Shown here one piece after another: positions 1 through 64,000 of a DNA stretch of 64,000 nt. Numbering within the stretch: the first letter of the stretch is position 1; each line of letters starts with the position of its first letter. Under the pieces are notes generated by a model. The model was not told the DNA's origin. It ran no database searches and saw only the letters and a list, made by a program, of their open reading frames with translations. The stretch is from an uncultured Candidatus Saccharibacteria bacterium (GTDB lineage: Bacteria; Patescibacteriota; Minisyncoccia; Phycocordibacterales; PALSA-1337), in assembly GCA_964532285.1 (NCBI GenBank), contig CAZHHB010000001.1, forward strand, positions 895 to 64,894. The letters run 5' to 3'. The position numbers were made by a program, and so were the translations under genes.

Positions 1-632
1 AAAAACTGCCTGCTTACAATAATAGCACTTTACTTAATACTTGTCAAAAGTGGACCTGGTGAGCCAAAGTTGCCTGTCCTGAGTTTCGAAGGAGAACTAA
101 CTATATCCTTGGATTTCTGAGAACTCTCTAGCAATTCTAGGAGTTAGTGAGCATAAAAAGAGGCTGAGTTTTGCTTGATAGACTACCCTGTTGGGGTCAC
201 AAGATGGGTCGAATATAGACAAAAAGCCCCACCGAAGCAGGGCTTCGAGTGGGACTACAAACAAACTAATGACACGAGTTGATGAAGGTGGCAACCCTGA
301 TGACAAACATATCCATCTCATAGATATCCAGTACATCTATGGACTCATCCGTACGGAATATTGCATCCCTGACTAAGGCCATCTGTGACTCAGACAATTC
401 TGCGCTTTCGTTAACTACACGCGCTATCTCGGCAGCAAGTATTAATCCACGCGATGACGTATTCAGGCTGCTTGTGGCACAACACGATTCGATGTTAAGA
501 AATTCTTTCGCATTCATACTTTCTAACTAAAACGTAAATCATTTCTGTTTATTTGTCAAGCTTTGTGGCGCCGCCTTGCAGGCGGCATCCTACAAAAATA
601 TAGTCACTCACTTTGTTCGTTCCTTATTTTTG

Positions 633-992
633 TGGAGATGGGCGGAATCGAACCGCCGTGCAATCAATGTTTGTCGAGCGAATCTACGACGATAGATTTC
701 TTTAAGTTTAGTGATCCCGTTCTAAAGAAAACAAAAAGCGTGATCACGATCTCTAGGTTTCAGATATTAGAGTGAGAAGCTCCAATACCCTACATCCAAG
801 TTATTATGCCAGCTCTATGGTTAGGATCCCCTTAGAGTGACACGCACTTATACAAGTGCGAATGCAAAGTCCTTTTGTCCGAAATACGGAGAAACGGTTG
901 ATTTAGCATTTAGATTTTCCATCAGATTTACGAGTTAATGGTGCTCGCGTCGCACGAACGAAAACGAAAGACTGTCGATGCCCTTCATCCCC
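633..992 (-). ncRNA. ssrA: tmRNA (ssrA), ~360 nt. The 5' end reads GGGGATGAAGGGCATCGACAGTC; the 3' tRNA-like end reads GGCGGTTCGATTCCGCCCATCTCCA, with CCA not encoded.
   Basis: The minus-strand 5' end matches the tmRNA consensus GGGGAUGUAGAGGUUUUGACAG closely. The 3' end has a canonical T-arm GGTTCGATTCC followed by an acceptor strand CATCTCC that pairs with the 5' GGGGATG. It lies 80 nt downstream of smpB on the same strand. A candidate tag frame (GCT-AAA-...-GAC-TTT-GCA-TTC-GCA-CTT-GTA-TAA) would end in DFAFALV. The tag assignment is uncertain. Confidence 0.8.
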
Positions 993-1072
993 TTTTACCT
1001 CGCCATAGCTCGCGATTAGCGAGCGAAGGCGGGACTGGTCGCCTTCGCTCTTCGAGCTACGGCGTACCGATG

Positions 1073-1519
1073 TCAACGAACCCCAAACTCTCTCCTCACA
1101 GTCCTGTCTGTTTCGCGTTTCTTCGTAACTTCGCGTTTATCAAACTTCTTCTTACCGCGAACTATTGCCACAGAGACCTTGATTCGATTATTCTTAGTAT
1201 AAACTGAAATTGGCACTATTGTCAAGCGCTTGCCCGCCTCTATGTCTGCCAATTTTCGTATCTCTTCCTTATTCAATAACAATTTCCTATTTCGTCTAGG
1301 TTCATAGTCCTTCGGCGTATTCTTTTCCTGATATGGCGGTATGAACATGTTCATAACATACGCTTCCCCACCACGAATTATCACGTATGAACCTTCCAGA
1401 GAACCCTGACTATTCTTCAAGGACTTAACTTCAAAGCCGACGAGTTCAATACCCGCCTCCAGCTTCTCCATGATTTCATAATTGAAATGCGCCTTTTTGT
1501 AATCAACTAAGGTTGGCAT
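1073..1519 (-). CDS. smpB: SsrA-binding protein SmpB
   Basis: 148 aa. Contains the SmpB-typical segments KKAHFNYEI...GIELVGFEVKS and GGEAYVMNMFIPPY, and a basic C-terminal tail. Adjacent to the tmRNA. Confidence 0.9.
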   Translation of the reverse strand: MPTLVDYKKAHFNYEIMEKLEAGIELVGFEVKSLKNSQGSLEGSYVIIRGGEAYVMNMFIPPYQEKNTPKDYEPRRNRKLLLNKEEIRKLADIEAGKRLTIVPISVYTKNNRIKVSVAIVRGKKKFDKREVTKKRETDRTVRREFGVR

Positions 1520-1637
1520 GCAGATATAGTAGCATGAGGTAAGAGATTAGAGGTAGGAGATAAGATTTTAATGCTTTTTTTCTTACCTCTTACCTCTTGG
1601 CTCATACCTCTCATCCCTACATGCTATAATCTCTTTC

Positions 1638-2726
1638 ATGTCCTCAAATACCTCATGGAAACTCTACGCGGAAAACGAACAAGTCTGGCTTGCCATATTA
1701 TCTGATTGTGCGAAAGCAAAAGAGAGTATCGTCCTGGAGCAATTCATATTCACTAATGACGACTTCAGTCAAAAATTTATCAAGGTCTGCGCTGAGAGAG
1801 CTGCCGCTGGTGTTAAGGTCAGATTTCTAGTTGATGCCGCCGGTAGTTTCACTTTCTTTGGTACCGACATAACGAAAGAGTTGAGAGAGAAGAACATAGA
1901 ACTTTTATTCTGGAAGACCCTCGTACCCGCTTATTACAAAGTACCGAACTATAGATCCTGGTATTTACGCAACCATCGCCGCACCCTGGTCATTGATAAT
2001 GAGATCGGCTACACCGGTAGCATCTGCATGAGTGATGCTATGAAGAACTGGCGTGATACCAATGTCCGCATAGAGGGACCTACAGCAGAAAATATGGGCA
2101 ATGCTTTTGAGCGCATGTGGGCCAGGGCCTGCAAAATGAAGAAGCTCCCTGAAAGAATCTTCAAAAACAATCCGGAATTCAGATATGTTACAAATTATCC
2201 CGCCCCAGGACAGCGTCACCTATATGCAGAGATAGTCCATGCCCTACGCAAGGCTAGACATTATGTATATATCACTACTCCATATTTCGTCCCAACTCAC
2301 CGTATCATCCGTCTGATGAAAAATGCCACCGATCGCGGTGTTGATGTCAGACTTATTATCCCAGAAAAGTCAGACCATTATGCCGTTGATCTCGGGGCGC
2401 GTTCATTCTTCAATACCCTACTCCAATCAGGCGTGAGGATATTCCTATACCCCAACAATGACGGCAAACTCATTCACAGCAAGACCATGGTCATCGACGG
2501 GACATGGGCAACCGTCGGCAGTATGAATTTGGACAGTGTAAGTCTCCTATATAATTTTGAAGCCAACATAATCACCACGAATACCATGTTCGCAGAGGAA
2601 TTGTCAGCCCACTTTGTCCGCGATATGAATGAATCAAAAGAAGTCTCCTTCGGTGAGTGGAAATCCCGCTTTTTCATAGAGAAAATACCCGAGATATTGA
2701 TCAGTTTAGTAAAGAAGTTTTTGTAG
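1638..2726 (+). CDS. Phospholipase D family protein, cardiolipin synthase-like (two HKD-type motifs)
   Basis: The second motif is a classic HKD (HSKTMVIDGTWATVGSMNLD). The first is degenerate (NHRRTLVIDNEIGYTGSICMSD). 362 aa. An extended -10 (TGcTATAAT, 1622-1630) ends 7 nt before the ATG, suggesting a leaderless mRNA. Confidence 0.75.
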   Translation: MSSNTSWKLYAENEQVWLAILSDCAKAKESIVLEQFIFTNDDFSQKFIKVCAERAAAGVKVRFLVDAAGSFTFFGTDITKELREKNIELLFWKTLVPAYYKVPNYRSWYLRNHRRTLVIDNEIGYTGSICMSDAMKNWRDTNVRIEGPTAENMGNAFERMWARACKMKKLPERIFKNNPEFRYVTNYPAPGQRHLYAEIVHALRKARHYVYITTPYFVPTHRIIRLMKNATDRGVDVRLIIPEKSDHYAVDLGARSFFNTLLQSGVRIFLYPNNDGKLIHSKTMVIDGTWATVGSMNLDSVSLLYNFEANIITTNTMFAEELSAHFVRDMNESKEVSFGEWKSRFFIEKIPEILISLVKKFL

Positions 2727-3296
2727 TTGCTCAAAAACCCCTTATATGCTATAAATATCTTTCGTAGTGTAATACATCGTCCATTGGCCATACGAGTCAA
2801 AATCAATCATCAAATCAAGGCTCCCGAGTTGAGAGTCGTAACTGCCGAAGGTGAAAACCTCGGTGTTATCACACTCACTGTTGCTTTGGCTGAGGCACAA
2901 AAGCGCGAGTTGGATCTCATAGAGATATCCCCCACCGCCGTACCGCCTGTAGCCAAGATAATGGATTATGGCAAGTATCTATACGACGAAAAGAAGAAGC
3001 AAAAGGTTGCCAAGTCCAAGACAGTGACAGCCGAATTGAAAATCGTTCAGGTCAAGATAGGTACAGGAGACCACGACCTAGAACTCAAAGCCAAGAATGT
3101 TTCTGAATGGCTAACCGAAGGAAACAGAGTCAAGATAGACCTATTCCTAGTCGGCCGTTCCAAATATATGGATTTGAACTTCCTCAAGGAACGCTTGGAG
3201 AGAATACTGAAACTAGTTACCGTGGAATATTCAGTAGCACAAGCTGTTACCAAAGGACCAAAAGGACTGACGATCATCATAGAGACGAAAAAATAA
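2727..3296 (+). CDS. infC: Translation initiation factor IF-3
   Basis: IF-3 N- and C-domain similarity (INHQIKAPELRVVTAEGENLGVIT ... ELKIVQVKIGTGDHDLELK). The ORF as drawn starts at TTG 2727, directly after the cls stop codon. The true start may instead be the in-frame ATA at 2790, since infC commonly uses rare start codons. The infC-rpmI-rplT order is canonical. Confidence 0.8.
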   Translation: MLKNPLYAINIFRSVIHRPLAIRVKINHQIKAPELRVVTAEGENLGVITLTVALAEAQKRELDLIEISPTAVPPVAKIMDYGKYLYDEKKKQKVAKSKTVTAELKIVQVKIGTGDHDLELKAKNVSEWLTEGNRVKIDLFLVGRSKYMDLNFLKERLERILKLVTVEYSVAQAVTKGPKGLTIIIETKK

Positions 3297-3343
3297 TCTT
3301 CCATAACATTCAATAAATAGAGAAAAATAAATTTATAAATACC

Positions 3344-3532
3344 ATGATAAAGACAAGCAAATCATACGCAAAACGCCTCAAAGTAACCCGTAACGGTAAG
3401 ATTTTGTCGCGCAAGCCAGGGCAAAACCATTTCAATGCCAAGGAACGCAGTCGTGTCAGTACCAACAAGCACCGCATGGTAACTGTCCACATGGACAACA
3501 AAGCCAAGAGTAGATTTTTAGTAAACCTATAA
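3344..3532 (+). CDS. rpmI: 50S ribosomal protein L35
   Basis: 62-aa basic protein (MIKTSKSYAKRLKVTRNGKI...) with an L35 signature. Located between infC and rplT. Confidence 0.85.
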   Translation: MIKTSKSYAKRLKVTRNGKILSRKPGQNHFNAKERSRVSTNKHRMVTVHMDNKAKSRFLVNL

Positions 3533-3541
3533 TTAACCAAC

Positions 3542-3892
3542 ATGACCCGAGTCAAAAAAGCCGTACACGCACTGAAGAACCGCCGAACCATCCTTCGCGC
3601 CGCAAAAGGATTCCGCTTCCGCCGTTCCAAGACCGAGCGCGCCGCAAATGATGCTTTGATGCATGCCGGTGCTTATGCCTTCGCTCATCGTCGCGACAAA
3701 AAGGGAGATTTCCGCCGTCTATGGAATGTCAAAATCAACGCCGCTCTCCGCCCTCTCGGCATGTCATATTCCAAGTTTATTGGAGACATCAAGAAGAAAG
3801 GCATAGAACTAGACCGCAAGACTCTAGCTCATCTAGCAGAATTCAAACCTGATACTTTCAAGAAGATTACGGATTTGGTAGCTATTAAATAA
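3542..3892 (+). CDS. rplT: 50S ribosomal protein L20
   Basis: 116 aa (MTRVKKAVHALKNRRTILRAAKGFRFRRSKTERAANDALMHAGAYAF...) with a classic L20 sequence. Confidence 0.9.
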   Translation: MTRVKKAVHALKNRRTILRAAKGFRFRRSKTERAANDALMHAGAYAFAHRRDKKGDFRRLWNVKINAALRPLGMSYSKFIGDIKKKGIELDRKTLAHLAEFKPDTFKKITDLVAIK

Positions 3893-4063
3893 GAAAGCAC
3901 AGCAAGATAATTTTCGGGTAACCTGCGGGACTCGCATCGTTAAATTGCAAGATTTTTATGCTCAGTGGGTCAAAGCCGTTATACAGAGCATAAAAATCTA
4001 GCAATTTATACTCAGCTCAGACAGGTCCTCGGCTACCCAAAAATTATCTTGCTGTGCTTTCTT
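3891..4063. repeat. Structured palindromic element E1. A 24-bp outer inverted repeat (AAGAAAGCACAGCAAGATAATTTT) encloses a 113-nt core (3922-4034) that contains its own 22-bp-stem hairpin. It exactly fills the gap between the convergent rplT and beta-CASP stop codons.
   Basis: Arms 3891-3914 and 4040-4063 are perfect reverse complements. The core is 100% identical to the reverse complement of 5748-5860. Confidence 0.85.
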
Positions 4064-4068
4064 GGCAA

Positions 4069-5433
4069 CTAAACCTCATACCCCTTATTCCTCTCCGGTA
4101 CTATCGCTTTCACACCCAACTCATCATTGATCCTCTGTGCCAGATGCATAGATGCTCCAGGTTCGCCCATCACCACAAATACTTTTTTCAATCTATCAGT
4201 ACCCGTACTCACAAATTCCAATAAATGATCTCCGTCCTTGTGTGCTGAATATCCATACAATGTTTCTATCCTTGCTCTGATCTTGATATGTTCCTTGTGA
4301 ATTCTAACCTTCTTTGCACCATCCGCCAGTTGCCTGCCAAGCGATCCCGCTGCTTGATAACCGACCAGTAGAATTGTGTTTTTCGAATCCGACAGATAAT
4401 GTTCTTCGTGACCCACGATTCTGCCGCCCACAGACATTCCAGAGCCAGCCAGGATAATCTTTGGTCCTTTTACATTTTCTATATCTCGCGATTCATTCGC
4501 ATTCATCGTATATTCCAAATGTGGAAATTTGAATATGTCGTCACCTCGTCCGATCTGTTCTCTCACCTTATCATTAAATAAATCTGTACTGCCACGATAC
4601 ACATCTGTAGCTCTTATAGCCATGGGAGAATCCACGAATACCGGTACCCTCGGTATTTTATTATACTCAACCATATTGTTGAGTTCATACAACAAGACCT
4701 GCGTACGATCTATAGCGAAAGCCGGTATCACCAATGTTCCACCGCGGGCAATCGTCTCCTTTATAACCTTTTCAAATTTGTTGGCGCGCCCTTCCCTGCT
4801 CTCGTGATTGCGATCACCATAGACGCTTTCCATTATCAAATAATCAACATCTTCAACATGCTCAGTATCTCGTAAAAGTGGCGCTGGAGAATTGCCCAAA
4901 TCGCCCGTAAATAAGACTTTCATTTCACCCGAGCGAATCTCAACCATCGCTGATCCCAATATGTGCCCAGCATCCTTGAAAAATATTGATATCCCCGGCG
5001 CAATCTCGGATTCTTCGTGATATTTGACTGTCTTCCAAAGTGGAAAGATGGCGGCTACTTCTTCTGCACCATACATCGGCTCTACCTCAACCTGTTTCGC
5101 TTCCATAGCCAATATCCTGACCGCATCTTCCAAAACTATCTGCGCCAACTCTCTAGTTTCTGGAGTTGAATATATCGGGCCCTTGTAACCATCTTTGACC
5201 AGTTTCGGAATACGGCCGACATGATCCAGGTGAGCGTGGGTGATGATGAGAGCATTTATGGAATTCAAATCATATTGAAATGAAGATTGGTTTTCTTCCA
5301 GAGCAAATCTCTCGCCCTGCACCATACCGCAATCTATGAGAATCTTCGCGCCCGATGGAGACTCAAACATAAAATTGGCACCCGTCACGGTACCTACTCC
5401 GGAAAAGAAAGTTATCTTGGGTTTGAGATCCAT
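4069..5433 (-). CDS. Beta-CASP metallo-beta-lactamase-fold ribonuclease (TTHA0252 / RNase J-like family)
   Basis: 454 aa. N-terminus ILIDCGMVQGERF...IITHAHLDHVGRIPKLVKDGYKGPIYSTPETRELAQIVLEDAV carries the HxHxDH motif. It also has beta-CASP motifs and a C-terminal SAHKDGDH segment. Very similar in pattern to the Thermus TTHA0252-type RNase. Confidence 0.8.
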   Translation of the reverse strand: MDLKPKITFFSGVGTVTGANFMFESPSGAKILIDCGMVQGERFALEENQSSFQYDLNSINALIITHAHLDHVGRIPKLVKDGYKGPIYSTPETRELAQIVLEDAVRILAMEAKQVEVEPMYGAEEVAAIFPLWKTVKYHEESEIAPGISIFFKDAGHILGSAMVEIRSGEMKVLFTGDLGNSPAPLLRDTEHVEDVDYLIMESVYGDRNHESREGRANKFEKVIKETIARGGTLVIPAFAIDRTQVLLYELNNMVEYNKIPRVPVFVDSPMAIRATDVYRGSTDLFNDKVREQIGRGDDIFKFPHLEYTMNANESRDIENVKGPKIILAGSGMSVGGRIVGHEEHYLSDSKNTILLVGYQAAGSLGRQLADGAKKVRIHKEHIKIRARIETLYGYSAHKDGDHLLEFVSTGTDRLKKVFVVMGEPGASMHLAQRINDELGVKAIVPERNKGYEV

Positions 5434-5725
5434 TGTCTTTTATTTAATTATACTGGAAACAACCATGAATAGAAAACGCCTCACTTTTAAGGCGAGGCGT
5501 TCACTATTGATTGCAAGAGTATAATACCTGTTAAAACAGGTGGAAGACCTCACCAATAACGCCAAGGCGCAATGGAATTTGAACAATGTTCATCGGTCTT
5601 CCGTAATATTTAATTTTGTAGCATTTTACTCCTGCAATCTACTACAATTTTATTCCTCTCAATTTTAAATACAAGTGCGTAGCGTAGTTCGGACACATCC
5701 TTGACATGTAAGGCAAATCAGACGA

Positions 5726-5884
5726 AACAGTAATGTGTGTTCGAGACAGCCGAGGACCTGTCTGAGCTGAGTATAAATTGCTAGATTTTTATGCTCTGTA
5801 TAACGGCTTTGACCCACTGAGCATAAAAATCTTGCAATTTAACGATGCGAGTCCCGCAGGCTGATGAGAGCACACATTACTGTT
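5726..5884. repeat. Structured palindromic element E2. It has the same 113-nt core as E1, inverted (5748-5860), enclosed by a different 17-bp outer inverted repeat (AACAGTAATGTGTGTTC / GAGCACACATTACTGTT, with one G-U-compatible mismatch). It sits immediately after the ndk stop codon.
   Basis: Direct comparison shows 113/113 identity to the reverse complement of E1. The outer arms differ in sequence from those of E1 but are again self-complementary. Confidence 0.85.
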
Positions 5885-5892
5885 TCACTTGA

Positions 5893-6498
5893 TTACTCCA
5901 AAATACCATCCAGATTCACATCATACAACATCGCTTCATTGATATTTCTGTAATTAAATATTTCTTCTGACCTGAACCAGTGCGTGATCTCATCTTCTGC
6001 CTCCTTCACCGTCCCTGAAGCATGAACCAGGTTGCGTACTGCCCTGCCGTCACCATCACTCATCCTATATGAATCAATCACGAAATCACCACGAATAGTA
6101 CCCATGAGTGAAGTTAGTGGTTCTGTACCACCCGTAATCTTGCGGACCAATTCTACAGCATGAGCGCCTTGCCAAACCATAGCGATCACTGGGCCACTCG
6201 TCATATATTTCATCAGATTTTTCAAGATGATAGCCGTAATCTTCAGGGGATCATCATGCGGCGGCTTTTGACCCTTATCCAAATAGCCCTTTATCGTCTT
6301 CATGCCAGTCTTCACCCTCCATTCTGGGTCAATAGTGTAATGTTTCTCTATCATCTCTGCCGTCGGTATCATCATCTTGATGCCGATGAGTTTCAAACCC
6401 ACACGTTCATATCTCTGTATTATCTCTCCTATAAGTGAACGCTGAATGCCGTCTGGTTTGATGATGACGAGAGTTCTTTCGTTTTTTGGATGATTCAT
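5893..6498 (-). CDS. ndk: Nucleoside diphosphate kinase (long form)
   Basis: ERTLVIIKPDGIQRSLIGEIIQRYE at the N-terminus, plus an NLVHASG active-site-region variant. 201 aa. Confidence 0.75.
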   Translation of the reverse strand: MNHPKNERTLVIIKPDGIQRSLIGEIIQRYERVGLKLIGIKMMIPTAEMIEKHYTIDPEWRVKTGMKTIKGYLDKGQKPPHDDPLKITAIILKNLMKYMTSGPVIAMVWQGAHAVELVRKITGGTEPLTSLMGTIRGDFVIDSYRMSDGDGRAVRNLVHASGTVKEAEDEITHWFRSEEIFNYRNINEAMLYDVNLDGILE

Positions 6499-6571
6499 AT
6501 TTTGTTCAATTTTTTATAAATAAAAGTCTCCTTATATTATCACAAAATTTCTACTTTATAACTTTATAACT

Positions 6572-7339
6572 TTATTGTGTGAGTATCTCCGCCCCGCCCT
6601 TCGTAATCACCACCGTGTGTTCGAAATGGGCACTCGGTTTGCCGTCGCGAGTACGATATGTATAACCATCCTTATCTAATTTTATTTCTTTCGTTCCCAG
6701 ATTGAACATCGGCTCAATAGCGATAACCATACCAGGACGGAGCAATTCACCCCCACCAGCTTCGCCGAAATTTGGCACAAAAGGATCTTCGTGTACAGCA
6801 TAACCTACCCCGTGACCAGCCAAATCTTCAACTATTCCATATCCATGGGGTATCGCTATTCTGGATATAACATTACCTATATCGCCAGTCTTTTTACCAC
6901 CCTTAGCCGCCCTGATCCCAGCATTGAGAGCTTCTTTCGTCACGTCAAGAAGTTTCCTTAATTCAATAGAAATCTCTCCTACAGGAACAGTTATAGCCGC
7001 GTCGGTGATGAGTTCTCTATGAGTAAGTCCCAGATCTATGCTCACAATATCTCCTTCTTTCAGAATCTTCTCATCTTCGTTGGGAATACCGTGGACGATT
7101 TCATCATTTACAGAAACGCAGATAGCCGCTGGATAAGGCCTCTTGGCTCCTCCAGGCGTATAGCCCAAAAAGGCTGACTTATCTCCACCCCCTGCTATCA
7201 GTTCTCGTGCGCGATTTTCCAATTCTATAGCATAAAGTCCTGGACGAACCATATTCGCCAACTCTTTCAAGATAAAGGCGTGGCGCTTGCCACCCTCTCG
7301 GAGAATCGCTATGTCTTCCTTTGTCTTTATGGCTATCAT
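6572..7339 (-). CDS. map: Methionine aminopeptidase type I
   Basis: 255 aa. Pita-bread fold motifs: DIVSIDLG, HGIGxxxHE-like (AGHGVGYAVHEDP), and EPM (IAIEPMF). Confidence 0.9.
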   Translation of the reverse strand: MIAIKTKEDIAILREGGKRHAFILKELANMVRPGLYAIELENRARELIAGGGDKSAFLGYTPGGAKRPYPAAICVSVNDEIVHGIPNEDEKILKEGDIVSIDLGLTHRELITDAAITVPVGEISIELRKLLDVTKEALNAGIRAAKGGKKTGDIGNVISRIAIPHGYGIVEDLAGHGVGYAVHEDPFVPNFGEAGGGELLRPGMVIAIEPMFNLGTKEIKLDKDGYTYRTRDGKPSAHFEHTVVITKGGAEILTQ

Positions 7340-7348
7340 ACTTGGATG

Positions 7349-7942
7349 CTAACCCAGACCAAGCTTTTTCACAATATCGGTATGGATTTCTTCTATTGAT
7401 CTTTCTCCGTCTATATCATGGAAATCGTAGAATGAATTGCCGCGATAAAAATCAATCGCAGGTGTAACTTCAGTATCAAACCAGTTCAAACGAGCCTCAA
7501 TATCCATCTTATTATCGTCAACCCTTTTTCTTGCGAGCATTCTATCTTCTGACCATTTCCTGGAGACATTCAAGAGGATGATTTGAGGTTTTTCTCTTCT
7601 ATAAAACTCAAAAGATGAGTGTAGAACCTTTGCTTCATGAAGTTTTCTCGGTGTACCGTCTATTATCAAGTGATGTTTTTCATTCATATTTTCCACGAAG
7701 AAATCTGACCACAGATGTACAGTCAAAAACTCTGGCTGCAGACCGCCAGCCTCATATATAACCCTAGATAATTCTTGGGTGTAAGTATTTCCTTTTATAA
7801 ATTCTCTGAATAACTTACCCGTCTCCAAATGTACGACGGGCATATCAGCATTTTTTTCTCTGAGAATCTTCTCCAATAATTGTGCTTGTGTACCCTTACC
7901 ACAGCCAGAACGACCGATGAAGATGAATGTTTGGGGTTGCAT
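7349..7942 (-). CDS. adk: Adenylate kinase (short form)
   Basis: P-loop GRSGCGKGTQAQLL. Classic position after secY. Confidence 0.75.
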   Translation of the reverse strand: MQPQTFIFIGRSGCGKGTQAQLLEKILREKNADMPVVHLETGKLFREFIKGNTYTQELSRVIYEAGGLQPEFLTVHLWSDFFVENMNEKHHLIIDGTPRKLHEAKVLHSSFEFYRREKPQIILLNVSRKWSEDRMLARKRVDDNKMDIEARLNWFDTEVTPAIDFYRGNSFYDFHDIDGERSIEEIHTDIVKKLGLG

Positions 7943-7968
7943 TCAAACATTATAAGGTAGAAAAGTAA

Positions 7969-8083
7969 AAGAAGGAAGGAGTACTTAGTTTTGAGGACAC
8001 TGCGAGCGCGACTGGCGCGAGCACTAGGAATTTTCCAGCAGGAAAATATCCGCGTCCTCAAAACTAAGTACTCCTTCCTTCTT
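7969..8083. repeat. Structured palindromic element E3. Perfect 28-bp inverted repeat (GAAGGAAGGAGTACTTAGTTTTGAGGAC, 7971-7998 / 8054-8081) around a 55-nt GC-rich insert. It ends 5 nt from the secY stop and lies 27 nt upstream of the adk start.
   Basis: Arms are exact reverse complements. Flanking A-runs and T-runs extend the symmetry to about 35 bp. Confidence 0.8.
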
Positions 8084-8085
8084 TT

Positions 8086-9360
8086 TTAGTATTCCCTCAT
8101 CGCCACTTGTGCGTCAACTTTCTTGAGTAGATCCAAAGCCACAGAAACTACGATGAGAAGTGCTGTACCACCTATAGCTAGACTTTGATTGGAGGTAAAT
8201 GCCTGCATTGCCAGAGGAAGCACCGCGATAATACCTAGGAATAAAGCACCCACCAATGTTATACGAGTGACGATATTGCCGATATGAGCTTGCGTATGTT
8301 CACCTGGACGAACACCTGGGATGAAAGCGCCAGAACGCTGGAGATTTTCGGAGATCATCTTTGGATCGAAAGTGATGGCTGTATAGAAATAAGTAAATAT
8401 AACCACCAAGACAAAGTATGCTGTGCCGTATACCCATTGATTATTGAAGAATGTCGTAAAGGATGAAGCTACACTAGCTATGGTTGGATAATTTGTGAGA
8501 TGTGATAGGAAATTGGAAATTATCTGAGGAAATAGAAGAATGGATAGAGCAAAGATTATTGGGATAACACCTGCTTGATTCAAGCGCAAAGGCAGATATG
8601 TCGAAGCTCCTCCGTAGACTTTGTTGCCACGAACTTGCTTGGCATAAGTCACAGGGACAGAACGCTCGGCTTCGGTCACATATACCACGCCCGCGATAAC
8701 TGCTAGAGCTACTACCAAAGCGCCGATGTACAAAGGTATGTTTTCTGGACTGTAACCAGCGATGAGCTGTGTGACTTTCGTAGGGAGACTAGAGACTATA
8801 CCGGCGAAGATGATGAGTGACACCCCATTTCCTATGCCAAATTCTGAGATGAGTTCACCGACCCACATGAGGAGGATTGAACCCGCAGTAACCACAATGA
8901 CTGCCGTTGTAAAATCAAAAGTGGAAAGACTAGGCAAGACATTTTGAGATTGGAGTAGTATCAAAAAACCTATAGCTTGAATCACAGCCAACGGCGCACC
9001 TATCAAACGAGAATATTGCGAGAGCTTCATGCGGCCAGCATCGCCTTCTTCGTGCATCAGATTCTTCCACTTTGGGAACATCATAGTCAAAAGCTGAATG
9101 ATGATGGAGGCTGTGATAAAGGGACCGACACCAAGCATCACGATAGATAGATTGGACAAGCCACCGCCAGAGAAAATATTCAAAAATCCAAAAAATTGAC
9201 TGGAGGAGAGGAGTTTCGCCAAACTTGCAGCATCAACTCCTGGTATAGGGATAGCAGCCAAGAGGCGGAAAACAACTAATGCAAGAACAGTGAAACCAAG
9301 CCTCTTTCTGAGGATTGGATCCCTAAGCGCCAGTTGTATTTTGGCCCACAGATTTTGCAT
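8086..9360 (-). CDS. secY: Preprotein translocase subunit SecY
   Basis: 424 aa, 10 TM helices, SecY signature segments. Confidence 0.92.
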   Translation of the reverse strand: MQNLWAKIQLALRDPILRKRLGFTVLALVVFRLLAAIPIPGVDAASLAKLLSSSQFFGFLNIFSGGGLSNLSIVMLGVGPFITASIIIQLLTMMFPKWKNLMHEEGDAGRMKLSQYSRLIGAPLAVIQAIGFLILLQSQNVLPSLSTFDFTTAVIVVTAGSILLMWVGELISEFGIGNGVSLIIFAGIVSSLPTKVTQLIAGYSPENIPLYIGALVVALAVIAGVVYVTEAERSVPVTYAKQVRGNKVYGGASTYLPLRLNQAGVIPIIFALSILLFPQIISNFLSHLTNYPTIASVASSFTTFFNNQWVYGTAYFVLVVIFTYFYTAITFDPKMISENLQRSGAFIPGVRPGEHTQAHIGNIVTRITLVGALFLGIIAVLPLAMQAFTSNQSLAIGGTALLIVVSVALDLLKKVDAQVAMREY

Positions 9361-9364
9361 ATTT

Positions 9365-10024
9365 TTATATATTACTCTTTGTCTCCTTCTTCGTCGAGGA
9401 TTTGGCTTCTTTTGGGACTTTTGCTTCTTTTACAGCTTTGACATCCTTGTTAACCGATTTCTCTTTGGAAAATTTCTTCTCTTTCACTGGAAGTGCCTCT
9501 TTTGCTTCAGCAGCCTTCTCTGTAGCAGGTTTCTTTACCTTTGGAACCTTCACAACAATCTTCTGTGTAGTTATAGGAACGACGATAGCGATAGTACCAC
9601 CAGCCTTTTCTATTTTATCCTTTGCTGAACCAGAGACGAAACAACCTGAGACCTTGAGAGCTTTCGTAATCTCACCATCACCCAAAATCTTCACCTTTGG
9701 AGTCTTGCCGGACTGAGTAGAGATAACACCGCTCTCAACCAAGATAGTTGGAGTTACAGAAGCACCAGCATCAAAAGATTTCTCTAAGATTGAAAGATTG
9801 ATAATAGCTGGTTTGGTCTGAATAGATTTGTTGGAATTTTTGCCACGACCGCGCAACTTTGGAAGTTTCTTGATGATATCCCTCCATTCTGGACGGCGTT
9901 TGTTACCAGCACGAGCTGATTGACCCTTGCCTCCACGACCAGCAGTCTTGCCGCGCTTACCACCACGTGCCACGATCATACGCTTCGTATTCGGATATTT
10001 TCTTTTCAGTTGATTGGTTTGCAT
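9365..10024 (-). CDS. rplO: 50S ribosomal protein L15 with a Lys/Ala-rich C-terminal extension
   Basis: N-terminus MQTNQLKRKYPNTKRMIVARGGKRGKTAGRGGKGQ is L15-like. The 219-aa length reflects a ~70-aa KxxKE-rich tail. Confidence 0.85.
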   Translation of the reverse strand: MQTNQLKRKYPNTKRMIVARGGKRGKTAGRGGKGQSARAGNKRRPEWRDIIKKLPKLRGRGKNSNKSIQTKPAIINLSILEKSFDAGASVTPTILVESGVISTQSGKTPKVKILGDGEITKALKVSGCFVSGSAKDKIEKAGGTIAIVVPITTQKIVVKVPKVKKPATEKAAEAKEALPVKEKKFSKEKSVNKDVKAVKEAKVPKEAKSSTKKETKSNI

Positions 10025-10066
10025 GATGTTAAGTTAAAAGTTGAAAGTAAAAAGTTAAAAGTAAGA

Positions 10067-10855
10067 TTATGCGGCTTTTTCTTTGTTAGCAGGATTCAGC
10101 ATCTTTCGAGACACCTTACTCAATTTTTTCAAAGCCTCAATAGTAGCCTTGGCATTGTTCAGACGGTTCTTGCTACCAGAAAGGAATTTGGCACAGACAT
10201 CCTTGATACCACAAAGCTCAATGACTGCTCTGGCGGAACTTCCAGCGACCACTCCGCGACCACGAGCTGGGAAGATCTTGATCATAGCACTGCCATATTT
10301 GCCTTCTACGGCATGAGGAATCACCATCTGAGGTGAGAGAGGAACTTTGATGAGATTCTTCTTGGCTTCACGAGTGGCCTTCTCTACTGAACCAGCAGTA
10401 TCTCCACCCTTGCCCAAGCCCACTCCGACGCGACCTTTGTGATCTCCAGCCACAACAGCGACACTGAAATTCATCCTTCTACCTCCAGAAGTCACACGGG
10501 TCACACGGCGAATATCTATAATCTTGGAATCAAACTCTGGTTTGACGCGTTCACGGTTATCACTGCGTCCACCTCTACTGCCACCCCTTCCCTGAGGGCC
10601 ACTGGCATTACCCTGACTTCGTCCGCCCCTCCTAGCTGGATCACCGCGCATCTTGCGTCCTGGTGTAAATTTGTTGGCACTAGGAGCCGTGGCTGGGATA
10701 ACAGTGTCCAAAGCTTCGACAACCACAGCGTCAGAGACACCATCAGAGATGATAGCTCCGACATCGACTCCCGTTGCGGGGATCTTCGTATCCAAAACAG
10801 CCTCACTGTTCAAGGTCTTGTCTTCGTTATTTGTTTTTATTTCTTTTGCATTCAT
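10067..10855 (-). CDS. rpsE: 30S ribosomal protein S5 with an N-terminal extension
   Basis: S5 core RVTRVTSGGRRMNFSVAVVAGDHKGRVGVGLGK. Only 42 bp separate it from rplO, so there is no room for the L30 gene. Confidence 0.88.
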   Translation of the reverse strand: MNAKEIKTNNEDKTLNSEAVLDTKIPATGVDVGAIISDGVSDAVVVEALDTVIPATAPSANKFTPGRKMRGDPARRGGRSQGNASGPQGRGGSRGGRSDNRERVKPEFDSKIIDIRRVTRVTSGGRRMNFSVAVVAGDHKGRVGVGLGKGGDTAGSVEKATREAKKNLIKVPLSPQMVIPHAVEGKYGSAMIKIFPARGRGVVAGSSARAVIELCGIKDVCAKFLSGSKNRLNNAKATIEALKKLSKVSRKMLNPANKEKAA

Positions 10856-10869
10856 ATTATAAAATTAAA

Positions 10870-11220
10870 TTAGAATTCCAAACCTCCTTCACGGGCGGCA
10901 TCAGCTACGACTTTGATCTTGCCTGTATACATATAACCTGCCCTATCAAAGACAACTTTCTTGATCTTAGCTTCTTTGGCTTTCTTTGCGATTTCCAAAC
11001 CAACCTCCTTGGCTCTATCCACTGGAGTCTTGCCTTTGGTTTTGCGGGAATCAGCTGAAACAAGAGTATGTGCCTTGTCATCGTTGATGATCTGAGCATA
11101 GATGAACTTGTGAGACTTGAAGATTGCAAGACGAGGTCTCTCTTCTGTTCCATGGATCTTGGCACGAACGCGAGCTTTGCGTCTGGCGAAGATTTTGTGT
11201 TGTATCTGTAATTTATTCAT
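10870..11220 (-). CDS. rplR: 50S ribosomal protein L18
   Basis: 116 aa. [33 protein letters not shown]. Confidence 0.9.
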
Positions 11221-11247
11221 TGTATTTGTATTGAATGTCCCAGAGGA

Positions 11248-11781
11248 TTATGCGGCCTTCTTACCTTGCTTCCTGCGGATGACTTCATCAGAATATCGGA
11301 CACCCTTGCCTAGATACGGCTCTGGTTTCTTCAAGGCTCGGACCTGTGCGGCGAATTGTCCAACCTTCTCGCAGTCAATACCTGAGATAGTAACTGTGTT
11401 TTTCTCTGAAGTAACCTTGAGATCGTCTGGTATAGGGACAGATATAGGGTGAGAGAATCCTAGAGCCAGGGCCAATTCCTTACCTTTTACATCAGCTTTG
11501 TAACCAATACCTTCAATGATCAATTTCTTTTCGTATGCCTTGTGAACTCCGGCAATCATATTTTTTATATGAGAAGCGTATGTTCCCCACAAAGCCTTGG
11601 TCTCTATACTCTCAAAAGCTGGGGTCAAAGTGATGGAGTCCTTTTCTATCAAAATATTGATATTTGGCTTAAAATATTTCGTCAAAGTACCAAGAGGGCC
11701 CTTGATAGTCATAATGCCTCCCGAATAACTGGCTTCGGTTTTGGCTGGGAGTACGATAGGTTTTTTTGCAATTCTTGACAT
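11248..11781 (-). CDS. rplF: 50S ribosomal protein L6
   Basis: 177 aa. MSRIAKKPIVLP...ITLTP, two L6 repeats. Confidence 0.9.
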   Translation of the reverse strand: MSRIAKKPIVLPAKTEASYSGGIMTIKGPLGTLTKYFKPNINILIEKDSITLTPAFESIETKALWGTYASHIKNMIAGVHKAYEKKLIIEGIGYKADVKGKELALALGFSHPISVPIPDDLKVTSEKNTVTISGIDCEKVGQFAAQVRALKKPEPYLGKGVRYSDEVIRRKQGKKAA

Positions 11782-11798
11782 AGTATTTATTTGAATGA

Positions 11799-12191
11799 TT
11801 ACCAGATTCTGAAAAGAACCTCGCCTCCGACCTTTAGTTTCTTTGCTTCGTGATCCACGAGCACACCCTTTGGTGTAGAAAGGAATGAATTACCAAAACC
11901 ACTCCTGAATGTACGAATGTCATTGTATTTCTGGTACATGCGTCGGGAAGGCTTGGAAATGCGCTCTGCCCCATGGATACGAGGCTCATTATCTAAATAA
12001 GAAAGACCAACCATAATCTCTGATACAAAAGACTTGCCTTTTTTCTCAACACTTGAGATAAAGCCAGCTTTCTTCAAAGCATACGCGACATCTTCGGCAA
12101 ACTTAGAATATCTGATAGAAACAATATCCTTGCCGGCATCACTGCCGTTTTTGAGTCTGATTATGAGGTCTGAAATAGGGTCAGTTAACAT
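11799..12191 (-). CDS. rpsH: 30S ribosomal protein S8
   Basis: MLTDPISDLIIRLKNG start. The track ORF extends upstream to 12275, overlapping rpsN, so the start is trimmed to the conserved Met. Confidence 0.88.
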   Translation of the reverse strand: MLTDPISDLIIRLKNGSDAGKDIVSIRYSKFAEDVAYALKKAGFISSVEKKGKSFVSEIMVGLSYLDNEPRIHGAERISKPSRRMYQKYNDIRTFRSGFGNSFLSTPKGVLVDHEAKKLKVGGEVLFRIW

Positions 12192-12205
12192 GGAATTGAA
12201 ATATA

Positions 12206-12391
12206 TTACCAGGATGATTTCTTGATGCCTGGGATAGCGCCTTCGTTTGCGAACTCTCTGAAACAGATACGGCAAAGGTCAAAATCTCTCATGTAGCCAT
12301 GCTTGCGTCCACAACGGAAGCAACGCCTAACGACGCGCGACTTGAATTTCGGCTTCTTCTGTGACCTAGCTATAACGGATGTTTTTGCCAT
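12206..12391 (-). CDS. rpsN: 30S ribosomal protein S14 type Z (zinc-binding)
   Basis: 61 aa. CxxC...CxxC ([24 protein letters not shown]). Confidence 0.9.
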
Positions 12392-12510
12392 ATTGCGATT
12401 TTCTTCAAAGAAAAGTGGATTGGTTAGCTTGTTCTCTGGGTTTTATCCCGAAGGACCGTGCTTCCAATCGCTATTCTCTTGCTATTCCCTTACTTTTTAA
12501 GGTATTTAAG

Positions 12511-12539
12511 ATGATAGCAGATAGGGGTGAGGGAGTCAA
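12511..12539 (-). promoter_or_regulatory. Sigma70-like promoter TTGACT-N17-TATCAT driving the rpsN-to-map fragment
   Basis: Read on the minus strand, the -35 is TTGACT (complement of 12534-12539), followed by a 17-nt spacer and the -10 TATCAT (complement of 12511-12516). It lies about 120 nt upstream of the rpsN start. Confidence 0.4.
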
Positions 12540-12662
12540 CCAATCAAGATAGCGGCTAGATTACCACTCGAATGTATCAATAATGTTTTGTTTTGTATTA
12601 CATTTCTAATACGATCAATAATCCCCTGTCGTTCCAATATCCTTGGTGCTTTGGGAAGTATG

Positions 12663-13811
12663 TTATTTATCCTCGAATAGATTTACATATTCACGATGAA
12701 TATAAAGCGACGGTTTTACGCCTTCGCCCTTTCGAAGCAACTTGAGGACACCTACTTCTATCAGTTTATCAATCAATTTTATAGTCCCCTGTCTAGTATA
12801 TCCCGTCCATTCTTCAATATGTGCCGTTGATGCGACAGGACTCTTGTATAGATTCTGTAACACACGAGCTGCTGTATCTGTGGGGTTAGTAGCTATTCTA
12901 GAAATTTTTTCGAGATCTTTATCACGAAGTTTTGTGATCTTCTTGGAGACCTCAATGGCTTGCTGTGCGGTATCAATAACCGCATCTAGGAAGAAATCTA
13001 CCCATGGCAAAATATCCCCGATATGATATCCGGCAAGTCTCTGATAATATATTTTCTGGTGTCTTTTAAAATACGATGAAAGAAACAGGGTCGGAAGCTC
13101 CAAGAATTTATAGTGAATAAGATAAAATGTAATCAGTAGACGACCAGTACGTCCATTACCATCAAGAAACGGGTGCACTGTCTCAAATTGAGCATGGAGA
13201 AGTCCCGCGTCAATAATCGGATGAATATATGGTGAGTGAATAAATCCCTCGACATCGTTTAGTGCTTCTGGCAATTCTTCATATGTTGGCAGGACAAAGC
13301 TTGCATTACTAGGAGCTGTTCCTCCAATATAATTCTGGCTCTTTCTAAATTCGCCAGGATCTGAAAAATGCGTAGCACGAGCCCCCTTCATAAGTTCTTT
13401 ATGGAGTTCACGAATAAAGCGTAAAGAAAAAGGAAAATTATCCTCTTTTAATCTCTTTAATCCATAATGTAACGCCGCAATATAGTGTGAGATATCATCC
13501 GCATCAGTATCACTTGGGTTTGCGGGGTCAGCAACATATTCAAAGGCTTCAACCATTGTTGCTTTTGTACCTTCGATCTGTGAAGAGGATGTTGCATCTT
13601 TTGTAATATATGAGGATATAAAATAATCTACATCCGGCAATAAAAGTGTGATGCCAGAAAGTTTCCCCAAGAGAAATTGAGCTTCATTTGCCTTTTGAAG
13701 CATCTTCTTATCCCCTTCAATCAAAGTCCTTATTTTTGCAGGAAAAGGAAGCAGTGACAGATATTCATAACCGTTTACATGTTTCCTTGTTATTCCTATT
13801 TGTATTTTCAT
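12663..13811 (-). CDS. Fic family protein (AMPylation/filamentation domain)
   Basis: Canonical Fic motif HPFLDGNGRTGRLL. 382 aa with an N-terminal helical region and a C-terminal winged-helix-like tail. Inserted in the spc cluster. Confidence 0.85.
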   Translation of the reverse strand: MKIQIGITRKHVNGYEYLSLLPFPAKIRTLIEGDKKMLQKANEAQFLLGKLSGITLLLPDVDYFISSYITKDATSSSQIEGTKATMVEAFEYVADPANPSDTDADDISHYIAALHYGLKRLKEDNFPFSLRFIRELHKELMKGARATHFSDPGEFRKSQNYIGGTAPSNASFVLPTYEELPEALNDVEGFIHSPYIHPIIDAGLLHAQFETVHPFLDGNGRTGRLLITFYLIHYKFLELPTLFLSSYFKRHQKIYYQRLAGYHIGDILPWVDFFLDAVIDTAQQAIEVSKKITKLRDKDLEKISRIATNPTDTAARVLQNLYKSPVASTAHIEEWTGYTRQGTIKLIDKLIEVGVLKLLRKGEGVKPSLYIHREYVNLFEDK

Positions 13812-14144
13812 GCATCTGTGGTGTTTATACTATTTTCATAGTTTAAACCATTATATACTTTTAGTTTAAGGTAGTCAACTAGCTTAAACTAAGCCTAAAA
13901 CGGCTTATTTATCTTTAATCCCTCGCAAAACTCAGATATTTTGAGCTGCAACACAACCTCATTTTCTTTAATTCATTGAGTTTCTCCGATACTACCAGAT
14001 GTTGACTACGCCCCACAATTCTGATTCTAGAGCCTTTTTTCTTCTTCAGACGTGTAGCACTCCCGTTCTGGTAATGATTCCATCATATCCTAAAGCTTTC
14101 TGATTTATAGGATGAACTGATGACCGCTAGAAAGCAAAATTTCT

Positions 14145-15248
14145 CTATTCTTCTAACTTGACGAATTTGCCATCTTTGAAAATTTTTACATCACTTATCA
14201 GCGTTCTTGATCCCGTCTCGTCGAAAGTTATTTCGCCCGATATCCCTTTGAGGGAGAAGTTCTTGCTTTCAAGTACACTCTTCCATTCTGATTTATTCTT
14301 TTTTGCAAGCACTCTCGAAATAATCTGGATCGAATCGTAACCATAGACACCGAGGAAATTTGGTTCTATTCCATAAAGCTGTTTGTATCGCTCAACATAG
14401 TTTTTTTCGGTCGTGTCGGCAATCATAGTTGAGATGCAATTATTGAACACAGTTTTATCGGCAACCTTTTTCAGAAAATCTCCGATGGTAAGTTCAATAT
14501 TTCCGTCGCATATCATCTGTGGTCTCTTGGATCCGCCCTGTTTGGCAATTTCATTAATAAGTTTACTTCCCTGTTCAATCGGCAAAAATACCGTATATGC
14601 ACTCACTCCTTCATGGAGCATTTTTGTTACCTCTGTCCTCATATCTGAATTCGGAGCAATTGGGACTTCAATGTAGTCTTTATTACCTAATCCTGCTATA
14701 AACTGTGCCTTGTTTGGTGCCGCCAACGCCCAATCGTTTGCATATACAATCGCTATTTTGCCATACCTTCCTGAGACAGCCTTACCTAGATCTTTGAATA
14801 AAGCGGTAGCCCATGGAATTACTTCGAAGATATTATCTTTCTCGATCGAAGCTTCATTTCCAATCGCTAACATCAATTCATCAGTCTTATTTATTATAGG
14901 CTTAATTGCCTCAAGCGTAGGACTGTCGAGTCCGATAACAATATCAACATCATCAAATGTCTGCAGTTTATTATATGCGGACAAGACTTTTGCGGTATCA
15001 AATCCTCCATCCTCATATATAATCTCAATGTTCTTGTCTTCCAAATCATTGAAGCTCATCTGTATTGAGTTCTTTACAGCCTCTCCAAATGCGGCTCCAT
15101 ATTCTCCAGAAAGAGGTAATATTACCCCAACCCTGATCTTCCCATTTGATTCAGCCTCATTTCTATCGCCCTTAACGGCAAGACCAATTACAACAACCAC
15201 AACCAAGACAGCCACTGTCAACCAAAGTATTTTTGTGTTTTTATTCAT
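14145..15248 (-). CDS. Membrane-anchored periplasmic-binding-protein type I (Leu/Ile/Val-binding-protein-like ABC substrate-binding protein)
   Basis: N-terminal TM/signal anchor. PBP1 fold pattern (GVILPLSG...IVIG...YANDWA...GYDS). No cognate permease nearby. Confidence 0.6.
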   Translation of the reverse strand: MNKNTKILWLTVAVLVVVVVIGLAVKGDRNEAESNGKIRVGVILPLSGEYGAAFGEAVKNSIQMSFNDLEDKNIEIIYEDGGFDTAKVLSAYNKLQTFDDVDIVIGLDSPTLEAIKPIINKTDELMLAIGNEASIEKDNIFEVIPWATALFKDLGKAVSGRYGKIAIVYANDWALAAPNKAQFIAGLGNKDYIEVPIAPNSDMRTEVTKMLHEGVSAYTVFLPIEQGSKLINEIAKQGGSKRPQMICDGNIELTIGDFLKKVADKTVFNNCISTMIADTTEKNYVERYKQLYGIEPNFLGVYGYDSIQIISRVLAKKNKSEWKSVLESKNFSLKGISGEITFDETGSRTLISDVKIFKDGKFVKLEE

Positions 15249-15371
15249 ATACTTTTACTTTTATGTTTAATGCCGTCATTATAGAACATAATTGTAATAA
15301 TATGAAAAAAATGTTTATTTACTTCCTCTTTTAAATTACCCCCTTATTTACAAGACTTATTTCGCATTTAC

Positions 15372-15400
15372 TTGACTAATTTTTCGACAAAATATAGTAT
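15372..15400 (+). promoter_or_regulatory. Promoter TTGACT-N17-TAGTAT giving a leaderless transcript for the TrmB-like gene
   Basis: The -10 ends 7 nt before the ATG at 15408. The upstream TTG used by the ORF track is itself the -35 hexamer. Confidence 0.45.
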
Positions 15401-15407
15401 CATTAAA

Positions 15408-16235
15408 ATGAATATTACCAAGAAGTCCTCTGTTATCATCGGACTGCGAAAGAACGAAGTGGCTGTTTTGAAAGCGTTATCATCAGATGAATTGGTGATA
15501 TCTGACATAGCAATCTCAACACGGATTCCTCGCACTTCCCTTTATTATATGTTACCGAAATTGGAGAAGCGTGGTTTTGTGAAAAGAGTTAAGCGGAATA
15601 AGAAAGTCTTATGGAAAAAAGCAGATGATAAAGACATATATGCTATCCACGAAAGTGTACTGAGAGGATTCAAAAGCAAGGAAAAAGACAGCGTAACCAA
15701 AGAAGTCTCGGACTCAACACAGGTCACTTTTCATTATGGAAACAAAAATGTATTAGCTGTTTTTGATGAAATATCCGATATGTTACCTGAGAGTCGGGTG
15801 TATGGTATCCAACCAGAATTATCTATCGTGGGAGGAGTTGAAAGAAATCCACTTGATGCGATTATTAATTTCAATAAAAAGATTAAATCCAAAAAGATCA
15901 TCGTGGAGGGTATAATTCACGAAAAAGGAACCGACTCGATGGCACAAACTCTCTCGAAAGAAGAAAAAATAAAATTACTAGATAGTTTTAATGATCGCTC
16001 GGCAGATACCACCAAGTTACCTGAAAAGATACTCGAGAAGACAAAAGCGGAAATTTATCTCTATGAAGACAAGGTGGCAATCGTCAACTGGTATGAGGAA
16101 TTCGCAGTGATCATTAAAAATAAAGATGTGTTCGAATTGATAAAAGAAATGTTTAACTCAACCAAGTATTTGTCGGAAAGATATGACCAAAATAGAAAGA
16201 TCTCAATGAGACTTAGGGATTTCGAAGGTAAATAG
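15408..16235 (+). CDS. TrmB-like winged-helix transcriptional regulator with a C-terminal domain of unknown function
   Basis: N-terminal wHTH pattern (LKALSSDELVISDIAISTRIPRTSLYYMLPKLEKRGFVKRV). Start taken as ATG 15408 (MNITKK). Confidence 0.5.
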   Translation: MNITKKSSVIIGLRKNEVAVLKALSSDELVISDIAISTRIPRTSLYYMLPKLEKRGFVKRVKRNKKVLWKKADDKDIYAIHESVLRGFKSKEKDSVTKEVSDSTQVTFHYGNKNVLAVFDEISDMLPESRVYGIQPELSIVGGVERNPLDAIINFNKKIKSKKIIVEGIIHEKGTDSMAQTLSKEEKIKLLDSFNDRSADTTKLPEKILEKTKAEIYLYEDKVAIVNWYEEFAVIIKNKDVFELIKEMFNSTKYLSERYDQNRKISMRLRDFEGK

Positions 16236-16269
16236 ATTATCTTTCCTACTTTCTTTGCCCTCCGTAGCT

Positions 16270-16830
16270 TTAGCGAAGGAGGGTACCTTCCACTCTCTTG
16301 AGCGGCATTCCTATATGTTCCAAAAATGCTAGTGTAGCTTCCTTTGTCCTAGAAGTCGTAACCATAGTGATAGCGAAACCGAAAACATCTTTCAAATCTT
16401 CGTCAGAAGTTTCTGCGAAGATAGTGTGTTCCTTGATACCCATAGTGTAATTACCCATAGCATCCACAGAATCACGAGATAGACCGCGAAAGTCTTTCGT
16501 ACGAGGGAGAGCAATGTGGATCAGACGATCCATAAATTCAAACATTCTCTTACCACGAAGCGTTATCTGGTATCCCAATGGATCATTCAAACGAGTCTTG
16601 AAGGTTGCAACGGCTTTCTTAGCAACACGCACAGCCGGCTTTTGACCAGTGATCTTCGCCAATCTGTCAGCGATAAGTTCAATTTTCTTTTTGTCTTTTA
16701 CGGAACCGAAACCATTAGAAATAACAACCTTCACAAGCTTAGGTGCTTGCATAGGATTCTTCAGACCAAGTTTATCTTTTAAAACCTTGAATGAATCTTT
16801 ATTGAGTTCTGATACTGTTTTGTAAGTCAT
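16270..16830 (-). CDS. rplE: 50S ribosomal protein L5
   Basis: 186 aa. KLVKVVISNGFG...GYQITLRG. The stop codon lies inside the conserved hairpin element 16258-16283. Confidence 0.9.
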   Translation of the reverse strand: MTYKTVSELNKDSFKVLKDKLGLKNPMQAPKLVKVVISNGFGSVKDKKKIELIADRLAKITGQKPAVRVAKKAVATFKTRLNDPLGYQITLRGKRMFEFMDRLIHIALPRTKDFRGLSRDSVDAMGNYTMGIKEHTIFAETSDEDLKDVFGFAITMVTTSRTKEATLAFLEHIGMPLKRVEGTLLR

Positions 16831-16878
16831 GTTATTGTTACCCTTCGAAGCTCTGAGCTTGCGAAGAGCGTAGTAGGG

Positions 16879-17097
16879 TTATGCTTTTTTTGCTACCTTG
16901 GAAACATATATCGGCATCGCTATTTCTACGATCTGACCTTTTTGTCCCTCCTTGCGAGCTCTTTCATGTTTCTTTACGATATTCACACCTTCTACCAAGA
17001 CCATATCTCGTGCAGGAAAAGCTTTGACAACCTTGGCAACCTTGCCTTTGTCATCCCCAGAAAGTATTACGACTGTATCTCCTTTTTTGATATTCAT
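16879..17097 (-). CDS. rplX: 50S ribosomal protein L24
   Basis: MNIKKGDTVVILSGDDKGKVAKV (KOW motif). The track ORF over-extends into rplN, so the start is trimmed. Confidence 0.88.
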   Translation of the reverse strand: MNIKKGDTVVILSGDDKGKVAKVVKAFPARDMVLVEGVNIVKKHERARKEGQKGQIVEIAMPIYVSKVAKKA

Positions 17098-17107
17098 GGT
17101 ATTTATC

Positions 17108-17479
17108 TTAAACGATTTCGGCGGCTTTGGAAGCAATGGTTTTGAAACCAGCTTCACCAACCTCTCTAGGGATCGGACCGAATATACGACCTGCAATCGG
17201 CTCTTTCTTGTCCTTTTCTATGATAACGACGGCATTCTCATCAAAACGAATGTATGAGCCATCTTTTCTTCGGACAGGCTTGGTCTGGCGAACTACGACA
17301 GCATGCAGAACATCTTTCTTTTTGACCGCCTTCCTTGGTTCAGCCTTTTGTACTGAAAGCACAACAATCTCACCTATCTCAGCGTAACGCTTGTGTGTAG
17401 CTCCAAGCACTTTGAATATGCGTCCGATCTTGGCTCCGGAATTGTCTGCAATATTCACTATGGTGCGTGGTTGTATCAT
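17108..17479 (-). CDS. rplN: 50S ribosomal protein L14
   Basis: MIQPRTIVNIADNSGAK. 123 aa. Confidence 0.92.
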   Translation of the reverse strand: MIQPRTIVNIADNSGAKIGRIFKVLGATHKRYAEIGEIVVLSVQKAEPRKAVKKKDVLHAVVVRQTKPVRRKDGSYIRFDENAVVIIEKDKKEPIAGRIFGPIPREVGEAGFKTIASKAAEIV

Positions 17480-17488
17480 GTTTTTGTA

Positions 17489-17746
17489 TTAAGCGATCAC
17501 TTTGAAAGACTTATTCTTTGACATCGGTCTGCAAGACTCTATCGTAGCCTTGTCCCCTATCTTCTTCGTATTACCTGGATTGTGCGCCATCAATCTTGTC
17601 TTCTTGTTTTGAAACTTATGATATTTCTCATTCTTGATGTAGCTCTTTATCTCTACGATGATCGTATCCTTCATCTTGTCAGAAACAACAACACCGGAAA
17701 ATGTCTGGCGTTTTGGCTGATTTTCAGTTTTTTGGGAAATTGTCAT
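17489..17746 (-). CDS. rpsQ: 30S ribosomal protein S17
   Basis: 85 aa. FSGVVVSDKMKDTIIV...KYHKFQNKKTRLMAH. Confidence 0.88.
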   Translation of the reverse strand: MTISQKTENQPKRQTFSGVVVSDKMKDTIIVEIKSYIKNEKYHKFQNKKTRLMAHNPGNTKKIGDKATIESCRPMSKNKSFKVIA

Positions 17747-17782
17747 GTGAGTGATGATACTACTTGAAATATGATGAAATGT

Positions 17783-18001
17783 CTATTTTTCCTCGCCCGC
17801 CGTAGCTTTAGCGGAGGCTGGGTTGGAACTTAGTGCTGTCATTATCCTAGCGATGTCTTTCCTTATGGAATACCCTTCTTTGACATTCTTGGTCTTGGCA
17901 CCGGCCGCCCCAAACCTAAAAACTCTCAAAGCTTCTCGTTTATCATTGAGCATTTTTGCCAAATCGGCGGCTGTTTCATTTTTGATTTTGAATTTTTTCA
18001 T
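17783..18001 (-). CDS. rpmC: 50S ribosomal protein L29
   Basis: 72 aa. ELRVFRFGAAGAKTKNVKEG. The C-terminal codons overlap a copy of the GTAGCTTTAGCG hairpin motif. Confidence 0.85.
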   Translation of the reverse strand: MKKFKIKNETAADLAKMLNDKREALRVFRFGAAGAKTKNVKEGYSIRKDIARIMTALSSNPASAKATAGEEK

Positions 18002-18051
18002 TTTTTTGAATGTCTTTTGTTGCCCACACTTTCCACTTTTGACTTTCTACT

Positions 18052-18477
18052 TTAAACTCTGCTAACTACCTTCGTCTTGACCGGCAACTTCGTCCCCGCC
18101 TTACGAAGTGCTTCGGCTGCAACCTCTGGTTCTACCCCGTCTATCTCAAACATGATACGGCCAGGTTTGACCTCGGCAATGAATCCCACTGGATCACCCT
18201 TACCTTTTCCCATTTTCACTTCGGCTGGCTTCTGTGTAAATGGATGATCTGGGAATATTCTAATCCAAACTTTTCCGGACTTCGTAGCGTAACGAGCCAT
18301 AACCTTGCGGGCAGCTTCTATCTGATTTGAAGTGATGCGGGCGTACTTCATGGCCTTCAATCCATATGAACCGAAAGCGATGTTTATGCCACGAGTATCA
18401 GCATGAGCCATCTCCTTGTCAGGATGAGTGCGCATTGTGAACCACTTACGATGTTTTACTTTTTTTGGGAATAACAT
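18052..18477 (-). CDS. rplP: 50S ribosomal protein L16
   Basis: 141 aa. MLFPKKVKHRKW... Confidence 0.92.
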   Translation of the reverse strand: MLFPKKVKHRKWFTMRTHPDKEMAHADTRGINIAFGSYGLKAMKYARITSNQIEAARKVMARYATKSGKVWIRIFPDHPFTQKPAEVKMGKGKGDPVGFIAEVKPGRIMFEIDGVEPEVAAEALRKAGTKLPVKTKVVSRV

Positions 18478-18486
18478 GATGGTTTA

Positions 18487-19161
18487 TTAGGCGGTCTTTT
18501 GGTCTTTCTTGAAAATTTCACCCTTGTATATCCAAACCTTGATTCCGATATTGCCATATGTCATATGAGCTTCTTCTCTGGCAAAATCGATATCGGCTCG
18601 CAAGGTCTGTAGAGGAATCCTGCCTTTCTTGAGTTCCTCAGAACGAGCGATCTCTGCTCCACCCAGACGACCACCTAGACGAATACGAATACCCTGAACT
18701 TCTTTGTTGGCCATAACCTTCTCTATGGTCTGTTTCATAACACGACGGAATGGAAGTCTCTTTTCGAGTGCTTCGGCTACCATCATAGCGGCAATCGGAG
18801 CATTTGACTCTGGATTACGAACTTCTTCTATATCCATTTTGAGTTCAATCCCCTTGATCTCAGCCTTTTTCTTGTGCAGAAGTTTGAGGACTTTTTCGCG
18901 TAATTTGACGACACCATCACCAGCCTTACCTATAAGCATACCTGGACGAGAAGTTTTGATGATGACACGGAGTATTTTCTGATTGCGTTCTATGTCTATA
19001 CCACCGAGATAATTGGCGCGGAGTTCTTTGCGTAGAAATTCACGGATCAAAAGATCACCCTTCAAAGAAGTGCGGTAAGTCTTGTCTGTTGAAAACCAAC
19101 GACTCCTCCAATCGCGGATGATTCCTAGTCTATGTGAATATGGGTGTACGGTATGTGACAT
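18487..19161 (-). CDS. rpsC: 30S ribosomal protein S3
   Basis: 224 aa. KH-domain and S3 C-terminal domain pattern. Confidence 0.92.
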   Translation of the reverse strand: MSHTVHPYSHRLGIIRDWRSRWFSTDKTYRTSLKGDLLIREFLRKELRANYLGGIDIERNQKILRVIIKTSRPGMLIGKAGDGVVKLREKVLKLLHKKKAEIKGIELKMDIEEVRNPESNAPIAAMMVAEALEKRLPFRRVMKQTIEKVMANKEVQGIRIRLGGRLGGAEIARSEELKKGRIPLQTLRADIDFAREEAHMTYGNIGIKVWIYKGEIFKKDQKTA

Positions 19162-19162
19162 G

Positions 19163-19552
19163 TTATTTATTTTTAATCTTCTTCACAACCTTCTCTTTGG
19201 CCTCTTTGACGACCTTCTTGGCTTCTATCGGTGCAAGCATGATACTGATATGACTCATTCTGTGTTTGATCGGGTGTGCTGAACCTCTAGAGACGGGCTT
19301 GTGACGCTTCATTACGAAACCAGCATCAACACGGATCTCTTTTACGAAAAGGACATCTTTCTCTATCTTATGATTGTGTGAAGCGTTGGCAATAGCAGAA
19401 TCCAAAAGGACTCCCAATGGATTGCCAGCTTTCTTGATCACTGTATCCAAGATATTTTTTGCCTGGAGAACCCCCTTCCCGCGGATCATATCAGCGACCA
19501 AACGGACTTTTCGTGGAGAGATGCGGTAATTTTTGAGTGAGGCGGTAATCAT
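19163..19552 (-). CDS. rplV: 50S ribosomal protein L22
   Basis: 129 aa. ISPRKVRLVADMIRGK. Confidence 0.92.
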   Translation of the reverse strand: MITASLKNYRISPRKVRLVADMIRGKGVLQAKNILDTVIKKAGNPLGVLLDSAIANASHNHKIEKDVLFVKEIRVDAGFVMKRHKPVSRGSAHPIKHRMSHISIMLAPIEAKKVVKEAKEKVVKKIKNK

Positions 19553-19561
19553 GGTGGTGTA

Positions 19562-19912
19562 TTATTTCTTTGTAGATGCTGTCGTGGCAGCTTCTTTGGC
19601 GGATTTTGCAGCAGCCATCTCAGCTTCCTTGGCCTTCATCTCTATCTCCTTTTGCATCTTACCTCCATGTCTGACGAATTTCTTCGTAGGCGAAAATTCA
19701 CCGAGGCGGTGTCCAACCATATCCTCGGTAACCAATACATCTATATGTGCCTTGCCATTGTGTACGCCAAAGGTAAAACCGAGCATCTCTGGTGAAATCT
19801 GAGATCGGCGTGACCACGTCTTTATAGAAGCCGTATCTGCCGGCTTTTTTCCGAGAATCTTCCTGAGAAGTCTCTCTTCAACATATGGACCTTTTTTAAG
19901 CGATCGTGACAT
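19562..19912 (-). CDS. rpsS: 30S ribosomal protein S19 with a Lys/Ala/Glu-rich C-terminal tail
   Basis: [16 protein letters not shown]...[26 protein letters not shown]. Confidence 0.9.
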
Positions 19913-20001
19913 TTTTGGATGTATAAATTAAATAAAAATGGAAGATATCATCTTCCTTTCTTGAAAAGACGATAAAAATTAGCCCTGAAGAGCTTGGTTG
20001 C

Positions 20002-20030
20002 ATGTTAACAGAGCCGTAGATTGAAGTCAA
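20002..20030 (-). promoter_or_regulatory. Promoter TTGACT-N17-TAACAT upstream of rpsS, part of a ~60-nt module also found upstream of rplD
   Basis: Read on the minus strand: TTGACTTCAATCTACGGCTCTGTTAACAT. A nearly identical TTGACTTCAATCTCTGCCTCTGTTAGTAT occurs at 25056-25084. Confidence 0.5.
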
Positions 20031-20048
20031 GGCGAAGTGCTATAATAT
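20021..20048 (+). promoter_or_regulatory. Divergent promoter for the pseudopilin operon. The -35 TTGAAG overlaps the minus-strand -35, and the -10 TATAAT is at 20041-20046. The leader is 9 nt or less.
   Basis: TTGAAGTCAA is palindromic, so it supplies a -35 on both strands. The ATG is at 20056. Confidence 0.4.
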
Positions 20049-20055
20049 ATAACAA

Positions 20056-20538
20056 ATGAAACCACTGACTAGTTCCACACTTTTTCATCGTGGCATGACT
20101 CTCGTAGAAATAATATCTGTAATAGCTATTTTTATTATAATCTTCGGCATCGGTTCATACGTATTCATAAACGCACGCAGATCAAGTGAACTCAGGGGAT
20201 TAACAGATACCATTGCATTGACACTTGAACAAGCCAAATCGAACGCTCTTATAGGTAAGGGTGGCTTAGATTTCGGCCTTAGGTTTGCTGCCGATTCATA
20301 TACTTATTTCAGTGGCAGTTCATATGTCCCATCCGATACTTCAAATCAGGTTCATGGTTTAAGTACAGGCTATCAAATAGCAAACACCTTCGCTTCTACC
20401 AGTGGAGTAGTGGTGTTCAGACACTTAACGGGTCTGCCTCAGGCTACTGGCACGGTCACTATCACTGCCCTTTCAGATCCATCAGATCCACAGACCATCA
20501 TCATAGGGAGCCAAGGAGAAATCACTGTGATAAAATAA
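20056..20538 (+). CDS. Type IV pilin-like protein / pseudopilin (GspH/FimT-like)
   Basis: Prepilin N-terminus: cleavage/methylation-type motif G-MTLVEI followed by a hydrophobic helix (RGMTLVEIISVIAIFIII). Confidence 0.7.
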   Translation: MKPLTSSTLFHRGMTLVEIISVIAIFIIIFGIGSYVFINARRSSELRGLTDTIALTLEQAKSNALIGKGGLDFGLRFAADSYTYFSGSSYVPSDTSNQVHGLSTGYQIANTFASTSGVVVFRHLTGLPQATGTVTITALSDPSDPQTIIIGSQGEITVIK

Positions 20539-20545
20539 ATAATGA

Positions 20546-21028
20546 ATGAATAAGAATACCGGCTTTAGTATTATAGAAATAGTTATTGCTGCGGCAATAA
20601 TCGTCACACTCGTGACAGCGGCGGCTGGAGCCTGGCAGTTGTATTTCAAAGTTTCCAGAACAAGTAACCAGAATACTCAAGCAGCCCTATTGACTGGAGA
20701 AGCCGCGGAGGCACTTAATCTCCTTAGGGATTCTGGTTGGACCGCAAATATATCCCCTCTTTCCCTGGGTACCACATACTACTTGTATTGGAATGGTGAT
20801 ACATATGCAACTTCGACCACCCCAATTCTCATAGATAATTCCCCATATAGTATAAGTTTTGTATTTTCTGAGATCAGGCGCGACACCACAAGCGACAACA
20901 TCGTCAGTTCCGGTGGAGCCGTCGACATTCACACACGTAGCGTGGTCATCTCCATAATGTCGTCCTCCAGTCCCCCGATGACAGTAATGCAATCTTCACT
21001 TTTACTTCATGATGTATACAAAAACTAA
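20546..21028 (+). CDS. Type IV pilin-like protein / pseudopilin
   Basis: N-terminus NTGFSIIEIVIAAAIIV (G-F-x-x-x-E prepilin signature). Confidence 0.7.
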   Translation: MNKNTGFSIIEIVIAAAIIVTLVTAAAGAWQLYFKVSRTSNQNTQAALLTGEAAEALNLLRDSGWTANISPLSLGTTYYLYWNGDTYATSTTPILIDNSPYSISFVFSEIRRDTTSDNIVSSGGAVDIHTRSVVISIMSSSSPPMTVMQSSLLLHDVYKN

Positions 21029-21530
21029 ACAAAAAGGCTTCACATTGGTTGAGACTCTCATATATATTGCAGGGGCTGTAATCGTCATAGGTATGATAGT
21101 AAGCATGCTCTATTACGCATATTCATGGTATGGGAGAGTATCAGAGCCCTCTCGTGTGGATCAGATAGGTTCTGCTTTGGTTAATAAACTTCTAGGAGAC
21201 ATTCGCGGTGGTCAGAGTATTGATCTCCCACAGAGTTCATTCGCCACGAACAATGGTACGCTAACCATAGACACCTTAACACCTTCACTGACAAATGTAA
21301 TCAAACATTATGCGTTACAAAATGGGCGTATCATATACCAAGAAAACAGCGGAGACATACAATACCTAACCCCTAGCGATATTACTGTATCGCAATTCTA
21401 CTTGAATCAAGCAACCACAACAGTTTCAAGTGCCATAAGGTTCTCTGTAAATATTGATTACCTAACCAAAACAGGCACCAGTACGAATACATATTCTGGT
21501 ATGGCTATCCTGAGAAATTCATATCAATAA
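21009..21530 (+). CDS. Type IV pilin-like protein / pseudopilin
   Basis: N-terminus KGFTLVETLIYIAGAVIVIG, a classic class III signal. Confidence 0.75.
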   Translation: MMYTKTKQKGFTLVETLIYIAGAVIVIGMIVSMLYYAYSWYGRVSEPSRVDQIGSALVNKLLGDIRGGQSIDLPQSSFATNNGTLTIDTLTPSLTNVIKHYALQNGRIIYQENSGDIQYLTPSDITVSQFYLNQATTTVSSAIRFSVNIDYLTKTGTSTNTYSGMAILRNSYQ

Positions 21531-21531
21531 A

Positions 21532-22821
21532 ATGATGTACAAACATAAACAAGGTGGATATATAGTTATTTTGAATACGCTTCTCTTTATTTCCATAATG
21601 GCGGTTATGCTTGTTGCTCTTTCTAACATAGTAGTCATTCGTTATTCATCTTCCCAAGGATATTCTTCCTCTAAACAATCATATCTTCTGGCTCATAGCG
21701 CGGCAGAAGAAGCTTTGTATCGTTTGAAAAATGGCTTGGATATACCCGCAAGCGGTTCCATCACCCTCTCGTCAGGTTCGGCCACAATAAATGTAACCGA
21801 TACACCCAACGGCAAAGAGATCACCGTCAATAGTGATTCTGGAGGATACAATCACAATATAAAGATTGGCCTGAGTCTCGGGACCGGGATCTCCTTCCAT
21901 TACGGCATCCAATCTGGCATGGGGGGCTTTGTTCTGCAGAATAGTTCGTCAGTAACCGGGAACATATATTCTGGAGGAACAGTCGTGGGTTCCGGCAATT
22001 ATATATATGGCGATGTTATCTCATCTGGATCAGGCGGACTTGTACACGGTATACATGCGACGGGGACAGTCTATGCTCATACAATCGGCAGTGTTTCGCG
22101 AGCTACTACTATAGACAAAGATGCTTATTATACAACCAAGGTCGGAACCGTCAGTGTTGGTGGTACACAATATTCAGGAAGCGATGATCAACCTGCTGTA
22201 GATTTGCCAATTTCCGACGAGCAGATTGCTTTATGGGAAGATGAGGCAGATAATTTTATAAGCAGTGGGTGTTCAGAAGGTATGTACAAGATAACATCAG
22301 ATATTCCTCTCGGCCCAATCAAAATACCTTGTAATCTAGAGATTAGTGGAAGCCCAACTATCACAATAGCTGGTCCGGTATGGGTAACTGGAAATATAAC
22401 TACAAAAAATTCTCCTACAATCAAAATATCCTCAACACTCGGCAATCAAAATGTCGCCATAATTGCAGACAATCCGGCCAACAGAAGTGGTAGTGGCGTT
22501 GTAGAGATAGCCAATAGTACAAACTTCCAAAATTCAGGAGTGGCTGGCTCTTTCGTCTTTATGATCTCGCAAAACAATAGTGCAGAGATGGGTGGAAGTG
22601 TGGAAGCAATACAAATAGACAACAGTGCGACTGCCCTAGTCGTCTATGCACCACACGGTCTTATAGCAATAGCTAATACCGCCGCCCTAAAAGAAGCCAC
22701 GGCTTACAGAATCACCTTGAAAAATTCTGCCAATGTAACCTATGATAAGGGTTTGGCCAACGCAATCTTCAAGGCTGGACCTAGTGGTGGGTACAGTTTA
22801 CTTAATTGGTCGGAAATCTAA
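21532..22821 (+). CDS. Putative minor pilin / pilus tip-associated protein (PilX/GspK-like), Gly/Ser-rich beta-rich body
   Basis: N-terminal hydrophobic helix (GGYIVILNTLLFISIMAVMLVAL) without Glu5. Last gene of the pilin operon. 429 aa. Confidence 0.45.
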   Translation: MMYKHKQGGYIVILNTLLFISIMAVMLVALSNIVVIRYSSSQGYSSSKQSYLLAHSAAEEALYRLKNGLDIPASGSITLSSGSATINVTDTPNGKEITVNSDSGGYNHNIKIGLSLGTGISFHYGIQSGMGGFVLQNSSSVTGNIYSGGTVVGSGNYIYGDVISSGSGGLVHGIHATGTVYAHTIGSVSRATTIDKDAYYTTKVGTVSVGGTQYSGSDDQPAVDLPISDEQIALWEDEADNFISSGCSEGMYKITSDIPLGPIKIPCNLEISGSPTITIAGPVWVTGNITTKNSPTIKISSTLGNQNVAIIADNPANRSGSGVVEIANSTNFQNSGVAGSFVFMISQNNSAEMGGSVEAIQIDNSATALVVYAPHGLIAIANTAALKEATAYRITLKNSANVTYDKGLANAIFKAGPSGGYSLLNWSEI

Positions 22822-22966
22822 CATACTCATATGCAATGCGTGGTCGTTATCATAGACAAAATCGTACTTACAGACAGCCAACAATAATTACCTGTGTACG
22901 ATCATCCACAAGATTTTTTCAAAAACTTTTTTAGTTGTATTGACTACGAAATTGAACATCTGGAGA

Positions 22967-23821
22967 CTAGACCCTACTAGTCATATTTTTTCCTGGCTGA
23001 CGGCGAGAGACAACGAAAACGTTGGAATATTTCTTGGAGCGACGAGTCTTCTGGCCCTTACCTGCTGGCTTGCCCCAACGAGTCTTGAGACGACGTAGAC
23101 CGCGACCAGACTTCTGTTCTCCACCACCGTATGGGTGATCTACTGGGTTCTGAGCGGAACCACGGACTGTAGGACGGATACCCATCCAGCGTGATCTTCC
23201 GGCCTTGCCAATATTGACCAAACGAGACTCTTCGTTGGAAACAGCTCCGATAGAAGCCCATGAACTCTCGTGAATCTTGCGGATTTCTGTAGACGGCATC
23301 TTGATATGTGTATAACCAGCATCGTTGGCGACTACCTGGGCAAATGAACCGGCAGAACGAACGAGCTTTGCTCCACTACCAGGCTTGACTTCTATATTGA
23401 AAATAAATGTTCCTACTGGGATTTTCTTCAGGGGAAGACGGTTACCAGTCTCAATCGGTGCGTTTTCTGATACCAAGAATGAATTGCCAACTTTCATGGT
23501 CTTTGGCAAAAGCACATATCTCTTAGCACCATCAGTATAGTTGACCAAACCGATATAACCTGTACGGAAAGGATCGTATTCAACAGTCTTCACTGTTGCA
23601 CGGACATCTTTCTTGTCATACATGAAATCAATCTCTCGAAAGAGCTTCTTGTGTCCTCCTCCTTTGTGACGAACCGTGATGCGACCAAAGGCGTTGCGTC
23701 CCATGTCTCTCTTCCATCCATGAGTGAGGGCCTTGTGTGGTTCACTTGTCGTCACATATTCTTTGAACGGCAAAACCGTCATGTGGCGTCTAGATTTACT
23801 TGTTGGTCTGAATGTTTTCAT
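22967..23821 (-). CDS. rplB: 50S ribosomal protein L2
   Basis: 284 aa. GRNAFGRITVRHKGGGHKK...MGIRPTVRGSAQNPVDHPYGGGEQ. Confidence 0.92.
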   Translation of the reverse strand: MKTFRPTSKSRRHMTVLPFKEYVTTSEPHKALTHGWKRDMGRNAFGRITVRHKGGGHKKLFREIDFMYDKKDVRATVKTVEYDPFRTGYIGLVNYTDGAKRYVLLPKTMKVGNSFLVSENAPIETGNRLPLKKIPVGTFIFNIEVKPGSGAKLVRSAGSFAQVVANDAGYTHIKMPSTEIRKIHESSWASIGAVSNEESRLVNIGKAGRSRWMGIRPTVRGSAQNPVDHPYGGGEQKSGRGLRRLKTRWGKPAGKGQKTRRSKKYSNVFVVSRRQPGKNMTSRV

Positions 23822-23829
23822 GATTTTTA

Positions 23830-24294
23830 TTATACAAAATCAATCTTATCCCCTTTCTTCAAAGTCACCATGGCTTTCCTGATACCAGAGACTGTGCCTC
23901 TGCGATTTTTTACAAACACATTCCTCATAGGTGTATTGATCATTGCTACTCTTACCGGAGAGACTTTGTATAGAACCTTGATGGCTCTTGCAACCATGGC
24001 CTTGTTGGCATTGGAAGAAACTTCAAATGTGTAAACACCTCCCTGCGATAAAATGCCGGACTTCTCTGTGATGCGTGGGCGTAGAATGACTGAGGCAGAA
24101 CTTGATTCTACACCCCCATGCAAAACCGGAACAACCATCTTGTTGTGATCAGGCTTCTTGGCGTCTGTAATAGCGGCGGTCTTGGTGGACTTTATCTTGG
24201 ATTTTACGGCCTTTTTGTCAGACACGACTTTTGCCGTCTGAGCTCCCTGCTCTAGTTTCTCATCTTTTCTTTTTTTGAATCCGAAGATAGCCAT
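23830..24294 (-). CDS. rplW: 50S ribosomal protein L23 with an N-terminal Lys-rich extension
   Basis: C-terminal L23 core VILRPRITEKSGILSQGGVYTFEV...AMINT. Confidence 0.8.
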   Translation of the reverse strand: MAIFGFKKRKDEKLEQGAQTAKVVSDKKAVKSKIKSTKTAAITDAKKPDHNKMVVPVLHGGVESSSASVILRPRITEKSGILSQGGVYTFEVSSNANKAMVARAIKVLYKVSPVRVAMINTPMRNVFVKNRRGTVSGIRKAMVTLKKGDKIDFV

Positions 24295-24311
24295 GGTAGT
24301 TAGTTATAAAG

Positions 24312-24995
24312 TTAGGCGGACTGCTTGGTTTTATCTGTTAATTGAGCTACAAACATCTTCAATGACTCTTCTGGGTTGGAAACTATCAAAAACTTGTGAT
24401 TCAAAACTGATACTGGATTGATATTGCGGAATTCTTCTATGGAAATGTTACCGAAATTGTTGAAACTCTTGGAAATAGCGTTGGTCTTCTTGTCCAAAGT
24501 AATGATGGCAGCGTTTAATTTCTTTGTGCCCAACCTCTCATAACCTTTGATGGTAGAAAGTGAAGAAATGATGGTCTTTGCATCCTTGGACTTTGGTGCG
24601 GAGATATTCATACTATCAATAAATAGAATTTCTCCCTCCTTATATTTCTTTGAAAGTATTGAAAATAGAGCTTTGATTCTGGCCTTTTTATTTATCTTCC
24701 TGGAATAATTCTGATCATTCCTAGGACCATGAGTGACTCCACCACCAACCCAGATAGGTGAACGGGATGATCCGTGGCGTGCGCGTCCTGTACCCTTTTG
24801 TTTCCATGGTTTCTTACCTCCACCACGAACCTCTCCGCGAGTCTTGGCGTGAGCGATATTGGTGCGTGAATTTGAATTCATCAAACGGACTACTTCGTGA
24901 ACCAAGTCAGCATTCCATGGAGCACCGAAAATCGCCTCTGGAAGTTTGATCTTGCCTGAAGATTTGCCTTGCTGATTGTAGATTGTGGCTTCCAT
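24312..24995 (-). CDS. rplD: 50S ribosomal protein L4
   Basis: 227 aa. [24 protein letters not shown]. Confidence 0.9.
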
Positions 24996-25055
24996 GGTTA
25001 ATTAAATAAAATGTTGAAAAATAGAAAACAAAAAGCCCCTAAGAGCGTGCTGTGC

Positions 25056-25084
25056 ATACTAACAGAGGCAGAGATTGAAGTCAA
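25056..25084 (-). promoter_or_regulatory. Promoter TTGACT-N17-TAGTAT upstream of rplD, paralogous to the rpsS promoter module
   Basis: About 70% identity over 60 nt with 19975-20045, including the -35/-10 and the downstream GCTCTTAGGGGC segment. Confidence 0.5.
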
Positions 25085-25189
25085 ATATTATGCTGTCATT
25101 ACTCAATTATATTGCCATTGCCAAATACAAACCTTATATGTATACTATTATTGTCTATCGGTTTTTCATAACTGATAGGGTATAACATC

Positions 25190-25852
25190 CTAGAGCAGTC
25201 CTCCTCGCGGAGGGCTGCTTTTGTTACTTTTCAAGTCTTCCCTGCGTTTTAATTCTCTACCCCAAATATCTGCCCCGATCTTTAGTACATCAGTATATCC
25301 GTCAGCCCCAGTTCTCAATTCTTGAGAAACATTATTTCTTGATGAAAAGATATAGATCTTCTTCCCATGTTTTTTCAAGTAATTAACTAGAGCCAAAAAA
25401 TCTGAGTCACCAGAAAATAATATTGCCGTATTATACTTTTCGGAAAGATATACCGCGTCTATCGTCATTTCAACATCCATGTTTCCTTTTTCTTGAATAA
25501 CCTCTCCATGTTCGTCAATAATACTTATTCTCTTCAGTTTCTTCTTTATAACTTCAAATCTAAGACCTTTTTTAAGGAAAGTATAAAATTTATGTTTACC
25601 GTCAATACTATATGTTCTAGTTCCTGTCGCTGGATAAGCTGTGTAGTAATAGACTTTTATAGAAGTCCCCAAATATAAACTTTTTATGTAATCAATAGTT
25701 TTTTGATAATCGAGAAAACGCCCCTTGGCTTTTTGAGCTTGCCACAGATTTGACGCGTCTATGAATACATAGATTGTGTTTGAAATTGTAATCTTGTCTA
25801 ACATACCGCCGAATATTAACACAAAAGATGTGTCTAAGGCGTATGTACCCAT
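25190..25852 (-). CDS. NYN/LabA-like domain protein (PIN-like nuclease fold)
   Basis: VFIDASNL...GNMDVEM...FSGDSDF motifs of the NYN/LabA family. Confidence 0.6.
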   Translation of the reverse strand: MGTYALDTSFVLIFGGMLDKITISNTIYVFIDASNLWQAQKAKGRFLDYQKTIDYIKSLYLGTSIKVYYYTAYPATGTRTYSIDGKHKFYTFLKKGLRFEVIKKKLKRISIIDEHGEVIQEKGNMDVEMTIDAVYLSEKYNTAILFSGDSDFLALVNYLKKHGKKIYIFSSRNNVSQELRTGADGYTDVLKIGADIWGRELKRREDLKSNKSSPPRGGLL

Positions 25853-25937
25853 ACATTACTACTAACAGAAAAAGTTTAAGGTAAATTTTATCCAACTTCC
25901 AATCCTTAATAGCTCTTCTGCCACCAGACCCCAAGTC

Positions 25938-25967
25938 GACCATTTTAGTCAACTGACTAAAATGGTC
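25938..25967. repeat. Hairpin repeat H1 of the CCATTTT...AAAATGG family (GACCATTTTAGTCA-act-GACTAAAATGGTC)
   Basis: Perfect 13-bp stem. The flanks (CCAGACCC) are shared with copy H2. Confidence 0.7.
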
Positions 25968-26011
25968 ACTAACTATTTGACCCCTATGTAGAACTGCTTT
26001 TGCTGTTAGAT

Positions 26012-27307
26012 TTACGGATTATGTCCAGTATCATCAGGTACTTTTGGGATTTTTTCATCTAGTATATCTTTTTCTATTTGTTCTGGGTCGCCATCCATCA
26101 CAACACCTTGCTCAAAAACATGGAATGCATCTCTGGCATATTTACCTTTTATAACTTTGAATGAGATAGGATCAGTAACAGGAACTCGTTTACCTTCGTA
26201 AAAGAAATTTTTCCAATCCCAAGCATATCCAGTAGCGATACATTGAAATCCTTCGAAAAAACTAAATACAAAGTTGTCGGGATTTGCTCCGATAGAATTT
26301 CCGTGATAATAGACAGTATTCCCATCTGTCCAATACCTATCAGATCCACAGGACCCAGCATCATAAGTGGGTTGACCTATGATTACCTGGAAGGATTGAT
26401 AATAGAGTTCGTCAGCGATTTTTTTGTATTCGAAATAGATATGTTTATTACTGGCAAAGTACCCCTCTCCCAAACTTACAAAATCTGTTGTCGATGCATC
26501 AGTAAGTGAAATTTTATTAAAAAACACCGTATCTTTGTCTGCCCAATAGTCTCCAACTCCAAGTTTGTGAAAAGTTAGCGGATCGGCGTTTATGACTTCA
26601 ATGGCACGATTTCTTTCTGATTCGATTGGGGAATATCGGCAAAAAGAAAACACTTTTTCTAAATTTATGAAATATAAACAACCTTTTAGATCATCACTTT
26701 TATATATTTTTTTGATATCTAGTGATAATTGATAAATTTCTGATAAGGACGGATTGTTTATATCGTAAAAATACGCTCTGTTATTGCTTGTAATTATATT
26801 ATTAGAAATATAATTGAAATCATTATTGGCTAGACCACTCACTCTTACCGAAGATCTGACCTCACCACCATAAGCATCTTTTTGTCGTATAAAGGCAATT
26901 CCTATTAGTCCATATTTGTCTTTGGCAAGATCAGTATCATTAGAAATAACCGAGAAGCTTGCTATGTCTACTGGCGGATTAAGTTGGACAATGGTTGGTG
27001 GATTACAACCAGTAAAATTGGTATTCCATATGGTATTTTTGTCACCGAAATAGTTTTCATTATAGACATGAATAGAGGCGTAGTCGATCGGTATTTCGAT
27101 ATAATCATCCCGATAAGAACAGTTGTACCTAAAATAAACATGATCCCCCATAACCCAAATATTTTTATTTATGAGCTGGGGCTTTGAGGATGGTGCGAAT
27201 TCTTTAATCTGAGACTTATTAGAAATGAAATATATAACACCCACGATTACAGTGGCCGTGAGGATGTAGTATAGTGGAAGACTTATTTTATACGATCCGA
27301 TTTTCAT
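26012..27307 (-). CDS. Membrane-anchored protein with DKNYY-family repeats
   Basis: N-terminal TM helix. Repeated DKNxVYY / DGNTVYYHG / YAxDxKNxFYEGKR segments typical of the DKNYY family. Confidence 0.5.
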   Translation of the reverse strand: MKIGSYKISLPLYYILTATVIVGVIYFISNKSQIKEFAPSSKPQLINKNIWVMGDHVYFRYNCSYRDDYIEIPIDYASIHVYNENYFGDKNTIWNTNFTGCNPPTIVQLNPPVDIASFSVISNDTDLAKDKYGLIGIAFIRQKDAYGGEVRSSVRVSGLANNDFNYISNNIITSNNRAYFYDINNPSLSEIYQLSLDIKKIYKSDDLKGCLYFINLEKVFSFCRYSPIESERNRAIEVINADPLTFHKLGVGDYWADKDTVFFNKISLTDASTTDFVSLGEGYFASNKHIYFEYKKIADELYYQSFQVIIGQPTYDAGSCGSDRYWTDGNTVYYHGNSIGANPDNFVFSFFEGFQCIATGYAWDWKNFFYEGKRVPVTDPISFKVIKGKYARDAFHVFEQGVVMDGDPEQIEKDILDEKIPKVPDDTGHNP

Positions 27308-27391
27308 GTTAATAAGACAATAACATCAAGTATTACTTATTACAATTGTTACGACCAACATTGATACTATTCAGGGTACAAAATCCGATAC

Positions 27392-28264
27392 CTATGTAAT
27401 CACCGCCAAGATAATCGCAGAGGTCAAGGCGATCACGAGACCGATCTTCTGATGTCGTTGGAGCTTTTCGTGACTTATAGCGAGACCTAGAATGACAGCG
27501 ACTATTATAGAACTCTCAGAAAGACCGGTAGCTATCGCTATCGGCACCAAACTCATAGCAAAAGCGTAAGCAATCCACGCAACATTATCAGCTATAGACA
27601 TCACTAGCATCAAGCTTCGGTTAGCCATAATGTCGCGGAACATTCTACCGAATTTTTTCTGGCTCAAAATAAAGACACTAGAAATGGTGACCATAACTAG
27701 ATTTAATATGAAATTTGCAAGAAGTGGATTTGTAATGCGCGAACCCCAGCCTAATAGAAAATCACCAAATCCCATAACTATCGCTCCTACAAAAAATATA
27801 ATCACCCCTTTTTCCAAGAAAAAGCTCTTGGTAAACTTTTTTTCCCTGAAAGAAACCATAAAAAGACCCACCATTAGAATGACAATCACAAAAATCTGTA
27901 ACCAACTAATCCTGTCTCCTAATACAAAAAAGGCAAGAAGGGAAGCCGCTGGTATTTCAAATGCGAGTAATGGTTCCAATACAGCGATCTTGCCTCTTTT
28001 GTAACCTTCAAATATTAGTAACGAGGCACAAGTAAGAAAGATTCCGGATGAAATCAAGACCATCAAACCATCACCAGATTCAACAAACAACTTCGGCAAA
28101 TCCCTGTAAACAAAAGGTAACAATACGACTGTCCCGAAGGAAGTAATAACGAAGAGCGTTTCCCAATCTCCCAACTTTCGTGTCGATTTTTGTATAGAAA
28201 AATCACCAAAACCCCAACAGAGCATGGCTATGAAGGCAAACCCTATTCCTAAACTTATAATCAT
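27392..28264 (-). CDS. EamA/DMT-superfamily transporter (10 TM)
   Basis: Two EamA-like halves, 290 aa, hydrophobic throughout. Confidence 0.65.
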   Translation of the reverse strand: MIISLGIGFAFIAMLCWGFGDFSIQKSTRKLGDWETLFVITSFGTVVLLPFVYRDLPKLFVESGDGLMVLISSGIFLTCASLLIFEGYKRGKIAVLEPLLAFEIPAASLLAFFVLGDRISWLQIFVIVILMVGLFMVSFREKKFTKSFFLEKGVIIFFVGAIVMGFGDFLLGWGSRITNPLLANFILNLVMVTISSVFILSQKKFGRMFRDIMANRSLMLVMSIADNVAWIAYAFAMSLVPIAIATGLSESSIIVAVILGLAISHEKLQRHQKIGLVIALTSAIILAVIT

Positions 28265-28313
28265 ACTTGGAACATTATAACAAACTCCATATATTTAGAA
28301 GCCCACACCTATC

Positions 28314-28351
28314 CAAGATCCGATCTAGGTATACCGAGATCCGATCTTGGA
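28314..28351. repeat. Tandem pair of the CCAAGATCCGATCTTGG-type palindrome, followed by GATAAT
   Basis: CCAAGATCCGATCTAGG (28314-28330) and CCGAGATCCGATCTTGG (28335-28351). The same palindrome occurs at 44965-44981, 45996-46013 and 46018-46034. Confidence 0.7.
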
Positions 28352-28359
28352 TAATTTTT

Positions 28360-28415
28360 ACTCATACCTCAGTGCCTCTATCGGACTCTTCTTGGACGCT
28401 TGGCTGGCAGGATAA
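28360..28415. repeat. 56-bp perfect direct-repeat copy of the 3' end (last 18 codons plus stop) of the MacB-like permease gene. It is the left boundary of the purD cassette.
   Basis: Identical to 29981-30036, which encodes ...GGYPASQASKKSPIEALRYE-stop of the permease. Confidence 0.9.
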
Positions 28416-28441
28416 CTTCCCTACTACCAGACCCTAGATCA

Positions 28442-28471
28442 ACCATTTTCGTCAACTGGCGAAAATGGTTA
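28442..28471. repeat. Hairpin repeat H2 (AACCATTTTCGTCA-actg-GCGAAAATGGTT). It shows compensatory substitutions relative to H1.
   Basis: An A-T pair in H1 is replaced by a C-G pair at the same stem position. The flanks are conserved. Confidence 0.7.
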
Positions 28472-28526
28472 CTATTATAAAATCCTCACCACGATAAACA
28501 TGGTGAGGATTGGGGAGTTAAAAAAC

Positions 28527-29834
28527 TTACTGTTGACCAGAAATATGCTTGATTGCCTTATCGCCAATATCGAGTCGCATATGTTTACCGTTGAAATGAA
28601 TCTCGTGAGCTGCCTTATAGGCTCTTTCCTTGGCAACCAACAAATTTTCACCCCACGCAGTGACACCGAGTACTCGTCCTCCGTTAGTTCCAAACATATT
28701 TCCCATCATTTTCGTACCGGCATGGAAGACTTTGACATTCTCCATTTTGGCAACACGGTCAAGACCCCAGATCATCTGATCATTGCTTTGCCCCTTAGGA
28801 TACCCCTTTGAGGAAAGCGCTACGCAGACAGAAGCCTCCGCACCTTTCCGCCAATCCAATCTAACATGTTCGAAGTCGCTAGCCGACGAACAGGCGTGGA
28901 GTATCTCGAACAGATCAGATTCAAGTCTAACCATGTATGCCTGGGCTTCAGGATCACCGAAACGAGCGTTGAATTCCAAAACCTTCAAGCCATCGTCTGT
29001 AAGCATGATGCCAGGATAGAGCATGCCACTATAATCAATACCTTCAGCCACACAGCCATCATGCCAACGAGCAATGATTTCTTCATTGATTTTCCCAAGC
29101 AGTTCACTAGTGATAAATGATGTGGGACAACATACACCCATGCCACCAGTCATCGGACCACGATCATTATCAAGTAAGTGCTTGTGATCTTGCGAAGTAG
29201 GAAATGGGTACACATTCCTCTTGTTGCAAAGTAGATGTAACGAGATTTCGGTACCAACAAGTCTTTCTTGGATAAGGATAGGCAAATTCGGATGTTCTTT
29301 GAATTTCGCATCAATAATTTCAAAAGCGTATTCTGGAAGATCAGAAATGTTCACACCTTTTCCTCTACACAGGCCATCAGATTTTATAACACAATACCCA
29401 CGGAGCTTACCTGCATACAACTTTGCTTGTTCTGGATCCGTGAAGATCTCCCCACGAGGTGACGGGATGTTCCAACGCTTCATGAAGTTATGCGAATAAA
29501 CTTTCGAAGACTCAATCTTGGCAGCTTTTTGCGTAGGAGCAAAGATCGCAAACTTATTATGGATGAACATGTCTGCAATACCCATAGCAAGCGGTTCATC
29601 AGGACCAACGATCGTAAGAGTCGGCTTATTTGAATTAGCAAAACCCAAGAGCCTAGTGCAATCAGTGGCCTTAATACTCACACACTGAACAAGCGTTCCA
29701 TTCCTCAACCTTTCTTGTGCGATACCTGGATTTCCAGGGGCACACCACAATTCCGTAATATCTGGCGAGCGTGCCAAGGACCATACAAGGGCATGTTCCC
29801 TACCACCTCCACCAACAACAAGGACAGTACTCAT
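28527..29834 (-). CDS. purD: Phosphoribosylamine--glycine ligase (GAR synthetase)
   Basis: [18 protein letters not shown]-terminus. ATP-grasp architecture. 435 aa. Confidence 0.88.
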
Positions 29835-29979
29835 ATATTTTCCTTTCGATGAGCATTTTACTAGTTTCTATTATGACTATACTGATTTCTGACACTTTGT
29901 CCAAGGTCCGACCTAGCTATCTCTAAAACATCATTTTTTACACACTGGATTCCCGCCTTCGCGGGAATGACAATTTTCC

Positions 29980-31215
29980 CTACTCATACCTCAGTGCCTC
30001 TATCGGACTCTTCTTGGACGCTTGGCTGGCAGGATAGCCACCAAAGATGAGGCCTATGAGGGCCGATACGGAGAAACCGAGCAGTGCCCCGCCCCAAGGG
30101 AAGATGAACTGCCAATTGACGCCTAACCCCTTGGAAAGTCCTAGAGCAATAACAAATGACAACAATGATCCCAAGACAATACCGATGATACCACCCATGG
30201 CTGTAAGCAAGACAGCCTCAAGCAAGAACTGACGTAAAATATCCCTATCAGTTGCACCTAGAGCTTTGCGCAAGCCGATCTCACGCGTGCGCTCTGTGAC
30301 CGCCACAAGCATTATGTTCATGATCCCAACACCACCGACAAAAAGAGCGATCGATGCCATTGCCACGAGGAAATAAGTAAGCGTATCTGTAATGGTACCA
30401 AGACGATTCGCCAAGTCCTGCTGGGTTTGAACAGTAAAGTCATCCTTGGTTGGATCCGTAATACCGTGTGTCTCGCGTAAAGTTATTTTGATATCATCAG
30501 CCGTAACAGCTACATCCTGATCAGTTTCAGCCTGGATTATAAAACGACTGAAGTATTTCTGACCTAAAATATAATCTTGCGCTGTTGTATAAGGAACGAG
30601 CACCATATCATCAAAATTAAATAATGAACCGCCGCCAGTCTCCGGCAACACACCTATCACTTTGAAATTTCTACCTTTTATTTTGACTTTCTGTCCCAAG
30701 GCTTCATCACCATCAAAGAGATGTGTTTTCACTTTTGAACCTAGAATTGCCACATCACCTCGAGATAAAACATCATCACTAGTGAAGAATTCACCCTTAG
30801 GGTGTAGATCAAACACTTCAGCCATAAGTTGTGTCGCTCCAAAGATAGAGACCTGGTAGGTATTGGAATCATGAACAGCAGAACCTGCCCCGAAGACGGT
30901 CGGCATGATGGTCTTCAATTTCGGAACATTCGCCTTATTGCGTAAAGCGACAATATCTTTTTCTTTTAATGAATCACTGAACAAAGAAGTCACATCTGAT
31001 GGTCCAGTTGGTTCCCTGCCAGGAATAACCGCTATCATATTTGTCCCGAGGCCTTGTACTTGCCCGAGTATCAAAGCTTGTGCACCTGCACCCAGAGAGA
31101 CCACGAGCATGATAGCCGTAATACCTATCACAATACCGAGAATAGTAAGGGAGGTTCTTGACCTATTCGTAGTCAATCCAGTCAATGCGGTTTTTAAGAG
31201 GTGTTTCCAGGTCAT
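29980..31215 (-). CDS. ABC transporter permease, MacB/FtsX family
   Basis: 411 aa. Large periplasmic domain between TM1 and TM2, plus a C-terminal FtsX 4-TM bundle ending in ...PIEALRYE. Confidence 0.85.
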   Translation of the reverse strand: MTWKHLLKTALTGLTTNRSRTSLTILGIVIGITAIMLVVSLGAGAQALILGQVQGLGTNMIAVIPGREPTGPSDVTSLFSDSLKEKDIVALRNKANVPKLKTIMPTVFGAGSAVHDSNTYQVSIFGATQLMAEVFDLHPKGEFFTSDDVLSRGDVAILGSKVKTHLFDGDEALGQKVKIKGRNFKVIGVLPETGGGSLFNFDDMVLVPYTTAQDYILGQKYFSRFIIQAETDQDVAVTADDIKITLRETHGITDPTKDDFTVQTQQDLANRLGTITDTLTYFLVAMASIALFVGGVGIMNIMLVAVTERTREIGLRKALGATDRDILRQFLLEAVLLTAMGGIIGIVLGSLLSFVIALGLSKGLGVNWQFIFPWGGALLGFSVSALIGLIFGGYPASQASKKSPIEALRYE

Positions 31216-31216
31216 G

Positions 31217-31933
31217 TTATTTTACAAATTCATCCTCGGCCGTTAGACGATGCTTCACTTTCCTATCACTATCTATCTCACCATCCATGAGATGGATGAT
31301 GCGTTCTGCGTGTTCAGCTGTAGAAGTCTCGTGGGTGATGAGTATGATAGTTTTCCCTTGTTTTTCATTCAAATGTTGAATGATAGACATGACATTCTTA
31401 CCTGATTTGGAATCGAGGTTGCCAGTAGGTTCATCTGCAAATATTACTTCTGGATCAGTCACGAGGGCTCTAGCTATAGCTACGCGTTGTTTCTCACCAC
31501 CAGAAAGCTCCGACGACTGATGATACATCCTGTGTTCCAAACCGACATCCTTGACGGCTTTCTGTGCCCTTTCTTCCCATTCACTTTCTGGAACATCTGA
31601 ATAATAAAGCGGCAGTTTTACATTGTTCAAAACCGAGGTACGGGCCAATAAATTGAACATCTGAAAAACGAATCCTATCTTGTAATTGCGTAGCTTTGCC
31701 GCTTCATCACCGGAATAAGATGAAATATTTTTCCCATCGAAGAGATATTGTCCACTCGTAGGGGTATCCAAAAGACCCAAGAGATGCAGGAGTGTTGACT
31801 TACCACTTCCAGACGGACCCATGATAGCCAGGAATTCACCTTTACGAACACTGAAAGTCACCCCATTCAGGGCATAAGTATCAGTCCCATCATGATAAGA
31901 CTTCTTTAGGTTTTTGACTTCAATGATATTCAT
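31217..31933 (-). CDS. ABC transporter ATP-binding protein (MacB/LolD-type)
   Basis: Walker [10 protein letters not shown]. Signature [15 protein letters not shown]. Walker [13 protein letters not shown]. Confidence 0.9.
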
Positions 31934-33459
31934 TACTTCACATATGTCACAACCTTCTCTCCTTCCGAAACACCGGAGATTATCTCTATCATACCATCAG
32001 ATCCTTTTAGACCCGTCTCAACGGGAATAATTGTGAAATTTTTACCATCAGCCTTCAGAACTCTTATAGTTTTTGAACCTTGTGAGTCAATTATTGCACG
32101 AGACGGCACGACAAGAACACCGGAGCGCTGTTTGGTTAGAATTTCTAGATTGGCAGTCATACCAGAACGAATACGCGAGTCTTTGTTATTGAAATAAAGG
32201 ACCACCTTATAAGTAGGCACTCCTTCAAGTACTGTCTCGGCTGGATCAATAGAAGTTACAACTGCAGGAAAATCGACATACTGACCATAAGCATCTAATG
32301 TTGTAGATGCTTGGTTTCCAATAACAATCCTTGCTATATCAGACTCGGCGACAAAAGCTTCTATTTTGTAGATCCCATCACTCTGAATACTGAAAACTAC
32401 ATTGCCAGGAGATACAAATTCACCAACACTTGGCTCTACTTTTGTTATCAAACCATCAACAGGAGCTACAATGCGGCTCTTTTCCAATTCGGCTTTATAA
32501 GAAGCGACTGTAGCACTTTGAGCGTTTATGGATTGCTGTGATGAACCGGCGTTTTTCAGGATAAAATTATTATTAGCTTGCTCATAGGAAGCAATTGCAT
32601 TTTCCAAGTTTGTTTTTGCACCAGTGACAGAAGTTATGGCTTGATTCTCTGCGGATAAACCGGAATTCATAGAAGACACGAGTGCATCAATAGCAGTCTG
32701 AGACATACCCGAACTGACAGGGCTGAGATTATTCACAATCGTAGACAAATCACCCGTGAAAGATTTTATTATACTTAGATAATCACCGGCCCTAGAAATG
32801 AGGACGGCGATATTATTGGTAGAGTTAGCGGAATCAACTAGATCTTTCCAGACCTTCAAAGTATCACTAACCACTAAGCGTTTGTTATTGATAGAATATT
32901 GCAACGCCTGTGACTGGGTGGAAATATTTATGGTAGGATTGACACTTTGTGGATTGTCAAAAAATACATCTAGATAATTATTGACTGCACCCTGAACCTG
33001 AACATAACCAGAACGAACAGCATTCAAGGCATCCTGTTTCGCATTTTCTAGGGCAATACTAGCAGAATCAACTTTGGATTTCTCAACACCCAGCTCTTCT
33101 GGCCTCAGACCTCTCACCAAATCATCCAACTTGGCTTGGGCAGACGCCAAAGAGGCTACTTCGCCGGCATTCTCGAGAGAAGCTATAACTTTCCCCTTAC
33201 TTATACGATCACCGACTTTGACATTTATCTTTGCAATAACACCACTTTTCTCAAAAGCCAGATCTGCCTTTTCTACAGGTAATATTTTACCAGTCACACT
33301 GACCCTTTCGACAATATTCCCCATTTTCACTTCAGTAGACTCAACAATGGGGCTCTTACCGCTACGTAAAAAACCAAAATACACAACCATCACTAAAATG
33401 ATTGCGCTTATCACTGTGTATTTATTTATGATGTACTTCTTTACAAAAGACTTCTTCAT
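31933..33459 (-). CDS. HlyD/MacA-like periplasmic adaptor (membrane fusion protein)
   Basis: N-terminal TM. Long coiled-coil, lipoyl/beta-barrel segments. Forms an operon with the ABC ATPase and permease. Confidence 0.8.
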   Translation of the reverse strand: MKKSFVKKYIINKYTVISAIILVMVVYFGFLRSGKSPIVESTEVKMGNIVERVSVTGKILPVEKADLAFEKSGVIAKINVKVGDRISKGKVIASLENAGEVASLASAQAKLDDLVRGLRPEELGVEKSKVDSASIALENAKQDALNAVRSGYVQVQGAVNNYLDVFFDNPQSVNPTINISTQSQALQYSINNKRLVVSDTLKVWKDLVDSANSTNNIAVLISRAGDYLSIIKSFTGDLSTIVNNLSPVSSGMSQTAIDALVSSMNSGLSAENQAITSVTGAKTNLENAIASYEQANNNFILKNAGSSQQSINAQSATVASYKAELEKSRIVAPVDGLITKVEPSVGEFVSPGNVVFSIQSDGIYKIEAFVAESDIARIVIGNQASTTLDAYGQYVDFPAVVTSIDPAETVLEGVPTYKVVLYFNNKDSRIRSGMTANLEILTKQRSGVLVVPSRAIIDSQGSKTIRVLKADGKNFTIIPVETGLKGSDGMIEIISGVSEGEKVVTYVK

Positions 33460-33481
33460 TCGTTACATTATAACAGAAATT

Positions 33482-34087
33482 TTATCCGACAATTTCAACA
33501 AGCGTCCCCCTCCTTCCCGGAACAGCACCCGATACATAGATAATGTTTTCTTGTTCATCAATATGAGAAATCTTCAGATTCTTGACAGTAACACGGTCTC
33601 CACCCATTCTTCCCGCCATGCGCATACCTACTGGAACATGTGTGCGTAGACCACCTCCGATAGAGCCTGGCTCGCGCTCGGAATGCTTCTGACCATGAGT
33701 CCTAGGACCGCCATGGAAACCGTGACGTTTGACCACGCCTTGGAAACCCTTACCCTTGGAGATAGCACTTACCATAACAGTGTCTCCCACTTTGAACTGA
33801 GATAACTCTATCTTATCGCCAACTTTCGCGGTTGGAGCATCGACACGAAATTCGTGTACCGAAGAGAAAGAACCCAACTCCTTGAATTGTCCTTTCTGTG
33901 CCTTGTTAATCCTATTTGGATTACGAGCACCTTCCCCCACTTGCACGGCCTCATAACCATCGACTTCTTTGTTGCGAACCTGAGTGACGACATTGCCGCG
34001 TACAGCAACAGTCGTAACCGGTACCGCTTGGCCGTCGGCGTTATAGATCTGTGTCATATTCAGCTTTCTTCCAAGGATAAATTTCAT
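33482..34087 (-). CDS. rplC: 50S ribosomal protein L3
   Basis: 201 aa. ILGRKLNMTQIY...GKGFQGVVKRHGFHGGPRTHG. Confidence 0.92.
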   Translation of the reverse strand: MKFILGRKLNMTQIYNADGQAVPVTTVAVRGNVVTQVRNKEVDGYEAVQVGEGARNPNRINKAQKGQFKELGSFSSVHEFRVDAPTAKVGDKIELSQFKVGDTVMVSAISKGKGFQGVVKRHGFHGGPRTHGQKHSEREPGSIGGGLRTHVPVGMRMAGRMGGDRVTVKNLKISHIDEQENIIYVSGAVPGRRGTLVEIVG

Positions 34088-34088
34088 A

Positions 34089-34466
34089 TTACATCATCTT
34101 TACATCAATGTTTACCCCCGATGGTAAACTCAAATTGGTCAATGCTTCGATTACTTTCGGATTCGGATTAATAATATCAATCAGACGCTTATGAACTCTC
34201 ATCTCAAACTGTTCACGGGAATTCTTGTCAATAAACGAGGCTCTGTTGACTGTGTACTTCTTGATCTCTGTTGGCAACGGGACCGGACCATGGATCTCGG
34301 CGTCATAACGAGCCGCTGTATCCATGATTTGTTTCAAAGAAGCATCCAGTATCTTGTGTTCATAAGCTCTAACCCTGATCCTCAACTGCGAAACTTGATC
34401 CGGATTCTTGGCCTTGAGCACGCGCTTTGGTCTTGCTACTTTTTTAGTTGTTTCTTTTGTTGACAT
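34089..34466 (-). CDS. rpsJ: 30S ribosomal protein S10 with an N-terminal extension
   Basis: LRIRVRAYEHKILDASLKQIMDTAARYDAEIHGPVPLPT. Confidence 0.9.
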   Translation of the reverse strand: MSTKETTKKVARPKRVLKAKNPDQVSQLRIRVRAYEHKILDASLKQIMDTAARYDAEIHGPVPLPTEIKKYTVNRASFIDKNSREQFEMRVHKRLIDIINPNPKVIEALTNLSLPSGVNIDVKMM

Positions 34467-34517
34467 TTTATTTTCTTGCCCTTCGAAGCTCCGAGCTCAT
34501 CGAGGAGCGAAGTAGGG

Positions 34518-35705
34518 CTACTTAACGATCTTGGTGACGACTCCTGCACCTACTGTCTTACCACCCTCACGGACGGCGAAGTGCATTTTCTCTTCCAGAG
34601 CAACTGGAGCGACAAGCTTAACTTTGAAGGTAACGGTATCACCCGGCATAACCATCTCTACTTTCTCAGGAAGAGTTACTTCACCAGTAACATCTGTCGT
34701 ACGGATATAGAACTGAGGCTTGTATCCTGTGAAGAAAGGAGTGTGACGACCGCCCTCTTCTTTCTTCAAAACATAGATCTCAGACTCAAATTCTGTATGA
34801 GGTTTGACTGAGCCAGTCTTGGCCAATACTTGTCCGCGAGATACATCATCCTTGGCTGTACCACGGAGGAGTAATCCAGCATTATCACCAGCCATTCCCT
34901 CTTTGAGAGACTTATTGAACATTTCAATACCAGTAATAGTAGTCTTGGTTGTGTCTTTGAAGCCGACAATCTCAACTTCGTCACCAACCTTGATTATTCC
35001 GCGCTCAATACGGCCGGTAACAACAGTTCCACGACCTTCAATAGAGAAGATGTCTTCTATTGGCATAAGGAATGGCTTGTCGGTCTCACGAACTGGTGTT
35101 GGAATATAAGCATCCAAAGCGGCGAGGAGTTCGTCAATCTTCTTTGACCACTCTGCATCACCGTTCAAAGCATTTGAAGCTGAGCCACGAATAACTGGAA
35201 CATTCTTGCCGTCAAATTGATTCTTGGTCAAGAGTTCACGCACTTCCTCTTCAACAAGATCAATAAGATCAGTCTCTGGTACGAGATCACACTTGTTCAA
35301 GAAGATAACTATCTTTGGAACACCTACCTGGCGAGCCAAGAGTACATGCTCGCGAGTCTGTGGCATAACACCATCAGTAGCGGAGACGACAAGGATAGCT
35401 CCGTCCATCTGGGCGGCACCGGTGATCATGTTTTTGATGAAGTCGGCGTGTCCTGGACAGTCAATGTGAGCGTAGTGACGAGTCGGAGACTCATATTCTA
35501 CGTGTGCTAGAGAAATAGTAACTGTTTTCGTTGCATCACGAACAGTTCCTCCCTTTGTAATGTCTGCGTAAGCCTTGATATTGGCCAAGCCTTTCTTGGA
35601 CTGAACAGCCAAGATAGCGGCGGTCAATGTGGACTTCCCGTGGTCAATGTGGCCGATTGTACCGACATTAACATGCGGCTTTGTACGATTGAATTCTGCT
35701 GCCAT
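34518..35705 (-). CDS. tuf: Elongation factor Tu
   Basis: 395 aa. [20 protein letters not shown]. Confidence 0.97.
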
Positions 35706-35981
35706 ATGATTATTGATTTAGTGCCCCGAGCTTTGAGAACATTTTCACTTGGGTGAGTACGTGTGACGCCCAAATGACAATGCTCAAAGCGAGGGGATAA
35801 ATTATTAATAGTTTATAAAACGCCTCTTAGGCGCGTACCGGTTAGGGTAACATAATGTGGAAACAGAAGTCAAATTTCGTTCAATATCCCCTATTTTTTA
35901 CGATGGACATCCATGGGGGGGTGTTATGATGATGTTTAATGTAATTTGGTAATTATCATTATTATTTCTAATTAAAATTAA

Positions 35982-38900
35982 ATGAAAAAGTATATTGTCT
36001 CATTCGCAATTCCATTTATCATATTCGCAGCTGTCGCTGTTCTCGCACAGCCTACGACTACCCAAGCGGCCTCAATCAGAGAACTTATAAATCTATTGAT
36101 TGGTCGTGGTGTCATCTCTTCAGATAAGGTAGAACAGGCTACCAAGATAGCAACAGAGTTGGATACAGTACCACCACAGAGCGGCGAGAGTGGACCCTGT
36201 TATGTATTCAGCACCAATCTTGTTGTGGGCAGTGAAGGACCAGATGTTGTTGCGTTACAGACTTTTTTGATAAGCAATGGCTATAACATTCCAGCTATTT
36301 CCTCTGGGCGGCAAGCAAAGGGTTATTTTGGCGGACAGACAAAGATGGCTGTTATGAATTATCAAGCGGCGAATAATCTTATCAGTACTGGTTTTGTCGA
36401 TGTATTAACCAGAACCAGCCTAAACAGAGCATCATGCGGACTAGAATACACCAATCAATCCGGCATCACTATCCTGGCTCCAAAAGGAGACGTGCAGGTT
36501 GGTTTTCAATATAAACTCATATGGAAAGATACCCGTCTAACTCTAGGAAAAGGGGTGTCACCTATATATGTTATAGGTATAGCTGGAAGTAATGGGAAGG
36601 ATATGATTTCTGAAAGCGTCCCGGCATCAACATATTGTCAGAGTGATACTTGTTATTCTGGTTGGATTCCAACAACTGTTTCAACAAACAACCAAATCAC
36701 AATCTACGATGTTGCAAATGATCCAAACGGGAACATTGTCGGAAGAAGTTACTACTTCAACATTGTAGCTTCAACCACCACCACCAAACCATCCATCACT
36801 GTTACAAGTCCGAATGGCGGGGAATCTTTATCAGAAGGCCAGAACTACAGAATCTCATGGGAATCAATGAATCTTAGTGGTTTAAATATAAGTCTCGATT
36901 TGGTTGACTACTCTGGCAGAGTTATCAGAAACATTGCGAATAACATAACGAACACAGGTTCTTACAACTGGTCTGTTCCTCAGGATTTGGTTTCCGAAAC
37001 AGCTGGTACATTCAAAATTCTAGTTTCTTCATTTGACAAAGGTCCTTCAGCACAAGATTACAGTGATTCATACTTTAGAATTAGTTCTTCAGGTGGTACC
37101 CCGCCCTCTTCCGGTGCCTCTGTCACTGCTTCACTAGTCTTTGCGGGTGAAGATAAGGTTGGTTTGTGGAATAATTTCGGTCCAGGAGTTGGTAATGGCA
37201 ATAGGAACCCAAATGATTGGAACTGGTCGGCTGTCTTGAATCTCTCATCAGAAAAGACGATCTCAAGAATAAGCATAATTCATCCTACTGCTGGAGAAGC
37301 ATGGTCAACCGGATATTCAAGATACACAAATGATGGAACTGACTTATTGGGTCGTGTAGAACATCCGTATCCGCTTGTAGTAAGACTGCCAGATGGAGAC
37401 AAAGACATAACTGCTTATGATCAACTCGCAGTGAGATATCCTGCTGGAAGATATGAGATCAAACTCTACGGTCAACCTGAAACAACCAGGTTCTACGGAG
37501 GTAAAATTATCGTTGAATTTAGTGACGGAACTTCTGCTACGGGTGTTATTCCAGCATCAAGTGTCACACAGTCAGGTAGCACCATCGTAACTCCTCCGAC
37601 AATCACCACACCTTCTATTACAGTCACAAGTCCAAATGGAGGTGAGAGATACACGGCTGGACAACAAATACGAATAAATTGGTCATCAAATAATATACCA
37701 AGTTCTAATTATATGAGTGTTACAGTGCGTGGTTTTGGATCATTTACAAATATCGGAGAAGACGGATTGCAACATCAAGTAAGTTATAAGGATTTTTCTG
37801 TAGGAGGAGATGTCCTTAATACTGGTAGTACCGTAATAACTCTTCCGGTAACTATTCCAGCAGAGGCTTCATATACTTTACAGATTAAGACAGTAGTAAA
37901 TGGTACTATTTTGGACGATTGGTCGAATCGCTATTTCACCATCACCTCTTCCCAAACCGTCATCAATCCAACCGTCACCGTCTTGAGTCCAAATGGAGGT
38001 GAGGTATGGCAAACTGGCAATACACAAACAATCCGTTGGTCATCGGGTGGATTTGATGGAAATGTATTTGTAAGTATATATAATACTAACGGCGTTGCCT
38101 GCAATATTGGAACTGTTCCAGCATCAACTGGACAATATTCTTTTGTATTATCAAGTAAAGTTAATACCTGCACAATAATTCCAGGTCAATATAAGATTGT
38201 CATAAATAGACAGTCTAATACTGGCTTTGATTTTGGTGTTGAAGACTTCAGTAATTCTTACTTCACCATCTCCTCTCCTCAAACCACCCCTTCCCCAACT
38301 CCTACCCCAACTCCTTCAGTACAAACAATCACAATCCTAAAACCAAATGGTGGTGAAAGTGTTGTCTCTGGTCAAACAATGAATATTGCGTGGTCAGCCT
38401 CTCTCCCATCTGCCACAACTATTGATAACATCTCTCTTTCATTGATTTCTAGTAGTGGTGCGACTTACCCACTCACAGTAGAGAAAAGTTCAATGTTCAC
38501 TTCTGGATTCAATGGTAATTACAGCAACGAAGGCAGGACTACCATCCTGGCAATGACCATTCCATCATCAATTCCTGCTGGGCAATACAGACTGAGTGTG
38601 AAATGTAATTCCTACTGCGGTACCAATGACATCAGTGACTCATATTTCAATGTCCTTGCCCCCGCCGCCAAACCAACGCTTCAAGTCTCAACATCAATCA
38701 ATGGTCAAACATTCTCAGTTGGTCAGAATATAAATGTTACATGGACTAGTGCAAATCTGTCAGCAACTGAACCGATCACGATCTCCTTCTCAAATGCAGA
38801 CAATCAGACTATAGCCTACAACATCAGCACAACCAACAGTGGTTTCTATAACTGGACTATTCCTTCGGGCGTAGTACCAGGTAAATATAGGGTCCAGGTG

Positions 38901-39026
38901 AGTTGCAAGAATTGTTACTCTACCACAGGATCAGCCGTCTACTCATGGGGTGACACATTCACCATCACAGCCGCTTCCGGACAGACATCCAATGCTTGGG
39001 AAGCTTTCATGAAGATGTTTAGGTAA
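35982..39026 (+). CDS. Large secreted cell-surface protein: signal peptide, a peptidoglycan-binding-like domain, then five or more ~100-aa repeats each starting (I/V)T(V/I)xSPNGGE...W
   Basis: Signal peptide MKKYIVSFAIPFIIFAAVAVLAQPTTTQA. PG-binding-like GPDVVALQTFLISNGY. Repeats at about aa 270, 540, 660, 780 and 900. Inserted between tuf and fusA on the opposite strand. Confidence 0.7.
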   Translation: MKKYIVSFAIPFIIFAAVAVLAQPTTTQAASIRELINLLIGRGVISSDKVEQATKIATELDTVPPQSGESGPCYVFSTNLVVGSEGPDVVALQTFLISNGYNIPAISSGRQAKGYFGGQTKMAVMNYQAANNLISTGFVDVLTRTSLNRASCGLEYTNQSGITILAPKGDVQVGFQYKLIWKDTRLTLGKGVSPIYVIGIAGSNGKDMISESVPASTYCQSDTCYSGWIPTTVSTNNQITIYDVANDPNGNIVGRSYYFNIVASTTTTKPSITVTSPNGGESLSEGQNYRISWESMNLSGLNISLDLVDYSGRVIRNIANNITNTGSYNWSVPQDLVSETAGTFKILVSSFDKGPSAQDYSDSYFRISSSGGTPPSSGASVTASLVFAGEDKVGLWNNFGPGVGNGNRNPNDWNWSAVLNLSSEKTISRISIIHPTAGEAWSTGYSRYTNDGTDLLGRVEHPYPLVVRLPDGDKDITAYDQLAVRYPAGRYEIKLYGQPETTRFYGGKIIVEFSDGTSATGVIPASSVTQSGSTIVTPPTITTPSITVTSPNGGERYTAGQQIRINWSSNNIPSSNYMSVTVRGFGSFTNIGEDGLQHQVSYKDFSVGGDVLNTGSTVITLPVTIPAEASYTLQIKTVVNGTILDDWSNRYFTITSSQTVINPTVTVLSPNGGEVWQTGNTQTIRWSSGGFDGNVFVSIYNTNGVACNIGTVPASTGQYSFVLSSKVNTCTIIPGQYKIVINRQSNTGFDFGVEDFSNSYFTISSPQTTPSPTPTPTPSVQTITILKPNGGESVVSGQTMNIAWSASLPSATTIDNISLSLISSSGATYPLTVEKSSMFTSGFNGNYSNEGRTTILAMTIPSSIPAGQYRLSVKCNSYCGTNDISDSYFNVLAPAAKPTLQVSTSINGQTFSVGQNINVTWTSANLSATEPITISFSNADNQTIAYNISTTNSGFYNWTIPSGVVPGKYRVQVSCKNCYSTTGSAVYSWGDTFTITAASGQTSNAWEAFMKMFR

Positions 39027-39060
39027 CCAGCTAAGTCCGACCTAGATACCGTAAAGACGA

Positions 39061-39095
39061 AAAAACCCTGAAACTGTATCAGGGCTTTTTCGTGG
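39061..39095 (+). terminator. Intrinsic terminator of the surface-protein gene. It is effectively bidirectional: CCCTGAAACTGTATCAGGG flanked by an A-run and a T-run.
   Basis: A 6-bp stem (CCCTGA/TCAGGG) with loop AACTGTA, preceded by AAAAA and followed by CTTTTT. Confidence 0.6.
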
Positions 39096-39105
39096 CTTAT
39101 TTGCG

Positions 39106-39185
39106 TCATTTTACTGATACCAGTAAAATGGTCTCCCATGAAACCAAAACTAATTTGATCATTTTGCCGATATCGGCAAAATGAT
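39106..39185. repeat. Tandem hairpin repeats H3 (CATTTTACTG-atac-CAGTAAAATG) and H4 (ATCATTTTGCCGA-ta-TCGGCAAAATGAT) of the CATTTT...AAAATG family, located between the convergent surface-protein and fusA 3' ends
   Basis: H3 at 39106-39132 and H4 at 39158-39185. The stem base is conserved and the stem tops are variable and compensated. Confidence 0.7.
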
Positions 39186-39186
39186 A

Positions 39187-41331
39187 TTACTTCCTCTTTT
39201 CTTTAATTTCTTCCGCTACACTCGCTGGCACTACTTCATAGTGATCAAATTCCATCATGGCACTTCCCTGACCTGATGTCATGGAACGCAACTGTGTGGT
39301 ATAACCGAACATTTCTGACAACGGAACTTTCGCAATAATAGAAACATTCTGACCTTTTGGATTACTGCCTTCTATGAGACCGCGCTTGGAAGCGATGGAG
39401 CCATTGATATCACCGATATATTTTTCAGGACAAACCACCTCTAGTTTCATTATAGGTTCCAGAATAACTGGCTTGGCACGCTTAGCGGCATCCTGGAAAG
39501 CTTGTGAAGCAGCGATCTTGTAGGCGATTTCCGAAGAGTCCACATCGTGATATGAACCGAATGTAAGCTCGCAGGAAATATTGACCATCTTGTATCCAGC
39601 GAGAATACCTCGATCCATCGCCTCATGTACACCCTTTTCAACAGCTGGGATGAATTCATTTGGAATAACACCTCCCTTGATAGAGTTTATGAATTCAAAA
39701 TCATCATAACGCTTGGTAGTTTTTGGAATCTTTTCCCCTTCTGGCCATGGTTCCATAGGTTTCAAAGTCAGACGGACGTGACCGTATTGACCCTTACCTC
39801 CTGTCTGCTTGATGTATTTATTTTCTGCTTCAGCTGTACCCTTGATTGTCTCTCTGTACGCTACTTGTGGTTCACCGACATTTGCCTCCACACTGAATTC
39901 TCGCTTCATGCGATCAACCATGATCTCTAGGTGCAATTCACCCATTCCGGAGATGATAGTTTCGCCCGTCTCTTGATTGGAAGAGATGCGGAAGGTAGGA
40001 TCTTCATTACCGAGTTTGCGGAGGGCCATACCCATCTTCTCCTGGTCAGCCTTGGTCTTTGGTTCAATACGCAACGAAACCACTGGCTCCATGAATTTGA
40101 TGACTTCTAACACTATAGGATTCTCTTCGTCGCAGAATGTATTTGAAGTCAGTGCATCCTTGAGTCCGACAGCTGCGGCGATCTCTCCAGCGAAGACTTT
40201 CTTCACTTCTTCGCGTTTGTCTGCTTGCAGACGAACGATACGGCCCAAGCGCTCCTTCTTACCTGTACTTGAGTTGTATATATAAGTACCAGCTTCTATA
40301 GAACCTGAATAGACTCGGAAGAATGTTAATTGACCGACGAATGGATCATTTTGAAGTTTGAAAGCGAGAGCGGCAAAAGGTTCCTCGTCGGAAGAATGAC
40401 GAAGTACTTCTTCACCAGTGTTCGGATTGATACCTTTGACTGGCGGTATGTCTAATGGGGATGGTAGATAGTCCACAACAGCATCCAACACCAACTGCAC
40501 GCCGATATTCTTCAGAGCTGAACCAGTGAAAACTGGGAACATGGCGTTTGTTAGAACCGCCTTGCGGATAATGACCTTGAGCTCACTGACGGGGATCTCC
40601 TTGCCTTCCAGATAACGGGCCATAGCACCGTCATCATGCTCAACGATTTTCTCTATCAATTCTGCATGATATTTCTTGGCATCTTCGAGGAGTTCTGCAG
40701 GGATTTCTTTCTCAATTATCTTATTACCCATTTCCCCTTCGAAATAGTAAGCCTTCATCTTCAATAGATCTACAACACCGATATGATCACCTTCGGTACC
40801 GATAGGCATCTGGAAACGGACAGCGTTTTTGTTCAAACGCTCCAAAATAGATTTGTATGACTTCTCAAAAGAGGCGCCCATGCGGTCCATCTTGTTGATG
40901 AAACACAAGCGTGGAACCTTACCATCATCGGCATAACGCCAGTTGGTCTCTGACTGTGGCTCTACCCCGGCCACACCATCAAACACCACAACAGCTCCAT
41001 CCAAAACACGCAGAGAACGCTTCACCTCTACAGTGAAGTCTATGTGTCCTGGTGTATCGATAATATTGAAACGCACCATTTTCGACTTGTCCGTCGGAGG
41101 TAAATAAGTCGGATTCCAAAAACAAGTGATAGCGGCGGCGGTGATAGTGATGCCACGCTCCCTCTCCTGCTCCATCCAATCGGTTACTGTATCACCTTCA
41201 TGCACCTCACCGATCTTGTGAGTCATGCCCGTGTAATACAAGATACGCTCGGATGTTGTAGTTTTTCCAGCGTCAATGTGAGCGATAATTCCGAAGTTAC
41301 GAACTAGATCTAATGGGTAGTCCCGTTTCAT
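39187..41331 (-). CDS. fusA: Elongation factor G
   Basis: 714 aa. AHIDAGKTT, DTPGHIDF, EF-G domains II to V. Confidence 0.97.
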   Translation of the reverse strand: MKRDYPLDLVRNFGIIAHIDAGKTTTSERILYYTGMTHKIGEVHEGDTVTDWMEQERERGITITAAAITCFWNPTYLPPTDKSKMVRFNIIDTPGHIDFTVEVKRSLRVLDGAVVVFDGVAGVEPQSETNWRYADDGKVPRLCFINKMDRMGASFEKSYKSILERLNKNAVRFQMPIGTEGDHIGVVDLLKMKAYYFEGEMGNKIIEKEIPAELLEDAKKYHAELIEKIVEHDDGAMARYLEGKEIPVSELKVIIRKAVLTNAMFPVFTGSALKNIGVQLVLDAVVDYLPSPLDIPPVKGINPNTGEEVLRHSSDEEPFAALAFKLQNDPFVGQLTFFRVYSGSIEAGTYIYNSSTGKKERLGRIVRLQADKREEVKKVFAGEIAAAVGLKDALTSNTFCDEENPIVLEVIKFMEPVVSLRIEPKTKADQEKMGMALRKLGNEDPTFRISSNQETGETIISGMGELHLEIMVDRMKREFSVEANVGEPQVAYRETIKGTAEAENKYIKQTGGKGQYGHVRLTLKPMEPWPEGEKIPKTTKRYDDFEFINSIKGGVIPNEFIPAVEKGVHEAMDRGILAGYKMVNISCELTFGSYHDVDSSEIAYKIAASQAFQDAAKRAKPVILEPIMKLEVVCPEKYIGDINGSIASKRGLIEGSNPKGQNVSIIAKVPLSEMFGYTTQLRSMTSGQGSAMMEFDHYEVVPASVAEEIKEKRK

Positions 41332-41453
41332 AAATAAATTAAATTGTTAATTATTAAATAAATTATAGAACCAAAATTTACTAAGATACATATCCCTCGA
41401 CTCGTTCCTCGCCAAAGCTCGGAACTCGCTCGGGATAATTTCGCAAAGCGAAA

Positions 41454-41924
41454 TTACCAAGCAAAGTGTGCGAAGGCTTTGTTTGCTTCTGCCATCTTGT
41501 GGACATTCTCACGCTTTTTGACTGCTTCACCTTCATTCTTGGAAGCGGCAATGATCTCATCTGCAAGCTTCATGTGTATAGGAGCCCCCTTCTTGGAACG
41601 AGCGGCGTCTATGATCCATTTCATAGATAGAGCCTGTTTGCGTTCTGGGCGGACTTCACGAGGAACTTGATAGTTGGCACCACCAACGCGTCGTGAACGA
41701 ACTTCCATAGCTGGAGTGGTATTCTTGAGAGCGGTTTCGAAAACTTCTAGAGGATTCTCTACCTTTGCCTTTTCTTTGATAGCATTCATACAATCAGCCA
41801 CGATAGAACGCGCGACATTTTTCTTGCCTGATTCCATTATGTAATTTGTGAATTTCGAAAGCTTCAATGAATCATAGTTCACATCTGGCTTCAATTCTCT
41901 TTTTATGTTTAATTTTCTTCGCAT
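41454..41924 (-). CDS. rpsG: 30S ribosomal protein S7
   Basis: 156 aa. S7 signature segments. Confidence 0.92.
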
Positions 41925-41961
41925 GTTTTTATAGTGAGGTTTTCACCGAACTATTAGTTTA

Positions 41962-42381
41962 TTAGACAGTTGCCGCCTTCGGCCTCTTGTTACCATATTG
42001 GCTACGACCTTTCCTGCGAGCTTCTACACCGGCACAGTCCAATACTCCACGAACTATGGAATAACGGAGGCCTACATCTTTGACACGACCACCTCTAAGC
42101 AAAACAACTGAGTGTTCCTGCAGATTATGCCCCATCCCTGGAACATATGCGGTGACTTCAACACCGTTGGTCAAACGAACACGGGCGATCTTTCTGATGG
42201 CGGAGTTTGGTTTCTTGGGAGTTTTGGTCGTGACCTTTACGCATACACCGCGTTTGAATGGTGCCGGAAAGAAGATCGGCCTATTCTTAATAGAATTGAA
42301 AGTACGCGTCAAGGCGATTGACTTTGACTTGCTCTTGAAACGCTTCCTGTGGGTTTTTGTAAGCTGATTTATTGTTGGCAT
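41962..42381 (-). CDS. rpsL: 30S ribosomal protein S12 with an N-terminal basic extension
   Basis: ...[28 protein letters not shown]...[19 protein letters not shown]. Confidence 0.92.
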
Positions 42382-42758
42382 AATCCTTTGGTAATTGGTT
42401 ATTAGTTGTTAGTTGTTGGTAAAAACCAATAACTAACAACTAATAACTATTTGGGGCAATTCTGAATTATTCACCGCTTTCGACTTGAGTTGTGTCTGAG
42501 CGATTACTCATTCTTGCCTGATAAACGAACACTTATCCCCCGTAGAGGACAGTGAGGGTACCTTATCACAGAGGGCTCCTTTACGCAAATCTGACTAAAT
42601 TAGGTATTTCAAACAATAAAAAGAGCGCCCGATCGAGGAAATGATCGTGACGCCCTGTTCGAGCACCCAAAGAGCGATTTTATAATTAAATGCTCGGGAA
42701 CACCTGCACCCGTAGTTATATTAAATCTATAAGGATATTGCTGTCAATATCTGAGAGA

Positions 42759-43094
42759 TTAAAACAGTTTTCCTCCAATGATCGGATTGTCCTTATCGGG
42801 TGTAATTAAAACAACCTTCCCCTCACTATCGGGGACTCCTAGTGTCAAAACCTCCGATTCAAACGGACCAATCTTTCGTGGAGGAAAGTTCACAACTCCC
42901 AAGACAAGTTTTCCAACGAGCTCTTCCTTTTGGTAAAGAGCTACAATCTGTACTGAAGAATTTTTAATCCCGATTTCTGATCCAAAATCAATTTTCAATT
43001 TATATGCAGGTTTTTTGGCTTCAGGAAAATCACTTACTTCAAGTATCTTTCCTACTCGTATGTCTAATTTCTGGAAGTCTTCAATTGTTGCCAT
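42759..43094 (-). CDS. tRNA-binding protein (CsaA/Trbp111-like, EMAP/OB fold)
   Basis: 111 aa. DIRVGKILEVSDFPEAKKPAYKLKIDFGSE. Confidence 0.75.
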   Translation of the reverse strand: MATIEDFQKLDIRVGKILEVSDFPEAKKPAYKLKIDFGSEIGIKNSSVQIVALYQKEELVGKLVLGVVNFPPRKIGPFESEVLTLGVPDSEGKVVLITPDKDNPIIGGKLF

Positions 43095-43110
43095 GTAAAT
43101 AATTTTTAGG

Positions 43111-43461
43111 TTAATAAACTACTTCTTTCCATACAATCTCAATGGTATTGAAATACTTTTTGGTGAATAGCACAATATCATCAACAGAATATGCCCTACA
43201 ACTGTAGATATCGACAGTGAACAGAGGTGGATTCGTCGGGTAACTATAAAAGTGACACCCTGATGATGTCCAATTTATGTACGCAGCCGAACCCATTTCA
43301 TGCTCTGTGAAAGTGACAGGGGTTCCTGCTATTTTCATCTTGGCCACATCAGCAAGCGCCAATAGGTATGATTTCATCAATTCTTGATCGACAAGCTTCT
43401 CTGTTGTTCCTTCAATAATCAGTCGTTGTCTCAGAATTTTAGGTGCTAGATTTTTCCACAT
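43111..43461 (-). CDS. S-adenosylmethionine-decarboxylase-like protein (SpeH/AdoMetDC class 1b fold). The processing site is altered.
   Basis: The segment GSAAYINWTSSGCHFYSYP...VDIYSC aligns with the AdoMetDC ...ISESHISIHTWPE...VDVFTCG. The proenzyme ES-H cleavage motif reads SSGCH, so function is uncertain. Confidence 0.45.
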   Translation of the reverse strand: MWKNLAPKILRQRLIIEGTTEKLVDQELMKSYLLALADVAKMKIAGTPVTFTEHEMGSAAYINWTSSGCHFYSYPTNPPLFTVDIYSCRAYSVDDIVLFTKKYFNTIEIVWKEVVY

Positions 43462-43582
43462 AAAATAAGTATATCAAAGGTCTCTATTCTATCAAAAGTA
43501 ATGAATCGCCTTATAAAAAACCCGCCAAACGAATGACGAGTTACCAATGTTCAAGTGAAGGTAATTAGTTAAAACATTAGGA

Positions 43583-43990
43583 TCAAATAAGCCGGAAGTA
43601 TCGCAGTTTCATCCGAACTTTATCGTGATCTGCGCCACATAGTTCAATTCTCTTACTTGAAATCAAATCTTCTTCCTTGTGTTCAACAAAATAAGTTTCT
43701 CCTACTTCACCTCGAGTTTCAACCATCCCCTTTTTGACGAGATGATCCATATGAACATAGAATGCGACCGAAGAAATCTGCATGCCTTTTTCTACCAACC
43801 TACGCCTTATTTCTCTGCCACGCATCCACTCTCGTCCAAGGATGTTAGGAAGTTGATTACATATATGCTCTTGAATTCTTTTGAAACGAATGGCCGAGAC
43901 CAAAAGAACAATAAAACTTACAAATAGCAAAACTACTAATATTTCCATATTCTTACTCCTTACTTTTATTGAATTTTGTACTGGCTTCAA
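43583..43990 (-). CDS. Membrane-tethered winged-helix protein (N-terminal TM helix plus cytoplasmic wHTH)
   Basis: Hydrophobic segment ILVVLLFVSFIVLLVSAI, then a wHTH-like stretch REIRRRLVEKGMQISSVAFYVHMDHLVKKGMVE. The start is probably the internal Met (MEIL). Confidence 0.4.
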   Translation of the reverse strand: MKPVQNSIKVRSKNMEILVVLLFVSFIVLLVSAIRFKRIQEHICNQLPNILGREWMRGREIRRRLVEKGMQISSVAFYVHMDHLVKKGMVETRGEVGETYFVEHKEEDLISSKRIELCGADHDKVRMKLRYFRLI

Positions 43991-44067
43991 ACCAGCGTGT
44001 ACTGTTTAGTTCAATGTAAACATGAACATACAATTTCGTCAAATTTTACGGTAGATCCAAGACTAAA

Positions 44068-44670
44068 TCAAATCCCCGTAAACCACCCAAACACTACCGG
44101 CACTATAGGCATTACGATCTGCCAGAGAAAGAAGACTACTAGGACAACGAAGATTGGACCAAATCGCTCCATAGTAAAACGGAGTTTCCCATATTGATTC
44201 GGCAAGAATGCTAGTAGAAGTTTGGAACCATCCAATGGTGGCAATGGTATTAGATTGAAAACCGCCAATATTATATTGATAATTACAATATAAGAAGTTA
44301 TCTCAATGAAAGGCGTCATCACATGAGTTCCTGCTGAAGCGAAACGAATAATCGTTCCGAAGATCAAAGCGATAACTAGATTGGAAAGAGGGCCAGCAGC
44401 AGCAATCAAGAATTCACCCTGGCGCCTATTTTTCAAATTGTAAGGATTGTATTCAACTGGTTTTGCCCAACCGAAAGTAAAACCTGCCAGAGATGTAATA
44501 AGTGGCACAATGATTGACCCCACAGGATCGAGATGTCTAGCAGGATTCAGTGTAAGCCTCCCCTGCAATCTGGGAGTAGGGTCGCCCAAGCGATCAGCCA
44601 TGTAGCCATGAGAGACTTCATGGATGATCACAGACATTATGAGGATAATGATTGAAAGGATGGTAAGCAT
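44068..44670 (-). CDS. Site-2 protease (M50 family intramembrane zinc metalloprotease)
   Basis: HEVSHG (HExxH) in TM1 and the LDG motif (PLPPLDGSKLL). 200 aa. Confidence 0.8.
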   Translation of the reverse strand: MLTILSIIILIMSVIIHEVSHGYMADRLGDPTPRLQGRLTLNPARHLDPVGSIIVPLITSLAGFTFGWAKPVEYNPYNLKNRRQGEFLIAAAGPLSNLVIALIFGTIIRFASAGTHVMTPFIEITSYIVIINIILAVFNLIPLPPLDGSKLLLAFLPNQYGKLRFTMERFGPIFVVLVVFFLWQIVMPIVPVVFGWFTGI

Positions 44671-44719
44671 GTTGCAAATCGGTCATTATATGTTACCATA
44701 TCTTACTCAATACATTTTT

Positions 44720-44962
44720 ATGGCAAAAGTCTGTGCAATAACAAAAAGAGGTTCAGTTATGGGAGGTCGTTACTCCAACCGTACTCGTGCAACACAATTC
44801 AATCCTTGTGGGACTATTCGCCGTTACCCAAATCTCCAGAAAAAGAGTATCTATGTTCCTGAATTAAAGAAATCTATTATTTTGAATATCTCTACTCGCG
44901 CTCTCAGAACCATACAGAAAAATGGCGCTTACAAGACTCTGAAGAAAGCTGGGGTTATTTAA
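44720..44962 (+). CDS. rpmB: 50S ribosomal protein L28
   Basis: MAKVCAITKRGSVMGGRYSNRTRATQFNPCG... is an L28 signature. The track ORF over-extends upstream. Confidence 0.8.
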   Translation: MAKVCAITKRGSVMGGRYSNRTRATQFNPCGTIRRYPNLQKKSIYVPELKKSIILNISTRALRTIQKNGAYKTLKKAGVI

Positions 44963-44986
44963 TACCGAGATCCGATCTTGGTAATA

Positions 44987-45928
44987 TCACGGACTACCAA
45001 TTATAATCTTCGTCCCATCCAAAGTGACCTTGAGGGTCCCTTTTTCTTTTATGTTGAATCTACTATCCTTACCTATTGATTTGAGAGGACCTTCAATGAT
45101 TTTCTTTTTCGGATCAACACTTGAAGATGGTTTGCTTGGTTGTTTGCCGGACTGTTTACTTGGCGTCTGCGAGTAAACCAAGTATTTTGGTTGTAACTTA
45201 CCAATGAATTCACTTGAAATATTTGCTGGTAAAGCACTATGCGACACGATTAGAATATCGGTTTTGCCAAGTTTTGAATCTGTAGAAGTGGCTCCGGCTA
45301 GATATTTCTGAACTTTATTAGAAGCATTACCTGCAAACACGACCGATGTCTTCCCTATTGAAATAGTAAACAGTAATTCGGGCGCACTAGCTTTGGAATA
45401 AGTGAATTGATTAGCCAATACCGGAAAAACCACCTTCAATGAAGTTTTATCATCCAGAGAAATAATTTGACCAGCGACGACTTCATGCTTCGGGATCTTT
45501 TTGCGACTAAGTGAATTGAGAAATGTATCGTATATCTGATCAGTAGGCTCTGCCAATCCCAACGACTGCAAGGTTAATCCCGGAATATAAGCATCACTTA
45601 TGTCGTATCTATCTATAACATCTATAAGTCCAGACACATTCTTCCCTTCTGAGTTTGTGGCGATGATTGTGTCAATTCGTCTGGAATAAAAAGGTAAAAT
45701 CTCGGTCAATTCACGGATAACGCTAGAATTAGCACCACCATCAATAAGTATTCTTCTGTCTTCGGGTGTCCGAATGAACATGGAACGCCCACTTGATAAA
45801 GAAAAGACATATATTTCCAAGACAGGCGGACGGTTTTCTTGCTTCCAAGCATAGACACCCATACCTGTGGCTGTGGTGGCCACCGTTGCAGCTATTATGA
45901 ATGGCTTTGATATAACTTTCATCGTCAT
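44987..45928 (-). CDS. Stand-alone ComEC-type metallo-beta-lactamase domain protein with degenerate metal-binding motifs and an N-terminal TM helix
   Basis: ILIDGGAN, then IIATNSEGKNVSG where HxHxDH is expected. The C-terminal region ILIVSHSALPANISSEFIGKLQPKYLVYS aligns with the ComEC C-terminal region ...VLKVPHHGSKTSSSPEFL..V.PKYAIIS. Start taken at MTMKVISK. Confidence 0.55.
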   Translation of the reverse strand: MTMKVISKPFIIAATVATTATGMGVYAWKQENRPPVLEIYVFSLSSGRSMFIRTPEDRRILIDGGANSSVIRELTEILPFYSRRIDTIIATNSEGKNVSGLIDVIDRYDISDAYIPGLTLQSLGLAEPTDQIYDTFLNSLSRKKIPKHEVVAGQIISLDDKTSLKVVFPVLANQFTYSKASAPELLFTISIGKTSVVFAGNASNKVQKYLAGATSTDSKLGKTDILIVSHSALPANISSEFIGKLQPKYLVYSQTPSKQSGKQPSKPSSSVDPKKKIIEGPLKSIGKDSRFNIKEKGTLKVTLDGTKIIIGSP

Positions 45929-45949
45929 ATCACCATCATACTCACCAAA

Positions 45950-45988
45950 GATAAATTCCTGATAAAAAAGAGATAAATTCCTGATAAA
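45950..45988. repeat. Four direct GATAAA repeats at exact 11-bp phasing (GATAAAttcctGATAAAaaagaGATAAAttcctGATAAA), upstream of the MBL-domain gene
   Basis: GATAAA at 45950, 45961, 45972 and 45983. The same arrangement occurs at 48124-48162. Confidence 0.8.
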
Positions 45989-45995
45989 ATATAAA

Positions 45996-46042
45996 CCCAA
46001 GATCCGATCTTGGTATACCTAGATCCGATCTTGGGGTATAAT
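45996..46042. promoter_or_regulatory. Two CCAAGATCCGATCTTGG-type palindromes immediately followed by TATAAT (46037-46042). This is a putative operator plus promoter for the leaderless SOD-like gene.
   Basis: Palindromes at 45996-46013 and 46018-46034. The -10 ends 8 nt before the ATG at 46051. Confidence 0.5.
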
Positions 46043-46050
46043 TTACCCAT

Positions 46051-46644
46051 ATGCAAACATTCACCACACAAAAATTCAATATTCCAACATTAAAAGGTAT
46101 CTCAGCGAAGAGTGTAGAGGAGCATTTGAAGCTCTACGCTGGCTATGTGAAGAATGCTAACCTTATATTGGAAAAGGTTGCTGAATTGAAACAGGACGCG
46201 GAAAAGAATGCTTATTTACTAGGAGAGATCAACCGTCGCTTCGGTTTCGAATATAACGGTATGCGTAATCACGAAGTCTATTTTCGTTCATTAGAAGGCG
46301 GCGCGAAGTTATTTAATGGAGAAGGTGCCCTAAAAAAACTAATTACTGAAACATGGGGGTCATTCGACGCCTGGCTTGCTGAATTCAAGGCCATTGCCCT
46401 TACTCGCGGTATCGGCTGGGCCATGCTCTATTATGACCGCAAAGATGGTCGCCTATTAAACGCTTGGGTAGATGAACAGCATCTGGGCCAACTTCAGGAT
46501 TGTGCCCTCATACTCGGACTAGATATGTGGGAACATTCTTTTGTACTAGACTACCTCCCTTCCGGCAAGAAGAACTATGTTGAAGATTTCTTTGTTAATT
46601 TGAATTGGGAGGTAACAGAAAAGAACTTGGAAGAAGCGGGGTAA
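46051..46644 (+). CDS. Fe/Mn superoxide dismutase-like protein. The first metal-ligand His is replaced.
   Basis: C-terminal DMWEHSF (D and H ligands) and the NHEVYF His are present. The N-terminal motif reads VEEHLKLYAGY instead of HHxKHHxxY. Confidence 0.6.
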   Translation: MQTFTTQKFNIPTLKGISAKSVEEHLKLYAGYVKNANLILEKVAELKQDAEKNAYLLGEINRRFGFEYNGMRNHEVYFRSLEGGAKLFNGEGALKKLITETWGSFDAWLAEFKAIALTRGIGWAMLYYDRKDGRLLNAWVDEQHLGQLQDCALILGLDMWEHSFVLDYLPSGKKNYVEDFFVNLNWEVTEKNLEEAG

Positions 46645-46672
46645 GATTGAGACTATCTTCAAATAAATAATC

Positions 46673-48103
46673 TCAAAGTTCTTGAGGTATTTTTTGTTTG
46701 AGGCCTACCCTTCGTAGGCCTACCCTCCAATAAACCCCCGCAAACACCACATAAAACCCGACCACCCACCAGATAGAGAAAGCTGGAAGATGTGCAGAGG
46801 CAAATGGTAATCGTGCGAATTTCTCTACCATTAGAAGTTCGTACGAGAGTAGCAGGTGCGAGATCCAAGCCAAAAATTGGGCCAGTGGCAAATAGATCAT
46901 ACCAACTGCGCCTGTCAGGAAAACAAAGAGCATGGTGAGTGGAATGAATGGTAAAACCAAGATGTTCACGACCATGCCGATGATGGAGATCTGCCCCATC
47001 ATGTAGAGGATGTATGGCGAAATAAATATCTGTGTCGCTATGGTTGAAGCCACTATTCCACGCATACCAAATCTCTCTGGGATGAATTTCAAATGCTTCT
47101 CCACTGGACTAGCGAGTAGAATCAAACCCAGTGTAGCCAAAAATGAAAGTTGGAATGATGGATCGTGAAGCAAGATCATTGGATTCTGAATGAGCATAAT
47201 CAAAGCAGCAAAGATCAAAGCGCGAACCACATTGTAATCTCTCCTTATGAGACTGGCAGAAAGAGCGATACCCGCCATGAAGCATGAACGCACGACTGTC
47301 GCGCCTCCGCCAACCAATACTCCAAATAACATTATCCCAGAGCCACCCAAGCCAATACCCCAAACACGCGGTAGAGATGAAAGCATCCTGCGTATAGCGT
47401 CACCGACAATAGTGATGTTATATCCAGACAAAACAATGATGTGTATGAGGCCAACAGTCCTAAAGTCATTCAGTAAATCCTTACCTAAAGCCGCTTTCTC
47501 TCCTACCACAAGTCCTGCCGCCAATGCCGCATGTGGTTCACCAAGTGTCTTTTCCAGATTACCGACGAATTTCCCTTTCAACGAGAACAACCAGGAAGAA
47601 ATTTTTATAGATATCTGACCGATCCGCCCCCCAACATCTTGCGTCGAGTGACTCACGCCAGAACTTTCAATAATATTATCTGAGAGACTTCCCTTAACTA
47701 CCGCGCTTTTCATTTCATAGAAAACATCGTCTTTCGCTAGATATCCACGATAATCAAATTCTCTATCGTCACCGCTACTGAAATTTACTGGTCGAAGTAG
47801 TTTCCCTTTGAAGCTCACATGATCACTGAAATCAAATTCTGGATATAATTTTGTCTTCAAGCGAAGATTGAATCCTCCGTTACACGATTTTGAAGTACTG
47901 GCGACTTGAAGTTCTCCTACTGACACAACAAAAACTTGACCGGATTCCTTGCGTTCGGGTTCATTTGTGATAATACCAACACCCTCCACAATCTCTTTCA
48001 AACAATTACCAGTATTGGGTATGACCATGCCGAAAGACTGCCACAACCGGAATGATGCGGCCGTCACAAATAAGCTCCAGAATATAAAAACACCCCTTTT
48101 CAT
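46673..48103 (-). CDS. comEC: ComEC/Rec2-like DNA internalization channel protein (N-terminal OB/DUF4131 plus competence domain). It lacks the C-terminal MBL domain.
   Basis: 476 aa. Polytopic competence domain with IHIIVLSGYNITIVG (ComEC HxxxSGxH-type region). Ends after the membrane domain. Confidence 0.7.
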   Translation of the reverse strand: MKRGVFIFWSLFVTAASFRLWQSFGMVIPNTGNCLKEIVEGVGIITNEPERKESGQVFVVSVGELQVASTSKSCNGGFNLRLKTKLYPEFDFSDHVSFKGKLLRPVNFSSGDDREFDYRGYLAKDDVFYEMKSAVVKGSLSDNIIESSGVSHSTQDVGGRIGQISIKISSWLFSLKGKFVGNLEKTLGEPHAALAAGLVVGEKAALGKDLLNDFRTVGLIHIIVLSGYNITIVGDAIRRMLSSLPRVWGIGLGGSGIMLFGVLVGGGATVVRSCFMAGIALSASLIRRDYNVVRALIFAALIMLIQNPMILLHDPSFQLSFLATLGLILLASPVEKHLKFIPERFGMRGIVASTIATQIFISPYILYMMGQISIIGMVVNILVLPFIPLTMLFVFLTGAVGMIYLPLAQFLAWISHLLLSYELLMVEKFARLPFASAHLPAFSIWWVVGFYVVFAGVYWRVGLRRVGLKQKIPQEL

Positions 48104-48123
48104 AGGGATATCTTACTCGCACA

Positions 48124-48162
48124 AGATAAATTCTAGATAAAAAAGAGATAAATTCTAGATAA
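48124..48162. repeat. Second copy of the four-fold GATAAA repeat at 11-bp phasing (TTCTA spacers), immediately upstream of the comEC start
   Basis: GATAAA at 48124, 48135, 48146 and 48157. Confidence 0.8.
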
Positions 48163-48883
48163 ACTCTTTCTTAATCGCTTCCTCATCCTCCCTACTTACC
48201 GCCTTTTTATATCTCGCACCTTTCGTCCCCTTCACGCGTCTCTCACAATCAGGCCAAGAATGATGGATCTGAATCACGCCGCCTACAGAACTCACATATG
48301 AATATGCTTTCGCTCTAGAATGAGATGACGAAGATTTCTTCGTAGCTTCTTTTTCCTCATCTACAGATATATTCATAATATTTGGCAAACTATAGTCAAC
48401 AAGCAACCCTTCATATAACTTCACATCACCACCATCGGCGAAAGCCGTAGCTATCTCATCACACCTCTCGTTACCGATAATCCCCGCATGACCACTGATC
48501 CTCTTCCAGACAATCTTGCGGCCTTCTGTGGCATCCATCAACTCTAACCACAAGTCCTTGTTTAACACATCTTCTTTGGCTTTTGTGATCCAACCATTGC
48601 GTTTCCAACCATGCACCCACTTCGTAATACCGTTTATAACATAGGCAGAATCAGTGAAAACTGTTATTTCCTGATCTTCGACAGAACCATTTACAGATTC
48701 CAAAGAGTTAAATGCCTGCACAACAGCCGTTAGTTCCATTCTATTATTGGTAGTATTTTTCTCACCGCCACCCAACTCCGTCACGCTGATTCCGTTTACA
48801 TTCATACCGTCCAAGATAATTGTCCCCCAACCACCAGGACCAGGATTGCCTCTAGAAGAACCGTCTGTAAATATTGTAATCAC
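48155..48883 (-). CDS. rnhA: Ribonuclease HI with a C-terminal hybrid-binding-domain (HBD)-like module
   Basis: N-terminal RNase H: IFTDGSSRGNPGPGGWG...TNNRMEL...DSAYV. C-terminal KAYSYVSSVGGVIQIHHSWPDCERRVKGTKGARYKKAVSREDEEAIKKEF matches the HBD consensus (xYAVxxGxxxGIYxxWxEC...VxGxxGAxYKKF). Confidence 0.75.
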   Translation of the reverse strand: MITIFTDGSSRGNPGPGGWGTIILDGMNVNGISVTELGGGEKNTTNNRMELTAVVQAFNSLESVNGSVEDQEITVFTDSAYVINGITKWVHGWKRNGWITKAKEDVLNKDLWLELMDATEGRKIVWKRISGHAGIIGNERCDEIATAFADGGDVKLYEGLLVDYSLPNIMNISVDEEKEATKKSSSSHSRAKAYSYVSSVGGVIQIHHSWPDCERRVKGTKGARYKKAVSREDEEAIKKEFI

Positions 48884-48930
48884 GCTATTTGATATTAAAC
48901 TGATATTAAATTGCTATTATATTTATTGTC

Positions 48931-50676
48931 CTAAGAATATACCACATCCTCTATCCTCAGTCGTAATTCGGCTCTACCACGATACATGGATTTTTCCAGA
49001 GATGCGATGAGATCTATAGGTTTGCCTGCCCGAATCTCTTTTGCCCACTTACTAGATTCGCCGAAAAATGAAATTGCCGAAACCTTATCTCCATTTGATT
49101 TATTGAATATCAGCTCCACATGATTATTGGTTTTACCGAATTTCCTAAATGTCTTTGGAATAATTTGCTTAAAGAGAAATATTGGCTTCGGATTGCCCGT
49201 ACCGAATGGCGCCAATTTATTTATCTCTTCATGAAGACGGCCGCTAATAGCATCTATTGTAAGCTCTGAATCAATAAAATCCTCCACCTTGTCCGAGGTC
49301 GGCTTGCCCTCTGTGTTATTGGTAGACAAGAGGCTCTGAATAGATTCACAAGCTTTATTCAATGACTCTTCCAAAAAGTGAATCTTCTCATTTGAAACCG
49401 CAAAACCACCTGAGTGATGATGGCCACCAAATTGAATCAATCCTCCGACTGGTAAAGCCCGCATCAATTCGACAACATTGGACTCACCCTCCGACCTACA
49501 AGATCCTTTGATTATATTATCGCCATCCCTACCCCACAGAAAAACTGGACGATCAAATTCCTCGGCACACGAGTTTGCCGCCAACCCAAGTAGTGATGGC
49601 CTCCAATCAGGATTGCCTAGAACCAAAACGGATGGCATGGAAGACCCGTATCTATCATGAACTTTTCTCTTTACCTCTTTTACCAAAGAGGCTACGACCC
49701 CCTTTCTCTCATCATTTATCTTATTTAAGTGTTCGGCTGAAGTGTACGCATCATTATCATTGTCCGCCGCAAGGAGATCAAAAGCATCCCTAGGAACACC
49801 CATACGCGAAGCGGCATTGATCCTAGGTGTAATCATGAAAGCGATATCATCTTCGGTTAGGAATTTCTGATTGATTTTCAATTTACGGAGAAGTTGGACC
49901 AACCCTTTACGCGGACTTTTGCGCAAAACCGCTAGACCATAGTGAGCAAAGACGCGATTCTCCCCGACCAAAGGCACCATGTCTGACATCGTAGCGATGC
50001 CCACCAAATCAAGTAGCCACTTTTCCATACCTTCTTTGAGACCGAAACGATCCTTTTTTAATATAGCCTGAACAAGTTTGTACGCCACACCAGAACCACA
50101 GAGATTCTTGTCGGGATATTTACAATCAACTTGTTTATGATCAATGATAGCAAAAGCTGGAGGCAACTCTGGTGGTGGTTCGTGGTGATCTGTCACAATA
50201 ACATCCATACCCATCTTTTTGGCATGAGCTATAGGGCCAACATCTGTAATACCGCAATCCAAAGTGATCAAAAGTTTCACCCCTTCCCCTACTAGTTGAA
50301 TCACCGCTTCTTCATTCACACCGAACCCCTCATCGTGTCTGTGTGGAATATATACGGAATAATTTGCGAAACCAATCCTCTTGAAGAAATCACTAAACAT
50401 CGCAGCTCCAGGGATACCGTCTGCATCATAGTCAGCATAGATAGCGATCCTCTCATTATTTTTTATTGATTGAATGATACGGTCAGCGGATTTTTCTGCG
50501 TCTTTCAAGAGAAATGGATCATGTATGTCGCGATCATAGTCTGGGGAGATGAATCCTTGGGCAGACTTTTCACTATCAAAACCGCGATGGAACAAGAGGT
50601 GCGCGGTCAGATCTGGGAGTGAATTCAGATTCAAACGTTCTTTATGAGTCAATGCTCGGCGGATATTATAAGACAT
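48931..50676 (-). CDS. recJ: Single-stranded-DNA-specific exonuclease RecJ
   Basis: DHH motifs ([28 protein letters not shown]), a DHHA1 domain and a C-terminal OB-like region. Confidence 0.85.
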
Positions 50677-50739
50677 GGGTGGAGTATAACATGCGTCTCG
50701 AGGCTAGGCCTCGGAGGCCTCACCTTGTATAATACCCCC

Positions 50740-51099
50740 ATGCCCGACTGTATCTTCTGCAAAATAATTAAAAAAGAAATCCCTACACACATCGTCTACG
50801 AAGATGACGATTTTCTCGCATTCTTAGATATTCACCCCCAATCACCAGGACACACACAGGTCATACCAAAGAAACATTATCGCTGGGTCTGGGATGTTCC
50901 TAATACTGGCAAATATTTTGAAGTTGTTACCAAGATCGCTCGCGCACAACAAAAAGCCTTTAATACCGATTGGGTTTTGAGTAAAATAGTTGGCGATGAA
51001 GTTACTCACGCACATATTTGGGTGTTCCCAAACAGAGAGATAGTGGGTGACAAAAATAACTTTGAAGAAAACGTCAAGAAGATTACTGAAAAATTGTAG
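50740..51099 (+). CDS. HIT family (histidine triad) nucleotide hydrolase
   Basis: CIFCKII...HxHxW-type triad THAHIWVFP. Start trimmed to MPDCIFC. Confidence 0.75.
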
Positions 51100-51199
51100 A
51101 TCTAAGATAAGGAGTATTCATATCTTACTTGTGTTGAAATAAAAAAGCGCAGTATTATCTGCGCTGTGTTCGAACAAATCTTATGTGAGTCTTGGATAA

Positions 51200-51556
51200 C
51201 TATTGAGACGAGCCCCTACTGAGCACCTTCACATCCACCTCAAAACTGGTGAGGCGGCTACGCATGTGTTCCCCAAAAGCCACGCAGACATACTTAATCT
51301 TGCAAGCTTTCTTGAGTGCAGAACGCACACACCTTGTTGTGTGACCGTTTACCCCATTGTCAACAATGTGTCCCCTGGACCAATGTGTGAGGAGAGTTCT
51401 GTTTTCAACCTCAATCTTATCTTCTGCGTTTATCTTGACCTGATCGGAAACGGGAATCCTGAGCTTATCAAGTCTTTTCCTCTCCTTGATGGCGAGCTCC
51501 AAGTCCTTTATGGCCCTCTGAATATCCGCAGGGACCTTTGATCCATTCTTACTCAT
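51200..51556 (-). CDS. Hypothetical Cys/His-containing protein (possible Zn-binding), GC-richer than its neighbours
   Basis: 118-aa ORF. It contains a THWSRGH...CVRS...CKIKYVC pattern. No confident family. Confidence 0.3.
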   Translation of the reverse strand: MSKNGSKVPADIQRAIKDLELAIKERKRLDKLRIPVSDQVKINAEDKIEVENRTLLTHWSRGHIVDNGVNGHTTRCVRSALKKACKIKYVCVAFGEHMRSRLTSFEVDVKVLSRGSSQ

Positions 51557-51691
51557 AAACTGAATCCTCCGTGGTTAAGGTTGCATTATTTACTACCTGC
51601 AGAAAGCATATATGTAATCCCATTGAAAATCAACAGGACCAACTTTACTTGTCCTCCGTAGCTTTAGCGAAGGAGGATAACTTTCAACTTT

Positions 51692-52813
51692 CTACTTAAG
51701 TGCTTCAATCCCCGGCAAACTACCATTTGCTAGGAAATCTAACATCGCCCCTCCGCCAGTAGAAATAAAAGTAAATTTGTCACCAATACCTAGAGTATCG
51801 ATGGCCGCCAAGGTATCTCCTCCACCCACAACCGTCTCCACGCCACGACCAGTTGCTTCGCTTACCATCTTTGCGAGATTCAATGTCGCACCCTTATAAC
51901 CATCTTCATATACACCCAAAGGACCATTCCATAGAATAAACGACGCTTTACTTATCTCCTCATGCAAGATTTCTTCTGTTTTCGGACCAGAATCCATGAT
52001 CTTATCTGTCTTCAAGACCCCATTTGCAGACCTCACCTCATTTGATTCATTCAAGATATCAATAGGTATGATGATCTTGGGATTGTTAACTAGCCCATCC
52101 AGACCTATATCTCCTTTTGACAAGAGAGATCTCCCGACTTCATAACCCTTCTTTTTGAAGAAATCATTTGCCAAGGCACCACCGATGAAAATCTTATCTG
52201 CGGAATTTATAAATTTATGAACAAGCGGCATCTTCGTTTCAAATTTCGCCCCACCTAACATAAACAGGAATGGGTGTTTGGGATTGAATGATTTGGAAAG
52301 ATGTTCAACTTCACTTTCGAGCCGTAATCCTGCATAACTTGGTAATAATTTCGGCAGGCCCACAACTGAAGCATGCTTGCGGTGACAGACCGGAAACGCA
52401 TCATTGACATAAATATCTGCCATGGAAGCTAGTCCTTTTGCAAAATTTGCATCATTTGTCTTCTCACCCTCATTGAAGCGCAGGTTTTCCAAAAGAACAC
52501 AGTCACCATCTTTCACGTGTGCTTCAATAAATTCGTGAGCTCCACGCATACTCTGTATAAACAATACCGGCACACCGAGAGTGTTCAAGTTTTCAGCGAC
52601 AGGCTTTAAAGATCCATTACCTCCATCAATAGACTCCAAATGACTCATCAATATAATTTTGGCACCCTTGCTACGCAAATATTCTATAGTAGGCAAAGTC
52701 GCTCTGATACGGAAATCATCAACGACCTTGCCATTTATCACAGATACATTGAAATCAGCGCGTACCAGCACCTTTACTCCCTCTAGAAATTCAATATCTT
52801 TAATAGTCTTCAT
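51692..52813 (-). CDS. pgk: Phosphoglycerate kinase
   Basis: 373 aa. VRADFNV...GGGA motifs. Confidence 0.92.
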   Translation of the reverse strand: MKTIKDIEFLEGVKVLVRADFNVSVINGKVVDDFRIRATLPTIEYLRSKGAKIILMSHLESIDGGNGSLKPVAENLNTLGVPVLFIQSMRGAHEFIEAHVKDGDCVLLENLRFNEGEKTNDANFAKGLASMADIYVNDAFPVCHRKHASVVGLPKLLPSYAGLRLESEVEHLSKSFNPKHPFLFMLGGAKFETKMPLVHKFINSADKIFIGGALANDFFKKKGYEVGRSLLSKGDIGLDGLVNNPKIIIPIDILNESNEVRSANGVLKTDKIMDSGPKTEEILHEEISKASFILWNGPLGVYEDGYKGATLNLAKMVSEATGRGVETVVGGGDTLAAIDTLGIGDKFTFISTGGGAMLDFLANGSLPGIEALK

Positions 52814-52839
52814 GCCGGATTAGATGGTTATGTATTATT

Positions 52840-53610
52840 TTATTGCGAGACAAGATCAACTGCTTTCAAAAGCTCGACAAAACCTGGAATATTGATACTC
52901 TCACGTCCCACCAGAAGTCCATCTACCTGTCCGGTCTTGATAATATCCGAAGCGTTACGGAAATTCACCGAACCGCCATACAAGACCATGATCTTCATCG
53001 CTGATTCTGGACTATATACATCAGCGAATACTTTCTTAACAAACAATGACATCTCATATATCTGCTCTGGATTCATAGCTTCTTTTGCACCAATAGCCCA
53101 AACTGGTTCATAAGCCAGTATGATCTCCTTCGAATACTTTTTCGGAACGAGAGCGAAGGTGTTCTTTATCTGTTCTTTCAAGAAATCGAAATGTGAACCA
53201 TTTTCATTGTCACGAGTATTTTCCCCGACACAGACAATCGCCCTGAGTCCAGCCTCCAAAACAGCCTTTACCCTCTTTGAAACATCCGAGTCTGTATCGC
53301 CCGCCCTCCTCTCTTCAGAGTGACCGACTATCACATAATCTACACCTGTATTCTTCAACATTGTAGCCCCCACTTCTCCGGTATGAGGGCCCTCGTCCTC
53401 GAAAGAAGATGACTGAGCGCCTATGTAGAAATTCTTGACCTGTTTTCTCGGAACACAAACACTAATAAAAGGATGTGGCGGACAAATAACAACCTCCGTG
53501 TGTGCCAATTTTGAAGCCACGACACGAGTCTTTAGTGCGATGCGTTTGGCTTCTTCTGTCGTATTCGGATTCATCTTCCAGTTACCGACGATAAGTCTAG
53601 TGTTTGTCAT
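52840..53610 (-). CDS. tpiA: Triosephosphate isomerase
   Basis: IVGNWKMN, GHSERR, YGGS. Confidence 0.92.
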   Translation of the reverse strand: MTNTRLIVGNWKMNPNTTEEAKRIALKTRVVASKLAHTEVVICPPHPFISVCVPRKQVKNFYIGAQSSSFEDEGPHTGEVGATMLKNTGVDYVIVGHSEERRAGDTDSDVSKRVKAVLEAGLRAIVCVGENTRDNENGSHFDFLKEQIKNTFALVPKKYSKEIILAYEPVWAIGAKEAMNPEQIYEMSLFVKKVFADVYSPESAMKIMVLYGGSVNFRNASDIIKTGQVDGLLVGRESINIPGFVELLKAVDLVSQ

Positions 53611-53678
53611 AGAGAGTATTGTACCCTAAAAGAGACCTTTTTCCGAGACCAGAAAAGGCTTTGTATCGTATCAGAATA

Positions 53679-54899
53679 CTAGATTGCATTTACCAATGAA
53701 TACATAGGGGATATCATGGAAATAGCAAAGAAGCCTACAGCGGCACCAATAATGATCATCAGGAATGGCTCTATGACAGTAGACATATCTTTTGTTCTTT
53801 GCTCCACATCATCTTCATAATATCGTGCAACCCCCAAAAGCATCTCTCCTGTTTTCCCGGTCTCTTCACCAACACTCATCATCTCTGCGAAAAATACAGG
53901 GTATAATTTGCCGTATTCCGCAAAGACTTTCGACACCAGATCACCCTTTTTTATAGATTCCGCGGCTTTCTCCAGAACTGCTCTGAAATGAACATTCTGC
54001 ACGACAGTACCAGTGATCGTCACCGCTTCAACAACACCAACCCCAGAACCTAGAAGAGAGGCGAGGGTACGCGCCGTTCGAGCAGTATTGACCTCTTGCA
54101 ACAAAGTGCCGACGACTGGAATTTTCAAGACCAAACTGTGAACGAACCTCTTGCCTGCCGGCTTTCGCGATAACCACCAGAAAATACCAAATAATATCAT
54201 CAGGCCCAGAACCAAAAGCAATCCATAATGTTGAACCAAATTGCTAGTCTCCAAGACTACGCGTGTGGTAAAAGGCAATTTTACATTCAATTCCGTGAAT
54301 GTTTTGAGTAGTGTCGGAATGACAAAAATAAACATTAGGACTGCAATCAGGATCATAGCTCCCACAATAACAGACGGATACATCATGGCTCCACGAACAC
54401 GCCTCTCCAGTGAATGAGCGCTATCTAACTGAGTAGCTACGACCTTCAGTGACTCAGCCAATGTCCCGGATTGTTCACCGGCATGAACCATGGCAATGAA
54501 TACTGGTGGAAATGTTTTGCCATGTTTAGCCAAAGAATCTCCAAACGTAGAACCCTTGCTGATATCCGTAATGAGTCCAGAGAGAATCTTCTTGAAAGAC
54601 TTGTTCTTTGTCTGGCGTTCCAAGACCGACAACGCTCTAGACAGAGCCAATCCCGCTTCCAACATTGAACCCAAATTTCTGGCAAAGTTTATCTTTTCTA
54701 TGGTCTTTATTTTTTTAGATAAAAAATTGAATGAAATGTTCAAATGAAACCCCTTACCAGACTTTTTCTCTTGTACAGAAATCAGCTCATCTCCGCCTTC
54801 GCGGATTATTCTATACAATTCGTAACGATCGTCTACATCCTTCTGATCAGAATATATTTCACCTGAAGGCTTTTTTGCTTTGAAAATAAAGTGTGACAT
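53679..54899 (-). CDS. pilC: Type IV pilus / T2SS inner-membrane platform protein PilC/GspF
   Basis: 406 aa. Two GspF repeats. Confidence 0.85.
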   Translation of the reverse strand: MSHFIFKAKKPSGEIYSDQKDVDDRYELYRIIREGGDELISVQEKKSGKGFHLNISFNFLSKKIKTIEKINFARNLGSMLEAGLALSRALSVLERQTKNKSFKKILSGLITDISKGSTFGDSLAKHGKTFPPVFIAMVHAGEQSGTLAESLKVVATQLDSAHSLERRVRGAMMYPSVIVGAMILIAVLMFIFVIPTLLKTFTELNVKLPFTTRVVLETSNLVQHYGLLLVLGLMILFGIFWWLSRKPAGKRFVHSLVLKIPVVGTLLQEVNTARTARTLASLLGSGVGVVEAVTITGTVVQNVHFRAVLEKAAESIKKGDLVSKVFAEYGKLYPVFFAEMMSVGEETGKTGEMLLGVARYYEDDVEQRTKDMSTVIEPFLMIIIGAAVGFFAISMISPMYSLVNAI

Positions 54900-54943
54900 G
54901 TTTCAATATTAAATCTCAAAAGTTAAACCGGGGAAACAATGAT

Positions 54944-56692
54944 CTACTCGGATACGACACGTAAGACTTCCTCTATGGTTGTCAAACCGGAAACGCATTT
55001 GAATATGCCGTCTTCTATCATAGTGAGCATCCCCTCTTTTTTGGCTTGAGCCTCTATATCACCCGAGGTAGACTCTTTCATGACCAACTCTCTGATAGTC
55101 GGGGACATTCTCAAAACTTCGTGTATACCTACTCTACCCTTGAAACCATCATCATCACCAGCAGGAACTGCCCTCCAAAAAGGAATCTTGTCCCAATCAT
55201 CACCTGGTTTTACTATCTTCTCCGCCCTCAAAGCTTCCAGGACATGGTTCATATCAACCACTTTTTCCAATTGAGAAAACTCAGCTTTTGAAAGCTTGTA
55301 CGACTCTTTGCTGTCAGTCAGACGACGGACGAGGCGCTGGCCAATGACAATATTCAATGTAGAAACAAGTAAAAACGGCTCCACTTTCATATCCATGAGA
55401 CGAGGAATGGCACCTGCGGCGGAGTTGGTGTGTAGAGTAGACAGGACCAAGTGGCCAGTCAGGGCCGCATTTACGGCCAAGGCGGCGGATTCATTGTCTC
55501 GGATCTCACCAACCATGATCACATCTGGGTCTTGACGAACAAGGGTGCGTATTCCCTGAGCAAAAGTAAACCCTATCTCTGGTCGAACCTGTGTCTGATT
55601 GATACGAGCAACTTGATATTCAATAGGATCTTCAATTGTAGAGATGTTGACATCTGGAGCATTTAAAATATCCAACATTGTATATAAGCTTGTGGTTTTA
55701 CCGGAACCAGTTGGACCTGTCGTGAGGATCATGCCCGTGGTCTGCTTGAGAGCTGTGTGAATACGTTCCAAACTCTCCCCATGGAATGTTAGATACTCCA
55801 GGGTGTATCCGGATATACTCTCGCGTAGAAGACGCATAACAATCTTCTCTCCATAATAAGTCGGTAATATTGACACACGAAAAGAAACTCTCTCATCGCT
55901 CATATCCACTTTAAATCTCCCATCCTGGGGCAATCGTTTTTCGTCCAACTTAAGACTAGAGAGAACCTTGATACGGGCTGAGATGGAAGGTCCTGCTTGT
56001 TTCGGTAGAACCATGGCATCATGGAGAAGTCCGTCAATACGGTACCTCACCAAGACTTGATCATCCATAGGTTCTATGTGTATATCAGAAGCATTTTGAA
56101 TAACGGCGTGCTTTATCAGTGTATCCACAATACGGACGACCGGCAAATCTTCTGCGATCTTTTTCAGATCAGTCTCTGATAAGGTCTCACCTTTATCTTC
56201 GGAGATCATCTTCAGGGAAGCCGTCTCTTTTTGGATAATGTCTCCAAATTCAGCCTTTAGACTCTTTTGGTATTGGACCAGGACATCTTTGACGGATTCT
56301 GTATCAGTTAAGCGGGGTAATATCTTCAGATTGACCTTCTTTCTTATGAAGTCAATAGCCGAAAGATCATTCACATCCAACATTGCAACTTCCAAAGCGA
56401 CATCAGTTTTCTTGTAAGCGACAATATTGTGTCCACGGGCAATAGGTTCTGGAATAAGAGAAAGTGTCTCAAATGGGATCTTCTTGTTCTTGAGGTCAAC
56501 AAACGGTATGCCCAAGACATAGGCTTGCATGCGATGGAGGTTGTCAGCCGTGATCTTGCCGGCAGTGACTAGAATATCACCGAGACGACTATTATTTTTC
56601 TCGCTCTGTTTCTTGGCATCTTCCAGGTCAATCTTGGAAACAAGTCCCGAGTCTAAAATGAACTTATAAAGCTGGGCATCTTCGACGAACAT
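54944..56692 (-). CDS. pilB: Type IV pilus assembly ATPase PilB/GspE
   Basis: N-terminal GSPII_E_N domain. Walker A GPTGSGKTT. Asp box and His box. Confidence 0.9.
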   Translation of the reverse strand: MFVEDAQLYKFILDSGLVSKIDLEDAKKQSEKNNSRLGDILVTAGKITADNLHRMQAYVLGIPFVDLKNKKIPFETLSLIPEPIARGHNIVAYKKTDVALEVAMLDVNDLSAIDFIRKKVNLKILPRLTDTESVKDVLVQYQKSLKAEFGDIIQKETASLKMISEDKGETLSETDLKKIAEDLPVVRIVDTLIKHAVIQNASDIHIEPMDDQVLVRYRIDGLLHDAMVLPKQAGPSISARIKVLSSLKLDEKRLPQDGRFKVDMSDERVSFRVSILPTYYGEKIVMRLLRESISGYTLEYLTFHGESLERIHTALKQTTGMILTTGPTGSGKTTSLYTMLDILNAPDVNISTIEDPIEYQVARINQTQVRPEIGFTFAQGIRTLVRQDPDVIMVGEIRDNESAALAVNAALTGHLVLSTLHTNSAAGAIPRLMDMKVEPFLLVSTLNIVIGQRLVRRLTDSKESYKLSKAEFSQLEKVVDMNHVLEALRAEKIVKPGDDWDKIPFWRAVPAGDDDGFKGRVGIHEVLRMSPTIRELVMKESTSGDIEAQAKKEGMLTMIEDGIFKCVSGLTTIEEVLRVVSE

Positions 56693-56858
56693 ATTGGGTT
56701 AATTGTAGCATATTTAATTATCCTAGTTTTTATAAAACATCCACAACACCTGTTAAATACAAAAACTGTCTTGACAACCGATACCCATAGGTAGAATATA
56801 GTCTTAAACATGTTCTCTCCGTTAGAAACGGGGATTTAAAAAGGAAAGATAAATAATT

Positions 56859-57455
56859 ATGGATACCGATAGAGAAAATGGGCGGTCTGTTATACCGACA
56901 GTCTGCCCTCATTGTCAAAAGCCAATTCTACTGGTTATGGATTCATGGCATGCCGAACTATCCAATGGCGAGTTGATGAAAAAAGACTACCTGAAAGACC
57001 TATCTCCCGAACAGCTGAAGCTGTTGGAGTACGCCCAAAGAACCAACCTCGTGGAAAGTTTTCGAAAATGTGTGGCCTTTGCCAGGGCGGAACAGATACC
57101 CAAAAGTATTGAAAGGTTCTTTATCACCATTATGCGAACGGCTGTCCCGAAGGCTGTACCGAGGTTTGCCCTAGAGAGATTCATGACCCTGTGTGGCCTG
57201 GGTGTTCATGTGGAATTCTACACTTCCCAAGGGATTGGGATTGTGGTTGGGGGTGGACAGATTCGCGCTTTTGTTCCGACCGAATTAGTCCTGGGGAAAA
57301 AACTTGACTTCCAAGGAGCTGTTCATCTGCGACCGCGGGCCACAGAAGCCGACCTGGATGACTGGCTTACAAAAGAAGATCATTTACTCACTCTGGGGCA
57401 ACGGCTAAATTTCGGAACGAGTCGCGTGACAGCACGGGGTGGTGGTCTGGTATAA
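56859..57455 (+). CDS. Hypothetical protein with an N-terminal CPHC zinc-ribbon-like motif. GC-rich relative to its surroundings.
   Basis: 198-aa ORF. No recognisable family. Confidence 0.35.
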   Translation: MDTDRENGRSVIPTVCPHCQKPILLVMDSWHAELSNGELMKKDYLKDLSPEQLKLLEYAQRTNLVESFRKCVAFARAEQIPKSIERFFITIMRTAVPKAVPRFALERFMTLCGLGVHVEFYTSQGIGIVVGGGQIRAFVPTELVLGKKLDFQGAVHLRPRATEADLDDWLTKEDHLLTLGQRLNFGTSRVTARGGGLV

Positions 57456-57520
57456 ACAAGCAGGTCTCTATAATCCTAATTTAAATGCACCAACCGGGTT
57501 CTGCTCAAGAAGCCGGTTTT

Positions 57521-57781
57521 TTATTCATAAAGCTGACTGTGCGTCCCAAAAGTGATCAAAAGGTAGTTCTGCGCGTCAATTCTTTTATAAACAAGCCTGA
57601 TATCACCTGAAATATTTATACTTCTACAGTCTGCATATTCTCCGTGTAATTCATGGTTATTTAATATAGGCGCAAACTCATCTGACACAAGCAAATTTAA
57701 ACGAGCTACAATTTTATCTTGTAACTTTTTTGGTGATGCCAAAAAACGCTTTCGGAATTCCGATGAACGATAGAGAAACAT
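57521..57781 (-). CDS. Type II toxin, YafQ/RelE family mRNA interferase
   Basis: ...HELHGEYADCRSINISGDIRLVYKRIDAQNYLLITFGTHSQLY matches the YafQ core (HxLxG....R..Hi.pDwlLiYk......l.RtGtHs.Lf). Confidence 0.75.
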   Translation of the reverse strand: MFLYRSSEFRKRFLASPKKLQDKIVARLNLLVSDEFAPILNNHELHGEYADCRSINISGDIRLVYKRIDAQNYLLITFGTHSQLYE

Positions 57782-57793
57782 GACTAAAGGATA

Positions 57794-58075
57794 CTACGAA
57801 CGCATCTCCTTAACAAGATTTTCAACAGAAGTAGACTTCGGTAATTTCCCCTCTTTGTATTCCCTTTCTGCTTCAGCAATAGCTCTCATCAAATGTGGTG
57901 TTGGTTTATGCGAAACAGAGAAACTTACCTCCTTATTACGGACAAATTGCCTTAGGAAACTATTTATAAGTGTCCCCAAAGATATACCGATCTCTTCGGC
58001 AACTTCTTGGGCCGCCTTTTTCAAAGTTTTATCGGTCTTTACTGTTATTAAAGTTTTTGTATTAATTGTCGTCAT
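57794..58075 (-). CDS. Type II antitoxin, DinJ/RelB family (RHH)
   Basis: TVKTDKTLKKAAQEVAEEIGISLGTLINSFLRQF (ribbon-helix-helix). Immediately upstream of the toxin. Confidence 0.7.
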   Translation of the reverse strand: MTTINTKTLITVKTDKTLKKAAQEVAEEIGISLGTLINSFLRQFVRNKEVSFSVSHKPTPHLMRAIAEAEREYKEGKLPKSTSVENLVKEMRS

Positions 58076-58186
58076 ATACCAAAGTATATACTTTGGTATA
58101 TTAATGTCAATAACTTACGAGTAAAAAGTTGACACACCACCTTCATCAGGTATATTTAAGTTAAAAGCACAAACAAAAGGTAAAAA

Positions 58187-58666
58187 ATGAAAAAAATAAT
58201 ACTTGTTAGGCATGGCTATTACAATCGTGGTGACGGTAGTCTGGATAAAATCGGTCAACTTCAGATAAGGGCGATTGGGGAATCCATTAAGTCCAAACTT
58301 AATGAGGGAGAAAGCGTGCAGATCATGTCATCCACAGCCAGACGAGCCGAGCAAAGCGCCGAGATCTTGACCGAAATACTTGGGGTCAATTTCGAAAGAC
58401 AACCGCGTCTCTGGACTGGATCGGACAAACCCCGCAATATCACAACTTCTTGTGAGATGGTCGGCGATCTTATCATGGATTCCAAGGCGGACATCTTAAT
58501 TTTAGTCTTGCATCTCGAATATAGCGATTGGCTTCCCCGGTTTATACAAGACCACATCATCAGTGGCGGATCAAAATTTCCATCCAAAGAGACCGAAAAA
58601 GGTCAGGCATGGCTTATTGATTGCAAGGCGAAGACTTGCACCCTAATGACATCAAGGTTCTGTTAA
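58187..58666 (+). CDS. Histidine phosphatase family protein (SixA-like)
   Basis: LVRHG (RHG motif) at the N-terminus. 159 aa. Confidence 0.6.
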   Translation: MKKIILVRHGYYNRGDGSLDKIGQLQIRAIGESIKSKLNEGESVQIMSSTARRAEQSAEILTEILGVNFERQPRLWTGSDKPRNITTSCEMVGDLIMDSKADILILVLHLEYSDWLPRFIQDHIISGGSKFPSKETEKGQAWLIDCKAKTCTLMTSRFC

Positions 58667-58829
58667 TTTGATCTTCTGCTATATAAGTACCAAATTCCAC
58701 CTAGTAGGAAAACTGACTAGGTGGATTTTTACAACTCCTTGCATTTTCCACCAAATATGCTATATTGCACCCATTACTAGTTCGCCCACCGGCGAACTTG
58801 TTTGTTAAAAATCAATAACAATTAAATAT

Positions 58830-60026
58830 ATGTTTGACCTAAAAGTAATAAATTCAGTAGTACAACAGTTAGAAGAAGAGCGTGGTATCCCAAGAGAAAA
58901 GACTCTGGAAGCCATCGCCATGTCCCTAGCAACCGCCTACAAGAAAGAGTATGGCAAGAAAGGCCAGATTATCCGTGCTTCATTTGATCAAAACAGTGGA
59001 GCTGTAGAGTTTTGGCAGGTGAAGATCGTCGTAGATCGTGAACAAGTCATCATGGAAGGTGACGAGGAAGCCGAACACGAGGAACTCAAGAATACCAATG
59101 TTGATGACATCAAGATTCGTTTCAATCCAGAACAACACATGCTTATTGAAGATGCTAGGAAGATCAAGCGCGGCGCTGTCGTCGGCGATGAACTAGTATT
59201 CCCTCTTGAGATGAAGGCCGACTTCGGACGCATTGCCGCTCAGACTGCAAAGCAGATCATCATTCAGAAGATCCGTGAAGCCGAGAAGGTCTCAGTCATG
59301 AGTGAATACGGAGAAAAAGAAGGTCAAATCGTTGCCGGTATCGTAGAGAGAGTAGAGAGGGGTATTGTATACATAGATATGGGTAGAGCTATCGGTGTGA
59401 TCCCTTACGAAGAGCAAATCCCTAGTGAACGCTGGAAGACGGGTGATCGTATCCGTGCTTACTTATTTGCTGTAGAAGAGACTCCTAAAGGCATCGTCTT
59501 GAAACTTTCACGCGCTCATCCGAAATTCCTAGCCAAACTCTTTGAGACAGAAACTCCGGAGATTGCTTCTGGAACTGTAGAGATAAAAGCTATTTCTCGA
59601 GAAGCTGGTTCTCGTTCCAAGGTAGCTGTCATCTCTCATGATCCACATATTGATCCTATAGGTTCTATGGTTGGACAGAGAGGAGTGCGTGTCTCTACTG
59701 TTACAAGCGAGCTTTCTGGTGAGAAAATAGATATCGTAGAATGGAATGAAGATCCTGCTCTGTTTATTGAAGAGTCTCTGTCACCTGCCGAGGTTGTTTC
59801 TCTAGAACTAGATGAGAGAGAGCATCGTGCCATTGTGACTGTGACAGAAGATGAACAATCTCTAGCTATCGGTAAGGGTGGTCAAAATGTCCGTCTTGCT
59901 GCAAAACTAACTGGTTGGAAGATAGATATCAAATCTGCGAATACTAATGCAGAATCAGAAGAGGATGAGGTTGAAAGTGAAGTGAAGGAATCTGCTGAAG
60001 TTGTAGAAACTAAAGATAGTAAGTAA
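58830..60026 (+). CDS. nusA: Transcription termination/antitermination factor NusA
   Basis: N-terminal domain, S1, two KH domains, acidic C-terminus. Confidence 0.9.
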   Translation: MFDLKVINSVVQQLEEERGIPREKTLEAIAMSLATAYKKEYGKKGQIIRASFDQNSGAVEFWQVKIVVDREQVIMEGDEEAEHEELKNTNVDDIKIRFNPEQHMLIEDARKIKRGAVVGDELVFPLEMKADFGRIAAQTAKQIIIQKIREAEKVSVMSEYGEKEGQIVAGIVERVERGIVYIDMGRAIGVIPYEEQIPSERWKTGDRIRAYLFAVEETPKGIVLKLSRAHPKFLAKLFETETPEIASGTVEIKAISREAGSRSKVAVISHDPHIDPIGSMVGQRGVRVSTVTSELSGEKIDIVEWNEDPALFIEESLSPAEVVSLELDEREHRAIVTVTEDEQSLAIGKGGQNVRLAAKLTGWKIDIKSANTNAESEEDEVESEVKESAEVVETKDSK

Positions 60027-60027
60027 A

Positions 60028-60154
60028 GCAAGGCAAAATACTTCCTTCTCGGGACACGGGGAAAACTCTGCAGAGTTTTCCCCTAGTTTCGCTCCTCGGC
60101 TTGCTAGCCTCGGAGCTGCAAATGTCCCGCGAAAGAAGTATTTTGCCTTGCTTC
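60028..60154. repeat. Structured palindromic element E4. Outer ~30-bp inverted repeat (AGCAAGGCAAAATACTTCCTTCTCGGGACA / TGTCCCGCGAAAGAAGTATTTTGCCTTGCT) enclosing a perfect 26-nt palindrome GGGGAAAACTCTGCAGAGTTTTCCCC and a second small hairpin. It fills the gap between the convergent nusA and C39-like stop codons.
   Basis: Arms match at 28 of 30 positions. The central 26-mer is its own reverse complement. Confidence 0.8.
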
Positions 60155-60156
60155 AA

Positions 60157-60771
60157 TTATCGTACTTTCAAAAGTGTCATGGAGAAATCAGGCTTGTTGG
60201 TGCTATATGTAGCATCGGCGAGCCTTTTTTCTGTATAAGAAGTAATTCCACGGTCAGGGTCAATTAGAGTCACCCCGCTCTCATTGAAACCAGCAACAAC
60301 GACCATATGAGCTCCGTATCCCCCACCACCGTATAGGATGTTTTGATTTACAGAAAGTAAAATAAAATATTTTCTCTTTGAGAAAAACTTGATGTCTTCT
60401 ACACCATAACGCCTATTTTGCAGAATAATATTCTTATTATGAACCAATAGTTTTGCATCTTTTTGTTCACTTACCAAATCTGAAAACTGATCCTGCACTT
60501 TGAAGGTATCAGCATCCCAGATCTCCTCCAAATATTTCTTGCCACCTTTCGCAAACGCTCTGTAATCCAGATTCTCTACATGGATAATATCAAATCTATT
60601 TGATAGCCATAGTAAATATCTACTCATCCAAGTAAACATCCCATCTTTGTGTCTAGCAATTTTATCCAACTTTCCAATAGACAATACAGGCATGCCGAAA
60701 TAGTGAAGCAGTGTCTGCAAACATGCCTGTACGCAATGTGTATCAGAATTTTTGAAATGTTTGTATTCCAT
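60157..60771 (-). CDS. Stand-alone papain-like cysteine peptidase, C39-like (Peptidase_C39_2-type)
   Basis: Catalytic Cys context HCVQACLQT. Catalytic His in the GAHMVVVAGF context. 204 aa, with no ABC transporter fused. Confidence 0.5.
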   Translation of the reverse strand: MEYKHFKNSDTHCVQACLQTLLHYFGMPVLSIGKLDKIARHKDGMFTWMSRYLLWLSNRFDIIHVENLDYRAFAKGGKKYLEEIWDADTFKVQDQFSDLVSEQKDAKLLVHNKNIILQNRRYGVEDIKFFSKRKYFILLSVNQNILYGGGGYGAHMVVVAGFNESGVTLIDPDRGITSYTEKRLADATYSTNKPDFSMTLLKVR

Positions 60772-60780
60772 ATTTGTATA

Positions 60781-60810
60781 AAAAATGGGGCGACACCGAA
60801 GTGCCGCCCC
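60781..60810 (-). terminator. Strong intrinsic terminator (GGGGCGGCAC-UUCG-GUGUCGCCCC followed by AUUUUU) between mini-ORF 1 and the C39-like gene
   Basis: 10-bp GC-rich stem, UUCG tetraloop, and a U-run on the minus strand. Confidence 0.7.
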
Positions 60811-60855
60811 GATGTTGGATGACTCGACTCAGACCAAGGGCCTGTGGCTGGACAA

Positions 60856-60948
60856 TCAGCGACCACCGTTACCGCCCTGGCCGTGGGTACCGCTCGAGCT
60901 TGTATTGGTCGAGCCACCGTTACCAGAATTGAGAATGATTGAGATCAT
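60856..60948 (-). CDS. Mini-ORF 1 (30 aa): MISIILNSGNGGSTNTSSSGTHGQGGNGGR. Candidate Gly/Ser/Asn-rich precursor peptide.
   Basis: SD GGAGAA 5 nt upstream of the ATG. Not in the ORF track because it is under 60 aa. GC-rich, Gly codons. The first ~35 nt are paralogous to mini-ORF 2. Confidence 0.4.
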   Translation of the reverse strand: MISIILNSGNGGSTNTSSSGTHGQGGNGGR

Positions 60949-61020
60949 AATTCTCCTTTCATATTATGGTTTCGTTGTTTTGCTATGCCGCCTTTGATTA
61001 AAGCGGAAAGTCTGTGCCCC

Positions 61021-61131
61021 CTAGTTGGGCATGCGATCATCGAAATCATCAATCCCCTCACGCTTTATGGGCGTATCTCGAGGATCGACGATGATTCGAG
61101 GCATCGGATCTCTGACAACTATTGAAGTCAT
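61021..61131 (-). CDS. Mini-ORF 2 (36 aa): MTSIVVRDPMPRIIVDPRDTPIKREGIDDFDDRMPN. Paralogous in its 5' end to mini-ORF 1.
   Basis: Upstream GGGATAATTATGACTTCAAT compares with GGAGAATTATGATCTCAAT for mini-ORF 1. DNA-level similarity continues with frame differences. Confidence 0.35.
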   Translation of the reverse strand: MTSIVVRDPMPRIIVDPRDTPIKREGIDDFDDRMPN

Positions 61132-61193
61132 AATTATCCCTTTTGGTTAAGGTTAATGTGCTGTGCTAATTTTGATTAGCGCTATCTATGAGT

Positions 61194-61221
61194 AGCATAG
61201 CAAAGGAGAAAAGTTTGTCAA
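61194..61221 (-). promoter_or_regulatory. Candidate promoter TTGACA-N16-TATGCT for the mini-ORF and C39 unit
   Basis: Minus-strand -35 TTGACA (complement of 61216-61221) and -10 TATGCT (complement of 61194-61199). Confidence 0.3.
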
Positions 61222-61246
61222 TAGGGGTAGTTGATAATTAATGACC

Positions 61247-61275
61247 AATAAAAAAGGCCGAGATCTCTCTCGACC
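61247..61275 (-). terminator. Intrinsic terminator after the M16 peptidase gene (GGUCGAGA-GAGA-UCUCGGCC followed by UUUUUUAUU)
   Basis: 8-bp stem plus a U-run on the minus strand, 20 nt after the M16 stop. Confidence 0.55.
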
Positions 61276-61295
61276 AGTTAATGGTACCGACGATA

Positions 61296-62570
61296 TTAAC
61301 ACACAGACTTGGACCCCGTTCCTTTAAACACCACCGCATGTGCTTTGTCTGGTGATAGTTGATTCAACTGTGCTTCCACCTGATCACGCTCTATTTCATT
61401 CATGATTTGTTCGTAATGAGAATCATTCACAATACGATTAGCACCCAAATATCGCTGTAAGGCTATGTCTCTGAAAGCTTCAGGATCAATCGGCCTCATA
61501 TTGAATAAATGTTTGGTTCCTTGTTTTATTTCTTCCAACCTTGCACTGCTCCTTACCTGCGGATCATTGACGACATCACGGAACGCAGTCAGAACTGCAT
61601 CAATATTTTCCATTTTCGTCTCAGCGCAAAAACCGAAGTAATTGCGGGCAGGAGTGCCTTTACCAACACAAAATGTCTTGTACACAAGCTTGCGTTCTTC
61701 TCGAGCTATCCTATACAGCGGCGAACTTAGTCCGCCGAACTGGAAGAGTGCCGAAAAGATATCAGTAGTGAGAAAGGTATTCACGGTGTCTTTCTTCCGA
61801 AGCGGAAACAACATGAACACTAGTGATGAAACGAACTCAGTTTCAACAGTGGTAGTTTTTCCAGACTTCCACTCTGGAAGAAAACCACGGTTAGCAGGTA
61901 CTCTGCGTTCTGATAATCCGTTAGCTGGCAAAACTTCTGCCAGATTCGCCAGCTTTTGCTGTATTTCATCGATTGGAATATTACCGACGATGATAAGCAT
62001 GGCGCGTGAACGATCATAGCCGGCTTTATAGGCATGGCACAAAGTTGAGACGTCCATGGTATCGAGCGTCTCTTCTGTCCCGAGGACGCGATGTCCGAAT
62101 GGGTGTCCTCCATAGAGAATTTCTGATAGCTTAGTAAAGGCCGAGTAATCGGCCTTCCCCAAACTTCCAGCTATTTCTTGACGGATGATTTCCCTCTCAG
62201 CCGCCACATCATCTTCCCTGATGAGGGGCCTTCCGAACAAATCGGTAATCACCGACAGTGCTTCATCCCACACTTCCAAGGGCACACTACTCTCATATAC
62301 GGTGTATTGCATACCAGTGCGCGCATTGATATGCCCAGCATATTTAGTAGCCCATCCTTTGGTCGCGGCATAACCACCGGGATACTTGGCAGTACCACGG
62401 AACGGCACATGCTCGAACCAGTGATACAATCCAGGCTTACCAACTGATTCATCATCAGCTGCCCCCGTAAAGATTACCCAGGACATAGCGACTGACTTAA
62501 CCATTTCAGGCATCCGCTGATAAAGTATCGGGATACCAAAAGGTCCAGTGAACTGTTGTATTTCTATCAT
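61296..62570 (-). CDS. M16 family zinc metallopeptidase (inverzincin HxxEH)
   Basis: HWFEHVPFRG near the N-terminus (HxxEH), with a downstream Glu-containing region. 424 aa. Confidence 0.7.
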   Translation of the reverse strand: MIEIQQFTGPFGIPILYQRMPEMVKSVAMSWVIFTGAADDESVGKPGLYHWFEHVPFRGTAKYPGGYAATKGWATKYAGHINARTGMQYTVYESSVPLEVWDEALSVITDLFGRPLIREDDVAAEREIIRQEIAGSLGKADYSAFTKLSEILYGGHPFGHRVLGTEETLDTMDVSTLCHAYKAGYDRSRAMLIIVGNIPIDEIQQKLANLAEVLPANGLSERRVPANRGFLPEWKSGKTTTVETEFVSSLVFMLFPLRKKDTVNTFLTTDIFSALFQFGGLSSPLYRIAREERKLVYKTFCVGKGTPARNYFGFCAETKMENIDAVLTAFRDVVNDPQVRSSARLEEIKQGTKHLFNMRPIDPEAFRDIALQRYLGANRIVNDSHYEQIMNEIERDQVEAQLNQLSPDKAHAVVFKGTGSKSVC

Positions 62571-62778
62571 ATTATTATCTCCCGCCGTTGAGGTTTAACT
62601 TTCAAAAAACACTTCTGAAGATACTACAACAACTTAAGGAGCTTGTAAATACTACCAAACCCCTTATTTTCTGCTAGAATCTCGCATATCGTATACTTTG
62701 TAACAATTATCAATTAGACAGAGGTTTCGCAGCGCTTAATTTGCGCCTTGCGGACTTTTAACTTTAAACTTAATTTCT

Positions 62779-64000
62779 ATGAGTTCCTACATCTGGTTCG
62801 CCCTTATTACATCCGTGATCGCTATCGCTTACGGAGCTTTTCTTATTTCTTCAATATTGAAGAAGCCAACTGGCAACGACAAAATGCGCGAGATCGCCGC
62901 TGCCATCCAAGCCGGAGCAAAAGCATATCTCAATCGCCAATACCGTACTATCACTATGATAGCGGTTGTGCTTTTCATAATTCTTTGGTTGGGACTGGGG
63001 ATCGAGATTGCTCTAGGCTTCATCGTCGGAGCCGTCCTATCAGCATTGACTGGATATATCGGCATGAATGTCTCTGTAAGATCAAATATTCGCACCGCTG
63101 AAGCCGCTAGAAATGGTCTAGGAGCAGCACTCTCTCTCGCTTTCCGAGGAGGTGCAGTCACGGGACTTCTAGTAGTAGGTTTGGCACTGCTTGGTGTCAC
63201 TGGATTCTACGCTATTACTGGGAGTGTAGATTCTCTCATTGGTCTAGCTTTCGGAGCCAGCTTGATCTCTGTATTCGCTCGTTTGGGTGGAGGAATATTC
63301 ACCAAAGCCGCTGACGTAGGAACTGATCTCGTAGGCAAGGTTGAAGCAGGTATTCCAGAAGATGATCCACGAAATCCTGGAGTTATCGCTGACAATGTCG
63401 GTGACAATGTCGGTGACTGTGCAGGTATGGCGGCTGACTTATTCGAAACATACGCTGTTACGACCATAGCCGCTATGATGCTCGGCGCTACCATATTCCA
63501 GGGCTTTGATGGCGCTCTCATATACCCATTGGTTCTCGGAGGCATCGCTATCATCGCTTCTATCATCGGCACATGGTTCGTTAGACTCGGTAAGTCCCAA
63601 AATATCATGGGGGCTATGTACAAAGGTCTCGCTGTAGCTGGTGTCTTGGCTGCTATCGCCTTCTACCCTGTTACAAACCTGATCATGAAAGACAATGGAA
63701 CTTACAGTGTGCTCAATCTATTCGGATGTACGATCGTAGGATTACTCGTTACAGCTTTCCTCGTTATCATCACTGAATATTACACTTCTACGAAATATAA
63801 ACCGGTAAAATCAATCGCTCTAGCTTCAGTTTCCGGTCATGGAACAAATATCATTCAGGGTCTAGCTATCTCAATGAAAGCTACGGCATGGCCACTTGTC
63901 ACCATCGTCGCCGGTATATTGGCCGCTTATTACTTCGCTGGACTATACGGTATAGCAGTAGCCGCTATGAGCATGCTTTCTATGGCCGGTATCATCGTTG
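62779..64000 (+). CDS. hppA: K+-insensitive-type membrane-bound H+-translocating pyrophosphatase (partial, runs off the window end)
   Basis: Frame translation gives ...[56 protein letters not shown]..., which matches canonical H+-PPase motifs. It is absent from the ORF track because there is no stop within the window. Confidence 0.9.

Follow-up and report, generated by a model that had tools for sequence, protein, structure and literature searches.

Introduction

The genomes of CPR/Patescibacteria are small and densely packed, and our literature searches on their non-coding content found nothing. The question raised by the locus described here is what kind of element could stand in two identical, inverted copies, designated E1 and E2, on either side of a beta-CASP ribonuclease gene in a Paceibacterota genome. 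The window that we analysed, by which we mean the whole stretch of DNA under study, is 64,000 nucleotides long. The explanation that we rank first, one absent from the preliminary description of this DNA, is that of a mobile or nested palindromic repeat: with a probability of roughly one half, E1 and E2 may represent a lineage-specific, non-coding, rod-forming nested palindromic repeat resembling the REPIN, ERIC, and Correia elements. In the sections below, we weigh this explanation against its alternatives as the evidence bearing on each is presented.

The Core Repeat and Its Outer Stems

An inverted-repeat search and a script re-check bore out the 113-nt perfect inverted repeat claimed in the preliminary description: the two cores (Table 1) are reverse complements of one another, identical at 113/113 positions, with a gap of 1713 nt between their arms, and 22-mers of the core are present in E1 and E2 alone, 0 matches being expected from shuffles. 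Within the core, inner stem arms of 26 nt (3941-3966/3983-4008) match at 92%; the 22-bp stem described earlier exists, its pairing being 21/22 rather than perfect owing to one A.A mismatch, and the motif CCG(C)AGG recurs as a direct, not an inverted, repeat. When folded, both loci give long, stable rods of ~175 nt (-84.7 kcal/mol and z = -12.4 for E1, -77.1 kcal/mol and z = -8.2 for E2), in keeping with the hairpins postulated at the outset. We refer to the better-folding strand, 5'-AGCCGAGGAC...CCGCAGG-3', as the R strand.

The outer stems were analysed arm by arm and copy by copy. The ungapped arms of E1 (3891-3923/4031-4063) are 33 nt long and match at 94%, two G.T pairs being the only non-Watson-Crick ones, in the order 24 perfect pairs, G.T, 5 pairs, G.T, and 2 pairs; the 24-bp outer repeat reported before is thus recovered inside longer arms, of which the 22-nt core, GAAAGCACAGCAAGATAATTTT, gives exact matches on the two strands. 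The E2 stem (5724-5742/5868-5886) contains the single mismatch noted before, in an arm now extended to 19 nt, and the G-U compatibility attributed to it holds only on the + strand, antisense to ndk, the ndk-sense strand having C.A at this point. These stems of 19-33 bp enclose 107 nt, and the U-rich tracts fall partly within them. At E1, the arm starts within the stop codon of rplT (3890-3892), and 5 nt separate its end from the convergent beta-CASP stop codon (4069-4071), which the element had rightly been said to abut; at E2, the arm extends to the stop codon of ndk (5893-5895). The window also contains elements A and B, which form double-hairpin units within long stems; the similarity between the E1 outer arm and the element B arm (z 5.2) is suggestive at most after ~100 comparisons.

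Table 1. Features of the locus, numbered from the first nucleotide of the window (CM, covariance model)
Feature	Position	Strand	Basis or remark
E1 core, 113 nt	3922..4034	R strand = minus (sense to beta-CASP, antisense to rplT)	CM 130.9 bits
Conserved box CCTGCGGGACTCGCATCGTTAAATTGCA in E1 (3' box on R strand)	3922..3949		24/28 identical to L021a
Variable apical hairpin of E1 (upper part of inner-stem arms, 16-nt loop)	3950..3998		28% identity to L021a, random level
Conserved box TAGCAATTTATACTCAGCTCAGACAGGTCCTCGGCT in E1 (5' box on R strand)	3999..4034		30/36 identical to L021a
E2 core, exact reverse complement of E1 core	5748..5860	R strand = plus (antisense to ndk and small RNA)	CM 123.3 bits
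E1 outer stem, left arm (locus-specific; starts in rplT stop codon)	3891..3921		pairs with right arm
E1 outer stem, right arm (ends 5 nt before beta-CASP stop)	4035..4063		pairs with left arm
E2 outer stem, left arm (locus-specific; strong part 5724-5742)	5716..5747		pairs with right arm
E2 outer stem, right arm (strong part 5868-5886; to ndk stop 5893-5895)	5861..5894		pairs with left arm
Conserved small RNA gene between E2 and beta-CASP	5470..5641	-	8 genomes, 17/37 pairs compensatory
Small RNA promoter	-35 at 5669-5674, -10 at 5647-5652	-	sequence
Small RNA terminator, canonical	5494-5477	-	terminator scan
Beta-CASP/MBL-fold ribonuclease gene between copies	4069..5433	-	Pfam Lactamase_B, Beta-Casp, RMMBL

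Integrity and Orientation of the Locus

An assembly artefact is ruled out by independent assemblies and by contig break points. Two ENA assemblies were built at k=141, which exceeds the repeat, and the second of them (L004) spans rplT-E1-beta-CASP identically; Logan contigs of run ERR3094292 (L003 and L005) break 30 nt (3951) and 29 nt (5832) into the repeat, and a 1773-nt Logan contig with a 439-aa beta-CASP form agrees, by length alone, with the inter-core segment plus 30 nt of each core.

The preliminary description had also raised the idea of a recombinational inversion of the RNase gene. Recombination between the cores would act as a DNA switch on the segment containing the beta-CASP gene and the small RNA, and perfect 113-bp inverted repeats 1.7 kb apart are indeed of sufficient length for RecA-dependent exchange. 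Such a switch now appears extremely improbable: both ENA assemblies have the segment in one orientation, which is the ancestral one seen in the relatives L006, L007, L029, and L035; crossing over at the cores would leave mismatched arms in both outer stems, whose pairing is intact; and the segment has its own promoters and terminator, so that a flip would alter little. Replicative intramolecular transposition with inversion was rejected as well, gene order and orientation matching those of the relatives.

A Structured Family in Two Genomes

A related Paceibacterota contig, L021, contains two homologous elements (12973-13094 and 8917-9028), and the L20 proteins of the two genomes are 91% identical. 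The closer copy, L021a, matches E1 at 24/28 and 30/36 positions of the two boxes, at 17/60 positions of the centre, and at 3/16 positions of the flanks, while L021b has diverged further, matching at 15/28 and 15/36 positions of the boxes. The outer stems and central hairpins of the L021 copies are unrelated in sequence to those of E1 and E2 and are still paired, with compensatory changes at the base of the central hairpin; the earlier claim of pairing kept despite different sequence therefore extends from E1 and E2 to both L021 copies. Because they are unrelated in sequence, the outer stems of the four full-length elements do not align, and the inverted repeats of 17-36 nt that enclose 4/4 known copies are each different. 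The family layout consists of a variable outer stem, a conserved internal-loop module, and a variable apical hairpin; E1, E2, L021a, and L021b all have the conserved boxes, the variable apical hairpin, and the locus-specific enclosing inverted repeat by which we define the E family. Since homologous copies with maintained pairing occur in L021, the E element is, as judged from its sequence, a conserved structured family and not a fortuitous duplicate.

A covariance model built from three of the four copies (the E2 core being identical to that of E1) scores the four at 105-131 bits, a match expected by construction, and with filters off it finds no further members in the window or in L021; none was found in the loci reached via L20 homologues (L026-L039) either. 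JGI metagenome contigs searched with the inner-arm 22-mer gave a chance match only, in three related contigs rich in GC, where it precedes an mntH-like ORF (manganese transporter); viral contigs searched with three patterns gave nothing or chance matches in GC-rich DNA; and there were zero matches in plasmids and phages by BLASTN and zero for six-frame core peptides against a protein collection, a search aimed at ORFs miscalled across other copies. The E-family copies found thus number four, in two genomes.

Occupied and Empty Slots

E2 and L021a share a slot adjoining the small RNA promoter, and the other copies lie at different loci in the two genomes. In L006, L022, and L029 the shared slot is vacant; in L007 it is occupied by X1, an unrelated repeat that is also palindromic. 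The rplT/beta-CASP spacer, filled wholly by E1 in the source genome, amounts to a single nucleotide in L006 and to 8 nt in L034. The empty slots of the relatives have no pre-existing long hairpin, and the relatives have their own families of long intergenic palindromes. The closest relatives are 72-76% identical by beta-CASP, and a near-isogenic empty site is lacking for this reason.

These slots bear on the supposition that E1 and E2 are two old members, placed independently, and that gene conversion between these neighbouring inverted repeats homogenised their cores, without recent insertion. The conserved boxes lie exactly at both ends of the identical tract, where they could anchor conversion, the copies are a mere 1.7 kb apart, and the E2 slot looks ancient because it is common to L021a. 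We nevertheless regard this history as improbable, given that the boxes, at just 28-36 nt, offer little length for homologous exchange to be efficient, that the almost nil rplT/beta-CASP spacer in two relatives makes the whole of E1 a gain, and that conversion would account for the identity alone, not for the nature of the element.

Strand Asymmetry and the Possibility of an RNA Motif

The R strand is the more stable in 4/4 copies with RNA and DNA parameters alike, and its outer-stem mismatches comprise 10 G.U against 2 A.C, the statistics of both counts being weak (sign test 4/4; 10:2); a conserved tandem G.A loop is present on the R strand in all copies. The asymmetry of the outer arms tracks the orientation of the core, not that of the genes. 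Replication-strand mutation bias was rejected as the source of the G.U excess because the absolute strand favoured at E1 is the opposite of the one favoured at E2, 1.7 kb away. The R strand is antisense to rplT at E1 and to ndk at E2, which contradicts the initial view of both copies as 3'-UTR elements in the sense of the upstream gene. At E1 it runs in the sense of beta-CASP, and at L021b in that of the PLD and infC genes; at E2 and L021a it is antisense to every adjoining gene, and no promoter for it was found there.

A cis-acting structured RNA motif, in which two helices of freely varying sequence flank a conserved internal-loop module with a tandem G.A and 3-nt bulges, is a possible though less probable alternative to a palindromic repeat. 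It would be a protein-binding structure or an RNase III-type processing or termination structure, E1 being in that case a 3'-UTR structure of the beta-CASP mRNA. The mosaic conservation agrees with it, loops and boxes being kept and the closing and apical helices varying yet pairing, as do the one-strand G.U bias with the tandem G.A loop in all copies, the very stable folds (z -8 to -12), and the sense orientation of the R strand at E1 and L021b; a functional RNA motif would look alike in combining a centre at random level with conserved boxes at 91% L20 identity. It is disfavoured by the antisense orientation of the favoured strand, with no promoter found, at E2 and L021a, by the gain and loss of copies between genomes, with unrelated repeats in the same slots, and, weakly, by the lack of an RNase III gene among the window ORFs, which represent part of the genome only. 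The earlier idea of an elaborate terminator found no support: neither E1 nor E2 has the intrinsic-terminator consensus (a short G+C-rich stem, a 3-8-nt loop, then a U run), and canonical terminators are called in the locus itself (Table 1) and after rplT in relatives.

The absence of an Rfam match also speaks against an RNA motif. Judged by covariance-model matches at or near the family gathering score, a scan of window positions 3000-7000 against Rfam 15 at E <= 10 returned generic hairpin-type microRNA/snoRNA families at 20-25 bits, against thresholds of 44-85. This bears equally on an independent regulatory small RNA family, for instance 6S-like ~175-nt rods with a central bubble, to which the elements correspond in size and in their rod shape with an internal loop region. 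Such a family, taken together with an assembly artefact, is very unlikely: there is no match to 6S or any other Rfam family at E <= 10, the elements are without their own promoter or terminator, and perfect 24-32-bp closing stems in multiple copies with differing stems are unlike 6S RNA. The small RNA adjoining E2 likewise has no Rfam match, and makes, in its own right, a clean candidate for a new RNA family.

Comparison with Known Repeat Classes

REP/REPIN systems are characterised by a RAYT (Y1 HUH transposase) in the genome and by tens to hundreds of copies. REPINs are REP doublets that form hairpins and are mobilised by RAYT transposases (Bertels & Rainey 2011, PMC3116915; PMC3733652), their criteria being a GTAG or CGTC head on a 20-40-nt palindrome and inverted doublets. 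The E family resembles them as a ~100-nt non-coding imperfect palindrome with two inverted half-sites around a spacer, which is extragenic, repeated within the genome, and lineage-persistent, with hairpin pairing maintained. It differs from them in that the GTAG/CGTC head is absent from the element ends, the inverted half-sites being present but with 3-nt indels; in that no RAYT was seen in 30 window ORFs, with 2 copies in 64 kb; and in that the copies also lie within a long locus-specific inverted repeat and have the apical part swapped between genomes.

The ERIC/IRU elements of enterobacteria and the Correia elements of Neisseria are 100-155-nt imperfect palindromes of transcribed intergenic regions, found beside stop codons, which form long RNA hairpins cleavable by RNases and have variants with internal insertions; Correia elements possess 26-bp terminal inverted repeats and a TA duplication. 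The E family is of unrelated sequence and has neither of the latter features, and to our knowledge locus-specific outer stems have not been described for ERIC or Correia elements. RNase III processing hairpins and rRNA intervening sequences are long near-perfect duplexes with internal loops, located at a helix tip or between cistrons; the E family, known here from sequence alone, shares these traits and differs in that its favoured strand is antisense at 2/4 copies. Palindromic or double-hairpin selfish elements of organelles, namely sponge mitochondrial hairpins (PMC2800124) and Volvox palindromes (PMC2670323), are similar as hairpin repeats that invade intergenic DNA and as nested, Russian-doll palindromes (compare elements A and B of the window), whereas hosts and sequences differ.

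In TIGR-Tas systems, which occur in CPR bacteria among others, the units are arrayed in tandem next to a tas gene encoding a Nop domain, and they have box C/D motifs and spacers of 9 nt (PMC12045711). Variable palindromic stems flank conserved short motifs in both cases; a TIGR array was rejected, the E copies being single and dispersed behind housekeeping genes with rplT, beta-CASP, and ndk as neighbours, and no tas gene was found among 30 scanned ORFs or in the precomputed Pfam families of genes around the element.

Several further classes were considered. For a MITE of a DDE transposon, a class that includes Correia elements, the core ends, CCGAGGAC and CCTGCGGGAC (the latter given as reverse complement), would make only loosely matching terminal inverted repeats, the bases beside the core are AA/AC (E1), AG/GT (E2), and CG/CG (L021a) with no common or duplicated site, and the flanks are inverted, not direct. 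An IS200/IS605-derived element should have sub-terminal hairpins at both ends and insert 3' of a fixed 4-5-nt target; here there is one central hairpin, and the left flanks GTAA, TCAG, and TTCG differ. Integron attC sites (R''-L''...L'-R' with a GTTRRRY core site, in arrays beside intI) are excluded by the absence of GTTRRRY at the ends, by the dispersal of copies behind housekeeping genes, and by the lack of an integrase nearby, and a retron msr-msd, which requires an adjoining reverse transcriptase gene, by the lack of one among the neighbouring genes. A hammerhead reading of CUGAUGAG beside E2 was rejected: the motif lies in the private flank of that copy, is absent from E1, and has its GAAAC within the outer stem.

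A Proposed Nested Palindromic Repeat and Its Possible Origin

A nested palindromic repeat is supported by the perfect core in unrelated flanks, the empty shared slot in L006, L022, and L029, the spacer of 1 nt (L006) or 8 nt (L034) between rplT and beta-CASP, the long intergenic palindrome families of the relatives, the strand asymmetry (4/4; 10 G.U versus 2 A.C), the homologous L021 elements with conserved boxes, divergent centre and flanks, and compensatory changes, the enclosure of 4/4 copies by different inverted repeats, the difference in copy loci between genomes (the shared slot excepted), the failure of the covariance model to find anything beyond the four copies, and the absence of an Rfam match. 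Each unit is nested, a locus-specific long outer inverted repeat surrounding a conserved two-box module, which in turn surrounds a variable apical hairpin, and the two boxes pair imperfectly, with bulges and the tandem G.A loop. The 113/113 identity may reflect recent copying, either by transposition into the tip of another hairpin or by gene conversion anchored in the conserved boxes, and the constrained form would be the folded single R strand, as RNA or as single-stranded DNA. An effect on the host could be exerted through a rod of ~80 bp in transcripts, acting as a 3'-end barrier, a substrate of a double-strand-specific RNase, or a protein-binding platform. Mobility, a copying enzyme, and any RNA role are all features that we infer. 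No transposase was found among the 30 window ORFs scanned, and the copies show no target-site duplication, no shared flanking tetranucleotide, and no clear terminal inverted repeats; insertion into a hairpin tip is without direct support, since the empty slots of the relatives have no pre-existing hairpin.

It is also conceivable, if doubtful, that the outer stems were made or kept together with the core on one strand and were neither pre-existing hairpins nor free-standing terminators. They could have arisen by fold-back (snap-back) copying of the adjoining flank when the element was installed, or by continual outward template-switch 'palindrome growth' until stop codons were met. This would be compatible with the enclosure of 4/4 cores, an asymmetry that follows the core, empty slots free of hairpins, and arms that reach stop codons. 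If correct, it would define a type of bacterial repeat by which the target is duplicated in inverted, locus-specific form; at the RNA level, it would amount to a conserved tandem-G.A module on a programmable long duplex.

Significance

A Paceibacterota lineage thus keeps a family of elaborate rods, ~175 nt long and with a conserved internal-loop module, which lie directly against stop codons and promoters; in related genomes, the same slots are taken by families proper to those genomes. Testable predictions follow from the strand asymmetry and from the locus-specific closing stems, whether the elements act as mobile DNA or as RNA. If they are mobile, they would provide a handle on the persistence of selfish palindromes in minimal genomes and on the agent that copies them; if they act as RNA, they would point to 3'-end or antisense control, at a level so far unstudied, in the surroundings of an RNase gene.

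Structure of the Two Copies

The window is part of a 176-kb metagenomic contig (ENA ERZ27247837, k141_1315824) of a Candidatus Paceibacterota (CPR/Patescibacteria) bacterium. The genes infC-rpmI-rplT on the plus strand are followed by the beta-CASP/MBL ribonuclease gene and then by ndk, map, adk, and secY, all on the minus strand, and the ribonuclease gene is flanked by E1 and E2, inverted copies of a 113-nt core. This repeat, reported in the preliminary description, was re-checked by script and is real, the two cores being 100% complementary; no further copies of the core 22-mers occur across the 64-kb window, where 0 are expected by chance. The inner stem, given as 22 bp, is present as a hairpin in both copies (26-nt arms, 92%), but the 22-mer contains one A·A mismatch; the 24-bp outer stem of E1 was recovered as a 24-nt arm without mismatch, whose 22-nt core is exact on both strands. 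Folded as had been proposed, both loci form rods (z = −12.4 for E1 and −8.2 for E2).

An assembly artefact is ruled out by Logan contig ends and a second ENA assembly: contigs from another run (ERR3094292) stop inside the core, 30 nt in L003 and 29 nt in L005, and rplT-E1-beta-CASP is base-for-base the same in the second assembly. A 1773-nt Logan contig with the beta-CASP protein has, judged by size alone, the length expected for the inter-core segment plus 30 nt of each core. The recombinational inversion also suggested earlier, by which the beta-CASP segment would act as a switch between the cores, is unlikely, because a single orientation is seen in all relatives and in two assemblies whose k of 141 exceeds the repeat length, because neither outer stem would stay paired after a core-to-core exchange, and because the segment has its own promoters.

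Coordinates of the elements and neighboring features
Feature	Contig	Position	Strand	Remark
E1 core	window	3922-4034
E1 outer inverted repeat	window	3891-3923 / 4031-4063		repeat search
E2 core	window	5748-5860
E2 outer inverted repeat	window	5724-5742 / 5868-5886		one mismatch; repeat search
L021a, L021b	L021	12973-13094, 8917-9028
beta-CASP/MBL ribonuclease	window	4069-5433	-	start codon 5431-5433
TATAAT	window	5447-5452
Small RNA gene	window	about 5641 to 5470	-	with upstream box 5470-5698; terminator 5494-5477
Small RNA gene	L006	9424-9556
Small RNA gene	L007	9349-9481
Small RNA gene	L021	12715-12837
Small RNA gene	L022	3248-3354
Small RNA gene	L029	6600-6731
Small RNA gene	L034	4067-4198
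Small RNA gene	L035	3244-3375
Element A	window	7967-8085		32/32-bp long hairpin
Element B	window	60020-60159		37-nt arms
Element similar to A and B	L026	11751-11902
X1, X2	L007	9077-9263, 11384-11556		direct orientation
REP-like hairpin	L007; L021	7619-7656; 7203-7271
Direct repeat, 56 nt	window	28359-28414, 29981-30036		perfect
purD	window	28527-29834
MacB/FtsX permease gene	window	29980-31215
Palindrome near purD	window	28310-28353		relatives at 44944-44981, 45987-46044
Hairpin upstream of rpsL	window	42393-42452		28 bp, 4-nt loop
Breaks in ribosomal-protein cluster	window	12663-16235, 20056-22821
tmRNA gene	window	632-992		adjoins smpB

A Family of Mosaic Elements

The nearest beta-CASP homologues are only 72–76% identical, and therefore no near-isogenic comparison is available. 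The JGI contig L021, whose L20 protein is 91% identical, carries two homologous elements, L021a and the more diverged L021b. E1 and L021a agree at 24/28 positions in a first box and 30/36 in a second, at 17/60 of the central columns, and at 3/16 in the flanks, and the base of the central hairpin shows two compensatory changes between E and L021, T-A to C-G and T-A to G-C. Long outer inverted repeats of unrelated sequence enclose 4/4 copies (arms of 33, 19–36, 36, and 22 nt). Given conserved boxes, an unrelated center, and differing enclosing stems, the unit consists of a locus-specific outer stem, imperfectly pairing conserved boxes, and a variable apical hairpin. E1 and E2 are members of a family, and no one-off. 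A covariance model trained on three distinct cores, whose training copies score 105–131 bits, as they must, gave no other matches, whether in ~430 kb of related loci or in an unfiltered search of the window.

Strand Asymmetry

Defined from the core alone, the R strand (5'-AGCCGAGGAC...CCGCAGG-3') is more stable than its complement in 4/4 copies, at −88.9 versus −84.7 kcal/mol in E1, −76.0 versus −75.1 in E2, −91.3 versus −70.2 in L021a, and −95.2 versus −78.7 in L021b with RNA parameters, and with the same sign with DNA parameters. Transition mismatches in the four independent outer stems are G·U 10 times on the R strand versus A·C twice, both A·C in the frayed end of the E2 stem, and outer-stem asymmetry follows the core in every copy. 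A tandem G·A internal loop, read from the sequence, is kept on this strand (GC-UGA-GU / AC-GAU-GC in E, GA/GAA in L021a, GAU/GA in L021b). The asymmetry is consistent and does not depend on how the strand was defined, but the numbers are small (sign test 4/4; 10:2). Replication-strand mutation bias is rejected as its cause: only 1.7 kb separates E1 from E2, yet the favored absolute strand switches from one to the other.

At E1 the R strand reads in the sense of beta-CASP, and at L021b in that of the PLD and infC genes; it is antisense to rplT and ndk in the window and to a penicillin-binding-protein (PBP) gene at L021a. The shared sense with the upstream gene that had been described thus belongs to the complement, and the G-U-compatible mismatch of E2, which does exist, is compatible on the ndk-antisense strand alone. 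The proposed selection on a folded structure is partly supported: structure is conserved, but on the opposite strand to the one assumed. The terminator or 3'-UTR role gained no support, and the element fails an intrinsic terminator test.

Gene Neighborhood and a Small RNA Gene

E1 with its arms occupies 173/176 nt of the rplT/beta-CASP spacer, which measures 1 nt in the related contig L006 and 8 nt in L034; ordinary terminators lie downstream of rplT in L026 and L029. A conserved small RNA gene occupies the interval from E2 to beta-CASP; it carries a promoter of its own (TTGTAT, 16 nt, TAAAAT) and a canonical terminator, and its fold consists of a 13-bp closing stem with three inner hairpins. 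It occurs in eight Paceibacterota loci, with 17/37 pairs compensatory and DUF2238 and/or beta-CASP always downstream; no Rfam match was obtained, not even to yjdF, the motif known to accompany DUF2238. E2 and L021a both lie ~20–30 nt upstream of its conserved promoter-proximal box (TGTGTCCGAACTAC), and the gene upstream of this shared slot differs (ndk versus the PBP gene); the slot is short, without a long hairpin, in L006, L022, and L029. Six genomes share an invariant TATAAT that precedes the beta-CASP start codon by 14 nt, which suggests that the beta-CASP mRNA may be nearly leaderless.

Other Palindromes and Side Features

Long intergenic palindromes are frequent in these genomes, each lineage having its own set. 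Elements A and B are further long, unique hairpins; their arms abut stop codons, and inside each a pair of small G+C-rich hairpins forms a three-way junction. The two are alike, and in B the stop codons of two convergent genes pair together. The outer arms of E1 and B are similar (24/28, z 5.2), which, after many comparisons, is only suggestive of a relationship. In L007, the slot of E2 holds X1, one copy of an unrelated ~180-nt palindromic repeat, and the other copy, X2, lies beyond beta-CASP, so that these copies bracket the beta-CASP region; their ends carry a REP-like hairpin, GTCATTCCCGCGAAAGCGGGAATCCAG, recurring in two genomes (positions listed in the table).

The 56-nt direct repeat on both sides of purD, adjoined by a palindrome, corresponds to the 3' end of the MacB/FtsX permease gene (its last 18 codons and stop), so purD has the look of an insertion or duplication at this site. 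The hairpin upstream of rpsL is a long stem without an inserted module, and the genes that interrupt the ribosomal-protein cluster are unrelated to it (Fic/DOC, a periplasmic binding protein, a TrmB-like regulator, and pilin-like genes that carry N-terminal methylation motifs).

Nature of the Elements

Taken together, the mosaic pattern, copy gain and loss between genomes, slots shared with unrelated palindromes, and lack of a known RNA family favor, as the most likely reading, a nested palindromic repeat that is specific to the lineage and of the same broad kind as REPIN, ERIC, and Correia elements. The chief alternative is a cis-acting RNA motif, a conserved internal-loop platform between free-to-vary helices, which also fits the conservation pattern but is weakened by the R strand being antisense at two copies, with no promoter visible there. 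The test for DDE-type MITEs and Correia elements failed on the target-site duplication, which is absent, the terminal repeats being weak, and that for REP/REPIN proper failed on the GTAG/CGTC head, also absent; the tests for an IS200/IS605 derivative, attC, a retron, and a TIGR stem array also failed. The literature searched contained no account of elements of this type from CPR bacteria. As a nested palindromic repeat, the element would have its closest functional parallel in a REPIN or ERIC, from which locus-specific enclosing stems and a swapped apical module set the family apart. The 113/113 identity could have arisen by recent copying, or by gene conversion anchored in the boxes. The repeat, its family, the architecture, the strand asymmetry, and the positions are direct observations; from them we infer that the elements may be mobile and copied by some such mechanism, and that the folded strand may act as RNA or single-stranded DNA and affect neighboring genes.

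Follow-up and report, generated by a model that had tools for sequence, protein, structure and literature searches.

The window, by which we mean the whole stretch of 64,000 nucleotides that was analysed, carries a str-S10-spc supercluster at 8086-42381 that probably belongs to a Parcubacteria/Paceibacteria bacterium with a tiny genome, near 'Taylorbacteria', and that lacks rpmD like all CPR. Pfam scans of the window confirmed every gene named in the initial annotation, along with its gene order, its four insertion sites and the identity of the cargo at each. The ribosomal-protein genes all lie on the minus strand, in five blocks; judging from sequence, each block apparently has a promoter to itself. 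The first comprises rpsL (41962-42381), rpsG (41454-41924) and fusA (39187-41331), with a promoter-like site found by promoter scan at 42718-42747 (TTGACA-18-TAATAT). Next come tuf (34518-35705), rpsJ, whose 125-aa product has a conserved N-terminal extension, and rplC (33482-34087), together spanning 33482-35705, followed at 22967-24995 by rplD (24312-24995), rplW (154 aa, likewise with an N-terminal extension) and rplB (22967-23821). The fourth block (16270-19912) runs from rpsS (19562-19912) through rplV, rpsC, rplP, rpmC, rpsQ, rplN and rplX to rplE (16270-16830), and the fifth (6572-12391) contains rpsN (12206-12391), rpsH, rplF, rplR, rpsE (262 aa), rplO (9365-10024; 219 aa), secY (8086-9360), adk and map. 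Independent gene calls place the most likely starts of rplX at 17097 (72 aa), of rpsH at 12191 (130 aa) and of the TrmB-like cargo gene at 15408 (275 aa). The cluster is truncated on both sides: upstream of rpsL, rpoBC is absent; after map, infA-rpsM-rpsK-rpsD-rpoA-rplQ is absent and ndk and a beta-CASP RNase gene stand in its place.

Four blocks of cargo interrupt this order and make up 18.9 kb of the 34.3-kb span (55%), leaving gaps of 3481, 8486, 3054 and 3878 bp at the fusA-tuf, rplC-rplD, rplB-rpsS and rplE-rpsN junctions. Between fusA and tuf, a plus-strand gene (35982-39026), convergent with fusA and divergent from tuf, encodes a 1014-aa secreted protein with PG_binding_1, Kre9_KNH and Ig-like Pfam domains, and terminator-like hairpins lie nearby at 39066-39084 (plus) and 39129-39146 (minus). 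Large PG_binding_1 proteins occupy the same junction in related loci L085 and L088, and weaker homologues do so in L001, L002, L011 and L019; all six are on the ribosomal-gene strand, opposite to the orientation of the window copy. The plus-strand block between rplB and rpsS (20056-22821), divergent from rpsS and convergent on rplB, had been described as a four-gene pseudopilin operon on the opposite strand. By Pfam and N-termini, three of its four open reading frames (160, 160 and 173 aa) are type IV pilin-like, with the prepilin N-terminus G|(F/M)xxxE and N_methyl scores of 19.9 and 20.7 bits, slightly below the Pfam cut-off; in the fourth, which is 429 aa long, the E+5 residue is missing. 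Between rplE and rpsN, Pfam identifies a mixed-strand block (12663-16235) of a TrmB-like regulator (15408-16235, plus), a Peripla_BP_6 binding protein (14145-15248, minus) and a Fic protein with a Fic_N domain (12663-13811, minus).

The largest block, between rplC and rplD (25190-33459, minus strand, Pfam), appears to be layered. What would be its older layer (29980-33459) is a MacAB-like trio of a HlyD-type MFP (31933-33459), an ABC ATPase (31217-31933) and a MacB-type permease (29980-31215), with orthologues in the rplC-rplD gaps of L084 and L086 at 79-81% identity for the ATPase, 81-83% for MacB and 55-60% for the MFP. As in MacAB-type tripartite efflux systems, a HlyD-family adaptor, an ABC ATPase and a permease with MacB_PCD and FtsX domains form a same-strand run; unlike in those systems, the trio has no evident outer-membrane partner and sits inside a ribosomal cluster. 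E. coli MacB combines ATPase and permease in one polypeptide, whereas here they are separate genes. Repeat and sequence searches delimit a purD cassette (28359-30036, minus strand) framed by a perfect 56-nt direct repeat, one copy forming the 3'-terminal 56 nt of MacB (29981-30036) and the other lying at 28359-28414; from the MacB side the cassette contains the repeat, a hairpin, a promoter-like site of its own (29876-29903), purD (28527-29834) and two hairpins. The putative young layer (25190-28264) consists of EamA (27392-28264), DKNYY (26012-27307) and NYN (25190-25852) genes, and palindromic elements of about 55 nt at 25915-25970 and 28415-28473 flank EamA-DKNYY.

Only 42 bp (10025-10066) separate rpsE from rplO, leaving no rpmD there, and tblastn across the window with three L30 queries gave a best match of only E = 0.6, in agreement with the initial annotation; L30 was found in none of 48 related loci among those listed. 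Many CPR lineages had been credited with this loss as a known trait. Known it is, but 'many' understates it: L30 loss in CPR is already published and universal, the loss of uL30 and the adjacency of uS5 and uL15 being reported for all CPR (Brown et al. 2015, cited in Tsurumaki et al. 2022, PMC9297842). The published CPR ribosome composition resembles that found here in the absence of uL30, in uS5 adjoining uL15 and in ribosomal-protein lengths that deviate from non-CPR. The text of PMC9297842 does not contain 'gene order' and contains 'operon' once, and we found no report of cluster interruptions or internal promoters in the literature searched.

To place the interruptions in context, we compared 166 related loci (the best 80 per collection scan), counting a junction as open when its gap exceeded 400 bp; gap sizes, read off where BLAST alignments end, are too large by tens of bp. 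Among the loci listed, fusA-tuf is open in 61 of 69, rplB-rpsS in 63 of 95 and rplE-rpsN in 36 of 70, with further openings at rpsG-fusA (17/43) and rpsJ-rplC (37/113). The rplC-rplD junction opens only in the closest clade: it is open in 6 of 148 listed loci, and among those that share 70% or more L4 identity in 4 of 10; L084 and L096 likewise have cargo upstream of rplD. At seventeen other junctions no listed locus has an opening, and the canonical boundaries are closed (tuf-rpsJ, str to S10, open in 3/108; rpsQ-rplN, S10 to spc, in 0/82). The sites that do open are internal to the canonical operons str, S10 and spc. Insertions within this cluster were initially taken to be rare, which is true of Gammaproteobacteria and Bacilli (PMC8046335) and false for this lineage, in which the fusA-tuf, rplB-rpsS and rplE-rpsN junctions are open in 51-88% of the listed loci. 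The two settings share colinear gene order within modules, small multigene insertions between transcription units, which are a known first step of cluster break-up, and inserted genes that serve ordinary metabolism or transport and are not obvious mobile elements. They differ in that 65% of rearrangements in Gammaproteobacteria and Bacilli lie between canonical operons and spc and alpha are never separated (PMC8046335), whereas here the open sites are internal to operons and neither the alpha operon nor rpoBC is adjacent.

Judged from the sequence, the insertion sites are not arbitrary: closely downstream of each lies an internal promoter-like site that is conserved. A strict extended -10 pattern matches five times in the window against 0.33 expected, and four of the five matches directly precede rpsN, rpsS, rplD and tuf; each insert ends shortly upstream of a site that would restart one of these genes. 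All four are on the minus strand: upstream of tuf (35812-35873), TTGACT-N18-TACCCT with an upstream TG at 35844-35873; of rplD (25035-25084), TTGACT-N17-TAGTAT with TG at 25056-25084; of rpsS (19940-20030), TTGACT-N17-TAACAT with TG at 20002-20030; and of rpsN (12392-12539), TTGACT-N17-TATCAT with TG at 12511-12539. Among the loci listed, a looser pattern occurs 20-350 nt upstream of tuf in 66 of 95, of rpsS in 69 of 95 and of rpsN in 46 of 70, compared with 0-3 for other ribosomal genes, and its matches number 363 on the ribosomal-gene strand versus 132 on the other. A generic sigma-70 scan was not above shuffles over the whole region (42 vs 41.4 and 51 vs 41.4). The rpsS site is present in L002, where the gap is 84 bp and holds no cargo. 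The rplD site, 84% identical to the rpsS site across 32 nt, is kept in L084-L086 and L088 with its -10 hexamer ending about 32-33 nt before the start codon, lies further upstream in L087, L089 and L002, and is absent in L093, L094 and L171; pattern matches upstream of rplD in L001, L092 and L095 lack the hairpin described below and were judged spurious. At rplC-rplD the true promoter is confined to loci that already have an open junction, and 'promoter first' and 'cargo first, promoter copied in' therefore look alike. Upstream of rplC a recognisable promoter occurs in only 8 of 125 listed loci, yet rpsJ-rplC is open in a third of distant relatives.

Most of these sites share a further element. 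The tuf, rplD and rpsS transcripts would begin almost directly with a short GC-rich hairpin and a U-tract: CGCCTAAGAGGCG at 35821-35833 for tuf, GCTCTTAGGGGC at 25035-25046 for rplD, and two such elements (19981-19994 and 19940-19956) for rpsS. The rpsN site instead precedes a 119-nt structured leader (12392-12510), in which a GATTGG...CCAATC helix and a covarying apical stem are common to five genomes. Among the loci listed, a hairpin with a T-tract follows the -10 hexamer in 53 of 69 cases for rpsS and 36 of 66 for tuf, versus 7 of 272 other promoter-like matches and 1-2% in shuffles. The hairpin start peaks 6-9 nt past the hexamer. The hairpin covaries, pairing in its helix being kept in 76% of cells versus 25-51% in slid controls, a value that none of 500 shuffles reaches. 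No leader family in Rfam matches the hairpin-plus-U-tract element. We infer that the motifs fire as promoters, and the hairpin presumably acts at the RNA level. In the E. coli S10 operon, rpsJ is preceded by a long structured leader whose L4-mediated transcription attenuator lies some 140 nt in. The likeness is a terminator-like hairpin and U-tract between a ribosomal-protein promoter and its first gene, an element that in the clade of the window directly precedes rplD (L4) itself; the hairpin here is instead 4-7 bp, starts at about +1 and stands before four different modules; it is at most a candidate for regulation by a ribosomal protein. Some bacterial mRNAs, E. coli ompA and B. subtilis aprE among them, are stabilised by stem-loops at the 5' end, and the hairpin here, which starts a few nucleotides or less from the predicted 5' end, has the geometry that guards against 5'-end-dependent RNases; those stabilisers are not known to be followed by a conserved U-tract or to be confined to operons for ribosomal proteins.

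We consider it probable that modules defined by promoters give rise to gaps that stay permissive for long and in which cargo turns over fast. The cluster would then be, in place of two or three long operons, a string of such modules (rpsL-rpsG-fusA; tuf-rpsJ-rplC; rplD-rplW-rplB; rpsS to rplE; and rpsN to secY-adk-map), each after the first opening with a putatively strong extended -10 site (TTGACT, about 17 nt, TGnTAnnnT). Because every module would restart its own transcription, inserted DNA would not starve the ribosomal genes downstream, and the gaps between modules would therefore be tolerated landing sites.

Cargo might instead be recruited for growth-coupled expression by read-through from strong ribosomal promoters, with the gaps filled by selection, which we regard as unlikely. 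In its favour, 207 cargo open reading frames are on the ribosomal-gene strand and 99 on the other (68%, n = 306), and the MacAB trio begins 22 bp past rplC and is kept in three genomes; some cargo may thus be co-transcribed rather than insulated. Certain functions also recur: diacylglycerol kinase at rplB-rpsS in nine of the loci listed, and nucleotide-metabolism genes (SAICAR synthetase, AIR carboxylase, OMP decarboxylase and phosphoribosyltransferases, with purD in the window). However, 206 of the 270 cargo frames compared have no homologue among the others. A third of the cargo frames run against the ribosomal genes, among them two whole blocks of the window's four, and the strand bias may mirror a general replichore bias, as most window genes are on the minus strand. 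Fic and the binding protein (13850-13878 and 15278-15306), like purD, have promoter-like sites of their own, and both the toxin-antitoxin pairs and the genes of low GC have the look of passengers.

Alternatively, the inserts could be genomic islands or integrative mobile elements with specific target sequences inside the cluster, an explanation to which we give little credence. The perfect repeat around purD is as expected after integration of circular DNA, palindromes flank EamA-DKNYY, toxin-antitoxin genes (RelB/YafQ, HigBA-like, HicA, PemK, PIN) occur in the gaps of relatives, as Fic does in the window, and four cargo genes deviate in composition (GC of DKNYY 0.351, z = -2.3; of NYN 0.353, z = -2.2; of TrmB 0.358, z = -2.1; GC3 of Fic 0.303, z = -2.1). 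Against this, Pfam found no integrase, transposase or recombinase domains in the window cargo, and none is among the 25 most frequent families listed per gap set, of which the relatives provided two. No tRNA genes are present, the sole tmRNA lies 7 kb from the cluster, the other blocks lack flanking repeats, and composition is native in the MacAB trio, the pilin block and the surface-protein gene.

That the interrupted order is ancient and frozen, without ongoing flux, is very improbable and largely refuted. Three gap positions are indeed common to relatives, even those with less than 50% L4 identity, L084 and L086 have the MacAB trio as well, and a histidine kinase adjoins rplB in L084, L086, L088 and L089. 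Yet genomes with 77-82% identity in L4 have different cargo at each of the junctions, so relatives do not share exactly the same interrupted order in content, the MacAB trio and the PG-binding class at fusA-tuf excepted. The 56-bp repeat is perfect and therefore recent, and EamA and the low-GC DKNYY and NYN genes are missing in L084 and L086.

The metagenomic source invites the suspicion of assembly or binning chimeras, which is scarcely credible given that contigs from two runs (ERR3094292 and ERR3094302), built with another assembler, cross both ends of the rplE-rpsN and rplB-rpsS inserts and the outer ends of the rplC-rplD insert at 100% protein identity, and that relatives have gaps at the same junctions. 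These contigs read rpsJ-rplC-MFP-ABC-MacB; EamA-DKNYY-NYN-rplD-rplW-rplB, the four pilin-block genes and rpsS; and, in L091, rpsS to rplE-TrmB-binding protein-Fic-rpsH to rpsE, with the 61-aa rpsN between Fic and rpsH uncalled. A chimera is thus excluded for these three inserts, except that the placement of purD rests on resolution of the repeat: Logan contigs stop at both copies and purD is alone on a 1580-bp contig, and the sole path using all repeat edges is MacB-repeat-purD-repeat-EamA. For fusA-surface protein-tuf, a search of the sequencing-run contigs found no independent contig.

Returning to permissive gaps between promoter-defined modules, old residents and recent arrivals would coexist in them. 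The MacAB-like trio at rplC-rplD, probably inherited vertically, and the large PG-binding surface protein at fusA-tuf would be old residents. Recent additions are visible in the purD repeat and in the low GC of DKNYY, NYN, TrmB and Fic, these four genes being likely recent arrivals and the purD cassette having probably entered where the MacB gene ends (3'), with duplication of 56 bp. The locus had been called a hotspot of genome flux; flux is borne out by the differing cargo, the two gap sets of the relatives holding at least 48 and at least 62 Pfam families, and the hotspot is a property of the clade rather than of this locus. Tolerance rather than selection would explain the build-up of cargo, in gaps that may persist over long evolutionary times as their contents turn over fast.

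All long ORFs from 6.5 to 42.4 kb of the window were scanned with Pfam, and the results bore out the gene list and order that the initial annotation had proposed. On the minus strand the genes run rpsL, rpsG, fusA, tuf, rpsJ, rplC, rplD, rplW, rplB, rpsS, rplV, rpsC, rplP, rpmC, rpsQ, rplN, rplX, rplE, rpsN, rpsH, rplF, rplR, rpsE, rplO, secY, adk and map; from rpsL to secY they are colinear, on one strand, with the bacterial str-S10-spc supercluster, rpmD excepted. The four proposed interruptions by accessory genes are also found. These gaps of 3.1-8.5 kb lie within the str, S10 and spc operons (fusA-tuf, 3481 bp; rplC-rplD, 8486 bp; rplB-rpsS, 3054 bp; rplE-rpsN, 3878 bp) and make up 55% of the span, while the canonical operon boundaries are tight (tuf-rpsJ, 51 bp; rpsQ-rplN, 9 bp). 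The cluster differs from the bacterial supercluster in being separated from both rpoBC and the alpha operon: a tRNA-binding-domain protein and an AdoMet_dc-domain protein are encoded upstream of rpsL, and ndk and a beta-CASP RNase come after map.

By Pfam, the fusA-tuf gap holds the gene of a 1014-aa PG_binding_1/Kre9_KNH/Ig-like surface protein (SURF1014) on the strand opposite to the ribosomal genes; the rplC-rplD gap encodes a MacAB-like trio (HlyD-type adaptor, ABC ATPase and MacB-type permease), PurD, and EamA, DKNYY and NYN proteins; and the rplE-rpsN gap encodes TrmB-like, Peripla_BP_6 and Fic proteins. Four ORFs on the opposite strand, pil1 to pil4, fill the rplB-rpsS gap, and three have a G/(F or M)xxxE prepilin N-terminus. 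The class III signal (G, F/M, E+5, hydrophobic helix) reads G/MTLVE in pil1, G/FSIIE in pil2 and G/FTLVE in pil3, and the type IV pilin-like N_methyl matches score 19.9 and 20.7 bits against a Pfam cut-off of 21.2; the 429-aa protein of the block has no E+5. Elsewhere in the window are a tmRNA gene (tag AKSTVSPYFGQKDFAFALV) adjoining smpB (630-1519), a plus-strand infC-rpmI-rplT group (2727-3892), comEC (46673-48103), pilC and pilB (53679-56692) and nusA (58830-60026). Of these, pilC and pilB are type IV pilus genes and might serve the cargo's pilin-like genes.

The reported absence of L30 holds as well. Only 42 bp separate rpsE from rplO, with no rpmD between them (Pfam), and the best tblastn match in the window to three L30 sequences has E = 0.6. 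Space for the gene was found in none of 48 related loci drawn from the best 80 matches per scan. A fused L30 hidden in the long N-terminus of S5 or C-terminus of L15 was discarded, as these extensions are of low complexity, lie at the wrong gene ends and gave no tblastn match. Loss of uL30 with uS5 adjoining uL15 is reported for all CPR bacteria in PMC9297842, and the window has this CPR/Parcubacteria arrangement; the observation is correct but already known, and adds nothing new.

Several ribosomal proteins carry low-complexity extensions. S5 (rpsE, 10067-10855) has 262 aa, with an N-terminal 107 aa that end in an RGG-rich stretch; L15 (rplO, 9365-10024) has 219 aa, about 75 of them in a C-terminal tail rich in lysine, alanine and glutamate; and L23 (rplW, 23830-24294) has an N-terminal extension of 68 aa. 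S19 (rpsS, 19562-19912) and S10 (rpsJ, 34089-34466) are likewise extended. Gene calls in the closest relatives give comparable lengths (S5, 232-254 aa; L15, 173-206 aa).

In regard to the interruptions, chimeric assembly at the junctions, which the initial annotation had named as a possible refutation, is ruled out for the inserts at rplE-rpsN and rplB-rpsS and for the outer ends of that at rplC-rplD, because independent contigs built by a different assembler from ERR3094292 and ERR3094302 cross these junctions and encode proteins 100% identical to the window's. They span rpsJ-rplC-MFP-ABC-MacB (the last three being the MacAB-like trio); EamA-DKNYY-NYN-rplD-rplW-rplB-pil4..pil1-rpsS; and rpsS..rplE-TrmB-SBP-Fic-rpsH..rpsE, where the 61-aa rpsN between Fic and rpsH is not called. 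No independent contig was found for fusA-SURF-tuf, and exact-protein look-ups for rpsS and tuf matched no record.

Besides the window itself, the best L4 matches are 77-80% identical, and the named ones are Paceibacterota, Taylorbacteria or Minisyncoccia, which places the nearest relatives of this marker protein within the CPR/Parcubacteria. Many of the first 80 related loci come from MAGs that submitters titled "uncultured Candidatus Saccharibacteria", and L4 similarity groups them with Parcubacteria/Paceibacteria. Those labels look unreliable, and we did not rely on them.

Among Gammaproteobacteria and Bacilli, most rearrangements of the cluster fall between canonical operons, and spc and alpha are never separated (PMC8046335). 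We placed the ribosomal genes by BLAST and measured every junction in 166 related loci, comprising 80 species-representative genomes and 80 metagenome contigs (the best 80 matches of each scan) and 6 closest relatives obtained by exact-protein look-up. Gap sizes were taken from BLAST alignment ends, and a junction with more than 400 bp between genes was called open. In this set of best matches, openness was sharply bimodal: fusA-tuf was open in 61 of 69 loci, rplB-rpsS in 63 of 95, rplE-rpsN in 36 of 70, rpsG-fusA in 17 of 43 and rpsJ-rplC in 37 of 113, and the counts were low at rplC-rplD (6/148), secY-adk (2/12), rplP-rpmC (1/64) and the canonical str-S10 boundary, tuf-rpsJ (3/108, called closed). 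The 17 other junctions, among them the canonical S10-spc boundary, rpsQ-rplN (0/82), were open in none. Of the four insertion sites in the window, three are therefore clade-wide features. The single exception at rplP-rpmC, which is closed in the other 63 loci, is a 972-aa MBG_3/HYR/Ig-like surface protein encoded at 16694-19612 of L088, one of the closest relatives.

From the first 80 loci, the rplC-rplD insert had seemed unique to the window. This view was dropped once closer relatives were found to carry cargo there, including an orthologous MacAB trio; the junction is open in 4 of the 10 loci that reach 70% identity in L4, and two more have cargo directly upstream of rplD. These counts, among the best 80 matches per scan, do not agree with the earlier statement that insertions inside the cluster are rare, at least in this lineage. 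The accompanying description of the locus as a hotspot of genome flux was right in spirit, since cargo turns over fast, but the property belongs to the lineage and not to this locus.

The extent of turnover is evident from 270 cargo ORFs of at least 90 aa (255 from the first 80 loci and 15 from the window), 206 of which have no homologue among the others. At least 48 and at least 62 Pfam families occur in the two gap sets, including surface proteins, pilins, efflux pumps, toxin-antitoxin genes, histidine kinases, and enzymes of nucleotide and amino-acid metabolism. No transposase or integrase is among the 25 families listed as most frequent for each gap set of the relatives, and Pfam found no integrase, transposase or recombinase in any of the window's 15 cargo proteins. 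Apart from the purD cassette, the blocks have no flanking repeats, and no tRNA gene is present. A short motif near two cargo ends, ATCTAGGTCGGAC, was rejected as no commoner than chance.

Genomes 77-82% identical to the window in L4 differ from it and from one another at every junction. Exactly the same interrupted order in relatives, which would have marked the insertions as ancient and fixed, is thus not what we see: cargo is almost never common to relatives, with three exceptions. The MacAB-like trio also occupies rplC-rplD in two close relatives, L084 and L086 (ABC, 79-81% identity; MacB, 81-83%; MFP, 55-60%); as it is about as similar as the flanking ribosomal proteins, it has been vertically inherited there. 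At fusA-tuf, large PG_binding_1 proteins are encoded in L085 and L088, and weaker homologues of the 1014-aa protein in L001, L002, L011 and L019, all on the strand of the ribosomal genes; the copy in the window is inverted. Finally, an opposite-strand gene for a 272-275-aa histidine kinase adjoins rplB in L084, L086, L088 and L089, where the window has its pilin-like genes. Another recurrent resident of rplB-rpsS, in nine more distant relatives (L007, L013, L017, L047, L048, L049, L056, L060 and L064), is a 130-190-aa prokaryotic diacylglycerol kinase encoded on the ribosomal strand.

The remaining rplC-rplD genes, purD, EamA, DKNYY and NYN, are missing from L084 and L086 and are therefore later additions. 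In composition, DKNYY (GC 0.351), NYN (GC 0.353), TrmB (GC 0.358) and Fic (GC3 0.303) belong to the most deviant of the window's 69 genes (z about -2.1 to -2.4); the MacAB, purD, pilin-like and surface-protein genes have native composition. As no available relative is closer than about 80% L4 identity, events younger than that cannot be dated. Lone nucleotide-biosynthesis genes recur as cargo: purD in the window (28527-29834) and, in relatives, genes for SAICAR synthetase (2), AIR carboxylase, OMP decarboxylase (2), dihydroorotate dehydrogenase and phosphoribosyltransferases. Such organisms are generally thought to lack de novo nucleotide synthesis, which makes this cargo odd.

The purD gene is flanked by a perfect 56-nt direct repeat (29981-30036 and 28359-28414), one copy of which is the final 56 nt of the MacB permease gene; between the copies lie a hairpin of the cassette's own, a promoter-like site, purD and two hairpins. 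This pattern is the expected leftover of a single-crossover (Campbell-type) or duplicative insertion, and since the repeat is perfect, the event was recent. Logan contigs end at both copies, with purD alone on a 1580-bp contig, so that MacB-R-purD-R-EamA (R, the repeat) is the sole path using all edges, although it is not independently spanned. Between the second copy and the start of EamA is a near-perfect 44-bp palindrome (28310-28353), whose 22-nt arms are 91% complementary and abut without a spacer. Either side of EamA-DKNYY, at 25915-25970 and 28415-28473, stand two direct-orientation copies of an element of about 55 nt (chance expectation, 0 copies), made up of a 13-bp AT-rich palindrome, ACCATTTT...AAAATGGT, and then GGTyGAyyTrGGGTCTGGT. 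Its stem shows compensatory differences and has no U-tract behind it, and a weaker relative occurs after fusA at 39107-39133.

Each insert stops shortly upstream of a strong promoter-like site. In the 64-kb window the strict pattern TTGACW-N14-16-TGNTANNNT has five matches against 0.33 expected, and four of the five lie on the coding strand directly upstream of rpsN (12511-12539), rpsS (20002-20030), rplD (25056-25084) and tuf (35844-35873). These sites have the features of sigma-70-type extended -10 promoters, namely a TTGACA-like -35, a 16-18-nt spacer, TGn, a TAnnnT -10 and a gene downstream. Across the 166 loci (best 80 matches per scan), a looser pattern lies 20-350 nt upstream of tuf in 66 of 95 cases, rpsS in 69 of 95 and rpsN in 46 of 70, and is less frequent at rpsL (7/37), rplD (15/146) and rplC (8/125), with 0-3 matches at each other ribosomal gene; 363 matches fall on the ribosomal strand versus 132 on the other. 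The rpsS site is kept even without cargo, in the 84-bp rplB-rpsS gap of L002. A generic sigma-70 and terminator scan, used only to locate candidates, showed no enrichment over the region as a whole.

Most simply read, these observations describe a cluster made up of successive modules, each under a predicted promoter of its own, so that DNA landing between modules would leave the downstream ribosomal genes supplied. At rplC-rplD, a true promoter-like site was confined, among the best 80 matches per scan, to loci with an already open junction, and in the window this site is 84% identical to that of rpsS over 32 nt. It may thus be a copy of the rpsS site that rescued rplD-rplW-rplB after cargo arrived; copying of the rpsS cassette upstream of rplD would have created a new module boundary, and with it a new hotspot, in the window's clade. 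Judged from sequence comparison, the gaps appear to be long-lived, delimited by promoter-like sites and placed inside what are single operons in model bacteria, with fast cargo turnover and few vertically inherited residents.

Right behind the -10 hexamer of most of these module sites is a short GC-rich hairpin followed by a T-tract. Among the best 80 matches per scan it accompanies 53 of 69 sites at rpsS, 36 of 66 at tuf, 15 of 46 at rpsN and 6 of 15 at rplD, compared with 7 of 272 other promoter-like matches and 1-2% in shuffled sequence. In 101 of 130 cases in this set the hairpin starts 6-9 nt past the -10, approximately at the predicted transcript start. The stems are wholly different among lineages with pairing kept (AGCTC/GAGCT, CCCGC/GCGGG, GCGCC/GGCGC, AACTGCA/TGCAGTT). 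Given 47 rpsS leaders in a plain MAFFT alignment, RNAalifold predicted no structure; because stem and loop lengths are too variable for alignment, we scored an explicit 5-bp helix instead. In an unselected, sequence-only alignment of these leaders, pairing holds in 76% of the helix's cells versus 25-51% in slid controls, a value reached by 0 of 500 shuffles. The promoter-hairpin-T-tract combination occurs four times in the whole window, at tuf, rplD and rpsS and once inside pgk, the last match being probably false, and it corresponds to no Rfam family. It lies at the start of modules headed by tuf, rpsS, rpsN or, in one clade, rplD, in loci whose L4 is 41-82% identical to the window's.

A GC-rich hairpin with a U-tract at once behind it has the form of an intrinsic terminator or attenuator. 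Its position is neither the 3' end of a unit nor a leader with alternative structures, and no alternative antiterminator pairing was identified for it. Since the hairpin persists beside divergently transcribed upstream neighbours (pil1, SURF1014), it is not solely a terminator of read-through from upstream. The two most likely readings are a promoter-proximal attenuator, in which the supply of nucleotide (UTP) or a ribosomal protein would govern read-through, and a 5'-terminal stabilising hairpin, which would act as a cap-like protector of the mRNA. That an extended -10, a hairpin at about +1 and a U-tract together form an undescribed control element specific to Paceibacteria ribosomal-protein genes is a tentative proposal, which we hold to be somewhat doubtful. 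Such a unit would account for the modular layout of the cluster and for the ability of foreign genes to settle between its modules.

Other leaders also show potential structure. The 119-nt rpsN leader (12392-12510), from the promoter-like site to rpsN, is conserved in L084, L085, L087 and L092, with an invariant helix GATTGG...CCAATC and AGC/GCU around an apical stem that varies with compensatory changes. This leader has no Rfam match and could be an autoregulatory binding site for S8 or S14 of its own module. The tuf leader (35706-35843) contains a long-range helix, CCCCTCGCTTTGAGCA...TGTTCTCAAAGCTCGGGG, and an AT-rich palindrome with 28-nt arms (42393-42452), whose Rfam matches are spurious microRNA only, lies directly upstream of the rpsL ribosome-binding site. 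At the gathering threshold Rfam matched only the tmRNA in the window and no ribosomal leader family; relaxing the limit to E <= 1 added only spurious microRNA-hairpin matches, at this palindrome and at the rpsG-fusA boundary (41413-41467).

Of all parts of the bacterial chromosome, the ribosomal-protein block is usually regarded as the most resistant to rearrangement, and as a syntenic marker set for placing uncultivated bacteria. In the searchable literature we found nothing specific on interrupted ribosomal clusters or promoter maps in CPR, no description of promoter-delimited gaps with fast cargo turnover in the CPR ribosomal cluster, and no transcript-level work on these organisms. Our findings indicate that, in a large CPR class, a small number of fixed junctions in the block are routinely open and can each hold as much as 8.5 kb of unrelated genes, which affects marker-block extraction, contig-level taxonomy and contamination checks. 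They also yield a concrete rule, open to testing, on the places where a conserved operon cluster may break, namely at predicted internal promoters. The promoter-coupled hairpin is the most novel lead, and the compact promoter-hairpin-U-tract element could be a first handle on the control of ribosome synthesis in these organisms.

Follow-up and report, generated by a model that had tools for sequence, protein, structure and literature searches.

A duplicated permease gene end beside purD in the S10 operon of a Patescibacteria genome, a possible recombination scar

Gene content of the locus

The locus described here lies in a 64-kb window (the whole stretch of DNA analysed) of a 176-kb contig, from a tiny-genome groundwater bacterium. 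Between rplC and rplD of the S10 ribosomal operon, the window carries a MacA-ABC-MacB operon, the last gene of which encodes a MacB-like ABC permease. The gap from this gene to rplD contains purD and the genes EamA, DKNYY and NYN (Table 1). Public gene calls for the permease and EamA start at downstream start codons (P0126, P0246).

Table 1. Features between the permease gene and the EamA gene, in window coordinates.
Feature	Position	Strand	Description
MacB-like ABC permease gene	29980..31215	-	MacB_PCD + FtsX domains; 411 aa
R	29981..30036	-	Functional last 18 codons (YPASQASKKSPIEALRYE) and 'TA' of the permease stop
T1	29941..29973	-	Conserved hairpin element, stem-loop 29949-29968, sequence GTCATTCCCGCGAAGGCGGGAATC; terminator-like, directly after the permease stop
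purD promoter-like site	29876..29903	-	TGGACA-16-TATAGT, 10/12 matches
purD	28527..29834	-	Phosphoribosylamine-glycine ligase; 435 aa, full length, three GARS domains
H1	28481..28511	-	Terminator hairpin of purD, U-rich tail
H2	28441..28470		Perfect 14+14 hairpin
R'	28359..28414	-	Orphan non-coding duplicate of the permease 3' end
Six-base extension after R'	28353..28358	-	AAAATT on the gene strand
T2	28310..28353		Double 17-bp palindrome, CCAAGATC-C-GATCTTGG, two copies 21 nt apart
EamA/DMT transporter gene	27392..28264	-	First gene of a second module (EamA, DKNYY, NYN) that fills the gap to rplD

An earlier note on this DNA held that the interval between the two repeat copies contains only purD and the hairpin H2. 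It also contains T1, the promoter-like site of purD and the terminator hairpin H1. A degenerate half-copy of the T2 palindrome (29901-29917) extends into the promoter-like site, and H1 shows weak conservation with the 3' flank of purD in a related contig (L082). H2 is unique in the window and occurs in none of the fetched loci except L001, a read assembly of this same stretch, which rules it out as a repeated element or attC. At the other end, T2 abuts R' and lies upstream of the EamA promoter, and a double T2 site is found again in front of the SOD gene (45997-46034). T2 is probably an operator.

The repeated permease 3' end

R and R' form a perfect direct repeat of 56 nt (56/56 identity), spaced 1622 nt from start to start. 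The repeat had been described before with its left copy at 28360-28415, which is one base off. Likewise, the right copy does hold the last 18 codons of the permease, but only the first two bases of the stop, and the 'GG' codons quoted as part of the repeat lie outside it. A chance repeat is ruled out, as no 56-mer match with three or fewer mismatches occurred in any of 100 dinucleotide shuffles of the window. The stop codon is TAG in R and reads TAA in R', which is non-coding, with an in-frame TAG 9 nt upstream (28421-28423) and no start codon.

The likeness continues slightly beyond the stop codon: the copies differ by a 3-nt indel (GGG on the gene strand, 29978-29980) and then have six further bases in common, reading AATTTT both after R' and at 29972-29977 after R (p about 0.0015-0.006). 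The duplication thus reaches to the foot of T2 beside R' and to that of T1 beside R, and the two flanks diverge exactly at the start of T1 or T2. As the spacer after the permease stop is not conserved in other species, both copies derive from this lineage's own permease locus. A search for inverted repeats (12 nt or longer, seed 6) within or around either copy found none; R has no dyad symmetry and folds no better than its shuffles.

Read-level support for the repeat

In runs ERR3094292 and ERR3094302, three Logan contigs (k = 31) align to the window with 0 mismatches, and each ends k-1 = 30 nt inside a repeat copy (L094 at 28388, L001 at 28385 and L177 at 30007). The repeat and its exact borders are thus present in the raw reads and were not made by the MAG assembler. 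That its length is an assembler product (56 = k+1 at k = 55) is also ruled out, as the borders are identical in the k = 31 contigs of two runs.

The assembled path could nevertheless mislead if a permease-T2-EamA chromosome coexisted with a purD unit apart from it, circular or tandem, or with a second strain, and the two were threaded together through the shared 56-mer. Since each repeat border is a breakpoint of the k = 31 contigs, the pairing of the flanks is unprovable from short k-mers, and L001 breaks also inside T1 (at 29964), indicating a further branch in the read graph. However, T1 is a multi-copy element in relatives, which accounts for the latter break, and all four junction types of the assembled path are present, with the same repeat borders in both runs. 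Ordinary short reads easily span 56 nt, so the 176-kb contig is very probably read-resolved. Moreover, T1 is the native terminator of the permease (see below), so that a circle of R, T1 and purD could only come from excision of an integrated form. On balance, we consider an assembly or population artefact quite unlikely.

The locus in related genomes

The permeases of the nearest relatives are 84–85% identical to that of the window at the amino acid level, and the synonymous sites of their genes are saturated. T1 stands at the same position after the permease stop in relatives L088-L093, the closest being L088 and L091, and the distance from stop to T1 is 10–29 nt in the window, L088 and L091 despite the saturated dS between their permease genes. 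Since T1 follows the permease stop in relatives too, the R-T1 junction is native and ancestral. A sequence common to the window and L088, AGTTTGTTATAAT, was rejected as evidence of homology because it is a promoter-like motif at chance frequency.

The gene order of L088/L089 and of L091/L092 is S10-L3-MacA-ABC-MacB-T1-two small hypotheticals-L4-L23-L2. None of purD, EamA, DKNYY and NYN is present in this gap in either pair, nor within 8 kb of any of 80 GTDB permease loci. From the permease terminator to rplD there is a variable gap, filled differently in each genome seen.

The earlier note had allowed for a generic duplication, with the same repeat in related genomes lacking purD between its copies. 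None was found, and no relative duplicates its own permease 3' end. An empty-site comparison met no sufficiently close genome in the collections searched, the closest relatives (84–85% amino acid identity) being saturated at synonymous sites and carrying other genes downstream.

Two explanations of the repeat can be weighed against these comparisons. In one, R' is what remains of a tandem MacB paralogue that was mostly deleted or replaced, its 3' end having been homogenized by gene conversion. Many more distant relatives do have two tandem MacB genes with short identical tracts (128 nt at 95% in L016, 38 nt at 100% in L030 and 85 nt at 100%, beside a scaffold gap, in L014). However, only one MacB occurs in each relative with a permease identity of 56% or higher, and no further trace of a paralogue is seen between T1 and R', where purD and its signals take up the interval. 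The identity of R and R' also runs past the stop into a lineage-specific spacer, which fits two copies of the same gene end and not a paralogue. A paralogue remnant is thus very unlikely.

In the other, a purD segment would have been captured at a double-strand break with staggered nicks some 60 nt from each other, the fill-in of which gave a long target duplication, and no homology step would be needed. Formally, the structure does equal an insertion with a 56–65-nt target duplication. Yet T1, a native of this site, would then be the start of the insert, which has neither terminal inverted repeats at its ends nor a transposase; its duplication, at 56–65 nt, also departs from the 2–14 bp looked for in transposons and insertion sequences. 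To our knowledge, target duplications of 56–65 nt are untypical of known transposition. We regard capture at such a break as extremely improbable.

Origin of purD and EamA

The identification of purD stands, with 407 bits against TIGR00877 (cutoff 288). Residues 4-428 of the protein align to positions 3-424 of the 425 in the profile, and GARS_N, GARS_A and GARS_C are all present. Its patchy distribution was borne out as well: among 5.8 billion protein clusters just two close homologues were found, orthologues 75% and 66% identical in two related Patescibacteria contigs (L082 and L086). The tRNA-binding protein of these contigs is 82–85% identical to that of the window (tRNA_bind gene, 42759-43094), and their purD lies 1.5–3 kb from the tRNA_bind gene, that is, at another locus than in the window. 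Similarity to these purD loci begins at about 29890.

A reading of purD as a recent, compositionally foreign import did not hold. Its G+C content (0.452) and GC3 (0.415) are near the window means (0.432 and 0.419), which rules out a foreign composition, and orthologues of 66–75% identity exist in related Patescibacteria. Between the purD genes compared, dN is 0.17–0.25; because dS is saturated, dN/dS was dropped and dN alone is reported. The description of purD as a single purine gene fits the window in that no ORF of at least 110 aa there encodes another pur gene. Relatives have more of them, as in L082, where purD adjoins both a purC-purE fusion and another GARS gene.

The orthologues of EamA (55–69% identity) normally follow ftsE-ftsX-pyrG-exonuclease or pyrG. 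In 80 metagenome loci of EamA relatives, EamA never adjoins the permease, and the upstream ABC ATPases are FtsE, in keeping with the ftsEX-pyrG-exo-EamA synteny; in L095 (68% EamA identity) the gene upstream of EamA is unrelated. We also rejected a conserved pairing of purD with EamA: an EamA gene follows purD in L086, but the two EamA proteins are 26% identical over 87 residues only. Both cargo genes are thus relocated relative to relatives, and purD looks like a long-standing gene of the clade that has moved, and so has its neighbour EamA.

The repeat as a possible attachment site

The repeat was first read as an attL/attR pair left by site-specific integration. Its geometry agrees with this, as direct repeats flank the insert, one completing the target gene and the other being an orphan 3' copy; a recombinase in the window, a dyad core, a flank of element DNA and recurrent use of the site were all sought and not found. 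Under such a reading, a non-autonomous purD cassette with a 56-bp attP mimicking the permease 3' end would have been integrated by a recombinase encoded elsewhere. Consistent with this, the perfect repeats enclose one self-contained expression unit that has a promoter and a terminator of its own, only a few bases separate the end of the repeat from that of the gene, which stays intact, and purD is patchily distributed. That the repeat ends nearly at the gene end is equally expected from an integrase that targets gene 3' ends.

On the other hand, no integrase, recombinase or transposase domain was found in the 1.6-kb interval or in any window ORF of at least 110 aa. The flank beside the regenerated gene end, which should be element DNA, is the conserved T1 terminator of the permease itself, and R lacks a dyad-symmetric core with inverted recombinase-binding arms. 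No relative has a second permease 3' end, and recurrent use of the site for attachment is not apparent. Nor does purD adjoin the permease gene in any other genome, and its composition is native. Searches of viral, phage and plasmid records gave no similarity, and an origin from these was rejected. Altogether, we hold site-specific integration to be unlikely.

Possible recombination between two versions of the gap

The explanation we prefer, and to which we give about an even chance, is that the repeat is a recombination scar and not a working attachment site: a displaced permease 3' end that joins two modules in the variable gap. One module is T1-purD with its own promoter and terminator, the other the operator with EamA-DKNYY-NYN, and the joint between them the orphan last 56 nt of the permease gene with about 6–9 nt of the downstream spacer. 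Two versions of the locus, both starting a few bases after the permease stop, would have existed in the same or a very closely related population and been combined by recombination, with the permease 3' end as the homology.

This could have happened by two routes. On the one hand, a circularized chromosomal fragment may have entered by a single crossover (Campbell-type). On the other hand, taken-up linear DNA may have entered by homology-facilitated illegitimate recombination, in which a single homologous crossover was combined with a single illegitimate joint, the latter at position -54 of the permease gene. Both routes would keep an intact permease with its native terminator and displace an identical 3' fragment downstream. 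DNA uptake is plausible, as the window encodes ComEC (46673-48103) and PilB-like and PilC-like proteins; RecJ is also present, and no recA was seen in the window. We infer the route itself, the existence of a second locus version and the lack of a function for R'.

What is observed at the locus fits a scar in that the anchor gene is conserved (84–85%), an orphan 3' end lies at the joint of purD and EamA, and the cargo varies between genomes. The parental versions (permease-T2-EamA lacking purD, and permease-T1-purD lacking R') were found in none of the GTDB genomes, the 80 EamA metagenome contigs and the protein collection. No clear microhomology is seen at the presumed illegitimate joint bordering R'; a 9-nt match beside R', AGTAGGGAA, is not significant, either as microhomology or as a third copy. 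As the nearest relatives are saturated at synonymous sites, the step-by-step history is not reconstructable.

The 56-bp direct repeats would permit loss of purD by RecA-type loop-out. More speculatively, the 1.6-kb R-T1-purD unit might be a minimal, integrase-less mobile module that loops out and re-enters at the permease 3' end through host recombination or a recombinase elsewhere; more broadly, fixed gaps in the ribosomal-protein operon of these Patescibacteria might serve as gene-capture sites, at which strains collect and exchange metabolic genes such as purD and EamA. We give this idea only a slight chance of being right.

If the scar reading is true, the locus offers a worked example of how gene order changes in ultra-small, DNA-scavenging Patescibacteria, in which recombination with sister or taken-up DNA stacks cargo beside a conserved anchor gene, even in the normally rigid S10 operon and with no need of mobile-element machinery. 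The finding would gain importance only if excision and re-integration were demonstrated. Apart from the repeat, a partial purine pathway occurs in a small Patescibacteria clade whose relatives lack the pathway (purD here; purD, the purC-purE fusion and the second GARS gene in a relative), which bears on what such organisms obtain from their hosts.

Comparison with known systems

Of the known arrangements that the locus resembles in part, integron gene cassettes share with it a single-gene unit followed by a hairpin (H2). However, there is here no IntI, attI or Pc, and purD has its own promoter-like site. Moreover, attC sites measure about 57–141 bp, whereas H2 is a perfect hairpin of only 30 nt and has no good R''/R' core.

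Islands and prophages that insert in gene ends with duplication of an att site use tRNA or tmRNA 3' ends, or protein genes such as dusA (PMC4482086). As in these, direct repeats surround the insert, one completing the target gene and the other an orphan. The window differs in having no integrase near the repeat or elsewhere in its 64 kb, in the small insert (1.6 kb, one cargo gene), in the native flank (T1) beside the intact gene, and in that no reuse of the site is seen in relatives.

The microcin H47 island of E. coli, which lacks an integrase, is flanked by direct repeats and excises by recombination between them (PMC3191183, PMC5426353), is another small repeat-bounded insert with no site-specific recombinase of its own. 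Here the repeats are copies of a gene 3' end and not dedicated att sites, and no excision has been observed; by analogy, the purD unit could be excised by general or RecA-independent recombination between the repeats.

Finally, displaced 3' ends in T6SS effector-immunity arrays and Rhs/CDI loci have been ascribed to homology-facilitated illegitimate recombination (Kirchberger et al., 2017, PMC5361080, citing de Vries and Wackernagel, 2002 and Prudhomme et al., 2002). The present case differs in that the displaced end is identical to the new one and not a variant of it, that there is a single orphan and no array, that the cargo is a metabolic gene, and that the mechanism is deduced with no donor variant known. 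The likeness lies in a conserved upstream anchor gene, beside which incoming DNA would bring a new gene end with its downstream cargo and push the old 3' end downstream as an orphan at the module joint, in a host with ComEC and PilB/C.

The 56-nt repeat and its flanks

The 56-nt perfect direct repeat that the earlier note had described around purD is real, but its left copy had been placed one base off. The orphan copy, R', is identical to R, the functional 3' end of the MacB-like permease gene, 1622 nt apart, and a 56-nt match with up to three mismatches occurred in none of 100 dinucleotide-preserving shuffles. R comprises the last 18 codons (YPASQASKKSPIEALRYE) and the first two bases of the stop codon, which reads TAG after R versus TAA after R'. 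R' is non-coding, as it has an in-frame TAG 9 nt upstream and no start codon. Alignment of the copies on the gene strand extends beyond this codon, with GGG-AAAATT-GTCATTCCC after R and AAAATT-ATCCAAGA after R', so that the stop codons differ because of a 3-nt indel, past which six more bases are common to both before similarity stops (p 0.0015 by shuffling, p 0.006 against random AT-rich pieces of the window). The resemblance runs from 54 nt upstream of the stop, through it, to the foot of the hairpin T1 or of the double palindrome T2; the short shared spacer is not conserved in other species. We found neither dyad symmetry nor structure in R.

Layout of the locus in gene orientation (elements 1–14), with the repeat copies and matching Logan contigs
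Feature	Window position	Strand	Content
1		minus	EF-Tu, S10, L3
2		minus	MacA-like, ABC ATPase, MacB-like permease with R at its end
Permease	29980-31215	minus	MacB_PCD + FtsX, 411 aa
R	29981-30036		Permease 3' end
3			Spacer, 9 nt
4	29941-29973		T1 hairpin (GTCATTCCCGCGAAGGCGGGAATC)
5			Promoter-like site TGGACA-16-TATAGT
6			purD
7			H1, terminator hairpin with U-rich tail
8			H2, perfect hairpin
9			Spacer, 26 nt
10	28359-28414		R'
11			Spacer, 6 nt
12			T2, two 17-bp palindromes
13			EamA transporter, DKNYY protein, NYN protein
14			L4, L23, L2
L094	19691-28388		Logan contig
L001	28385-29964		Logan contig
L177	30007-34728		Logan contig

Read-level evidence came from Logan contigs (k=31; runs ERR3094292 and ERR3094302), three of which match the window with no mismatches. 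Each halts within a repeat copy, at a depth of exactly k-1 = 30 nt, as expected of a compacted de Bruijn graph at a two-copy repeat with these borders, and the 56-nt length therefore derives from the reads rather than the MAG assembler. The pairing of the four flanks across the repeat is taken from the public 176-kb contig; short k-mers cannot show it.

The permease locus in relatives

The window organism belongs to the Patescibacteria/Paceibacterota. Its nearest permease relatives (84–85% amino acid identity; loci L088/L089 and L091/L092) share the order S10-L3-MacA-ABC-MacB-T1-two small hypothetical genes-L4-L23-L2, so that the group has in common an efflux operon placed between rplC and rplD; in the more distant L003 and L005 it lies between rplB and rpsS. 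Alignment to the L088 and L091 relatives does not break off at the permease stop but extends into T1, situated 10–29 nt downstream of that codon in each of the three lineages. Although the permease genes have reached saturation at synonymous sites (dS about 2.2 or undefined), T1 is 100% identical between these genomes (loci L088–L093 and the window). T1 is a multi-copy, REP-like hairpin, found in the relatives in both orientations and twice per 20-kb locus, and the break of contig L001 within it suggests that the sample contains further T1 copies or a variant strain. None of the 86 loci examined carries purD, EamA, DKNYY or NYN within 8–10 kb of the permease, and in no relative is the permease 3' end duplicated.

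The earlier note had read the repeats as attL and attR of a site-specific integration. The geometry is right, but the mechanism is weakened by T1 after the intact gene end, by the lack of a dyad in R and by the missing recombinase: among ORFs of 110 aa or more in the 64-kb window, none encodes a recombinase, a transposase or a further pur gene, and searches against viral contigs, phage records and plasmids gave no similarity. When an element integrates at a gene's 3' end, element DNA comes after the copy fused to the gene, whereas the old chromosomal flank comes after the orphan copy. In the window, the permease's own conserved terminator, T1, comes after the intact permease end, and the purD module therefore came from a chromosome in which purD already lay behind permease and T1, not from an element mimicking a gene end. 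That a site-specific recombinase acting in trans integrated the purD unit is unlikely. It is quite improbable, too, that a mixed population or an excised circle was threaded into one path at k=31; since T1 is native, this too would need the integrated form to have existed.

The S10-spc operon (18052-34466) is broken at the same three positions in the window genome and in L003, L005, L088 and L091, and the inserted cargo varies: L3 and L4 are separated by the MacAB operon and variable genes; L2 and S19 by four hypothetical genes in opposite orientation (window), a histidine kinase (L088) or the MacAB operon itself (L003, L005); and L5 is followed by TrmB, a periplasmic binding protein and Fic (window) or by an HTH protein (L088).

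purD and the other genes of the gap

The purD gene is a full-length TIGR00877 member (407 bits against a cutoff of 288). Only two close homologs occur among 5.8 billion protein clusters (P0002, 75%; P0003, 66%), after which matches fall to about 50–54% identity; the few of these with a source name are verrucomicrobial (three listed at 50–53%), and the best, P0004 (54%), has a non-CPR gene context. P0002 and P0003 lie on Patescibacteria-like contigs, 1.5–3 kb downstream of a tRNA_bind gene 82–85% identical to the window copy (42759-43094). Nucleotide similarity to these relatives' purD loci spans promoter, gene and H1 (about 29890 to 28462), with none over H2, spacer or R'. The composition of purD is typical of the window (GC 0.452, GC3 0.415, low codon-usage distance), and its dN of 0.17–0.25 against the two orthologs, with saturated dS, indicates a gene old in the clade and under constraint. 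With that composition and those constrained orthologs, the proposal of a foreign lone purD is weak.

Patescibacteria are usually described as lacking the purine pathway. One of the two close homologs adjoins a purC-purE fusion and a second GARS gene (L082); this related Patescibacteria contig carries a partial purine pathway, its two GARS (purD-type) genes and SAICAR synthase-AIR carboxylase fusion lying at 2812-4107, 7861-9351 and 10001-11419. The two GARS genes are only 39% identical to each other.

Orthologs of EamA (55–69%) usually follow ftsE-ftsX-pyrG-exonuclease, or pyrG directly. The usual loci of purD and EamA are thus elsewhere, and both look relocated into the variable gap between permease and rplD. 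An EamA gene adjoining purD in L086 was rejected as counterpart, being a different paralog (26% identity). DKNYY and NYN (25190-27307, at the rplD end) have GC 0.35 and GC3 0.29–0.33 against window means of 0.43 and 0.42, unlike purD and EamA, which are not lowered; were there recent foreign DNA in the gap, these two would be the more plausible genes.

Other repeats in the window

The 17-bp palindrome CCAAGATC-C-GATCTTGG is found at four positions: before EamA (28313-28350) as a double site with its copies 21 nt apart; before a SOD gene (45997-46034), again doubled and immediately 5' of the GGTATAAT -10 box; singly upstream of a Peptidase_M50-like gene (44965-44981); and, in degenerate half-site form, across the purD -35 (29901-29917). 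It looks like a putative operator of a small regulon and is absent from the 96 loci searched for it.

A second single gene between long perfect repeats encodes a Beta-CASP/metallo-beta-lactamase RNase J-like protein (4069-5433, minus strand); the arms of its 113-nt inverted repeat (3922-4034 and 5748-5860) both contain hairpins, and the unit could be a segment able to invert, or the arms could be bidirectional terminators in duplicate. There are also three copies of an intergenic hairpin motif, CCTCCGTAGCTTTAGCGAAGGAGG (16245-16292, 17783-17830, 51639-51686), and two, 85% identical, of a 54-nt AT-rich intergenic repeat with an internal duplication (ATAAATTCCTGATAAA; 45935-45988, 48110-48163).

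Origin of the repeat

Most simply, two versions of the locus from the same lineage would have been combined, one running permease-spacer-T1-purD and the other permease-spacer-T2-EamA-DKNYY-NYN. The permease end would have supplied the homology, and one non-homologous joint would remain, between R' and the DNA on its purD side. The event could have been a Campbell-type single crossover with a circular fragment, or homology-facilitated illegitimate recombination with linear DNA; DNA uptake is plausible because ComEC, PilB-like and PilC-like genes lie in the window. Capture at a staggered break, as another source of the repeat, is scarcely credible. Perfect identity of the non-coding 56-mer makes the event recent relative to any sampled relative; at a neutral divergence of more than about 5% per site, the chance of zero changes drops under 5% (exp(-56d)). 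No parental version of the locus was found that would give the order of modules or the exact pathway.

Tandem MacB paralogs in L014, L016 and L030 are 45–51% identical overall, with short tracts of 95–100% mostly near the 3' end (L014, 9136-9220/10195-10279, adjoining a run of N; L016, 6784-6911/8045-8172; L030, 8872-8909/10239-10276), which indicates gene conversion between paralogs. Such tracts in distant relatives lend some support to R' being what is left of a second MacB paralog after homogenisation by conversion; however, near relatives have one MacB and the identity of R' and R reaches into the spacer, making this origin very doubtful.

The repeat fits best as the scar of a recombination event within a variable S10-operon gap, a fresh example of a known event type that carries modest weight unless excision is shown. 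Islands bounded by direct repeats and lacking an integrase are known (PMC3191183, PMC5426353), and the '3'-end displacement' model for T6SS and Rhs loci (PMC5361080) has the same outcome as that seen here.
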